Assembly (NCBI GenBank): GCA_022795735.1
Contig: JAAWHG010000007.1
Location: 49,770 to 73,769 of the forward strand
Length of the DNA stretch: 24,000 bases
DNA from: Oscillospiraceae bacterium
GTDB lineage: Bacteria > Bacillota > Clostridia > Oscillospirales > Oscillospiraceae
Reading direction: 5' to 3'
Shown: positions 1 to 24,000 of the stretch, piece after piece
Layout of the letters: each line of letters opens with the position of its first letter
How positions within the stretch are numbered: the stretch's first letter is position 1
The notes under the pieces: model-generated
The model's database searches: none
Seen by the model: the letters and a program-made list of their open reading frames with translations, nothing else
What the model was told of the DNA's origin: nothing
Program-made: the position numbers and the translations under genes

Positions 1-1694
1 TTGGCATCCTGGTTCTTCGTAATGCTGAAATGCTTGCTGCCACTGTAATTTGTTTCGGCACGAACCGTAACGTCCTCGCAGATGTCAACCATTTTCAGGG
101 TTGCAGCACCCTTGCTGTCAACGTCGATGTCCCAACGGTTGCCGTCAATGCGGACGTAGCGGTCGCTGCTGACGCTGACACGATAGAAGCTGTCGCCATA
201 GTTGATGTGCAGCCGGCGAATCTCATACTTGTCTTTGGTTGGTGTATAAGTAATAGCCAGATCGTCGCCATCATCGACGGAGTACTTGCTGGACTTGTAA
301 TTTACGCCGTTATCGCCTTTGACAGTAACGGTATGCTCGGAATCGTAGCTGTTGACAGAGAAAGACATATTTTCATTTACGCTGTTGACCACAATGCGGA
401 TGTAGTCATCGTCCACATCATAAACACGAATGTTGTCATACAGGTAGTCATCGGAATAACGCCCATCCCAACGGTAATAGAGATTGCCATTGCGGTCTGT
501 AAGAGCATCTTCGTCCAGATAGAAAGTACGGGAGGAATGAGACTGGGTTTCAATTGTGATAGAGCGAATCAGCGCATCACGTTTTGCCTCGAAATAGAAT
601 TCAAAACGGTCGCCGTCCGTTACAAAGTTTGCGCCTTCTTTATTACTGTAGACATCGTTGTCAGTATTTACTGCAACATAATGGATCTGATTGGAGGAGG
701 CGGCGGTGATGCTGACGTTGGCTTTGATTTCAGGAACAATCAGCGTGAGGCTGCCGTTCAGTTTCCGTTCCGCTTTGTAGGTATGACCGTTGACCTCAAC
801 AGAAGTATCGCTCATGGAAAGTACGGCCTTGCCGTCACCGTCCGCGATGTTCAGGTCTGTGATCATGTAATTGCTGTTGGGAGTAAATACAACTTTGCGG
901 GTTGCGCCAGAGGAAATGGTTTCGGTAACAACGTCGGCGGTGCAGTTGATGTCAGTATTCACAGTCAGATCAAACTTCTGGGTTTGATCTTTGGTCAGGG
1001 CAACGATGAAAAGGTTCCGGTTCAGAGAATCGGCGCTGACAGTAAAGGATCCGCCCTCGTCAGCGGTGATGTTCAGGGTCTGGTCAAGGATAGTGATGGC
1101 ACCGGGTTTGGCTTCCACCAGCCGGCCTTCTCCATCGGCGGCGTCAACGTGGATGTTGAAATGAGAGATTTCCTGACCGTTCTTAGGTGTGAAAGCCGCG
1201 CTGTACGCCTTGCCGCCAGCAACGGTGGTTTCGCCGGCCAGAACGTCGCAGGTGGCTGTGCCGCCGTAGTTGTTGTTCTGCCCATACGCGCCGCTTGCGG
1301 TATTTGTGGTATAGGTGACAGGCTTGGAAGCGACCTTGATCTGGATGTCATCGCTCAGAGTGTTGACATACTTGAAATGAAGGGTGCGAAGGCCGATGGC
1401 GTCAGTGTTCTTGTAAATCTGATAGCGGGTGCCGTTGGTCAACGTTTTGTCGATTGTCCTGCTGAAGTCGGCGTATGTATCCTCGATTTGACCGTCGCCC
1501 ACTGTCACCGTGTCAACGTCAGTCGCGCCGACAGTATGCAGTACAATATCGGGCGTATTGACGAGGATGGTATTCGTGCCATCGGCGAATGTGACGTTCA
1601 CCTGGCCGGACGCCGCGAACGCGGGGAGCGTCAGGGTGAGCATCAGGGCGAGAACTACCAGAAGATACATTGTTTTTTGCAGATTTTTCTTCAT
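1..1694 (-). CDS. Secreted or cell-surface protein, first ~564 codons (3' end lies beyond the window start)
   Basis: ATG at 1694 with a GGAGGA RBS (rc of 1702-1707). The N-terminus MKKNLQKTMYLLVVLALMLTLTLPAFA/ASG is a classic signal peptide. I checked codon by codon that this minus frame has no TAA/TAG/TGA down to base 3. It is missing from the ORF track because it runs off the window. Composition is beta-rich (T/V/D/N/G); no family recognised. Confidence 0.85.
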   Translation of the reverse strand, partial: MKKNLQKTMYLLVVLALMLTLTLPAFAASGQVNVTFADGTNTILVNTPDIVLHTVGATDVDTVTVGDGQIEDTYADFSRTIDKTLTNGTRYQIYKNTDAIGLRTLHFKYVNTLSDDIQIKVASKPVTYTTNTASGAYGQNNNYGGTATCDVLAGETTVAGGKAYSAAFTPKNGQEISHFNIHVDAADGEGRLVEAKPGAITILDQTLNITADEGGSFTVSADSLNRNLFIVALTKDQTQKFDLTVNTDINCTADVVTETISSGATRKVVFTPNSNYMITDLNIADGDGKAVLSMSDTSVEVNGHTYKAERKLNGSLTLIVPEIKANVSITAASSNQIHYVAVNTDNDVYSNKEGANFVTDGDRFEFYFEAKRDALIRSITIETQSHSSRTFYLDEDALTDRNGNLYYRWDGRYSDDYLYDNIRVYDVDDDYIRIVVNSVNENMSFSVNSYDSEHTVTVKGDNGVNYKSSKYSVDDGDDLAITYTPTKDKYEIRRLHINYGDSFYRVSVSSDRYVRIDGNRWDIDVDSKGAATLKMVDICEDVTVRAETNYSGSKHFSITKNQDA

Positions 1695-1721
1695 TTTTCA
1701 GTCCTCCTAACAATTTTTGAA

Positions 1722-1744
1722 AATATTGAGGGAAACCCTCAATT
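1722..1744. promoter_or_regulatory. Operator-like palindrome AATATTGAGGG-aaa-CCCTCAATT
   Basis: Perfect 8-bp inverted repeat ATTGAGGG/CCCTCAAT with a 3-nt spacer. It lies 30-50 bp upstream of the minus-strand secreted-protein start, inside the divergent intergenic region. Confidence 0.4.
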
Positions 1745-1790
1745 TAGATGAACCTATGGAAAATTGAAAAATAATATTAGCCGATGGTCT

Positions 1791-1801
1791 GCCTTTGCGG
1801 G
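1791..1801 (+). repeat. GCCTTTGCGGG 11-mer, copy a
   Basis: Exact 11-mer, followed by the G-run tract GGGGGcgctGGGGaGGG. One of five copies in the window (see findings). Confidence 0.8.
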
Positions 1802-1837
1802 GGCGCTGGGGAGGGAGAAGTAAACATATTATTCTGT

Positions 1838-1848
1838 CCCTCAATATT
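1838..1848. promoter_or_regulatory. Third half-site CCCTCAATATT (exact reverse complement of 1722-1732)
   Basis: This 11-mer is the perfect reverse complement of AATATTGAGGG at 1722-1732. It overlaps the -35 position of promoter P1. Confidence 0.4.
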
Positions 1849-1869
1849 CGATTTCAAATTCCGTATATA
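1841..1869 (+). promoter_or_regulatory. Promoter P1 (TCAATA-N17-TATATA, CCG 5' of the -10)
   Basis: Member of the recurrent promoter family: ttCCGTATATAT at 1859-1870, -35-like TCAATA at 1841-1846, exact 17-nt spacer. It lies 30 nt upstream of the ATG at 1900. Confidence 0.45.
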
Positions 1870-1899
1870 TTGGCAAATTTAAAAAATGGAGGAATTAAA

Positions 1900-2172
1900 A
1901 TGCAAACATTTCTGGAAGTGAAGGGAAAGATATTTCCTACAAGTGGAATTTTGAAACAGCTTGATATTGAAGACAAGGATCTTGAGGTTGAGCTGTGTAG
2001 ACGGGCGGCTTTGGGTGTGATCGGGGAGAACGCTTCGCCGGATTTCAATTGCCCTGCGATCAATTTGGATTCTCTGTCAAATGACAACGTTGTCCCCACA
2101 GACATCTCCGCTACGGAACAGGCGAGGGAAGATTCGTTTGTGAAAATCGAAAAGGCGGCGAGATTGGCATGA
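1900..2172 (+). CDS. Hypothetical protein, cassette gene A1 (paralog of 3314-3736)
   Basis: GGAGGA RBS at 1889-1894, then ATG at 1900 (internal to track ORF 1795-2172). MQTFLEVKGK...ASPDFNCPAINLD aligns with MKTYLEINGK...ASPDPHCPAMYLD of A2. The stop overlaps the next start (ATGA at 2169-2172). Confidence 0.75.
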   Translation: MQTFLEVKGKIFPTSGILKQLDIEDKDLEVELCRRAALGVIGENASPDFNCPAINLDSLSNDNVVPTDISATEQAREDSFVKIEKAARLA

Positions 2173-2465
2173 AAAGATGGTATACAGTTACATTTAACGC
2201 AAAGCTGGATGGGGAAGATGTTTGTGATATGAAAAACGCATTCTATCTGATGATGGCCCAGGAAATGCTCATCCAGGAATGTACAAACTTACAGATAAAA
2301 GCGGAAGATCCCAACACGCAGGAAATGAAGAGATGGTATGTAGTTTCCTTTGGTGCAAAAATGGATGAAGATGATCTTCGGGCTATGCAAAGCTGCTTTT
2401 ATCTGGCGATGGAAAAGACATTGTTCATCAAAGAATGCACAGAGCTTCAAATTAAGGCAATTTGA
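2169..2465 (+). CDS. Hypothetical tandem-repeat protein, cassette gene B1 (2 x ~45-aa module)
   Basis: MKRWYTVTFNAKLDGEDVCDMKNAFYLMMAQEMLIQECTNLQIKAE is repeated as MKRWYVVSFGAKMDEDDLRAMQSCFYLAMEKTLFIKECTELQIKA, with a period of 156 nt (W codons at 2178 and 2334). The same module occurs twice in B2 (4115-4408). Confidence 0.8.
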   Translation: MKRWYTVTFNAKLDGEDVCDMKNAFYLMMAQEMLIQECTNLQIKAEDPNTQEMKRWYVVSFGAKMDEDDLRAMQSCFYLAMEKTLFIKECTELQIKAI

Positions 2466-2478
2466 CTTTTGGACTCTA

Positions 2479-2508
2479 CGCCCCTTCCTGTTCTTGTAGG
2501 AAGGGGCG
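2479..2508 (+). terminator. Hairpin after B1 (10-bp GC-rich stem, weak T tail)
   Basis: cgccccttcc (2479-2488) pairs with ggaaggggcg (2499-2508) around a 10-nt loop. There is no strong U-tract, so termination efficiency is uncertain. Confidence 0.45.
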
Positions 2509-2516
2509 CTTCAAAG

Positions 2517-2545
2517 GTAATATGTAATATTTTATTTCGTATATT
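2517..2545 (+). promoter_or_regulatory. Promoter P7 (GTAATA-N17-TATATT), degenerate family member
   Basis: -35-like GTAATA at 2517-2522, 17-nt spacer ending in tttCG, -10 TATATT at 2540-2545. It sits between the hairpin and the dNMP kinase gene. Confidence 0.35.
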
Positions 2546-2623
2546 TCATTAGATTTCAAAAATGCTGTCAAAAACAGGAAAAGCTTTCGTTAAACGGAGC
2601 TGCGAAAATGGAGGTTTTACAAA

Positions 2624-3235
2624 ATGGAAATTGTATTTATTTCAGGAAAAGCCCAGCACGGAAAGGATACCTGCGCATGTCATTTGCAGAACATCCTTTC
2701 AAAGCATGGGAAGAAAGTTCTCATTGCGCATTACGGAGATCTGCTGAAATACATATGCAGGCAATTTTTCGGCTGGAATGGGGAAAAGGATGAAGCCGGC
2801 AGAACGCTTCTTCAGTTTGTTGGGACAGAAGTGATTCGCCGCAAAGCCCCGGATTACTGGGTCAGCTTCCTCAAAGACATCCTCAGATTCTTCCCCGACG
2901 CCTGGGACTTCGTACTGATTCCAGATTGCCGTTTCCCAAACGAAGTGGACATGATTGAGGGGACGCATCTGAGAATCGTGCGGGAGGGATTTGAGTCGCC
3001 GCTGACCAAAGAGCAGCAGTCGCATGAATCGGAAGTTGCGCTGGATAATCACCCCTACGATCAATTGATCATTAACAATGGGACGCGGTTTGAACTCCGC
3101 AGCAAATGTGAAGCTCTGGCAATGTCATTGGGATGGATCCCCCAGAGCAAGTATTGTACCGATTTCAAGGATGTTCAAGACGAGTCCTTTTGTGAGAAGC
3201 ATTGCCTGGGGACAACGTGCGCATTGAAGAGGTAA
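2624..3235 (+). CDS. Deoxynucleoside monophosphate kinase-like P-loop protein (T4 gp1-like)
   Basis: The N-terminus MEIVFISGKAQHGKDT matches the remembered T4 gp1 pattern (IFLSG.K.SGKDT). The later blocks YWV..F, LIPDCRFPNEVD and THLRIVREG...HESE...LIINNG follow the same order as gp1 (IVPDTR...E.D, VIHVVRPG, H.TE, VITNDG). GGAGG RBS lies 9 nt upstream. Confidence 0.65.
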   Translation: MEIVFISGKAQHGKDTCACHLQNILSKHGKKVLIAHYGDLLKYICRQFFGWNGEKDEAGRTLLQFVGTEVIRRKAPDYWVSFLKDILRFFPDAWDFVLIPDCRFPNEVDMIEGTHLRIVREGFESPLTKEQQSHESEVALDNHPYDQLIINNGTRFELRSKCEALAMSLGWIPQSKYCTDFKDVQDESFCEKHCLGTTCALKR

Positions 3236-3313
3236 GCGTCTAATATTTTTCGCTTTATCCCCTAAAATCCATCAGCCAGATCGCAAGATTTTGAAACAAG
3301 GAGGAGTATAAAC

Positions 3314-3736
3314 ATGAAAACTTATCTGGAAATCAACGGGAAGAAAATCTCCATGGATGATCTTCTGAAAGAACTGGGCGTTGACGCCGAGCCATGCGAA
3401 GTAAATCTCTGTCAGGATACACCTTCCGGAACAATCCGGGCAAAAGCATCGCCGGATCCCCATTGCCCCGCAATGTATCTGGATTTTGTTCGCAAAGACG
3501 ACCCTGACACACTCCCTATCGATATCGCCAAGACCGAAGGTCCGGCCGGCTGTCCAGTTCGGACGTATCTGTTTGATCGGGAGTCATATCATTTTGCGTA
3601 CTCCGATATGGATACACGCCCTGACGCTGAGGTCGATAAGAAACTGATGTCGCCTGAACTGGTTGTGAGCGGAGAGCCTTACCTGGACACAATCGTCAAG
3701 CTGGAAGACGAGTTTGTGCGGGTTTATGACATGTAA
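3314..3736 (+). CDS. Hypothetical protein, cassette gene A2 (paralog of 1900-2172 with a C-terminal extension)
   Basis: AGGAGG RBS. The N-terminal ~75 aa align with A1; the extra ~60 aa at the C-terminus have no counterpart in A1. Confidence 0.8.
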   Translation: MKTYLEINGKKISMDDLLKELGVDAEPCEVNLCQDTPSGTIRAKASPDPHCPAMYLDFVRKDDPDTLPIDIAKTEGPAGCPVRTYLFDRESYHFAYSDMDTRPDAEVDKKLMSPELVVSGEPYLDTIVKLEDEFVRVYDM

Positions 3737-3781
3737 AACCGGAACATAGGAAAGGAGGCTTGCCAGCGTTCCCCATTCAAC

Positions 3782-3810
3782 GGGTGTTGGGTGGGGGAAG
3801 CGCTGGGGGG
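3782..3810 (+). other. G-run cluster (GGG-N4-GGG-N1-GGGGG-N7-GGGGGG), potential G-quadruplex
   Basis: Four G-runs at 3782-3784, 3789-3791, 3793-3797 and 3805-3810, ending 2 nt before the ATG at 3812. They cover the position where an RBS is expected. Confidence 0.35.
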
Positions 3811-3811
3811 T

Positions 3812-4432
3812 ATGGAAAAATGTACGAAGTGTGCAGTGTTTTTCGTGTGTAATGAGCAAGTAGAGTTGAAATGCAAGACGAAATGCAGAAAATGCTTGCT
3901 GCGGTTCCACTGTGATGTACAAACAGAATGCATCTGCAAAACAAATGAATTTTGCAAGTATATCAAAGACTATGGAAATCACGGGCATTGGGAACCGCTT
4001 TATGTTTGTTCATACTGCGGACAAACCTCAAAGGTGCAATTTTCTGAATGCCCATGCTGTAATACCAATATGGATGGATTCGACCAATATATATCTGAGG
4101 AGGAAACGAAGTTGAAAAAATGGTACACAATTACTTTTAGCGCCAAATTGGACGAAAATGATGTCCGCGCAATGGGTAGCTGCTTCTATGAAGCGATGGA
4201 GGAATCCATGCTCATCTCGGAATGCTCGAATTTGAAGATTGAGGCGGAACCGGGCAGTGAAAATGGCGGTTCCAAAACCTGGCGCACTGTCACTTTCAGC
4301 GCCAAACTGGACGAGGATGACATCTCCGCAATGCGTAGCTGCTTCTATGAAGCGATGAATGAGTCCATGCTGATTCAGGAGTGCACAGATCTGGAAATCA
4401 AGGAGGAAGAAAAAGATGAAAACAATGGATGA
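3812..4432 (+). CDS. Hypothetical protein, cassette gene B2: Cys-rich N-terminal region plus 2 x ~45-aa B module
   Basis: ATG at 3812 (MEKCTKC...), inside track ORF 3791-4432. The N-terminal 100 aa carry many CxxC pairs (CTKC, CRKC, CSYCG...CPCC). The C-terminal half holds two copies of the WYTITFSAKLDENDVRAMGSCFYEAMEESMLISECSNLKIEAE module. Confidence 0.75.
   Translation: MEKCTKCAVFFVCNEQVELKCKTKCRKCLLRFHCDVQTECICKTNEFCKYIKDYGNHGHWEPLYVCSYCGQTSKVQFSECPCCNTNMDGFDQYISEEETKLKKWYTITFSAKLDENDVRAMGSCFYEAMEESMLISECSNLKIEAEPGSENGGSKTWRTVTFSAKLDEDDISAMRSCFYEAMNESMLIQECTDLEIKEEEKDENNG
4115..4408 (+). repeat. In-frame tandem duplication (2 units, period 159 nt) inside B2
   Basis: Units start at 4115 and 4274. 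An exact 22-mer, tagctgcttctatgaagcgatg, occurs at 4177-4198 and again at 4336-4357. Confidence 0.9.
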
Positions 4433-4823
4433 CTTCAAGGAAATTATGAATGCGGTTCACATCAAAGAAGGGCCTTTCCAACTCAGCCGAGATTTCAATT
4501 GGATAAATTACTCTGGCATCCTGACCAAACTGATCCAGGAGGCCGGACGTTGGTGCAGAAGATATGCCAGCGATCTGTTTATTGACTGGGGGGTAATTGA
4601 CAGACAGATCAAGGATCGTACCATCCAGAGCGGAAGCTACCTTTTTGGTTTTCGTGAGGACGGCGTTGATGATAAACTCTACATTTTTCACAGATATGAT
4701 GCAGATAAATACTGCCAAACCTACCGTGCAATTTGGCGGCTGGACATAGTTGTGGATGACGCCGCCTATCCCAGCAGCGATATGGTTGCAGTGTCGCTTG
4801 ATTTGTACGAAGTCGGGAGATAG
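4416..4823 (+). CDS. Hypothetical protein
   Basis: AAGGAGGAAG RBS; the start overlaps the end of B2 by 17 nt; protein-like composition; no family recognised. Confidence 0.7.
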   Translation: MKTMDDFKEIMNAVHIKEGPFQLSRDFNWINYSGILTKLIQEAGRWCRRYASDLFIDWGVIDRQIKDRTIQSGSYLFGFREDGVDDKLYIFHRYDADKYCQTYRAIWRLDIVVDDAAYPSSDMVAVSLDLYEVGR

Positions 4824-4855
4824 GTCTGCGAAGTAAATTGGAGGAGAAATCAAAA

Positions 4856-5053
4856 ATGTATAATCAGGAATCATGGTTTGAAGCGCCGGAGGAGCGCATA
4901 TTTGGTTGCTGCGACTTCTGCGGCAATGAAATTTACGAGGGCGAACCCTACTACAGCATTGGCGGCAAGATGATTCATGGTGAGTGCCTGGGAGATTTTG
5001 CTGCAAGTCATTTTGCGGGCTGCTTGAAGGAGGCTGTCTGCGATGGCATGTAG
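4856..5053 (+). CDS. Small Cys/His-containing protein, possibly 3'-truncated by the IS
   Basis: GGAGGAG RBS at 4840-4846, ATG at 4856 (MYNQESWFEAPEERIFGCCDFCGNEIYEGEPYYSIGGKMIHGEC...). The TAG stop at 5051 lies right at the left end of the IS element, and no terminator precedes the IS. Confidence 0.65.
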   Translation: MYNQESWFEAPEERIFGCCDFCGNEIYEGEPYYSIGGKMIHGECLGDFAASHFAGCLKEAVCDGM

Positions 5054-5088
5054 TTTTTGCAATGTGTCTTATCACACGTGGCGTAATA

Positions 5089-5109
5089 CCCCTGCCTTCA
5101 GGCATGGGG
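5089..5109 (+). repeat. IS left-end subterminal hairpin (CCCCTGCC-ttca-GGCA[T]GGGG)
   Basis: Stem of 4+4 bp with bulged T5105 and a 4-nt loop. Same architecture as the right-end hairpin. Confidence 0.8.
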
Positions 5110-5180
5110 ATATAAGCCACACCTTGTTCCCCCGTAAAAGACTTCCGGGGATTGCATTAGATATCGTTGAATGGTATAAT

Positions 5181-5579
5181 ATGGCCATGGAATATAAAAG
5201 CAATCACAATGTGGTGTACTCTTGCAAGTATCATGTGGTTTGGTGTCCAAAATATCGCCGCAAGGTCTTGGTCAATGGTGTCGATGTGCGATTGAAGGAA
5301 CTCATAGAGGAAATCTGCGACGAATACCGCACCGACATCATAGAGATGGAAATCATGCCCGACCACATCCATTTGCTCATGGAGGTAGACCCTCAATTTG
5401 GAATACACAAAGCTGTGAAGCTGATTAAAGGACGAACTTCCCGTATTTTGAGACAAGAATATGGATGGCTGCGCTCAAGGCTCCCATCTTTGTGGACAAA
5501 TTCGTACTTTGTTTCCACTGTTGGCGGCGCACCTCTTTCAGTGATTAAGCAGTACATAGAGAATCAGAAGAATGTATGA
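5181..5579 (+). CDS. tnpA: IS200/IS605 Y1 (HUH) transposase TnpA
   Basis: MAMEYKSNHNVVYSCKYHVVWCPKYRRKVL..., HUH motif in MPDHIHLL, catalytic Tyr region WTNSYFVSTVGG, ~132 aa. ATG at 5181 is internal to track ORF 5043-5579; ATG at 5187 is an alternative start. Confidence 0.9.
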   Translation: MAMEYKSNHNVVYSCKYHVVWCPKYRRKVLVNGVDVRLKELIEEICDEYRTDIIEMEIMPDHIHLLMEVDPQFGIHKAVKLIKGRTSRILRQEYGWLRSRLPSLWTNSYFVSTVGGAPLSVIKQYIENQKNV

Positions 5580-5588
5580 GGTGCAGGG

Positions 5589-6701
5589 ATGGAATACAGC
5601 TATAAATTCCGCATCTATCCCAACATGGTGCAGGTACAGCAGATACAGAGGACATTTGGCTGCTGCCGGTTCGTCTGGAACCACTACCTTGCATTGCGAA
5701 AGGAAATCTATGAGCATGACGGGAAAACAATGAACTATAATGCCTGTTCCGAGGATATGACACAGCTTAAAAAAGTCCTTCCGTGGTTGAAAGAGGTAGA
5801 TGCAACCGCTCTGCAATCCTCTCTGCGTGATTTAGATACCGCCTATCAGAACTTCTTCCGGCGGGTGAAGCAAGGCCAGAAGCCCGGCTATCCCCGGTTC
5901 AAAAGCAAACACGACCACCAGAGAAGATACAAGAGTAAGTGCGTGGGCACGAATGTCAAAGTGCTGGATAAAGCTGTACAGCTTCCCAAACTCGGCCTTG
6001 TGAAATGCCAGGTCAGCAAAGAGGTAAAGGGCCGTATCCTGTCGGCAACCGTCGGCCAAAATCCATCCGGGAAATACTTTGTCTCGCTGTGCTGTACTGA
6101 TGTGGAGATAGAACCGCTGCCCTCCACCGGGGCGGTGGCCGGTATCGACATGGGCCTGAAAGCATTTGCTATTACCTCCGATGGTATTGAGTATCCTAAC
6201 CACAAGTACCTGGCCAAGAGGCAGAAGAAGCTTGCCAGGCTCCAGCGGCAGCTGTCCCGAAAATCAAAGGGCAGTAACCGTCGGGAAAAGGCGAGAATCC
6301 AAGTTGCCCGTCTCCATGAACACGTTACGAATCAGAGGGCGGATATGCTCCACAAGCTGTCCACTGGCCTTGTGCGAGACTATGACCTGATAGCCATTGA
6401 GGATTTAGCGCCGTCCAACATGGTGAAGAATCACAGTTTGGCTCGGTCTATCTCCGATGCTTCCTGGGGCGAGTTCCGTCGGCAGTTAGAGTACAAGGTG
6501 GCATGGTACGGAAAGCAGGTGGTCACGGTAGACCGCTTCTTCCCGTCCTCTCAGCTATGCTCCGCCTGCGGCGCTCAGTGGCCTGGAACAAAGGACTTGT
6601 CCGTGCGCGAATGGACTTGCCCAGTGTGCGGCGCTGTCCATGACCGGGATGTGAACGCCGCAAAGAACATCTTGAATGAAGGTCTGCGTCTGCTGGCGTA
6701 G
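5589..6701 (+). CDS. tnpB: TnpB (IS605 OrfB) RNA-guided RuvC endonuclease
   Basis: Typical N-terminus YKFRIYPN...Q; RuvC D in GIDMGLK; E in IAIEDL; zinc ribbon CSACG...CPVCG; Ruv[15 protein letters not shown]; 370 aa. Confidence 0.9.
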
Positions 6702-6846
6702 CCTACATATGGTACGGTGGGGCACACCGGAACCTATACGCTCGGGGACACCGTGTAAGACCTCGCTGGTGCAGGCTGTGGTGGTTGAGCCGAGAATCCC
6801 CCGGCTTTAGCCGTGGGGAGTGTCAATGCGCAAGCCGAAGACGAGA
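6670..6846 (+). ncRNA. Predicted TnpB omega (re)RNA scaffold plus ~20-nt guide. The 5' end is a guess.
   Basis: By analogy with characterised TnpB systems, the scaffold overlaps the tnpB 3' end and the right end (structured region 6700-6826). The guide is the flank immediately after TCAA: tgcgcaagccgaagacgaga (6827-6846). Confidence 0.45.
6798..6818 (+). repeat. IS right-end subterminal hairpin (CCCCCGGC-ttta-GCCG[T]GGGG)
   Basis: 4+4 bp stem with bulged T6814, preceded by GAAT (6794-6797) and followed by AGTGTCAA. Confidence 0.8.
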
Positions 6847-6902
6847 CTGATCACTATTATCCAAAGTTTTGCCCGGAGTGCGGACGAAAACATGAAGACT
6901 AA
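6828..6902 (+). pseudogene. Orphan coding tail AQAEDETDHYYPKFCPECGRKHED* directly right of the IS
   Basis: An open frame starts at the IS right junction, contains a CPEC zinc-knuckle half-site, ends in TAA at 6900-6902, and is followed 9 nt later by a strong terminator. There is no start codon or RBS of its own. Confidence 0.35.
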
Positions 6903-6910
6903 CATTTTGA

Positions 6911-6946
6911 AAACGCAAACTTTGAAATACAAGTTTGCGTTTTTTC
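6911..6946 (+). terminator. Rho-independent terminator (11-bp stem plus T6)
   Basis: aaacgcaaact (6911-6921) pairs with agtttgcgttt (6932-6942), and the T-run extends to 6946. Confidence 0.75.
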
Positions 6947-7040
6947 TTTCGGGTCAGAATGCAGAAAAACAAATGCGTCCCCCTGCCACCTCCCACAGAC
7001 CACTCAACTCCCCACACCACCCGACTCCTTCTCTCACACC

Positions 7041-7051
7041 CCCGCAAAGGC
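7041..7051 (-). repeat. GCCTTTGCGGG 11-mer, copy d (minus orientation)
   Basis: The plus strand reads cccgcaaaggc. On the minus strand the 11-mer is followed by a G-rich tract (the plus-strand C-runs at 6979-7043). Confidence 0.8.
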
Positions 7052-7087
7052 AATAACAAAACCCCCTCCCGCAAATGCAGGAGGAGG
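7052..7087 (-). terminator. Terminator downstream of ligA (potentially bidirectional)
   Basis: ccccctcccgc (7062-7072) pairs with gcaggaggagg (7077-7087), including G:U pairs, around loop aaat. On the minus strand it is followed by TTTTGTTATT, and on the plus strand by TTATTTTTA. Confidence 0.65.
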
Positions 7088-7126
7088 TTATTTTTATGCT
7101 CGAAATACGGAATTATCCGAACAAAT

Positions 7127-9076
<1,950 letters not shown>

Positions 9077-9262
9077 TTATAATATGTTATTTTTTGAAAT
9101 TTTGTCGTTATCCATACGTTGAAGTATTTCGGCTTTAAGTTTGCTAAGCCGTTCGCCCAGTTTTCTTTCGGATTTTCGGTTCCAGCCATTTACAGACTTG
9201 ACCAGTTCTGTCAACACATTTTCAAATTCATGTAAAAGCTCATCGTTTGATTTGTTTTTCAT
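9077..9262 (-). CDS. Small hypothetical protein (helical, charged)
   Basis: 61 aa, RBS-like AGAGG upstream, tightly packed between the flanking genes of the minus operon. Confidence 0.55.
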   Translation of the reverse strand: MKNKSNDELLHEFENVLTELVKSVNGWNRKSERKLGERLSKLKAEILQRMDNDKISKNNIL

Positions 9263-9274
9263 AATGAACCTCTT

Positions 9275-9652
9275 TTATAATTTTCCTCTTTGCAAAATTT
9301 GCTCACTTTTATCAAGCAGTTCTTGTGTAAATCCATTGACATATCCATTATCATCACGCACATTGACAAGAGCAAACATTGTGCAGATTCGTTCCGACAG
9401 GCTTGGTTCCCACAAAGCGTAGTTCTGAAGCAACTGGCGCAATTCATATCCCGGATTATTCGCACTGTTCATGTAGTCGAACAAAGCTGTCCTTAAAATG
9501 TTTTCCAAGAGTTTACCTTGATAGATTTCTTTTTCACAGCCGCACTCCTGGCTCATATAAGCCGCAATATCTCCAAATGGATCTCCCGTTGCGCCTTCTA
9601 ACCGACAATGGCCTTTGCAGCACATGATGATGTTGCAAGTTCGTTGTTCCAT
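9275..9652 (-). CDS. Hypothetical Cys-rich protein
   Basis: ATG at 9652 is preceded by GGAGGT. The track start at 9664 (GTG) falls inside the RBS. The N-terminus is MEQRTCNIIMCCKGHCRLEG; no family recognised. Confidence 0.7.
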   Translation of the reverse strand: MEQRTCNIIMCCKGHCRLEGATGDPFGDIAAYMSQECGCEKEIYQGKLLENILRTALFDYMNSANNPGYELRQLLQNYALWEPSLSERICTMFALVNVRDDNGYVNGFTQELLDKSEQILQRGKL

Positions 9653-9675
9653 ATGTACCTCCACTATTTTACTTG

Positions 9676-9711
9676 AAAGCTACCCTACGGCTAAAACCGG
9701 GGTTAGCTTTT
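9676..9711 (+). terminator. Plus-oriented hairpin with short T-run, lying inside the minus-strand operon
   Basis: aaagcta...tagcttt outer stem with a GC-rich inner stem (ccc/ggg, cgg/ccg), followed by TTTT on the plus strand only. Read on the minus strand there is no U-tract. Confidence 0.4.
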
Positions 9712-9713
9712 CT

Positions 9714-9724
9714 GCCTTTGCGGG
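9714..9724 (+). repeat. GCCTTTGCGGG 11-mer, copy b
   Basis: Exact 11-mer, followed by the mini-hairpin TGCGTC-tga-GGCGCA (9725-9739). Confidence 0.8.
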
Positions 9725-9739
9725 TGCGTCTGAGGCGCA

Positions 9740-10288
9740 TTAAAACGAAGTTATGTACTTTCTTAAAAATTCCGTCACCATCTTAACCGCCATATATCTT
9801 TCATTCTCATTCGCCTCGAAAAGCGCTCCTTTGTCCCCAATGATTGCCACAGATCCCACACACATATTATTTCGCATAATCGGCATAACTTCTGCAACAG
9901 GGTATCTATTGTAGGCGTCAAGAAAAATAGTCTCTGTGTTATCACCGGCATCAATACGGGATTCGCTCATGCTCCGCTGCATTTCCGGGCTAACGGGTCT
10001 GTCGATAATAGAATTCTTTTCTGCGCCGGATGCCGCAATGACATTATCTCTGTCTGTAACCGCCATGGAAAATCCAAAGCTGTTGAAAACAGCGTCACAA
10101 ATCTGTTTCGCCAAAACACCAAGTTCTTTTTTCATAAAAGAATGTTTTTTGAGTGCAATTTCTCCTTCAGTCGTTATATAGATTTCAAATTCATCGCCTT
10201 CCTTGATCTTTGCCATGCGGCGGATTTCCCTTGGAATGGTTATGCGGCCTAGATCGTCAATGTAGCGAGTGGTTCCGATTGTTTTCAT
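9740..10288 (-). CDS. SpoVT/AbrB-family transcriptional regulator (AbrB-type N-domain plus GAF-like C-domain)
   Basis: The N-terminus MKTIGTTRYIDDLGRITIPREIRRMAKIKEGDEFEIY matches the swapped-hairpin AbrB/SpoVT signature (RRIDDLGRVVIPKEIRR...GD.LEI). The 182-aa length and the C-terminal part (AVTDRDNVIAASG...GSVAII) parallel the remembered SpoVT. AGGAGG RBS. Confidence 0.8.
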   Translation of the reverse strand: MKTIGTTRYIDDLGRITIPREIRRMAKIKEGDEFEIYITTEGEIALKKHSFMKKELGVLAKQICDAVFNSFGFSMAVTDRDNVIAASGAEKNSIIDRPVSPEMQRSMSESRIDAGDNTETIFLDAYNRYPVAEVMPIMRNNMCVGSVAIIGDKGALFEANENERYMAVKMVTEFLRKYITSF

Positions 10289-10324
10289 GATAATTACCTC
10301 CTGATAATAATTGTTTAACTGAAT

Positions 10325-10576
10325 TTAAAATGCGTCAAGTGAAGCAGAGAAAGCCAGAGGATAAATTGTCCATCTATAGATTGCTTCTCCGCAAGTAACT
10401 TCAGCGAACCCAGGGCGGACTTCAATCGAAGAATCGCCATCCCCATCCATTTCCTCATATGTTGCAGAGGCGTCCTTTGCAAGGAATGCATTAGCGTCTT
10501 CTTCATTGTCGAACGAATTGACAGAAAGTATGTCCAGATTTTCGTCTACGCAGATTACAAGAAATTTCGTGTTCAT
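10325..10576 (-). CDS. Small acidic hypothetical protein, first gene of the minus operon
   Basis: 83 aa, RBS AGGGGAAAG upstream, immediately downstream of promoter P6. Confidence 0.65.
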   Translation of the reverse strand: MNTKFLVICVDENLDILSVNSFDNEEDANAFLAKDASATYEEMDGDGDSSIEVRPGFAEVTCGEAIYRWTIYPLAFSASLDAF

Positions 10577-10617
10577 AAACTTTCCCCTTTTAAAACATCA
10601 TTTTTGGAAACTAACAA

Positions 10618-10646
10618 ATTATACGGGTAAGCAATTAAAATATTAG
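10618..10646 (-). promoter_or_regulatory. Promoter P6 (CTAATA-N17-TATAAT, CCCG 5' of the -10), drives the minus operon
   Basis: The minus strand reads CTAATAttttaattgcttaCCCGTATAAT: -10 at plus 10618-10623, -35 at plus 10641-10646. Confidence 0.55.
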
Positions 10647-10674
10647 TATTTTCAATTTAAAAATATAAAGTATT

Positions 10675-10703
10675 TTGTTATTTGAAATTTTTACCCGTAT
10701 TAT
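10675..10703 (+). promoter_or_regulatory. Promoter P2 (TTGTTA-N17-TATTAT, CCCG 5' of the -10), divergent from P6
   Basis: TTGTTAtttgaaatttttaCCCGTATTAT. Back-to-back with P6, with 28 bp between the two -35 elements. Confidence 0.5.
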
Positions 10704-10730
10704 CTTTGTGTTGAAAGGAGATGTGTTAAC

Positions 10731-10895
10731 TTGAGTTATGATATTAGTTTGCAAAATTCAGTCACCGGAGAAACAATTCTTTTGGACAATCTTCATCTGA
10801 TGGCTGGAGGAACATTTGCCGCTGGCGGTACAAGAGAGGCATGACTGAATATCACTTATAACTATTCAAAGTGGTATTACAACCCGGCTTGTTGA
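10731..10895 (+). pseudogene. 5' fragment of a phage gene, with an in-frame TGA, truncated at the IscB element
   Basis: AAAGGAG RBS, then TTG at 10731. Reads (M)SYDISLQNSVTGETILLDNLHLMAGGTFAAGGTREA-[TGA 10842-10844]-LNITYNYSKWYYNPAC-TGA. The coding-like sequence continues through the internal stop and ends where the structured IscB upstream region begins. Confidence 0.55.
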
Positions 10896-11105
10896 ACTAT
10901 TCAATTCTTGATCAATTCAGCGGGTCGGATACCGACAATACTTGTCCATTTTGCCACCCGATCACGTATCGCGTGACATGACACTCCGGGATGCACTCCC
11001 AGTTCCGGACTCTGTAGCGTGAACAAGTAATCTGGGGAGACCTTACATAGACGGGTATCACATATCTGCCTGTGGTTTACTACATTTTTGAAAGGAGATG
11101 GCGAA
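10880..11105 (+). ncRNA. Predicted IscB omega RNA (guide plus ~200-nt scaffold). Ends are approximate.
   Basis: Characterised IscB systems encode the omega RNA directly upstream of iscB. This 210-nt non-coding stretch is rich in local hairpins (GTCGG-ata-CCGAC, TCACG-tatcg-CGTGA, GGGA-tgcac-TCCC nested inside CCGG...CCGG). The only ORF here (10901-11110, minus) looks spurious. Confidence 0.5.
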
Positions 11106-12554
11106 TACATGGTATATGTATTAAATCATGAAGGAAAACCTTTAATGCCCACGACACGCTATGGACACGTCCGCCGTCTTCTAAAGACGGGTCAGGCGAA
11201 AGTTAAATACGGCAACCCGTTTACCATCCAACTATGCTATAAAACCGAAGACAAAGTTCAGCCTGTTATTTTGGGCATTGATCCAGGTCGAACAAATATT
11301 GGGCTTTGCGCTGTTACCGACGATGGAACTGCTCTATTTGCAGCCAAAATCATCACCCGAAACAAAGACATTCCCAGACTCATGCGGAAACGCAAGCAAT
11401 TCCGCCAAAAGCACCGGCAAGTCAAGAGACGCTTGAAACGCCGCCGTCGTGCAAAAAAGAATAATACTATCTTGAAGACCGGCATTCTTCAACGACACCT
11501 AACGGGTTATAGTAAAGATAAATGCGTCACTGTACATGATATCAGAAACAAGCAATCTCGTTTCAGCAATCGCTGCCGCAGCCCAAATTGGCTGACTCCG
11601 ACAGCAAACCAATTACTGCAGACACATATCAATGCTGTCAACAAGATCAGTAAGTATCTCCCTGTTTCAGGCATATCTATTGAATTGAATAAGTTTGCCA
11701 TGATGAAATTGGATGATTCAACTATATTCGGGAAAGACTTTCAAAATGGACCACTGAAAGGATATGGTAAAGACATCCATCAAGCGGTTTCCGACATTCA
11801 AGATGGAAAATGCCTTCTCTGCGGCAAATCCATTGCTGAATACCATCATGTGCGAACACGCAGTAAAGACGGCAGCAATACCATTGGAAATCTTGTCGGC
11901 TTATGCCATGAATGCCATAAGAAAGTCCATACGGACGAATCTGTTAAACAACAGCTTGCCACTGTTAATTCCGGTTTCCGAACGAAATACGATGCTCTTG
12001 GCGTGTTAAACCAAATACTGCCTTATGTGATCAATATCCTCAGGAGAAAATATCCCTTACATATAACGACGGGATATGAAACTTCGCGTGTGAGAAAAAC
12101 AGCCAACCTGCTGAAAGACCATCATGTAGATGCGCATCTCATAGCAATCTCAGGGTTGAATGTAAAACGAATCATAACAATCGATCATTGTTATGCCATC
12201 AAACAATTCAGACGCCATGACAGGCAGGCATGTAAACGCGAAATGCTGAACCGGCGTTATTATCTTGGGAACCAACTGGTAGCGACAAACCGACATAAAG
12301 CCTTTGAACAAACCACGGATAGTCTGGCCGACTACATAACAAATGGAGGCAGAGCCGACCATTTGACTGTAAAGCATATAACGCGAGCCATGACGGACAA
12401 AAAACGTTTCATGCCGGGTTGTCAAGCCGGAAACAAAACTATATTAAAACGAGCTGAAGGCAATTATTGGTTTGACGATGGGTCAAAAACAACTTGTAAG
12501 AAAACATTAATAAATAAACGAAATGCCGGGCTTGTTTTTGTATCAAATTTGTAA
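10896..12554 (+). mobile_element. Non-autonomous IS200/IS605-superfamily IscB element (no tnpA). Boundaries are approximate.
   Basis: Omega-RNA region plus iscB, inserted into the gene at 10731. The right end was not identified; a TCAA at 12543-12546 inside the last iscB codons is a candidate. Confidence 0.5.
11109..12554 (+). CDS. iscB: IscB RNA-guided nuclease (PLMP, RuvC and HNH domains)
   Basis: MVYVLNHEGKPLMPT (PLMP domain). RuvC-I GIDPGRTNIG. Arg-rich bridge helix KRRLKRRRRAKK. RuvC-II ISIELNKF. HNH CLLCG...YHHV...GSNTIGNLVGLCHECHKKVH. RuvC-III DHHVDAHLIAI. 481 aa from the ATG at 11109. Confidence 0.88.
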   Translation: MVYVLNHEGKPLMPTTRYGHVRRLLKTGQAKVKYGNPFTIQLCYKTEDKVQPVILGIDPGRTNIGLCAVTDDGTALFAAKIITRNKDIPRLMRKRKQFRQKHRQVKRRLKRRRRAKKNNTILKTGILQRHLTGYSKDKCVTVHDIRNKQSRFSNRCRSPNWLTPTANQLLQTHINAVNKISKYLPVSGISIELNKFAMMKLDDSTIFGKDFQNGPLKGYGKDIHQAVSDIQDGKCLLCGKSIAEYHHVRTRSKDGSNTIGNLVGLCHECHKKVHTDESVKQQLATVNSGFRTKYDALGVLNQILPYVINILRRKYPLHITTGYETSRVRKTANLLKDHHVDAHLIAISGLNVKRIITIDHCYAIKQFRRHDRQACKREMLNRRYYLGNQLVATNRHKAFEQTTDSLADYITNGGRADHLTVKHITRAMTDKKRFMPGCQAGNKTILKRAEGNYWFDDGSKTTCKKTLINKRNAGLVFVSNL

Positions 12555-12576
12555 TTTTTATAAAGGAGGAATCACT

Positions 12577-13356
12577 ATGAAAACCAAAATTACTGCTCTC
12601 ATTCTCTCCCTGCTCCTCGCCCTTTTCATCTTCCCGACCGCTTTTGCGGCAGAGAGTAAGCCAATCTATTTTGGCAACACGGCCATTGACTGGATGGCAG
12701 ATGAAACGCTGAAACTCATCCCTCTGGAAGGGAAATCGCTGGAGGAAAAGGCCACGGCTGTCTATGATTGGATGATCGTAAACTGCAAGCGTAACGACTG
12801 GGATGGAACATACTACTTTGATCCCAATGTTGTTGCCGCCCAAGCAAAAGCAATGGTTATCCCTTATGAAGAAAAACTCGCGGCCGGCGAGCTTGTACTG
12901 CACCAGGATATCAGCCTGATTGTCCCCGACAATATATTGGATTCGGTAAGTCTGCATGATTCCAATATGTACATCAATATGTCTGCGGCAAATATGTTCC
13001 TGACAAGATGTGGCAACTGTTCGGACTTCTCGTCTATGCTGATTGTCCTGCTGGGGCATTTGGGGGTAGACTGTCGGGCTGTTTCTGGGGAGTTTATCAA
13101 CCTGAACGGAACCCGCGTCGCTCATACATGGAACTATGCCCTTATCAATGGGGAGTACCGGTGGCTTGATGTACGAATCGACCATTCGCTGTACAATATC
13201 TTTAAGAATGGCCAGCTATCCCGTCAATATCTGATGATTTCCGATACGAATGCATGGGCGAAAGACCATGTATGGACTCACACTTACAGCGATTGGCTTG
13301 CGTCAAATGTTGAGGCGGTGCAGACAATGTATCAGCAGGATTTTTCTGCGACGTGA
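12577..13356 (+). CDS. Secreted transglutaminase-like cysteine protease superfamily protein
   Basis: AAGGAGG RBS. Signal peptide MKTKITALILSLLLALFIFPTAFA/AES. Transglutaminase-core pattern GNCSDFSSMLIVLLGHLGVDCRAVSG ... HTWNYALINGEYRWLDV (Cys-His-Asp). Confidence 0.7.
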   Translation: MKTKITALILSLLLALFIFPTAFAAESKPIYFGNTAIDWMADETLKLIPLEGKSLEEKATAVYDWMIVNCKRNDWDGTYYFDPNVVAAQAKAMVIPYEEKLAAGELVLHQDISLIVPDNILDSVSLHDSNMYINMSAANMFLTRCGNCSDFSSMLIVLLGHLGVDCRAVSGEFINLNGTRVAHTWNYALINGEYRWLDVRIDHSLYNIFKNGQLSRQYLMISDTNAWAKDHVWTHTYSDWLASNVEAVQTMYQQDFSAT

Positions 13357-13380
13357 AGCCTGTCACCTTATGCAGATTAA

Positions 13381-13412
13381 AGGCTTGGGTATGTTCTGGC
13401 ATTCCCAAGCCT
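13381..13412 (+). terminator. Hairpin after the transglutaminase-like gene (9-bp stem, weak tail)
   Basis: aggcttggg (13381-13389) pairs with cccaagcct (13404-13412). The downstream sequence ctaattta is only weakly T-rich. Confidence 0.4.
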
Positions 13413-13451
13413 CTAATTTAAATAGTTCAGAAAATTCAGGAGGAATTTTAG

Positions 13452-13682
13452 ATGATTTTGTCGTTTATATTGGGGGTGTGCGTCATGCCTGTTTATACGT
13501 TCATTGCGATTTGCTTGATTGACGACGGGAAAAATTGGGGCGTTTTCCTGTGTGGCCCCGCTGCCTGGACAGTGTTCATATTTCGTTTTATGGCAGAATC
13601 TGTTCGATGTTGGAAAAGAGATCATAATAAGCGCTCTCTGCTTTTGGACGAAAATGATTGCATTTACGCCGTTCTGGTATGA
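13452..13682 (+). CDS. Small two-TM membrane protein (may be the 5' part of a frameshifted gene)
   Basis: AGGAGGA RBS. Two hydrophobic segments (ILSFILGVCVMPVYTFIAICLI and WGVFLCGPAAWTVFIFRFM), then a charged tail. Confidence 0.6.
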   Translation: MILSFILGVCVMPVYTFIAICLIDDGKNWGVFLCGPAAWTVFIFRFMAESVRCWKRDHNKRSLLLDENDCIYAVLV

Positions 13683-13744
13683 GCAGCGGATGCATTTCGC
13701 CTTGTCAAAGGATGGGATTTTCCAAGAATGAGAATATTCAAAAG

Positions 13745-13906
13745 ATGGTGAGTATGTTCAATGAACGAAAAGAAGAATGGGGCAAAGAAGATATCAACAT
13801 GGGTTTTGCCAGTATGCGATATGTTCCCAGAAGTGTGTGGCAAGACTTTGCACAGGTGAGACGAAAAGAAGCAAAAAAGATTCTTGCGGAAAGTAAGAAG
13901 TTGTAA
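13745..13906 (+). CDS. Small hypothetical ORF or 3' remnant of a frameshifted gene
   Basis: MVSMFNERKEEWGKEDINMGFASMRYVPRSVWQDFAQVRRKEAKKILAESKKL is protein-like, but there is no convincing RBS. Coding-like text continues across three frames from 13452 onward. Confidence 0.35.
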   Translation: MVSMFNERKEEWGKEDINMGFASMRYVPRSVWQDFAQVRRKEAKKILAESKKL

Positions 13907-13960
13907 AAGGGCTCTCCTAGCAAAAGGCGGGAGAGCCACAAAAATTTATTGCAAAACCCT

Positions 13961-13989
13961 TTGATTTTTTCCGAAAGAAATAGTATAAT
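13961..13989 (+). promoter_or_regulatory. Canonical sigmaA-type promoter for the tRNA (TTGATT-N17-TATAAT)
   Basis: TTGATT at 13961-13966, exact 17-nt spacer, TATAAT at 13984-13989, 10 nt before tRNA position 1. It differs from the CTAATA/CCG family. Confidence 0.7.
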
Positions 13990-13999
13990 ATTATATCTT

Positions 14000-14075
14000 C
14001 GAGGTGTAGCTCAGTTGGCAGAGCGCCTGCTTTGGGAGCAGGAGGCCCAGGGTTCGAGACCCTGCACTTCGACCA
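14000..14075 (+). tRNA. tRNA-Pro (anticodon UGG), CCA encoded
   Basis: Cloverleaf folded by hand. Acceptor CGAGGTG/CACTTCG (one G:U pair). D arm GCTC-AGTTGGCA-GAGC. Anticodon arm CCTGC-TTTGGGA-GCAGG (U33, UGG, G37). T arm CAGGG-TTCGAGA-CCCTG. Discriminator A, then CCA. Confidence 0.9.
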
Positions 14076-14101
14076 TTTGAAATAAGCCGCCCTATCATAC
14101 G

Positions 14102-14130
14102 CCCCGCCCAACAGGGCGGGGTTATTTATT
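14102..14130 (+). terminator. Rho-independent terminator after the tRNA
   Basis: ccccgccc-aaca-gggcgggg, followed by TTATTTATT. Confidence 0.75.
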
Positions 14131-14150
14131 AAAAAAAGAGAGATGAAGTA

Positions 14151-14225
14151 GTGATTATCAGCGCCAGCCGCCGGACAGATATTCCTGCTTTCTACCAACG
14201 TATGATTTCAAAAATAAAAGATTGA
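14151..14225 (+). pseudogene. N-terminal fragment resembling DUF1848-family proteins
   Basis: VIISASRRTDIPAFY matches the N-terminus I remember for DUF1848 (MIISASRRTDIPAFY...). Similarity is lost after ~16 codons and the frame stops after 24. Confidence 0.4.
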
Positions 14226-14235
14226 AAGTGATTGC

Positions 14236-14519
14236 GTGAAATCAATTGAAACAACTCGATCCGAATGTGAGGCAAAAATTCAGGGATTTCAATACAGTTT
14301 TACAGTGAAAGAACTTTTCTCTTTTCTTTTTGGCAAAAAAATTGTACCAAATGTGGAGGAAAATTAACCAGAAAAACGTTTTGTAATTGTAAAAGGCGCG
14401 GATTTGAATAGCAAGTCTGATCCACCTTCACGTCGCAAATTAATGTGAAACGCTATGTTTACCTATATACTTGCCAGCAATGTGGTTCCCAATATACGCT
14501 GAAAGACCTTACTTCATAA
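14236..14519 (+). pseudogene. Degraded small zinc-ribbon gene (one frameshift in an A7 run, then in-frame TAG and TGA)
   Basis: VKSIETTRSECEAKIQGFQYSFTVKELFSFLFGKK, then a shift at ggcaaaaaaatt (14332-14343), then NCTKCGGKLTRKTFCNCKRRGFE-[TAG 14409]-QV-[TGA 14418]-STFTSQINVKRYVYLYTCQQCGSQYTLKDLTS*. The CxxC...CxxC halves are separated by stop codons in the same frame. Confidence 0.45.
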
Positions 14520-14540
14520 AAATATAACAGGGGTGCTACA

Positions 14541-14906
14541 ATGTTTGTTATTGAAGACATTAAAAAAGAAGTACAGCGGCTTGACGATCTTCACGGTGGT
14601 CATGTCTCAGAAATCCCCATCTACATATCCAAGCGCTTTACCCGAACGCTTGGGAGATGCGAGGGAAAGCTTGAGAGAGGAAGGTATGTTCCTACCAGGA
14701 TCGGCTTTGCACACAGACTTATGGAACTGGCAACTGAGGAACATTTTTTGGAGACAGTGCGGCATGAATACGCTCATGCATATCTTCTCCAATTGACTGG
14801 AGAAAAGCATTTACATGACAGGTTGTGGAAGGGATATGCCCTGCAATTTGGATGTTCTGGGAAAACAAAGGCTCTTTTTCCAGAGGTTGATTTGGTCGAT
14901 GTTTAA
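14541..14906 (+). CDS. SprT-like zinc metalloprotease domain protein
   Basis: RTLGRC...I...L block, then HExxH in VRHEYAHAYL, then HDRLWKGYALQFG, as remembered for the SprT-like family. 121 aa; it appears to lack the usual C-terminal zinc ribbon. Confidence 0.6.
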   Translation: MFVIEDIKKEVQRLDDLHGGHVSEIPIYISKRFTRTLGRCEGKLERGRYVPTRIGFAHRLMELATEEHFLETVRHEYAHAYLLQLTGEKHLHDRLWKGYALQFGCSGKTKALFPEVDLVDV

Positions 14907-15055
14907 AAAATGGAGGTGTTTTCGCGTGGCAAATACAGAATATTTTATTATCCAATTACTGGATATGAATGGCAGTCAGATCTGCGGGAGGAAATGCCGA
15001 TAGAGATGTTATTCTGATTGCTGCAATTAAAGCTATGGGAAAGAAATACGCCCCC

Positions 15056-15091
15056 AGCCCCGCAGGACTGCCACTTTTGTGGGGCTTTTTG
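15056..15091 (+). terminator. Possible terminator (AGCCCC...GGGGCT plus T5)
   Basis: 6-bp GC stem with a large loop, followed by TTTTT at 15086-15090. Confidence 0.4.
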
Positions 15092-15157
15092 CGCCCTCAC
15101 GCAGTCAACCCGCAGAGGCAAATCAAAAAAACAGTCTGTCTTGACTGAAGTACAATT

Positions 15158-15186
15158 CTGATATTTATTTTTAAAATCAATATAAT
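15158..15186 (+). promoter_or_regulatory. Promoter P8 (CTGATA-N17-TATAAT), family member without CCG
   Basis: CTGATA at 15158-15163, 17-nt AT-rich spacer, TATAAT at 15181-15186, 26 nt before the TTG start at 15212. Confidence 0.45.
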
Positions 15187-15211
15187 CCCCAGTCTCGTAA
15201 AAAGGACAATT

Positions 15212-15493
15212 TTGAAAGGGGATATTAACAATGGGACAAAGATTAAGAAACAGAACCCGGAAATCACAACTGTCACAATGCCCGGAACTGTATCTCCTAA
15301 TAATAATCAAGATCTTTTGTATGCAGTTCGGTTGCTGGAGGGTACTGGAGCTGGAATTGACAAAAGTGAACAGAGAAAAATTCTGAATGAAGATCTGTGC
15401 GATGATATTCAGGAAGTAATTGATATTGTTGATCAAACCAAAGACCCTGGCATTCTCCTGCCTGATGGCCGGGTCCTGTCATGGATTGCCTGA
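15212..15493 (+). CDS. Hypothetical protein
   Basis: TTG start with AAAGGA 5 nt upstream. The downstream sequence (LLYAVRLLEGTGAGIDKSEQRKILNEDLCDDIQEVIDIVDQTKDPGILLPDGRVLSWIA) is protein-like. The start is uncertain; ATG at 15278 is an alternative. Confidence 0.55.
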   Translation: MKGDINNGTKIKKQNPEITTVTMPGTVSPNNNQDLLYAVRLLEGTGAGIDKSEQRKILNEDLCDDIQEVIDIVDQTKDPGILLPDGRVLSWIA

Positions 15494-15498
15494 CAGCG

Positions 15499-15532
15499 CC
15501 CCACTCCCCACCCCCGCGCGCCCCGCAAAGGC
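15499..15532 (-). repeat. GCCTTTGCGGG 11-mer, copy e (minus orientation), plus four G-runs on the minus strand
   Basis: The plus strand has cccgcaaaggc at 15522-15532, part of the perfect hairpin CCCGC-aaag-GCGGG. C-runs lie at 15499-15502, 15506-15509, 15511-15515 and 15521-15524, which is a G4-type motif on the minus strand. Confidence 0.7.
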
Positions 15533-15575
15533 GGGAATCGAAATGTGAATGGATTTAGAAATGGAGGTATAACAA

Positions 15576-15740
15576 ATGAAGGCGTATGATATTGAATGGG
15601 ACACAGATGATTCCGAAGGGACGGCGTTACCGAAAGAAATTGATATCCCGGCTGGGATGACGGATATTGACGAAATCTCAGACTATATTTCTGATGAAAC
15701 AGGATTTTGTCACAAGGGTTTCAAACTGAAAACAGACTAA
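15576..15740 (+). CDS. Small acidic protein (54 aa), below the ORF-track cutoff
   Basis: GGAGGT RBS 7 nt upstream. MKAYDIEWDTDDSEGTALPKEIDIPAGMTDIDEISDYISDETGFCHKGFKLKTD*. Followed by a strong terminator. Confidence 0.7.
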   Translation: MKAYDIEWDTDDSEGTALPKEIDIPAGMTDIDEISDYISDETGFCHKGFKLKTD

Positions 15741-15769
15741 GGGACAACCTGATTATATATTAAGCCCCC

Positions 15770-15801
15770 GGCTCCTGCGGTTTTCGCAGGAGCCGTTTTT
15801 T
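15770..15801 (+). terminator. Rho-independent terminator
   Basis: ggctcctgcg (15770-15779) pairs with cgcaggagcc (15785-15794), followed by GTTTTTT. Confidence 0.8.
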
Positions 15802-15809
15802 CGTGCAGC

Positions 15810-15838
15810 CTGATAATTAAAAATTTTTCCCGTATTGT
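15810..15838 (+). promoter_or_regulatory. Promoter P3 (CTGATA-N17-TATTGT, CCCG 5' of the -10)
   Basis: CTGATAattaaaaatttttCCCGTATTGT, immediately after the terminator and 35 nt before the ATG at 15873. Confidence 0.5.
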
Positions 15839-15872
15839 CAATCAGAACAAAAACAAAGGGGGTTTAAAAAGG

Positions 15873-16157
15873 ATGTTGAAACAATATGAGTGGGAGCAAA
15901 TCGAGAAACTTATTGCTGACAATAGTTTTCCAGATCAATTTGAATGTGAGATCGAACCGGCGATGCTGGGAGGTAAGCCGCATGATTGGCTGCTCTGGAA
16001 TCAACTGAGCGCTCTGTGGACGGCGCTTTGCATCCATTTCAGCTTGGAGCCTGATACAAATGATTACGACCACCGTGTTATGTACATTTGGAATCAGATA
16101 GGCTGTGAAGGAGATTTTGACGACTTCGACCTTTTTATGAGCCGATTTCTTTGTTAA
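15873..16157 (+). CDS. Hypothetical protein
   Basis: 94-aa ORF, first gene after P3, acidic, no family recognised. Confidence 0.65.
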   Translation: MLKQYEWEQIEKLIADNSFPDQFECEIEPAMLGGKPHDWLLWNQLSALWTALCIHFSLEPDTNDYDHRVMYIWNQIGCEGDFDDFDLFMSRFLC

Positions 16158-16175
16158 TTTAGGGAGGAAATGAAA

Positions 16176-16895
16176 ATGAAAAAGGAATATATCGACGCAT
16201 GTGAGAATCTTGGCTGGACGGTATATGAAGATGAGGACAGCTGGGTGGAGTTGTCAAGGCGCTCTCCGGCTGGAGAAGACTTCTATTTCAGTGTCAATAC
16301 GGAAGACTTTGTAGAGGAGATCAATGAATACGCAGCCAGCTTCGACGTGGATGAGCATGTCGAACAATGGATACCGAGTCGAGGGAAGAAAGGTGTTCCC
16401 TCCAGTATTCGTGAACTGTTGGAAGATGCTGAGGCTATAAAGAAAATGCTGAAAGAATTATCCGCTAAATTGACGGGGGAAGTGTATGAGGGCATTTGTC
16501 CAATTTGTGGCGTCCCCATTGAATATTACGACAATAAGCCAATTGATCGTGGCCATGTTTATTTTTGGACCTGTTCAAAATGCGGAACATCCGGCGAAGA
16601 GAAATGCAGTCATGTGTTCGACGGACATCACTACCGCGTTATTGACGGACATGGGAATCTGTTTTCATCTGAAGGTATCCGGTTTGGTGATGGAACTCCA
16701 ACTGCACCTAATCCACTGGATGAACACGAAGGAATTTGCCCGGTTTGTGGTGCATCTATTGAATACTCAGGTGACAGTGATCAGATTGGGGAATATGGAA
16801 GCCGCCATTGGGAATGTCTGAAATGTGGAGCCTCTGGCAATGAGGGATACAAGGAAGTGTTTGTTGAACATCATTTGACAGCCTATGTTCTTTAA
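16176..16895 (+). CDS. Hypothetical protein with two copies of a zinc-ribbon module
   Basis: GGAGG at 16163-16167 favours the ATG at 16176 over 16170. EGICPICGVPIEYYD...WTCSKCGTSGEE...VFDGHH is repeated as EGICPVCGASIEYSG...WECLKCGASGNE...VFVEHH. Confidence 0.75.
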   Translation: MKKEYIDACENLGWTVYEDEDSWVELSRRSPAGEDFYFSVNTEDFVEEINEYAASFDVDEHVEQWIPSRGKKGVPSSIRELLEDAEAIKKMLKELSAKLTGEVYEGICPICGVPIEYYDNKPIDRGHVYFWTCSKCGTSGEEKCSHVFDGHHYRVIDGHGNLFSSEGIRFGDGTPTAPNPLDEHEGICPVCGASIEYSGDSDQIGEYGSRHWECLKCGASGNEGYKEVFVEHHLTAYVL

Positions 16896-16927
16896 AAAAT
16901 TACCAACCAATGAAAGGAGAACCTGTA

Positions 16928-17677
16928 ATGAAGGTTTTGTACTTCAAGGGAGCTGAATGAAGTGGCACTGAGGTCAGCAAAGCGACCATTAGCGACTACC
17001 GGATTCGTACCGCCTTCGATCTGAACGATGGAAAAGCGGTGTATCTGGAAATTATCGGTTCTGAACACACGAAATACAGTTCGCCGTAAATTCACAAATG
17101 GCCGTATACCGGCTTTGCAGATTCCTGTTTCTATATCACCGACGAGAAGCAGAACAATAATGAAAACAAACACAGAATCCGGCTGACTGACAAGCGGAGA
17201 ATTTTTGAGTATACAGAAAAGTCCATCTTAAAATTTGTCAATAAACTTGGCGCTAACTTTGACGCAATCAGAGTTGTCAATGATTTGGGCGGATTCAGGG
17301 TGATTAAGGAGAAATATTCTAATCATAATCCGTCTAATTTTAATTACGGCGACGAATTTGTTTATGATGCGGAAATGGTATCTCGCCGACAAATGGTCTA
17401 TGACAAGATTTCTGAAATCGAAAAAGCGGAACTGGCGGAGGACAGAGCAAACCATGGCAACAAGTTTGTTCACTCTCCCGGCCCAATCGACTACCCCAAC
17501 TTCTCTCTGTGGGTTGATGAAGAAAACGCTGGTGTCCCGCATCTCCAGCGCCATTTCAATGGCTATAACAAGCACTGGGTAATCTGCACTGATTGTGGGG
17601 AAACGCTGGATGATTGGATGGGGTCGATGACAGAGGCGCCGCTTGGGCAGTATGTTAAAAAGGCAATTAAAATTTAA
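16928..17677 (+). pseudogene. 250-codon coding-like frame interrupted by in-frame TGA (16958-16960) and TAA (17087-17089), with no frameshift
   Basis: AAAGGAGAA RBS, then ATG at 16928. I verified codon by codon that 16928-17677 is a single frame: MKVLYFKGAE*SGTEVSKATISDYRIRTAFDLNDGKAVYLEIIGSEHTKYSSP*IHKWPYTGFADSCFYITDEKQNNNENKHRIRLTDKRRIFEYTEKSILKFVNKL... It runs into track ORF 17285-17677, which may still be expressed on its own. Confidence 0.6.
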
Positions 17678-17692
17678 AAGGGAGATATGAAT

Positions 17693-18121
17693 ATGTATAG
17701 TAACACTGTAGATAGTCTTCTGAAAGCAATTTTAAGCTGCGGAAGTATGGATCTCGAAATGCTGAATGATGTCAAATATGACTTCGATGAAATCATTGAA
17801 CAGCTCGACGATGAACCTCTTCAAAATGTGGGCTTTAACGGCTTTATGAGAGCCGTCGTAGATGTTGGAATTATATATCTCCAGGAAGCTATCGACGACC
17901 GAATTTGCGAATTGGAAGCGATTTATTCCGAAAGGGATCTGGAGGATGAAGAAGAGGAAGAACTCGCTGTCTTGCGGCGTCTTGATCCCAATTACGATAT
18001 TGAGGCTTACTTTAATTGCCTGGATACTCGTGTGTATTTTCTGAACAATGAAGAAGCATACCGGACATATATGGCGGATGCTATTGATTCGTTTGCGGAC
18101 AATACAGGATTAAATCTGTGA
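17693..18121 (+). CDS. Acidic hypothetical protein
   Basis: GGGAG RBS 8 nt before the ATG at 17693; the ATG at 17687 is too close to the RBS. Contains an acidic stretch, DLEDEEEEE. Confidence 0.7.
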   Translation: MYSNTVDSLLKAILSCGSMDLEMLNDVKYDFDEIIEQLDDEPLQNVGFNGFMRAVVDVGIIYLQEAIDDRICELEAIYSERDLEDEEEEELAVLRRLDPNYDIEAYFNCLDTRVYFLNNEEAYRTYMADAIDSFADNTGLNL

Positions 18122-18143
18122 CTAAAAACAGGAGGAATGTGAA

Positions 18144-18377
18144 ATGAAACCTTATTACATTGTTTCCATGGACTGCGGGTCCGCGCAGTCGTTTGATGAG
18201 GCAGTAGAGATTGCGAGAAAATATGCAGAAAAAGATATCGGCACTGTGAGAATTATGGGCCGCGACCAACACGATATGGTGACAGAAACAGCCGTCTGCC
18301 TTCCTGATGGCGGTGTATTTGGGGGAAAGACTTCAAATAAGTCTGAATCGTCGGAAGAGTTGACACGGATAATGTAA
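18144..18377 (+). CDS. Small hypothetical protein
   Basis: AGGAGGA RBS, 77 aa. Confidence 0.7.
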   Translation: MKPYYIVSMDCGSAQSFDEAVEIARKYAEKDIGTVRIMGRDQHDMVTETAVCLPDGGVFGGKTSNKSESSEELTRIM

Positions 18378-18463
18378 CATGCCGTTCTGCTTATCAATGG
18401 AATCCTTCGCATGAAAGGATCCAAAATTTCTTGTGAGACGTTAAGACGCAACATAAAAGGCTA

Positions 18464-18507
18464 AACCAGCCGTCGCATTTCAAGTGCGGCGGCTGGTTTG
18501 TTTTTTT
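18464..18507 (+). terminator. Rho-independent terminator
   Basis: aaccagccg...cggctggtt long stem, followed by TGTTTTTTT. Confidence 0.8.
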
Positions 18508-18535
18508 GCCTTTGCGGGAGTGCGCGGCTGCGCAC
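18508..18535 (+). repeat. GCCTTTGCGGG 11-mer, copy c, plus mini-hairpin GTGCGC-ggct-GCGCAC
   Basis: Exact 11-mer at 18508-18518 and a perfect 6-bp hairpin at 18520-18535. The arrangement is the same as at 9714-9739. Confidence 0.8.
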
Positions 18536-18551
18536 ATTTTGTGAGATGAGA

Positions 18552-18580
18552 CTAATATAACAAAATGATTCCCGTATAAT
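18552..18580 (+). promoter_or_regulatory. Promoter P4 (CTAATA-N17-TATAAT, CCCG 5' of the -10)
   Basis: CTAATAtaacaaaatgattCCCGTATAAT, 46 nt before the ATG at 18626. Confidence 0.55.
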
Positions 18581-18625
18581 CAAATCAGCATAGGAAAAAT
18601 GCTGTTTTGAAAGGAGAAAGTTTTT

Positions 18626-18979
18626 ATGACCAGTGAATTGGAGCGTGAGTACCGCAAGGAACTTTTTAAACTCATGCAGGAAAATCCGGATCTGCCTGTT
18701 GTTCCATTTGTGAATATCGAGGTTGTGGCCGGAGACGGCTTTGGGAAGTGGATGGGTAGCTGGGGGAGTGCTCGTGTGGATGAATACCTCATTCCAGCGA
18801 GGGACTGGGAACCGGTGATTTTCAAGAGTGGAAACTACGACGTCTCAGATATCCTTGAGAAATATCTTTCTTATGAGGAATTTGATGAACTCCCGGATGC
18901 CCCAAGTGAGTGGTTAAAACTTTATGATGCGCTTCCGTGGAAGAAGGCAATTATCGTTGATATCACCTTGCCAGAGTGA
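18626..18979 (+). CDS. Hypothetical protein
   Basis: AAAGGAGAAAG RBS, 117 aa. Confidence 0.75.
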   Translation: MTSELEREYRKELFKLMQENPDLPVVPFVNIEVVAGDGFGKWMGSWGSARVDEYLIPARDWEPVIFKSGNYDVSDILEKYLSYEEFDELPDAPSEWLKLYDALPWKKAIIVDITLPE

Positions 18980-19012
18980 AAAGGAAAATTGAAAAGATAA
19001 GGAGAATTTAAC

Positions 19013-19339
19013 ATGCTGCTTTTTGTGGATAAAGAGTATCGTAATAAAATTCGTAAGAATCGAAAAGCCTTGTTGAAGGCATATTCGGACACCAAAAGCC
19101 CCGAAGCCGCCGCTGCAACACTTGCGGTTGAAATTGGTTTGAAGGATGCGCAAGAAATTGTGGCGATAATGATAACGGCCAAAAGAGGGATCGACTGCGG
19201 GATCAGCGCGAAAAACCACGAGTGGGCCAACAAAGTATTGTGCGGTAATGCGGACGATTTTGCAGGGGCGGGGATTTTCTACTGTAGCCAAATTTGTCCT
19301 GTTTATCTGAACCGGATTGCAAACGACCTAAGAGAGTGA
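19013..19339 (+). CDS. Hypothetical protein
   Basis: AAGGAGAA RBS, 108 aa. Confidence 0.7.
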   Translation: MLLFVDKEYRNKIRKNRKALLKAYSDTKSPEAAAATLAVEIGLKDAQEIVAIMITAKRGIDCGISAKNHEWANKVLCGNADDFAGAGIFYCSQICPVYLNRIANDLRE

Positions 19340-19347
19340 AGAAAGTC

Positions 19348-19908
19348 ATGAGCGATAAGGAAAGAATTCTGATGTGCCTGGTCACTGGAATATTCAGGCG
19401 AAGTCTGTATATCTCCGAAAGCGTAAGCAAGTGGAGAGAATCACAACCCGGAATCTTTAGTGGAGAAAACCCTCTTATGCCAGGCGATTTGGTCATGGCA
19501 AGCACCACATTGGATCCCAATGAGTTTATGGTTGGATTCGTAGAGCGTATTTGTGCGGATCATGTTGTAATCAGAGAAATCGGGGGAAATCGTCTATGCA
19601 ACTATTACAATGAGCATTTCTATAGAATTGATAAAGAAATTCTGGGGAATGAGATTCTGGAAGGGACTCAGTACGTAACGTACCGAAAGGTTCTAAAGGC
19701 ATTTTCCAAGTCGGATAATTCATTTATGATTCGATTCCAATCAATTAGTTTTGATAAAAACATATGTACTGTGAGCGCACGAAAATGCTTTTCGGACGAA
19801 ACGCTTTATACCGTGTCGTTTAAGTACAACAAGAAAACAACAATCAAAAGCATAGTTGAAATATTAAACAAGGAAGGTGAGAGGGCTAACAAGGAAAGTA
19901 ACAAATAA
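19348..19908 (+). CDS. Hypothetical protein
   Basis: ATG at 19348 (MSDKERIL...), chosen because the upstream part of track ORF 19294-19908 overlaps the previous gene. The RBS is weak. Confidence 0.65.
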   Translation: MSDKERILMCLVTGIFRRSLYISESVSKWRESQPGIFSGENPLMPGDLVMASTTLDPNEFMVGFVERICADHVVIREIGGNRLCNYYNEHFYRIDKEILGNEILEGTQYVTYRKVLKAFSKSDNSFMIRFQSISFDKNICTVSARKCFSDETLYTVSFKYNKKTTIKSIVEILNKEGERANKESNK

Positions 19909-19931
19909 CATCAAACTAGCAGGAGGATAAA

Positions 19932-20204
19932 ATGGAATTATCTAATACTCTATGCAAAAAGGCAATACATGTAATCGGGTTGGATTACAAGAAACCGTAT
20001 ACCCGTCATGGGAAAAAGTTCTACCGCCCATATCGCAATAGGTGGGCAGGGAAGGACGCAGAGCTTGATCAATTGGCAGACGCTGGGCTGATGAGGAAGA
20101 ACGTTGATGAGACCGGAGAACACTGCTGGTATTGGTTTACCCGCAGCGGTTTGGATTGGCTCGGCGAACAACTCGATATAAAAATTTTGCCGAAAGACAA
20201 ATAA
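19932..20204 (+). CDS. Small basic hypothetical protein
   Basis: AGGAGGA RBS, 90 aa, K/R/W-rich. Possibly DNA-binding, but this is a guess. Confidence 0.7.
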   Translation: MELSNTLCKKAIHVIGLDYKKPYTRHGKKFYRPYRNRWAGKDAELDQLADAGLMRKNVDETGEHCWYWFTRSGLDWLGEQLDIKILPKDK

Positions 20205-20232
20205 CTTTATTAAACAAAAGGAGAATTTAATT

Positions 20233-20610
20233 ATGAATATCAATCTGACTCACAGTGAACTGACCAGCCTCATTGCTGCACTCGACCTGGCAATCCAGGA
20301 TAAAGGCGATGCAGCCAAATGCACAACAGACGCTGACGATAAGGCTGACTGCCAAAGCGAAGCGGAAATATTGTCTGGTATTCAAGCGAATATTCTGCGG
20401 CAAATGGCGTCGAACCACAGTATTTCTGTTGCCGTAGAGGTCAGAGGCGGTCTTGTGCAGAATATCTATTCTAATGGGGACGTGTCGGCTGAGGTCTATA
20501 ATCTGGATATTTCAGACTTCCCTGATGAGGGGGAGGAAGATGAGGCAGACAGACGTTCCAAAGAATTGGAGGAACTGTGTCGCCAGCCCGGATGGAAAGC
20601 TATTTGGTAA
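20233..20610 (+). CDS. Acidic hypothetical protein
   Basis: AAGGAGAA RBS, 125 aa. Confidence 0.7.
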   Translation: MNINLTHSELTSLIAALDLAIQDKGDAAKCTTDADDKADCQSEAEILSGIQANILRQMASNHSISVAVEVRGGLVQNIYSNGDVSAEVYNLDISDFPDEGEEDEADRRSKELEELCRQPGWKAIW

Positions 20611-20634
20611 ATAAACGAAAGGCGGGAAATCCAA

Positions 20635-20904
20635 ATGACGATCAGAGAGTTGACTCATACGCAGCAATTTATCGAAGAAACAAAGGAATATATTCAAAAA
20701 CTCAATCATGCTGCTGGAAGTGATGCGGCCATTCATGATGCCTTGAATAATATTTTCTGCAAATTCATGGATGGAAAAGGAATAGAGATTTGCGTGGTCC
20801 TTCAAAATGCATACAAGCATTTGGGCGATTACGGTAACTTGCTGGACGACATTGCAGCGGCGACCGAAATTTCCTGGCCGCCTGAATGTGTAAACAAGAA
20901 ATGA
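20635..20904 (+). CDS. Hypothetical protein
   Basis: 89-aa ORF in operon context; weak RBS. Confidence 0.6.
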   Translation: MTIRELTHTQQFIEETKEYIQKLNHAAGSDAAIHDALNNIFCKFMDGKGIEICVVLQNAYKHLGDYGNLLDDIAAATEISWPPECVNKK

Positions 20905-20920
20905 GAAAGGGAGATCATCA

Positions 20921-21136
20921 ATGAAGATCGTGCAACAATACATTTGCGAAGTCTGTGGCACTCAGTATGCAGACAAGGAGCAAGCGGAGAAATGTGAATC
21001 CAACCACAAGAAGGACCTGAAAATTACAAACCTCCGCTATCTGCCTATCACCTCCGATGCCAGCGGCCTCCCCACAACCATCACAATCGAATATAAAGAG
21101 GGGAAATATACGAGGACTGCTACGTACAAGCGTTAG
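20921..21136 (+). CDS. Small protein with an N-terminal CxxC...C motif
   Basis: AGGGAGA RBS. MKIVQQYICEVCGTQYADKEQAEKCESNH. Confidence 0.7.
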   Translation: MKIVQQYICEVCGTQYADKEQAEKCESNHKKDLKITNLRYLPITSDASGLPTTITIEYKEGKYTRTATYKR

Positions 21137-21181
21137 GGTCTGTAAACAAGATTATATTTTTTGAAAGGATTGTTCAATATT

Positions 21182-22039
21182 ATGAGCATAATTGTGAACA
21201 TACCAACGACAGAAGTGTCTGAAAACACATATCTCAACGATTTGCGTTCAAATCCCAACAATATGTCAAATTGGTTGCCGGCTATCATTCCAGCAGATGG
21301 AGAAGAAAGACTACTGCGTATCCCTAAGACACTCATCGTGCAAGTTCCAGATGATGTCTGCAAGAGTTTCTTTATGGATTACTATAACAAAGACAGGGAG
21401 CGGATTATTCAATTCGTCAAAGAACAGGTAATGCCGAAGGTAAAAGAAGTGGGGATCTATCCTAGTATGTTCATAAAAAACGGAGGATTTTCTGATAAGT
21501 ACCAATTCAATCTCTGTACACCCGGCCCAGACGAAGTGGACATGGCAATGAATCTCATTAAAATGAATTATGATGCCCTCTGCTTTGGTGCGGACGGGAT
21601 TACGGAGGTCTGTATACGGGAACTCATCCCACACAATACAAAGACGACACCCTGCATCTATCATGGGATGCCGCTCAGACCTGAATTCAGAGTCTTTTAT
21701 GATTTTGACCGACATCAGCCGCTCTATATCGTCAACTACTGGGATTGGGATTACTGCCACGATGCTATATGCCGGGATTACACAGACAAGATTGTGTATG
21801 AAGCATATTACCCACGGCTGCTTGACCAATACAATGAGTACAAAGACAGTGTTATAGAAATGGTTGCCGCTGATATGGCATCTGTTTCCGCGCTCAAAGG
21901 CATTTGGTCAGTAGATGTGATGCTTTGCGAATCGCAGGAGCGTCAAAAGGAATATGAAGGGTTTTGGCTTATCGATATGGCTATTGGCTGTCGGTCTGCA
22001 TATTGGAATCCAGAATATGTTCAAGTGGAGGAAACGTAA
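21182..22039 (+). CDS. Hypothetical protein, tentatively ATP-grasp-like fold
   Basis: ATG at 21182, inside track ORF 21161-22039. The motif order MFIKNGGFSDK ... CIRELIP ... RPEFRVFY ... WSVDVML ... FWLIDMAIG resembles the ATP-grasp pattern (Lys strand, hinge E, E-x-R-v-f, two acidic metal ligands). The canonical E-x-N is replaced by D-M-A. Confidence 0.6.
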   Translation: MSIIVNIPTTEVSENTYLNDLRSNPNNMSNWLPAIIPADGEERLLRIPKTLIVQVPDDVCKSFFMDYYNKDRERIIQFVKEQVMPKVKEVGIYPSMFIKNGGFSDKYQFNLCTPGPDEVDMAMNLIKMNYDALCFGADGITEVCIRELIPHNTKTTPCIYHGMPLRPEFRVFYDFDRHQPLYIVNYWDWDYCHDAICRDYTDKIVYEAYYPRLLDQYNEYKDSVIEMVAADMASVSALKGIWSVDVMLCESQERQKEYEGFWLIDMAIGCRSAYWNPEYVQVEET

Positions 22040-22261
22040 ATGATAACTTTGAAGGAAGCGTTTAAACTGTGCCGCATAGATGACAGAGAAGTTGTGCATT
22101 TTTGCGACAGCGTGGAACAGGAAAAAATGTGGAGTTGGCCGATGACAGGGAAAGAGGTCAGGGAAAAGTACGACATGAAGAACACGATAGTTACGAGCAT
22201 TCTTCCGCACTTCTGCTGTGGCGAGTTTAAGGGATTCTCCTTCGTATTACGCAAACATTGA
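22040..22261 (+). CDS. Small hypothetical protein
   Basis: The ATG directly abuts the preceding TAA (taaatg). 73 aa. Confidence 0.65.
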   Translation: MITLKEAFKLCRIDDREVVHFCDSVEQEKMWSWPMTGKEVREKYDMKNTIVTSILPHFCCGEFKGFSFVLRKH

Positions 22262-22266
22262 TTTAA

Positions 22267-22301
22267 AACAGGGCCTCTTTTTCAAGAGGCTCTGTTTTTT
22301 T
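22267..22301 (+). terminator. Rho-independent terminator
   Basis: gcctct (22273-22278) pairs with agaggc (22285-22290), with flanking acag/ctgt, followed by T7. Confidence 0.75.
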
Positions 22302-22315
22302 GATTTGTGTACTTG

Positions 22316-22344
22316 CTAATATATAAAATATTTTCCCGTACAAT
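22316..22344 (+). promoter_or_regulatory. Promoter P5 (CTAATA-N17-TACAAT, CCCG 5' of the -10)
   Basis: CTAATAtataaaatattttCCCGTACAAT, directly after the terminator and 72 nt before the ATG at 22416. Confidence 0.5.
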
Positions 22345-22415
22345 TTGTCAGCGTATAAAAATGTTGTTATCAAAAAGACAACTAACTGCAAAAGGATAAA
22401 GAAGGGAGCTTTAAA

Positions 22416-23018
22416 ATGGCAAACCGAGTTGCTGTCTTCAAAAGTCAAAAAGGCTATTTCATGACCCCCATCTTCCCCCCAACGCTTCCCTGGCCCCAAA
22501 TTGTACATAAGTTCATTCAGGCCAAAACGCTTGAAGAGTTTGAGAGGGTATGCGTGTGGGCGCAGGGGGCAAAGGTGGAAAGAATGCCTCGCACCTACTC
22601 AGAGCCTGAGGTAGATGAACATCTTCTGGTCTATGAGGATTTGGGAACAACGGGATTCTCACAAACATATAAATGCCCTCGCTGTGGATATATGGAGCAA
22701 GTCGGATTTTTCCCCGATGGCAGATCCGGGCGAATCCCCGGCTCCTGTATGCAGTGTGGGGAGAAAATGCAGTGCGAAACATATCCGCTGACTGCGGAAA
22801 TGTGGAAGGTTGCGATTGATATGCTGCATTCCAAGCCGGGAGAGTTTCTGGTTGGTGACAGACCCGTCAAGATTCTGAAGATTATTGGATTCAATGGCGG
22901 GGATATTCAGCATCAGATCCTGTATCGGGACTGGACAACCGCCATTACACACAAACTTGGGCATTGCCCCGAGGATGGCATTCCAAATGTTCGACGGTTT
23001 TATATAGAACCCAAATAA
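22416..23018 (+). CDS. Hypothetical protein with a zinc ribbon (CPRCG...CMQCG)
   Basis: AGGGAG RBS, 200 aa. Confidence 0.75.
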   Translation: MANRVAVFKSQKGYFMTPIFPPTLPWPQIVHKFIQAKTLEEFERVCVWAQGAKVERMPRTYSEPEVDEHLLVYEDLGTTGFSQTYKCPRCGYMEQVGFFPDGRSGRIPGSCMQCGEKMQCETYPLTAEMWKVAIDMLHSKPGEFLVGDRPVKILKIIGFNGGDIQHQILYRDWTTAITHKLGHCPEDGIPNVRRFYIEPK

Positions 23019-23044
23019 AATTAATTTTTTAAAGGAGAATTGTT

Positions 23045-23686
23045 ATGAAAACAATCAAGGAACGGGATATGGAACTGGAAAGGCTCTGGGAGGAGCTTGA
23101 GGATGTGCCGATGGATCCTGAGACGGAGTGCATTGAAGAATCGTTTCATATCTGGCCGGCGGGAACGGATCGAGAGAAAATCTGGCGCTGGTTTGACAAT
23201 CGCCACAGCAAAGGCGTGGTTTATCTGCTGTATGGAGACGGTATCGACCGCACCGATCAGATTGCCAAGCTGGTTTATCTGGACGAACTTTGTTTTGAGT
23301 GCGAATCCCAGACCTGCCAGTTTAATCATGGGGGCGAATGCAGATTTGCTCTGGTACATGAACGGAAGCCGGTCATTACTGAAGAAAACGGCTGCACTGA
23401 TTACTACTGCCGCAACAATCCCCCCACACCCGCCCCAATGGTAATCCCGCCCGCGCTGGGAGTGGGGACGCCTTTGGGAGATCTTGTGGTGAGGACGACC
23501 GTAGGCTCGAAGCGCCTTGGATACCTTATTAATCTGCTCTGCCCGGATTTAAACATTGAAAGCCCAGTGGTTCGTGTCGAAGTTGTTGGTGATGGTTCTG
23601 ACGCTCCAAATCATGACAAAGAAATTCAGGTCCACGTCTGGAACAATCCCGAAAAAACTTTTTTAAATGATGAGCAACTTTTTTGA
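23045..23686 (+). CDS. Hypothetical protein
   Basis: AAAGGAGAA RBS, 213 aa, Cys cluster CFECESQTCQFNHGGEC. Confidence 0.75.
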   Translation: MKTIKERDMELERLWEELEDVPMDPETECIEESFHIWPAGTDREKIWRWFDNRHSKGVVYLLYGDGIDRTDQIAKLVYLDELCFECESQTCQFNHGGECRFALVHERKPVITEENGCTDYYCRNNPPTPAPMVIPPALGVGTPLGDLVVRTTVGSKRLGYLINLLCPDLNIESPVVRVEVVGDGSDAPNHDKEIQVHVWNNPEKTFLNDEQLF

Positions 23687-23706
23687 AAGAGGAGTGAAGA
23701 ATAAAA

Positions 23707-24000
23707 GTGAAGTGCTATCGAAATGGATCGTGCGGACCTTATGAATCAAGATCGTGTTCCCAATGCCCCGCCAGCAAACCGTCTTATCGTCTCAAGCGCT
23801 CCCTAAACTCGCAAAATCCTGAAAAGCCTCTGAACCCCCAGAATGCACAGAAACGGTATGAGATGTTCAAACTCCAGTGGATGATCGACCACGGACATAC
23901 CTTGAAGGAACTGATCCATGAACTCACAGAATACATGGAGGACCGCAACTTGGAAATGAGTCCGGAAGATGTGTTTGGCGAGTGGGAGTCTGGGCGAGGG
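23707..24000 (+). CDS. Hypothetical protein, 5' part (continues beyond the window)
   Basis: GAGGAG at 23690-23695, then GTG at 23707. The frame stays open for 98 codons to the window end (VKCYRNGSCGPYESRSCSQCPASKP...). Confidence 0.5.
   Translation, partial: MKCYRNGSCGPYESRSCSQCPASKPSYRLKRSLNSQNPEKPLNPQNAQKRYEMFKLQWMIDHGHTLKELIHELTEYMEDRNLEMSPEDVFGEWESGRG

Follow-up and report, generated by a model that had tools for sequence, protein, structure and literature searches.

The island and its promoter sites

The 24,000-nucleotide stretch of DNA analysed here (the window) carries a set of promoter-like sites in a region that is part of a low-GC, integrase-bounded, phage-like island in the 2.4-Mb genome of a gut-type Firmicute. 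The element itself belongs to an uncultured lineage. Roughly 61 kb of the element are assembled, with more of it still unassembled, and the contig stops 759 nt past the end of the window. Full Pfam scans covered 40 of the element ORFs and PHROGs scans covered 30; of the small ORFs, roughly 40 in all, the majority could be assigned to no family. Almost every gene block of the element is preceded by one member of the promoter family described below. The relevant features of the window are the following.

1841..1869, plus strand: P1, TCAATA-N12-TTCCG-TATATA, degenerate member, before the gene at 1900
2517..2545, plus strand: P7, GTAATA-N12-TTTCG-TATATT, before the dNMP kinase gene at 2624
3240..3268, plus strand: newly added member, CTAATA-N12-TCCCC-TAAAAT, one mismatch, before the gene at 3314
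9740..10288, minus strand: gene for a DNA-binding protein of the SpoVT/AbrB family, second in the P6 operon
10618..10646, minus strand: P6, CTAATA-N12-ACCCG-TATAAT, exact match, predicted start near 10612
10675..10703, plus strand: P2, TTGTTA-N12-ACCCG-TATTAT, divergent from P6, before the TTG-start gene at 10731
13961..13989, plus strand: tRNA-Pro promoter, TTGATT-N17-TATAAT, AATAG at -17 to -13, no CCG
15158..15186, plus strand: P8, CTGATA-N17-TATAAT, ATCAA at -17 to -13
15769..15795, plus strand: terminator-like hairpin and T-run, ending the unit upstream of P3
15810..15838, plus strand: P3, CTGATA-N12-TCCCG-TATTGT, exact match, predicted start near 15844, predicted promoter of the block from 15873 to about 18377
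18462..18500, plus strand: terminator-like hairpin and T-run, ending the unit upstream of P4
18552..18580, plus strand: P4, CTAATA-N12-TCCCG-TATAAT, exact match, predicted start near 18587, predicted promoter of the block from 18626 to about 22261
22265..22298, plus strand: terminator-like hairpin and T-run, ending the unit upstream of P5
22316..22344, plus strand: P5, CTAATA-N12-TCCCG-TACAAT, exact match, predicted start near 22350, predicted promoter of the block from 22416 onward

The four exact sites, P3 to P6, reported in an earlier, sequence-only reading of this DNA were re-found at the positions listed, and its description of the tRNA promoter is likewise accurate. Among the sites that it treated as degenerate members, P1, P2 and P7 carry TTCCG, ACCCG and TTTCG, respectively, and so belong to the family, whereas P8 does not belong to the CCG class because ATCAA occupies the CCG position; having the same -35, spacing and -10, P8 is used here as a comparator. 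The member at 3240-3268, which that reading had missed, is followed by a ribosome-binding site (RBS) and an ATG 45 nt downstream. One more motif match, at 5421-5449, was set aside as probably a chance occurrence, since it falls within the coding frame of the IS200 tnpA gene.

The proposal that the copies start transcription units is supported by the RBS and start codon found on the same strand downstream of each listed copy, at 25-78 nt for these copies and at 25-158 nt for the whole family. In the case of P6, the RBS and ATG lie 41 nt downstream, and this promoter precedes, and is predicted to drive, an 83-aa gene, the SpoVT-like gene, two small genes and ligA. Several copies also follow a terminator-like structure, as had been suggested: P3, P4 and P5 lie directly behind T-run hairpins resembling intrinsic terminators, and P7 lies behind a GC-rich hairpin.

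A promoter signal private to the element

The promoter signal is genuine, and it is confined to this element. Its exact form, CTRATA-N13-CCCGTANNNT, has 4 matches in the window and 0 elsewhere in the genome. The wider family, namely, (C/T)T(G/A)ATA and TAtAaT separated by exactly 17 nt, with (T)YCCG at -17 to -13, comprises about 19-20 members, all of them on the island and spread over at least 61 kb. The enrichment holds against proper background models: 7 matches with at most two mismatches were observed in the window versus 0.62 expected from 100 dinucleotide shuffles, none of which reached 7 (0/100), and a weight matrix derived solely from the four exact sites detected 7 further element sites at 12 bits or more, versus 0.91 in shuffles that keep the local 50-nt composition.

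In an alignment of 19 sites, the information peaks at the -35, at the CCG and at -12T, -11A and -7T. The CCG triplet at -15 to -13 carries 1.2-1.6 bits per position, a conservation equal to that of the hexamers, compared with 0-0.6 bits over the 12 spacer positions that come first. A T-Y-A-G context is conserved 4-7 nt downstream of the -10, with a predicted pyrimidine-A start 6-7 nt downstream. Dyad symmetry and a clear second half-site were looked for in the motif and not found.

The claim that the CCG is conserved and specific to the element also stands, given that host promoters lack it. Host promoter-like sites favour T-17, R-16, T-15 and G-14, that is, the TRTG extended -10 of Firmicutes, and C at -14 is the rarest base in these sites (19/248). 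Host occurrences of TATAAT take the form TGnTATAAT in 154 of 882 cases and the form CCGTATAAT in 6 of 882; in the element, TGn precedes only 3 of 34 occurrences of TATAAT and none at the listed promoter sites. The members of the family are not extended -10 promoters of the TG type, and have CC, or CA or TC, at -15/-14. The pattern YTRATA-N14-CCGTANNNT yields 13 matches in this genome versus at most 3 in any of 400 same-family genomes, and the sole comparable host site is that of rpsF, with TCCAG. Thus, the same short element is found in many promoter regions of the island and is absent from the host. Within this lineage, about 12-15 promoters unrelated to one another have the CCG triplet, and no CCG-type site was detected among the generic -35/N17/-10 matches in unrelated phages that share single genes with the element.

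Orthologous promoters were compared in syntenic, metagenome-derived relatives, whose SpoVT-like proteins are 90%, 86% and 55% identical. The orthologues of P2 (TTCCG in L034, GCCCG in L036 and L037), P3 (ATGATA..CTCCG TATTAT in L037), P4 (in L029, a 29-mer differing only at two upstream-spacer positions, with a downstream protein 85% identical) and P7 (CTGATA..TTCCG TATCTT in L034 and L036) retain (C/T)CG. P6 has two orthologues that remain intact, and it is retained in one of them (CTGATA..TCCCG TATATT in L034; TTGATA..TTTCA TATAAT in L036), and the orthologue of the member at 3240-3268 reads CTGATA..TCTCA TATAAT. Over 12 non-independent pairs, pairwise orthologue identity is 81% at -15 to -13, compared with 65% for the upstream part of the spacer and 54% for -17/-16. 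Orthologous promoters keep the CCG even where the remainder of their spacer has changed, which is partial evidence of selection on it. Positions -15 to -13 are also conserved in the two promoters without CCG, as CAA in P8 (ATCAA likewise in L037) and as TAG in the tRNA-Pro promoter (TTGATA..AATAG TATAAT in L037). Their conservation may thus stem from a general constraint on how RNA polymerase contacts the promoter and not from a separate factor.

Which polymerase, and what reads the CCG

The sequence-only reading considered the -35 non-canonical and unlike TTGACA. This does not hold as stated: the consensus is (C/T)T(G/A)ATA with the core TGATA and matches TTGACA at 3-5 of 6 positions, (C/T)TGATA, with 4-5 of 6 matches, runs through members and orthologues (the latter mostly CTGATA or TTGATA), and CTAATA is a local variant. 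This TTGACA-like -35 stands at the standard distance, exactly 17 nt in all members, from a TATAaT -10 in which -12T, -11A and -7T carry the most information. Both hexamers and the spacing are thus of the host type, without the departure from the host consensus that marks promoters of phage sigma factors, and the -10, spacing and start context fit the host primary sigma, as far as can be judged from the sequence. The tRNA-Pro promoter and P8 share this frame and lack CCG; therefore, the CCG is seen as an addition to a working sigma-A frame. Promoters of ECF sigma factors (AAC-N16-CGT) were rejected: the -35 here is TRATA, and the conservation extends past CGTA, especially at -7T. Those of sigma-D (GCCGATAT) and sigma-E/K (CATACAnT) do not fit either, the conserved -7T and the G at -13 both standing against them.

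The reading that we tentatively favour, with confidence a little short of even, is that the island is an integrated, phage-like mobile element, that the family represents its own promoters, and that these are sigma-A promoters to which a control element, read as a factor docking point or operator, has been added at -15 to -13. The host primary-sigma RNA polymerase would recognise the TGATA-type -35, the 17-nt AT-rich spacer, the TAtAaT -10 and the pyrimidine-A start. The CCG, often TCCCG, would be superimposed on this frame at the place where host promoters have the TG of TRTG and, in what is the weakest step, would be where a sequence-specific factor docks to switch all units together, the resulting arrangement being an operator built into the promoter. 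The added element is probably a regulator site; among the options raised by the sequence-only reading, the third, a regulator site embedded in the spacer, seems the most plausible.

Among the proteins of the element, the SpoVT/AbrB-like one alone is recognisable as a transcription factor, which makes it the candidate reader of the motif. It is encoded at the divergent P6/P2 control region, matches the Pfam families SpoVT_C (2e-17) and MazE/AbrB (1e-9), and aligns over residues 1-159 with Bacillus subtilis SpoVT (PDB 2W1T; E 2.5e-27). AbrB-family proteins have a loose sequence preference, so that a signal as sharp as the CCG would be unexpected for such a reader, and the absence of dyad symmetry is unusual for a dimeric repressor. 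Neither a CI/XRE-type (HTH_3) repressor nor a second recombinase-like repressor was found in the assembled element.

Alternatively, the CCG could be an intrinsic element that is read by the host sigma-A polymerase itself, either through sigma region 3 or at the upstream fork junction, or that simply acts by excluding TG, and that tunes promoter strength or open-complex kinetics without a dedicated factor. We regard this as unlikely, albeit less so than the remaining alternatives. The triplet sits exactly at the DNA contact of sigma region 3, the VHMVExINK helix is kept in both host sigma-A paralogues, the conservation of -15 to -13 in orthologues whatever the sequence is in line with such a contact, as is the asymmetry of the motif, and no regulator with a matching site was identified among the scanned element ORFs. 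However, host promoters strongly favour TG at this position and avoid C at -14, so it is unlikely that the CCG offers that polymerase a favourable contact, and this account leaves unexplained the recurrence of CCG in the promoters of the lineage and its absence from the unrelated phages examined.

The original suggestion of a dedicated sigma, or of a sigma-A remodelled by an appropriator similar to T4 AsiA/MotA, with CCG and TRATA as the determinants, now looks improbable. No Sigma70_r2, r4 or r4_2 domain was found in C60:35-74.5 kb or C56:1-30 kb (roughly 61 kb), and no sigma, AsiA-like or MotA-like protein by Pfam (40 ORFs) or PHROGs (30 ORFs), an absence that is not final because the element is incompletely assembled; such a factor could be element-encoded yet unrecognisable by sequence, or could lie on the unassembled part, and the large share of small ORFs without family assignment leaves room for it. 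The motif is, moreover, lineage-specific and differs from the host at -14/-15 and at position 5 of the -35. Against this stand the near-perfect TATAAT, with -11A and -7T, exactly 17 nt from a TTGACA-like -35, the identical frame of the promoters without CCG, and the mismatch with the ECF, sigma-D and sigma-E/K consensus sequences; to our knowledge, the phage-sigma and appropriation systems described so far have a substitute for one of the -10, the -35 or the spacing. Slightly less probable still is that the CCG is an undescribed promoter element to which a small unannotated protein of the element retargets the host sigma-A polymerase, either by reshaping sigma region 3 or as a bridge between polymerase and DNA; if true, this would be a Firmicute counterpart of sigma appropriation, at the extended -10 instead of the -35. 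Finally, it is very improbable that the CCG is functionless and reflects only the shared ancestry of a promoter cassette duplicated or recombined between module boundaries: the junctions between phage modules often are conserved promoters and terminators, and P3-P6, all within 12 kb, have CTRATA and TCCCG in common, but paralogous sites can be aligned at the CCG and neither across the 12 upstream spacer bases nor in the flanks on either side, and in orthologues the CCG is kept despite spacer turnover.

Significance and relation to known systems

Through private promoter families, large phages and integrative elements control dozens of genes at once, and identification of the reader of such a family usually reveals the master switch of the element. 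Here, the signal occupies the extended -10 position with a sequence that host promoters avoid, in a lineage of elements that shows no recognisable repressor or sigma factor in the assembled part. If a factor reads the CCG, as in the sigma-A-plus-operator reading, this would be a new means by which promoters are marked as "own" in Firmicutes and would help to study how about 40 genes of unknown function are regulated. If there is no such factor, the family would simply be a clearly delimited set of promoters, of use in the annotation of transcription units in such elements.

Among known systems, the middle promoters of phage T4 similarly form a phage-specific class of many copies that keeps the host -10, but in T4 the -35 is replaced by a MotA box centred at -30, whereas here the TTGACA-like -35 stays and AsiA-like or MotA-like proteins are lacking among the element ORFs scanned. 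The -16 region of Firmicute promoters (TRTGnTATAAT) is also a conserved block at -17 to -13 directly upstream of TATAAT; its sequence, however, is TRTG, compared with (T)YCCG in the element, where the C at -14 is the base most avoided by the host. In phage lambda, OR/OL place a GC-rich operator in the spacer overlapping the -10, e.g. GGCGGT-GATAAT in PR, and the C1 operators of phage P1 are asymmetric and dispersed in many copies over the genome. The family described here resembles both in having a GC-rich sequence, putatively an operator, in the spacer of sigma-70-type promoters, but the lambda operators are 17-bp pseudo-palindromes, unlike this motif with no dyad, and neither a CI/XRE nor a C1-like repressor was found in this element. 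Another parallel is offered by the SPBRE repeats in about ten promoters of the Bacillus subtilis prophage SPbeta, which were an in silico prediction later shown to be bound by the master repressor MrpR (MrpR/YopR; PMC10516654). In both cases, a short element, first seen only in silico and private to one large integrated phage-type element, recurs in some ten or more promoter regions, and the joint control of many early or accessory units that is a feature of SPBRE is proposed here as well. The SPBRE differs in being a 15-bp site with a proven binder of the tyrosine-recombinase fold, compared with 3-5 bp fused to the -10 here, and a repressor of that fold was not found in this element. Families of promoters with a built-in operator are thus already known from SPBRE, P1 and lambda, and what is new is the CCG variant of this element.

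A lineage-specific promoter family

A promoter of the form CTRATA, 17 nt, TATAAT, with CCG directly upstream of the -10 hexamer, had been proposed to recur in this window, and we find that this promoter family is real, statistically robust and lineage-specific. The pattern CTRATA-N13-CCCGTANNNT has exactly four matches in the window, at the sites originally listed (P3, at 15810; P4, at 18552; P5, at 22316; and P6, at 10618-10646, minus strand), and no others genome-wide; at up to two mismatches, there are 7 window matches against 0.62 expected. When the genome was scanned with a matrix derived from 16 sites, the 16 seed sites and 3-4 new ones scored above 17 bits, all of them on contig C60 at 40-72 kb or contig C56 at 9.9-20.6 kb, with the sole exception of the host rpsF promoter (TCCAG). 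The matrix was also rebuilt, against circularity, from only the four exact sites, and the enrichment persisted against this stricter background, with 7 further sites at 12 bits or more compared to 0.91 in shuffles that keep the 50-nt local composition. The proposal that the copies point to the next gene and follow intrinsic terminators agrees with the presence, on the same strand and 25-158 nt downstream of every site, of a ribosome-binding site and start codon, and with the terminator-like hairpins that immediately precede P3, P4 and P5. An additional, previously unlisted member lies at 3240-3268; a match within the reading frame of tnpA (5421-5449) is probably due to chance.

The aligned consensus consists of (C/T)T(G/A)ATA, 12 AT-rich, non-conserved bases, T-(C/T)-C-C-G, TAtAaT and, 4-7 nt downstream, T-Y-A-G. 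The description of the -35 element as non-canonical in the sequence-only reading was overstated, since (C/T)T(G/A)ATA is TTGACA-like and is located at exactly 17 nt. By contrast, the CCG at -15 to -13 is a true peculiarity of the family, with an information content of 1.2-1.6 bits per position, the same as the best -10 positions, compared to 0-0.6 bits in the upstream spacer. CCG itself is present in 12 of the 19 sites, C(C/A)G in 15, and G at -13 in 17. The sub-type that combines CTAATA with CCCG is found only at window positions 3.2-22.3 kb; outside that region, members have TTGATA or TTAATA as their -35 and T(T/A)CCG as their block. No convincing dyad symmetry or direct repeats were detected in the motif, and our own Gibbs sampler, applied to AT-rich segments, was uninformative, having converged on the ribosome-binding site and a low-complexity signal. 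Folding was better than in shuffles for only 3-5 of the 18 5' leaders, and the orthologue on L029, a metagenome contig of a relative, breaks a pair; a conserved leader hairpin, seen in only a few members, is thus not characteristic of the family.

Other recurrent sequences occur nearby. The 11-mer GCCTTTGCGGG has 7 copies at up to one mismatch (window 1791, 7041, 7068, 9714, 15109, 15522 and 18508) against 0.42 expected; P1 (at 1841) and P4 each have a copy 33-39 nt before their -35, and another copy lies within the ligA terminator hairpin. TTGCGGGA is also found upstream of promoters outside the window (C60:42646 and C60:47936), and the repeat could be a further common signal or a terminator module. 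Upstream of nrdD, the anaerobic ribonucleotide reductase gene (C60:42795-42860, outside the window), a CCCATATATGGTG palindrome, which we take to resemble an NrdR box, lies downstream of a TTTCG-type promoter.

The element and its relatives

The host genome (2.4 Mb, 70 contigs; the window is C60:49770-73769) has a G+C content of 54-62% across most of its length and 41-50% in C60 from ~35 kb to the end (74,528) and in C56 from 1 to ~23-30 kb; from this composition and the promoters in common, we infer that the end of C60 joins the start of C56. At its left edge (C60:36148-38347), the low-GC block encodes a Tn916-type tyrosine integrase with an Arm DNA-binding domain (Pfam Phage_integrase, 2.5e-28; Integrase_DNA, 8e-26), next to a small gene for a putative excisionase (67 aa, without a family match), and the host gene immediately outside resembles lysS. 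The block further encodes a dNMP kinase, a full NAD-dependent ligase, tRNA-Pro, an RRXRR/HNH (IscB-type) protein, an IS200/IS605 pair, a SprT-like protein, Lar-like zinc-ribbon proteins and a SpoVT/AbrB-family protein, along with ~40 small ORFs without family assignment. In the examined parts (61 kb), no virion or conjugation genes were seen, with terminase matches on other contigs, and we therefore class the block, which spans at least ~61 kb, as a phage-like integrative element. A Tn916-type integrase together with phage-type nucleotide-metabolism genes, and no virion genes across the 61 kb examined, makes an unusual combination.

Through homologues of the SpoVT-like protein, we reached the syntenic metagenome contigs L034 (90% protein identity), L036 (86%) and L037/L040 (55%), and a neighbour of P4, used as the query, led to L028 and L029. 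No syntenic relatives were found in the phage database, in IMG/VR (by protein), in 300 family genomes (by DNA) or in 185,579 species genomes.

Bases at -17 to -13 in the window promoters and their orthologues in relatives
P2 (10675, plus strand, divergent from P6): window ACCCG; relatives TTCCG, GCCCG
P6: window ACCCG; relatives TCCCG, TTTCA
P7 (2517): window TTTCG; relatives TTCCG
P3: window TCCCG; relatives CTCCG
P4: window TCCCG; relatives TCCCG
P8 (15158; without CCG): window ATCAA; relatives ATCAA
tRNA-Pro promoter (without CCG): window AATAG; relatives AATAG

Over 12 orthologue pairs, which are few and non-independent, identity is 82% in the -35, 65% in spacer positions 1-12, 54% at -17/-16, 81% at -15 to -13 and 88% in the -10; the -15 to -13 triplet is also conserved in the orthologous promoters without CCG. 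As judged by these orthologues, the CCG promoter family is inherited and maintained in the lineage; mere shared ancestry of the promoters is an unlikely alternative account of the common block.

The divergent P6/P2 region is conserved in all relatives. In L037, the P6 orthologue before the SpoVT-like operon has lost its -10 and leader to a ~38-nt deletion (L037:9590-9730 compared with L036:1875-2050), and in L036 and L037 both divergent -35 boxes lie within a near-perfect 30-bp palindrome, TGATATCAAAAGAAATTTCTTTTGATAT, which is absent from the window. All syntenic relatives (L034:1335-1757, L036:1468-1890, L040:1290-1712) have the P2-driven gene (window 10731-12554) as an intact ORF of 140 aa. 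In the window, ~1.7 kb comprising a structured non-coding segment and the gene for the RRXRR/HNH (IscB-type) protein takes the place of its 3' two-thirds, and the insertion is therefore specific to the window copy. The IS200/IS605 pair (tnpA, tnpB; window 5043-6850) is missing in L034 and L036, where a 135-aa gene is directly followed by convergent ligA.

Contrast with host promoters

Among 248 host sites that combine good hexamers with a ribosome-binding site downstream, the Firmicute TRTG extended -10 is apparent (T-17 in 130, R-16 in 164, T-15 in 119, G-14 in 142), and the rarest base at -14 is C (19/248); the host -35, derived without bias from 154 TGnTATAAT sites, is TTG(a/c)(a/c)a. TATAAT in the host is preceded by TGn in 154 of 882 occurrences and by CCG in 6; for the element, each precedes 3 of 34. 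The region-3 helix VHMVExINK is retained in both host sigma-A paralogues. An intrinsic effect of CCG on the polymerase is an alternative, less favoured reading of the signal.

The pattern YTRATA-N14-CCGTANNNT has 13 matches in this genome, compared with at most 3 in any of 400 same-family genomes, and its reversed-pattern control has none here. In unrelated phages that have single genes in common with the window (~220 kb, L005-L012 and L022-L027), the generic promoter-like sites included several of the TG type and none of the CCG type. Pattern scans of IMG/VR yielded only isolated, chance-level matches, and the motif is absent from IMG/VR loci with one gene in common with the window.

Mimicry of a host rRNA promoter, considered because of the recurrent 29-mer TTGATAACGCTCCCCATAGGCCGTATCAT, was rejected, as the ~0.2-2.1 kb examined downstream contains no rRNA or other Rfam RNA. 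This 29-mer (here at C66:149-177, minus strand) occurs in about a dozen genomes belonging to more than one genus of the family, in many cases at the end of a contig; its surroundings (~370 nt) are identical in the three other genomes compared (L030, L032, L033), with scattered differences in the copy in this genome. Because the flanks are near-identical across genera, it is probably the end of a widespread mobile element rather than a host promoter.

What reads the promoters

These promoters have the frame used by primary-sigma polymerase, in which exactly 17 nt separate a TTGACA-like -35 from a TATAAT with -11A and -7T, followed by a Y-A start; P8 and the tRNA-Pro promoter have the same frame without CCG, and no sigma-70 r2, r4 or r4_2 domain was detected in the element as assembled. 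Together, these features argue that the polymerase form reading the promoters is probably sigma-A, which would use the frame with CCG as a signal added on top. ECF, sigma-D/FliA, sigma-E/K, sigma-F/G and sigma-I readings all fail at conserved positions of the motif when their consensus sequences are compared with it; an unrecognised sigma or appropriator is a still less likely alternative.

CCG is located where the host polymerase prefers TG, and it is private to and maintained in the lineage. We therefore lean towards a dedicated reader, and the simplest would be a regulator with its site fused to the -10. None of the Fur, PerR, Zur, Spo0A, LexA, CodY and cre boxes fits the motif. The element encodes no XRE-type repressor or second recombinase-fold protein, and a 148-aa HTH-looking protein beside xis had no match in a PDB sequence search. 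The sole recognisable transcription factor is the SpoVT/AbrB-family protein (9740-10288), the product of the second gene of the P6 operon, in the divergent P6/P2 region; conceivably, and by conjecture, it is the candidate reader of CCG.

Searching the literature for the motif strings gave only papers that are, judged by their titles, apparently unrelated. Promoter classes private to one phage or element are a familiar phenomenon; as far as our searches reach, this CCG element, in place of the host extended -10, is new. Lambda OR/OL and the P1 C1 operators are examples of a regulator site fused to the -10. Another example is the SPBRE/MrpR system of SPbeta, in which, as with the present motif, the element was first spotted as an intergenic repeat (PMC10516654).

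Follow-up and report, generated by a model that had tools for sequence, protein, structure and literature searches.

Two diverged pairs of small acidic phage genes, one member of each pair built from a 46-residue module of an unnamed protein family

We analyzed a window of 24,000 nucleotides and found that it carries two diverged copies of one pair of small acidic genes, here called A1-B1 and A2-B2. The B proteins contain a 46-aa module which, judged by sequence comparison, represents a real, unnamed family without a database model. The DNA is that of an uncultured phage that had been placed in the bin of an Oscillospiraceae MAG. The A and B genes are dark-matter accessory genes, and an A-B system is not demonstrated. 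Our best guess is that their products are non-enzymatic, acidic, self-pairing binders of the host-takeover or anti-defence type.

All the features described here lie on the + strand. A1 (1900-2172) encodes 90 aa (pI 4.5) from an ATG at 1900, with the RBS GGAGG at 1888-1892, and B1 (2169-2465) encodes 98 aa. A2 (3314-3736) encodes 140 aa (pI 4.4), and B2 (3812-4432) encodes 206 aa. These coordinates and reading frames agree with those of the original prediction, which was also right that the A1 stop codon and the B1 start overlap as ATGA and that the products are acidic (pI 4.4-4.8 for all four proteins). In BLASTP, A1 and A2 showed 40% identity over 75 aa (E=3e-17), and B1 and the C-terminal half of B2 showed 53% identity over 98 aa (E=2e-35). 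That is, the proposal that the window holds two diverged copies of one gene pair stands, and the A1/A2 similarity is significant in a proper alignment. Residues 1-78 of A2 align with A1, and the last ~10 residues of A2 align tentatively too, so A1 corresponds to A2 without about 52 internal residues. In contrast to these two relationships within the families, A and B showed no relatedness to each other (hhalign probability 0.1%).

A2 is the long, ancestral copy of A, with orthologs in sister phages (P0003 and P0004 at 74-75% identity, L023 at 55%), and its dN/dS value is 0.20. The corresponding values for B2 are 0.11-0.15 in the N-terminal domain, which indicates purifying selection, and 0.09-0.13 in the C-terminal half. 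These values show that A2 and B2 are real genes. A1 and B1 are intact open reading frames although the synonymous divergence from the second pair is saturated, and their population variants differ by single residues only. A1 is deposited at NCBI as a hypothetical protein (MCI8843225.1) and is present on 140 contigs. The A family was absent from our IMG/VR search, and A2 was found neither in GTDB species genomes nor, by tblastn, in GenBank phages. The start of the A proteins (M-x-T-[FY]-L-E-[VI]-x-G-K) led us to consider a ubiquitin-like ThiS/MoaD domain. This candidate was rejected, because no Pfam family matched A1 or A2 at E<=1 and because the proteins end in ...ARLA and ...VYDM, without the C-terminal Gly-Gly. 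The AF2 model of A2 (pLDDT 33) was unusable.

The original prediction described a module of about 45 aa shared by B1 and B2. The homology is real, but the unit is 46 aa long and occurs twice in each B protein. The four copies lie in tandem at 2169-2306 and 2325-2462 in B1, where each is a beta-alpha-beta unit, and at 4112-4249 and 4271-4408 in B2. Nucleotide identity between the copies was 59-67%, close to the 65% that had been estimated by eye. In B2 the tandem modules and an acidic tail make up the C-terminal half (4112-4432), and they are preceded by an N-terminal domain of about 100 aa (3812-4111) with 15 Cys residues and several CxxC pairs. This Cys-rich domain probably binds Zn. It is kept at 64-72% identity in the B2 orthologs P0076 and P0077 and in L010, and its AF2 pLDDT is below 50. 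Public gene calls give B2 only 106 or 120 aa and omit the Cys-rich domain, and the 106-aa annotation needs to be corrected to 206 aa.

Outside the window the module occurs in uncultured phages. Its family comprised 72 cluster representatives at E<=1e-3 and 28 at E<=1e-10. Most members have a single module, which either stands alone (45-75 aa) or is fused at its N- or C-terminal side to varied domains, some of them Zn-ribbon-like; these partner domains also occur free, as the neighbouring gene. The partner domains of 40 multidomain members had no Pfam identity. Elsewhere the module genes stand among strings of small acidic ORFs on large viral contigs. A single locus has anti-restriction-like surroundings, with genes for an EcoRI-like methylase and an LPD18 protein and a GmrSD_N+HNH gene next to it. 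The near-invariant columns of the module are F9, A11, D17, A20, M21, F25, I35 and L41. They amount to a hydrophobic core and one helix-capping Asp, and thus give no catalytic signature.

The statement in the original prediction that neither A nor B belongs to a recognized family was borne out. Searches of A1, A2, B1, B2 and the downstream ORFs against Pfam, PHROGs, NCBIfam and PADLOC returned nothing above noise, and no PDB sequence scored below E=0.1 with a profile built from 46 modules. By tblastn, neither the module nor B2 matched GenBank phages, and the module did not match PLSDB plasmids; it was also absent from GTDB species genomes.

In the AF2 model of B2 (pLDDT 60-83), strands at 103-113, 138-145, 156-166 and 191-198 and helices at 115-130 and 168-183 give residues 103-198 the beta-alpha-beta-beta-alpha-beta order of ferredoxin-like folds. 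The tandem modules are thus predicted to form a generic ferredoxin-like alpha+beta sandwich. The top Foldseek matches of B2 in the PDB, to dimeric ferredoxin-like proteins and ribosomal protein S6, were weak and generic (2od6, 1sqe, 4zos and S6 chains; ~100 columns, prob ~1.0, E ~1e-2, TM 0.4-0.6). The B modules share the predicted order of strands and helices with Dabb/IsdG-like proteins and ribosomal protein S6, but the identity is only 8-19%, with no relation at the sequence level. Moreover, the B fold is built from two clearly homologous halves of 46 aa, a unit that other proteins carry singly, and it lacks evident heme, monooxygenase or RNA-binding residues. By sequence, B does not fall into a named member of the ferredoxin-like superfamily (Dabb, ABM, IsdG or S6), for none of which was there a Pfam or NCBIfam match above noise or a PDB profile match below E=0.1. 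4-Oxalocrotonate tautomerase is also a beta-alpha-beta unit, of about 50-60 aa, which must pair for a stable fold and which exists in single and tandem-fused forms, as the B module does. The B modules, however, start with MK[KR]WY and have no Pro1, they do not match the Pfam Tautomerase family, and the tautomerase was not among the top Foldseek matches.

The gene between the two pairs (2624-3235, 203 aa) had been taken for a phage deoxynucleoside monophosphate (dNMP) kinase, and matches to PHROG 139 (E=3e-34) and to Pfam PF21448 (DNMK; E=2e-10) confirm this. It is 31-34% identical to annotated phage dNMP kinases in tblastn, and its dN/dS value against L010 is 0.13. The whole window gave no match to GenBank phages in megablast. 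The neighbourhood is one of nucleotide and DNA metabolism, with NrdD and NrdG upstream in related contigs and LigA downstream. Because the pairs flank the kinase in such surroundings, A and B might be accessory or regulatory subunits of phage nucleotide metabolism, that is, a tether or regulator of the dNMP kinase or an ACT-like sensor of a small ligand. The order of strands and helices predicted for B is also common to ACT-type regulatory domains, and in nine other loci the B-module gene has, at a distance of 1-2.5 kb, a gene that reads as a putative ATP-dependent DNA ligase but matches no family. However, no frequent association with a dNMP kinase appeared, as none was present within 6-8 kb of the B-module gene in 31 other loci, and sister phages keep the kinase without A1-B1. 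Neither the sequence nor the fold comparisons gave a match to an ACT or other ligand-binding family, the module has no conserved polar pocket residues, and its fusion partners are small domains rather than enzymes. We consider such a metabolic role improbable.

Comparison with the sister phage L010 showed that A1-B1 lies on an indel. In blastn the window is collinear with L010 at 361-1786 and 2621-5072, and the gap between these blocks (1787-2620) holds 834 nt in the window against 68 nt in L010. This indel lies between the upstream region of an SLH gene and the start of the dNMP kinase gene, and in L010, which lacks A1-B1, the kinase directly follows the SLH gene. The bracketing of the kinase by the two pairs is thus a fact of the window but not the ancestral arrangement. 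Within the indel the genes form a compact operon. The Shine-Dalgarno sequence of B1 is weak on inspection, so its translation is probably coupled to that of A1. Directly 3' of the B1 stop codon is a strong GC-rich hairpin (2465-2518; -31.2 kcal/mol, z=-6.1, with none of 200 shuffles as stable), which is terminator-like without a clean T-run and was not called in a consensus terminator scan.

A self-contained unit of two overlapping genes that brings its own RBS and a terminator-like hairpin, is present or absent among close relatives and has a GC content (41.5%) below that of the neighbouring genes (45-50%) resembles a moron. Such a cassette would benefit the host or lysogen, for example by superinfection exclusion or as a toxin-antitoxin-like pair, rather than serve takeover. 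Against this, both products are acidic, and a role as a defence or toxin-antitoxin component was rejected, as PADLOC, Pfam and NCBIfam gave no toxin, antitoxin or defence match for A1, A2, B1, B2 or the two downstream ORFs. The promoter scan found no convincing sigma-70-like promoter on the + strand upstream of A1, no integrase or lysogeny module was seen in the window, and the homologous long pair sits inside a string of DNA-metabolism genes. We regard a moron as very improbable.

The original prediction saw in the two pairs an old duplication that had been retained. The divergence is indeed old, because synonymous sites are saturated between the copies (pS 0.63-1.05, pN 0.26-0.36). Duplication in place, however, is not shown. 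The first module of B2 (B2a) is 70% identical to a non-related family member and only 54-57% identical to the B1 modules; together with the lower GC content of the cassette, this makes acquisition of A1-B1 from another phage and a retained duplication equally possible.

Whether A and B belong together is a separate matter. Among the sequences searched, A-like genes occurred only in the window, in L009/L010 and in L023, and wherever a genome has an A gene, B is its neighbour. The order A-then-B is the same in both pairs (n=2). Conserved pairing had been put forward as a general trait, and this did not hold, since A is confined to one phage group and none of the 31 other B-module loci had an A-like ORF within 6-8 kb. 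The linkage has thus been seen twice independently, in A1-B1 and in the A2-B2 clade, as old paralogous pairs of one lineage. A search for A-B fusions, with an A profile against all multidomain proteins of the B family and their recurrent C-terminal partner domain, gave nothing significant.

It is accordingly quite possible, though short of probable, that there is no A-B system and that the genes are independent accessory neighbours. Their neighbourhood would have been copied once, by segmental duplication or by acquisition from another phage, and trimmed by deletions, and the pairing would be historical. The absence of A from the other loci agrees with this, as does the fact that the whole region is syntenic in the one group that has A. 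A 130-aa gene is tolerated between A and B in L023. B2 also has another close partner, a 135-aa ORF (4416-4823) without a match in Pfam, PHROGs, NCBIfam or PADLOC, which shares its first 17 nt with the end of B2. In all three lineages this ORF comes after B2 and overlaps it, so its linkage to B2 is at least as tight as that of A2. Furthermore, the window differs from L010 by other indels, namely an IS605 unit and an HNH gene, which means that the region gains and loses genes readily. On the other hand, the A-then-B order survived synonymous saturation in both pairs, and the supposed deletions left the N-terminal domain of A and the B modules as two genes coupled by ATGA in one operon, a result that resembles selection for joint expression.

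We tentatively propose, with less than even confidence, that the two pairs are small acidic non-enzymatic accessory genes whose products are co-made and bind a host protein, which is thereby neutralised or redirected. A2-B2 is the resident long pair, syntenic in sister phages, and A1-B1 a compact add-on operon carried by the indel. Two B modules are predicted to pack as one ferredoxin-like sandwich, and since other phages usually have the module once per protein, the single-module proteins presumably homodimerise. With only the hydrophobic core and the helix-capping Asp near-invariant, the module in our reading serves as a dimerisation handle or a scaffold that pairs with itself, on which acidic surfaces, tails or partner domains would vary. 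In the likeliest mechanism A and B, made together, would bind in stoichiometric amounts to their host protein, plausibly an enzyme of defence or one that binds nucleic acids, and the diverged second pair would add a second specificity. The dimerisation, the A-B complex and any target are inferred. The stronger form of this proposal, in which the B module would be a new self-pairing domain, a 'half-ferredoxin', that serves uncultured phages as a modular chassis for small acidic host inhibitors and A+B would form a two-component anti-defence or takeover complex with two specificities, we think unlikely.

Ocr, ArdA, Arn, Ugi, p56 and the acidic anti-CRISPRs are small acidic inhibitors and DNA mimics of phages and plasmids. 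Like them, A and B are small, strongly acidic proteins of a phage that appear to be non-enzymatic, are probably oligomeric and differ in presence between close relatives. The likeness is one of category only, without a match in sequence or fold. Small size and acidity are common in phage ORFans and by themselves are no sign of inhibition. Known anti-defence and anti-restriction families (Ocr, ArdA, KlcA, DarA) were rejected, as Pfam and PHROGs gave sub-threshold scores (DarA_C reached 17.6 bits, below the cut-off of 27), and B matched no known anti-defence fold in BFVD or the PDB. Our literature search on comparable ferredoxin-like acidic phage inhibitors found nothing relevant. The B module also resembles the LPD-type domain-shuffled proteins of phage and conjugative conflict regions, in that it combines promiscuously with small domains; however, B proteins have 45-250 aa and are not giant, as the LPD polyvalent proteins are, and the module matches no LPD or Pfam family.

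In conclusion, with 72 clusters and no database model, the B module could enter the domain databases as a new domain of unknown function. Beyond this new domain and the corrected annotation of B2, the genes are typical phage dark matter. If the binding or inhibitor reading is true, uncultured phages would build many small effectors on the B module as a compact and recombinable scaffold, and the A/B pairs would offer an entry point to their host targets.

Two diverged copies of one gene pair lie around a phage dNMP kinase gene on the plus strand, as the original prediction had claimed, and its ORF coordinates were also correct. The short pair consists of A1 (1900-2172), with the RBS GGAGG at 1888-1892, and B1 (2169-2465), the ATG of which overlaps the stop codon of A1 (ATGA). 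The kinase gene (2624-3235) matched PHROG 139 (E=3e-34) and Pfam DNMK (E=2e-10) and is 31-34% identical to annotated phage kinases; A2 (3314-3736) and B2 (3812-4432) form the long pair. A1 and A2 were 40% identical across 75 aa (E=3e-17), and B1 matched the C-terminal half of B2 with 53% identity across 98 aa (E=2e-35). The two A proteins are thus homologs, as are the two B proteins, and the duplicated cassette is far beyond chance. As predicted, the four proteins are acidic, with pI values of 4.4-4.8. In the alignment, A1 is equivalent to residues 1-78 of A2, and the last ~10 residues of A2 are also matched, tentatively. Thus, the short pair looks like the long pair without the C-terminal half of A, the intergenic spacer and the Cys-rich domain of B.

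This Cys-rich domain, missed in the original prediction, occupies the N-terminal ~100 aa of B2 (3812-4111) and contains 15 Cys. Public gene calls begin internally, at a TTG (106 aa, MCI8843228.1) or an ATG (120 aa), and the annotation MCI8843228.1 leaves out this conserved N-terminal half. The full-length ORF of 205-206 aa is kept in the B2 orthologs P0076 and P0077 and in the sister phage L010, and in L009 a frameshift breaks it into 86 aa and 120 aa. The dN/dS of the domain (0.11-0.15) indicates purifying selection.

The B module was searched for exhaustively with a profile of the four modules of B1 and B2, and 72 cluster representatives were obtained at E<=1e-3, 28 of them at E<=1e-10. The predicted ~45-aa module shared by B1 and B2 was confirmed, but it measures 46 aa and occurs in two tandem copies per B protein: B1 consists of nothing but its two, and those of B2 lie at its end. 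The consensus is xKKWYxVTFxAxLxEDDxRAMxKCFYxAMxExMxIxxCxxLxIxxE, usually with an acidic tail after it. Tandem proteins are a minority; most members have one module, either stand-alone (45-75 aa) or fused on either side to a range of small unknown domains, several of which resemble Zn ribbons. Neither the module nor these partner domains matched Pfam, PHROG, NCBIfam, PADLOC or PDB sequences, so that the prediction of an unrecognised B family held. The family was not found in GenBank phages or PLSDB plasmids, nor by pattern scan in GTDB species genomes. The columns that hardly vary belong to the hydrophobic core, apart from one Asp at a helix start; nothing among them points to catalysis.

The AF2 model of B2 residues 103-198, which does not include the Cys-rich domain, is beta-alpha-beta-beta-alpha-beta (pLDDT 60-83). 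Foldseek against PDB and BFVD gave only generic ferredoxin-like matches (E about 1e-2), including dimeric alpha/beta barrels, IsdG-like proteins and ribosomal protein S6. We take the tandem as a predicted ferredoxin-like sandwich built from two homologous halves, and we infer that single-module proteins must pair to fold. A2 gave no usable model (pLDDT 33).

The closest diverged relative, L009/L010, has flanks of ~81-86% nucleotide identity, an A2 of 74% amino-acid identity, and the order SLH gene (minus strand), dNMP kinase, A2, B2 and 135-aa ORF. There, 68 nt stand in place of 834 nt of the window (1787-2620), the rest being collinear here. The inserted piece has its own RBS, the overlapping A1-B1 and a strong hairpin (-31.2 kcal/mol, z=-6.1) directly 3' of the B1 stop; its GC content is 41.5%, below its neighbours. 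A1-B1 is limited to one phage species, which is common (A1 on 140 contigs) yet nearly invariant.

G-rich motifs 5' of A1 (GGGGGCGCTGGGGAGGG, 1797-1817) and directly 5' of B2 (GGGGGAAGCGCTGGGGGG, 3785-3811) are alike, a similarity that is not significant. Further indels against L010 are an IS200/IS605-type unit (5073-6826; 113 nt in L010), with the Y1 transposase TnpA inside ORF 5043-5579 followed by TnpB (5589-6701), which breaks a ~71-aa Zn-ribbon ORF intact in L009/L010, and a 1.68-kb indel (10883-12562; 332 nt in L010) with an RRXRR/HNH endonuclease gene (11088-12554) that behaves like a mobile homing-type gene. The SLH (S-layer-homology) protein of 885 aa (1-1751, minus strand), divergent from A1 and extending past the window start, is unusual phage cargo and hints at a host with an S-layer or SLH-anchoring cell wall. 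A tRNA-Pro (anticodon TGG, 14000-14075) is the sole Rfam or ARAGORN match in the window. The 241-aa ORF at 16170-16895, another small accessory protein with internal duplication, has two ~50-aa CxxC...CxxC zinc-ribbon units (GICPxCG...C.KCG..G).

Between the B1 and B2 modules pS was 0.80-1.05 (saturated) and pN about 0.26-0.28; between the A N-domains pS was 0.63 and pN 0.36. That the ORFs are still intact at such divergence implies selection. The two B2 modules, B2a and B2b, cluster by position across phages (76-83% same-position versus 63-67% cross-position identity; more weakly in the more distant phage L023, 70-72% versus 63-70%), and thus the B2 tandem is older than the split from L010. 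B1 modules are equally distant from every B2 module (50-57%), and B2a shares more identity with the P0008 module, of an unrelated family member (70%), than with B1. A1-B1 could therefore be either an old in-lineage duplicate lost by sister phages or a pair imported from some distant phage that has A and B together. Of the predicted old duplication, the age stands (pS 0.63-1.05), and the data fit either origin.

Apart from the two copies in the window, A-like genes are confined to L009/L010 and L023; A is a clade-restricted ORFan. Neither an A-like ORF nor a dNMP kinase was found at any of the 31 other B-module loci (IMG/VR and metagenome contigs, 6-8 kb flanks), so that the predicted conserved pairing was not supported as a general property. 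No protein with an A-like region fused to the B module was found, and A and B show no relationship to each other. The adjacency in L009/L010 and L023 says little, because the whole region is syntenic there; in L023 an extra 130-aa gene sits between A and B. Moreover, the 135-aa ORF (4416-4823) is linked to B2 at least as tightly as A2 is, since it overlaps the B2 end in all three phage lineages; it and the following Zn-ribbon-like ORF (65-71 aa, 4838-5053; PHROG 4331, E=1.5e-9) are syntenic with B2. The main rival explanation, which we rate as likely as our preferred one, would make A and B independent genes that are neighbours because they were copied together. On the other side, every A has a B beside it, the A-then-B order was held in both pairs despite divergence to saturation, and the trimmed pair is an ATGA-coupled operon. 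This linkage, from two observations, is suggestive, and a conserved two-gene system is weakly supported. Our preferred reading, a tentative one, is of acidic, non-enzymatic binding proteins that pair with themselves, A being a partner specific to this lineage.

In other phages, B-module genes lie within same-strand runs of small acidic ORFs on viral contigs of 25-233 kb. At nine loci a protein of ~431-440 aa, which we read from its sequence, without a family match, as a putative ATP-dependent DNA ligase, is encoded 1-2.5 kb away. On the 146-kb viral contig L052 (5055-10209), a tandem-module gene (91 aa) follows an EcoRI-like adenine methylase gene and a GmrSD_N+HNH nuclease gene and precedes an LPD18-domain protein; this single such locus appears anti-restriction-like. 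Some phages encode as separate adjoining genes the same small domains that other phages have fused to the module (L049 7293-7526 versus L041 8001-8396; L050 7367-7642 versus 7668-8141), which shows active domain shuffling in these accessory gene runs. Such shuffling is typical of conflict-related accessory proteins, a circumstantial point. An anti-defence or takeover role is a candidate function of A and B. In conclusion, B defines a new module family that lacks annotation and has a common predicted fold, and the A/B cassette is a further case of the familiar dark matter of phage accessory genes.

Follow-up and report, generated by a model that had tools for sequence, protein, structure and literature searches.

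A solo IscB/omega RNA element truncating a phage gene, with a predicted guide that matches the intact allele of sister phages

An IscB gene and its upstream RNA in a phage genome

The window, meaning the whole 24,000-nt stretch of DNA that was analysed, carries within phage DNA an iscB gene preceded by a predicted omega RNA and bordered by a truncated phage gene on one side and a transglutaminase gene on the other. The features are as follows.

10675..10703, + strand: candidate sigma-70-type promoter (TTGTTA-17-TATTAT) of the interrupted phage gene, from a consensus scan.
10731..10880, + strand: remnant of the interrupted gene, 50 codons from the start of a 140-aa phage gene, from tblastn, translations and collinearity with the intact genes of L031 and L034.
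10865..10880, + strand: predicted 16-nt omega RNA guide, TTCAAAGTGGTATTAC, the last phage DNA before the scaffold, its boundary taken from three independent contexts.
10881..11108, + strand: predicted omega RNA scaffold of HEARO type, 228 nt, ending at the iscB start, from a HEARO match and covariation.
11109..12554, + strand: iscB, 481 aa, from Pfam, the OgeuIscB structures and the catalytic motifs.
12555..12568, + strand: segment at the right end of the element (TTTTTATAAAGGAG), also present in the L010 copy, whose context is unrelated.
12577..13356, + strand: downstream phage gene outside the element, encoding a secreted transglutaminase-core protein of 259 aa (Pfam Transglut_core, 8.9e-9).

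The element is an ordinary member of the known IscB family. A Pfam profile search assigned IscB residues 2-214 to RRXRR (2.2e-43) and recognised HNH at 2.4e-6, and sequence comparison with the structure database aligned residues 1-451 with OgeuIscB (PDB 7utn/7xht, E = 6.6e-134). The PLMP motif occupies residues 11-14. RuvC-I is represented by D58 (GIDPGR), RuvC-II by E192 (IELNKF) and RuvC-III by DHHVDAH at 337-343, and the HNH domain contains H246/H247 (EYHHV), N261 and H274 together with CxxC pairs at 235-238 and 266-269; these catalytic motifs align with the corresponding motifs of the solved IscB. An N-terminal PLMP, a split RuvC with an HNH insertion, full-length homology to characterised IscBs and intact RuvC and HNH residues together indicate that the protein belongs with the IscBs. 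The dN/dS ratio is 0.115 against the 86%-identical L010 copy and ranges from 0.12 to 0.19 across comparisons, and iscB is an intact gene under purifying selection. Homologs at E<=1e-10 numbered 2792 among 8000 candidates scored. A scan of genome contigs for IscB returned remote HNH matches only. In the viral and metagenome collections, searches with iscB, with the omega RNA core motif, with the transglutaminase gene and with the guide plus AAAG yielded no informative match; a single metagenome match, L018, was dismissed as a chance match.

The upstream region begins with a first helix at 10881-10895, which happens to be open in the frame of the phage-gene remnant. The structured core spans about 10885-11032, a conserved CUGGGGAGACCUUAC lies at 11032-11046, and the iscB ribosome-binding site (AAAGGAG, 11091-11097) is located inside the region. 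Rfam HEARO (RF02033) matches 10934-11061 over the full model length, with large deletions; its 29.5 bits (E = 3.5e-4) fall short of the gathering score, which is 83. The Rfam scan at the gathering threshold gave no HEARO match upstream of iscB, and by that score the region does not qualify as a HEARO member. The corresponding regions of relatives score 27-38.6 bits, likewise below threshold. HEARO matches from 15 bits were accepted by Meers et al. when adjoining iscB (PMC10055086). RNAalifold analysis of a seven-sequence alignment yielded 5 helices with 42 pairs in all; 15 pairs show compensatory changes on both sides, and these span five lineages. Paired cells amounted to 93.8% versus 28-46% in controls with slid partners, and none of 500 shuffles reached the observed covariation score. 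A covarying structure directly upstream of iscB and co-oriented with it is what a HEARO/omega RNA would be expected to present, and this region has one.

A sequence-only reading of this DNA had proposed an intact IscB with PLMP, RuvC and HNH at 11109, preceded by a structured non-coding stretch. The first proposal is supported by Pfam, by the OgeuIscB structures and by the positions of the motifs; the second agrees with the HEARO match (E = 3.5e-4, below the gathering score) and the covariation. The same two results answer its caveat that the upstream region might fit no omega RNA model, the covariation being strong.

Junctions, empty sites and the predicted guide

Full-length homologs of the remnant gene, identified by tblastn and translation, have 121, 140 or about 147 aa, and the 3' part of the interrupted gene is absent throughout the window. 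The remnant retains a ribosome-binding site (AAAGGAG, 10716-10722), starts with TTG where relatives use ATG, and contains an in-frame TGA at 10842-10844 in place of a conserved Trp codon (TGG to TGA); its decay has begun. Reading this TGA as Trp was ruled out: 8 of the 22 likely genes in the window stop at TGA and the long ORFs are intact under the standard code. Naturally short homologs were likewise ruled out, the 56-91-aa matches of a word-indexed protein search being frameshifted or contig-cut versions of 121-147-aa genes. In the L027 homolog the frame changes between residues about 50 and 72. The 140-aa protein of the relatives matches no Pfam or PHROG family. Since the promoter at 10675..10703 comes from a consensus scan alone and the number of sigma-70-type sites near the interrupted gene is not above shuffled expectation, it is best taken as a candidate.

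Comparison of the window with the L010 and L014 contexts places the end of the left phage-gene homology at 10880-10882. L010 carries an 84% DNA-identical element in an unrelated context, with homology running from 10881 to about 12568-12573, and the L014 copy supports the same left boundary. The element can be taken to extend from 10881 to about 12568 and to consist of the omega RNA scaffold followed by iscB. At the right end, the 6-nt AAGGAG at 12563-12568 is both the element end and the native ribosome-binding site of the next gene, and the right junction is therefore placed at 12563-12568. An identical 200-nt sequence of remnant plus junction occurs in six independent assemblies, so the junction is not an assembly artefact. 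The possibility that the last ~40 nt of the element are native phage intergenic DNA was rejected, the comparison with L031 being not significant (3751/5000) and that with L034 marginal and non-collinear (272/5000).

Two sets of relatives show the locus without the element. Identity to L031 is even, at about 82-84%, over window 9437-10877 (L031 4204-5655) and window 12563-13331 (L031 5987-6755); in L034-L039 the 140-aa gene is intact and the locus lacks iscB. Metagenomes with the two allele types belong to the ERZ1486xxxx and ERZ1465xxxx series and the SRR10090xxx runs. Homology restarts at window 12563 for L031 and at 12545 for L034. Relative to both L031 and L034 the element replaces about 330 nt, comprising the last ~90 codons and the intergenic spacer, so it is not a simple insertion. 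The event was an insertion plus a deletion, or a replacement through recombination, and the history of the ~330-nt loss may have been insertion followed by deletion, two recombined insertions or microhomology capture. IS200/IS605 elements would be expected to insert simply, with neither loss nor duplication of target, and the missing ~330 nt depart from this expectation. Comparison of the left and right flanks gave no significant target-site duplication in the window (820/5000 shuffles), L017, L028 or L030. Direct repeats of 11-14 nt, in which the guide-side flank recurs at the other end, are significant in the two closest copies only, L010 and L014.

The guide was assigned to 10865-10880 because the phage-gene homology ends at 10880-10882 and the scaffold starts at 10881; its length of 16 nt is the value of characterised IscBs and was adopted here. 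All 16 nt are matched in the intact allele of L034, L035 and L037-L039, where the match is followed by AAAGATGG (beginning AAAGAT), and 15 of 16 are matched in L036 and L027; the L031 allele differs from the guide by 4 mismatches. The flanks upstream of the scaffold differ among the window, L010, L014, L017, L028 and L030. A scaffold-upstream sequence that varies between copies and equals that of the empty site is what an OMEGA element would carry, and the present element has one. No identical run in the 555-column alignment, which has 73% overall identity, is longer than the 23 nt abutting the junction; other identical runs of 17-18 nt occur near the guide match, which sits in a conserved codon stretch (NYSKWYY), and conservation alone could account for the perfect match. 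A search of IMG/VR found no exact guide target.

AAAG adjoins the right end of the element in both the window and L010, and also lies 3' of the target in the empty sites. The TAM of OgeuIscB is NWRRNA (PMC12660989). AAAGGA at 12562-12567 fits this rule, which belongs to an ortholog of ~50% identity, and a precise-excision joint (guide plus AAAGGA) would satisfy it as well. The sister-phage flank AAAGAT fails the rule at position 6, the rule again being that of another ortholog.

Element ends and the surrounding phage backbone

No tnpA was found within the IscB element. This is unremarkable, being the norm for iscB: ~98.5% of iscB genes have no nearby tnpA (PMC10055086). The only Y1 TnpA of the window (within 5073-6826) belongs to a neighbouring IS608-like element, which has bulged-T GC-rich hairpins, a TTAT target and a TCAA end, none of them matched by anything in the IscB element. 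Similarity between the IscB element and the LE and RE of the IS608-like element is no more than chance 7-9-mers, and the iscB-distal end folds no better than shuffled sequence (z 0.18 in the window, -0.23 in L010). On the strength of end structure and sequence, the TnpA of the IS608-like element was rejected as the agent that mobilises the IscB element. The sub-terminal hairpins at both ends and the cognate Y1 tnpA of IS200/IS605 elements, the latter looked for in the window, thus appear to be absent. The element-end sequence to be matched with the ends of a cognate Y1 TnpA is TTTGTATCAAAT.

These results revise the sequence-only reading in part. It had taken the frame at 10731, with its good ribosome-binding site, for a truncated phage gene, and the 121-147-aa homologs agree, also dispelling its reservation that homologs might naturally be ~55 aa long; it had overlooked the in-frame TGA at 10842-10844. 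Truncation by the inserted element stands, whereas simple insertion does not, ~330 nt having been replaced. Its end of the coding frame at about 10895 has to be moved 15 nt to the left, where the phage homology stops (10880-10882), and its guide at 10880-10896 lies on the wrong side of the junction. It was right that no tnpA accompanies the IscB element, as is usual for iscB, and its doubt about mobilisation by the neighbouring IS608-like TnpA, whose hairpins the ends do not resemble, is upheld by end structure and sequence. The uninterrupted homolog that it suggested looking for was found, with a 16/16 protospacer in sister phages. Its observation is partly confirmed and its interpretation partly supported, the core reading of a solo IscB with omega RNA truncating a phage gene being supported.

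On the right side, the ATG of the transglutaminase gene lies 8 nt past the junction, and the gene would now be expressed from the junction ribosome-binding site. The exact transglutaminase protein was followed through 24 contigs (34 blocks indexed), and in all those reaching far enough the iscB 3' end lies upstream. The presence of iscB in every such contig shows fixation, not ongoing spread. Transglutaminase relatives of 84-91% identity have the intact 140-aa gene upstream instead of iscB. The backbone of L034-L039 is 99.45% and 97.6% identical to the window outside a diverged tract. This ~5-kb tract around iscB (about 9084-14197) is 74-87% identical to L034, against 97.6-99.5% for the DNA outside, and unrelated genes have also been gained or lost within it (SpoVT in the window, DUF1848 in L034). 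Such a tract is consistent with co-conversion; ordinary phage mosaicism would explain it equally well. In another pair of near-identical genomes, L028 and L029, the differences fall almost all within iscB.

Proposed RNA-guided homing, its alternatives and known systems

IscB/omega RNA systems are the ancestors of Cas9, and what is known of their role in nature comes chiefly from IS elements in chromosomes that have a helper transposase. We consider it probable, with some reservation, that the present element is a non-autonomous IscB/omega RNA element (OMEGA, ISC branch of the IS200/IS605 superfamily) in a phage genome that homes without a transposase. The remnant promoter would read through the remnant and the omega RNA scaffold, and could reach iscB; the transcript would give rise to an omega RNA with the 5' guide 10865-10880. 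IscB loaded with this RNA would cut TTCAAAGTGGTATTAC where a purine-rich TAM (AAAG...) follows it. Such a site is the allele without IscB, present in a sister phage during co-infection or at a joint left by excision. The carrier's own copy would be spared because its guide adjoins the scaffold AACCCG instead of a TAM. Repair of the break from the IscB-bearing genome, with the 5' part of the gene and the transglutaminase gene as homology arms, would copy in the cassette together with the deletion, amounting to homing without transposase. The ~330-nt loss could have arisen by a deletion between the element-adjacent AAAG and the (A)AGGAGG of the next ribosome-binding site or, alternatively, by microhomology-mediated repair when the element was acquired. 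An omega RNA encoded upstream of iscB and bounded by the transposon end, and cleavage of donor joints by IscB, have been described (PMC10055086). For TnpB in plasmids, homing independent of TnpA has been demonstrated; in phages it is described as theoretical (PMC13565253).

The element could instead be a stranded non-autonomous IS, inserted by a TnpA acting in trans from the host or another element, altered by a later adjacent deletion and now a passenger that does not home from phage to phage, its IscB being at most 'restorative' at rare excision joints. Such elements, iscB almost never having its own tnpA, are regarded as trans-mobilised (PMC10055086); the insertion point between TAC and AAAG in the intact allele and the AAAG after the element in two contexts resemble a shared transposase/TAM target motif; and fixation across the contigs of the lineage, with time enough for a nonsense codon and a changed start in the remnant, accords with a passenger. 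We nevertheless judge this unlikely. The sole TnpA of the window is IS608-like, with hairpins, TTAT and TCAA that lack counterparts in the IscB element, and the iscB-distal end has no significant hairpin (z about 0). A dN/dS of 0.12-0.19 and fully conserved catalytic residues argue for a nuclease in use, and a lytic-type phage gives little room for restorative homing between sister chromatids unless a TnpA is active. Still less can be said for an artefact, or for a decaying iscB pseudogene without RNA partner whose upstream structure is a hairpin-rich IS end. The 29.5-bit HEARO score, far under the gathering score of 83, and the default gathering scan without a HEARO match would suit it, yet the regions preceding iscB in relatives reach 27-39 bits in the corresponding place and 15 bits have been accepted beside iscB (PMC10055086). 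The junction identical in six independent assemblies, the intact ORF with a dN/dS of 0.12, and the 15 compensatory pairs across five lineages, with pairing dropping to 28-46% in slid controls, largely refute this reading already, and we give it hardly any weight.

A use in competition between phages is improbable in our view: the fixed-guide IscB would be kept for destroying co-infecting or superinfecting sister phages in which the 140-aa gene is intact, and the cassette would be copied incidentally or not at all. The perfect protospacer occurs in a co-circulating sister lineage of near-identical backbone, and the cassette flanks, 13-26% diverged from that lineage, would impede gene conversion and not cleavage; free-standing homing endonucleases offer an established precedent for cases in which homology does not suffice for conversion (PMC13565253). 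Against it, one mismatch or a TAM change would mean escape, and L036 already has one mismatch. Sequence alone cannot separate such a weapon from homing.

A wider and more tentative proposal, which we hold to be less likely than not, is that IscB elements of this clade spread between phages without a transposase: the element-free allele of a co-infecting phage would be cut, and the repair, templated by the genome with IscB or achieved by short-homology capture, would drag flanks along and sometimes delete or duplicate the target. The perfect protospacer, the diverged ~5-kb tract, the 6-nt AAGGAG overlap with its ~330-nt loss, the L010 and L014 repeats and the L028/L029 pair hint at such spread. 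If true, RNA-guided homing would have in this window its first natural example as a driver of phage mosaicism. The locus is an unusually clean natural test case for RNA-guided homing, combining an intact nuclease and a guide RNA with an exact target in near-identical sister phages and defined junctions, and it supplies a compact omega RNA (about 210 nt) and a candidate TAM (AAAG...) for an OgeuIscB-like enzyme. Should no homing take place, it is an ordinary fixed, non-autonomous IscB element.

The closest structural reference is OgeuIscB-omega RNA in PDB 7UTN and 7XHT, the system of Altae-Tran 2021. The two proteins (481 aa here, 496 aa in OgeuIscB) align over their full length (E = 6.6e-134, about 50% identity) with the same domain order of PLMP, split RuvC, bridge helix and HNH; both omega RNAs are encoded directly upstream with a 5' guide, here by prediction, and the right flank AAAGGA of the window element fits the TAM NWRRNA. 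Unlike OgeuIscB, the window element has a compact omega RNA (HEARO 29.5 bits) and lies in a phage genome, where its target can be identified in natural sister genomes. The ISGst-type IscB elements of Geobacillus stearothermophilus (Meers et al. 2023, PMC10055086) are non-autonomous too: a transposon end delimits their omega RNA, the guide derives from the flank, a motif next to the other end serves as the TAM, and the nuclease cleaves the element-free site. The window element is predicted to work likewise. The ISGst genome, however, has a cognate TnpA with matching LE/RE hairpins, and homing there is 'restorative' after excision (PMC10055086), whereas the window element has no detectable cognate TnpA or LE hairpin and, with a phage as host, any homing would take place between co-infecting genomes.

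The free-standing homing endonucleases of T-even phages (SegF, SegB and Mob; intronless homing or localized marker exclusion) share with the window a nuclease gene between conserved phage genes and a target, predicted for this IscB, that is the nuclease-free allele of related phages. They are also expected to co-convert flanking markers, and the window has its diverged ~5-kb tract in a 97.6-99.5% identical backbone. In contrast to the T-even enzymes, which recognise their targets by protein, the window element is predicted to use a 16-nt RNA guide and a TAM, and it is proposed that the element, by being present or not, itself marks self and non-self. TnpB-driven spread of IS605 in plasmids, in the account of PMC11870625 given by PMC13565253, similarly involves TnpA-independent copying into element-free replicons by cleavage and recombination; TnpB differs in having RuvC only and an omega RNA at the 3' end, while in the window the nuclease is an IscB, the replicon is a phage and the process is one that we infer.

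The iscB nuclease gene and its upstream RNA

ORF listing and translation located an iscB gene among phage-like genes; the automatic call places its start at TTG 11088, and the ATG at 11109 is used here.

Features of the window
2624-3235: dNMP kinase (PHROG 139)
5073-6826: complete IS608-like element (Y1 TnpA plus 370-aa TnpB), placed by comparison with the IscB-free relative L031
7127-9061: NAD-dependent DNA ligase, 644 aa
11109-12554: iscB ORF, 481 aa, ATG start
14541-14906: SprT-like protein

The 481-aa protein matches the Pfam families RRXRR (2.2e-43) and HNH, and solved IscB structures align with it end to end (OgeuIscB 7utn/7xht, E 6.6e-134). Motifs that a sequence-only reading had attributed to it were located as follows: PLMP, RuvC-I D58, RuvC-II E192, the RuvC-III motif DHHVDAH and an intact HNH (H246/H247, N261 and H274, with two CxxC pairs). 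Compared with the 86%-identical copy at L010, which lies in a different context, dN/dS is 0.115. On these domains, motifs and ratio, iscB is intact and under purifying selection.

The last conserved iscB codons (GLVFVSN; window 12537-12548) are nucleotide-invariant, TTTGTATCAAAT, in the window and in the related copies L010, L014, L017, L028 and L030, across IscB proteins only 55% identical whose tails past VFVSN differ in length and sequence. This stretch folds as a 6-7-bp AT hairpin in the L017/L028/L030 clade and may be a DNA-level signal, e.g. a transposon end. L028 and L029, with iscB at 2501-3958 in each and the same insertion site, show 158 differences over 6.4 kb, 152 of them inside the coding sequence of iscB; their omega RNAs and flanks on both sides are virtually identical. 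A gene-conversion swap of alleles between iscB copies or a chimeric assembly of a multi-copy gene could produce this pattern.

HEARO (RF02033) is now recognised as the IscB omega RNA. A default Rfam scan of the whole window returned a tRNA-Pro only and no HEARO. A sensitive scan of 10600-11300 placed HEARO at 10934-11061 (29.5 bits, E 3.5e-4), covering the full model with large deletions; in relatives, this position scores 27-38.6 bits. For matches adjoining iscB, Meers et al. accepted HEARO scores from 15 bits (PMC10055086). From an alignment of the sequence upstream of iscB at seven loci, which represent five lineages and IscBs of 55-100% identity, RNAalifold predicted 42 pairs, 15 with compensatory changes. 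In this structure 93.8% of cells were paired, compared with 28-46% when partners were slid by 1-3 columns, and none of 500 shuffles reached the observed covariation score. Given the compensatory pairs, slid-partner controls and shuffles, the region upstream of iscB is a conserved, structured IscB-type RNA. The proposed fit to an omega RNA model held for the HEARO E value and the covariation but not for Rfam membership, the bit score lying far under the gathering score of 83. At L010, a drum RNA (RF02958; 63 bits, above its gathering score of 43) occupies 4929-5049, on the upstream side of the IscB element and about 180 nt away from it.

Element boundaries and the interrupted phage gene

The L010 copy, 84% identical in DNA and set in an unrelated phage-like context, shows homology from window 10881 to about 12568-12573. 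The L014 copy (72% identical) and the more distant L017, L028 and L030 copies begin at the same conserved RACCCRGCTTGT, and the upstream flanks of these four are mutually unrelated. Because the copies share this start and their flanks differ, the scaffold is taken to start at 10881 and the guide to be the flank at 10865-10880, not about 10880-10896 as first proposed; 10881-10895 form the scaffold's first helix rather than the end of a coding frame once read to about 10895. In a three-way alignment the window tracks the empty alleles to ...GGTATTAC(AA), where the element begins, then tracks L010 to ...TTTTTATAAAGGAG and the empty alleles again from AAGGAGG on, the two overlapping by 6 nt at the RBS of the downstream transglutaminase-like gene (12577-13356).

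The two closest copies have the guide-side flank a second time at the opposite end of the element, as an exact 11-nt repeat GAATGGAAATA in L014 (1-15 vs 1679-1710) and as AAAGGA-AATCAGC vs AAAGGAGAATCCGC in L010 (5206-5226 vs 6906-6931), each in 0 of 5000 shuffles. The window, L017, L028 and L030 show no such repeat. Target duplications are not expected of IS200/IS605 elements.

The interrupted frame opens at TTG 10731, preceded by AAAGGAG, and translates as MSYDISLQNSVTGETILLDNLHLMAGGTFAAGGTREA, a stop, LNITYNYSKWYYNPAC and a second stop; its full-length homologs in phage contigs read ...GGTREAWLNITYNY....

Full-length homologs of the interrupted gene
MT836154: 121 aa
IMG/VR locus L011: 140 aa
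L027: about 147 aa, gene frameshifted in the assembly

Comparison with these homologs places the TGA at 10842-10844 on a conserved Trp codon, and since TGA serves as an ordinary stop in the window, it is a nonsense mutation. With homologs of 121, 140 and about 147 aa rather than about 55 aa, the gene is truncated, as the sequence-only reading had it, and no trace of its C-terminal two-thirds was found anywhere in the window. The 56-91-aa proteins from a word-indexed search, candidates for naturally short homologs, were frameshifted or cut versions. Several independent assemblies have homologs frameshifted or fused just past the NITYNY..YY motif, the same place that the IscB element occupies (L027 5001-5442; proteins P0121, P0130, P0131, P0137 and P0140; P0135 is fused to the C-terminus of a downstream gene), which could point to a hot spot of recombination or to errors in assembly.

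Empty sites, predicted target and mobility

Among 24 contigs with the exact downstream transglutaminase-like protein, all that extend far enough have the iscB 3' end upstream, so the insertion is fixed in this lineage. Through proteins 84-91% identical to it we reached two IscB-free relatives, L031 and L034-L039, which supply the uninterrupted homolog of the 10731 gene and define both junctions, a route the earlier reading had suggested. L031, uniformly about 82-84% identical to the window, has the same synteny (ligase, SpoVT-like, 83-aa, 140-aa and transglutaminase genes); window 9437-10877 aligns with L031 4204-5655 and window 12563-13331 with L031 5987-6755, from which it follows that the element takes the place of 331 nt, made up of the final ~90 codons and the spacer. 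L034-L039 are far closer (99.45% identical over window 5445-9083 and 97.6% over 14198-17047), with the same IS608-like element, the 140-aa gene intact and no iscB at the locus. Against this backbone of 97.6-99.5%, a ~5-kb tract centred on iscB (window ~9084-14197) is just 74-87% identical to L034; a SpoVT/AbrB-like gene (9740-10288) is found in the window only, and DUF1848 and small ORFs in L034 only.

The guide-side flank is identical to a natural element-free allele. The predicted guide, TTCAAAGTGGTATTAC, matches at 16 of 16 positions within the uninterrupted gene in L034, L035 and L037-L039, with AAAGATGGGG directly after it; there is one mismatch in L036, one in the unrelated phage L027 and four in L031. 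In the left-flank alignment (555 columns, 73% identical) the longest identical run, 23 nt, abuts the junction, and runs of 17-18 nt occur elsewhere too. AAAG also follows the element's end in the window and L010. By the OgeuIscB TAM, NWRRNA (PMC12660989), a rule that may not be this ortholog's, the predicted precise-excision joint (guide plus AAAGGA) fits and the sister-phage flank AAAGAT breaks at position 6.

The window's sole Y1 transposase belongs to the IS608-like element, which carries canonical GC-rich bulged-T hairpins at both ends, with TTAT on its left flank and TCAA at the right end. No comparable IS200/IS605-type terminal hairpins were found on the IscB element, whose iscB-distal end folds no better than shuffles, and the ends of the two elements share chance 7-9-mers only. 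Earlier doubt over mobilisation in trans by the neighbouring TnpA is justified by these unlike end structures and sequences, and the IscB element indeed has no tnpA of its own; tnpA absence is the rule, with about 1.5% of iscB having one nearby (PMC10055086). The IS608-like element breaks a small zinc-ribbon ORF and is present in L034, not L031; beside it, 113 nt between two TCTTATTG repeats are missing relative to L031.

Many small family-less ORFs accompany the dNMP kinase, ligase and SprT-like genes. The gene content is in keeping with a replication/early region in a large phage, and the longest contig with this iscB is 74.5 kb. The tRNA-Pro (anticodon TGG; 14000-14075), found by ARAGORN and Rfam, lies mid phage-like gene array. 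A 241-aa ORF (16170-16895) has weak sub-threshold matches to IS1595/Cas12f-TnpB-type zinc-ribbon domains and a Lar-like PHROG; it may be what is left of another transposon-associated protein.

Origin and present role of the element

An intact IscB with a conserved omega RNA has replaced ~330 nt of phage DNA and is fixed in its lineage, and the remnant of the interrupted gene has begun to decay. The loss is possibly explained by a deletion between AAAG and the RBS (A)AGGAGG after the element had inserted at TAC|AAAG, by two insertions recombining, or by microhomology-mediated capture.

For its present role the likeliest model is one in which transcription from the remnant's candidate promoter, a consensus match, would yield an omega RNA with a 16-nt guide; IscB would cleave the element-free allele adjoining an AAAG-type TAM, and the break would be repaired from an IscB-bearing genome, i.e. 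homing. In plasmids, TnpA-independent homing has been demonstrated with TnpB; for phages it is described as theoretical (PMC13565253). The diverged ~5-kb tract is consistent with homing, but ordinary phage mosaicism explains it equally well because unrelated genes have also been gained and lost within the tract. The chief alternative is a stranded IS, passively inherited; we give active homing or competition about an even chance.

The finding is solid and useful, if unsurprising to a specialist. Its worth is that of a test case provided by nature and specified in full, since the nuclease, its guide, the target and the sister genomes are all available. The IscB element does not show two features of classical IS200/IS605 elements, terminal hairpins and simple insertion, and its RNA misses the Rfam gathering score; the protein, the covariation and the guide/empty-site match all agree with OMEGA membership, and the element is almost certainly an OgeuIscB-like OMEGA element.
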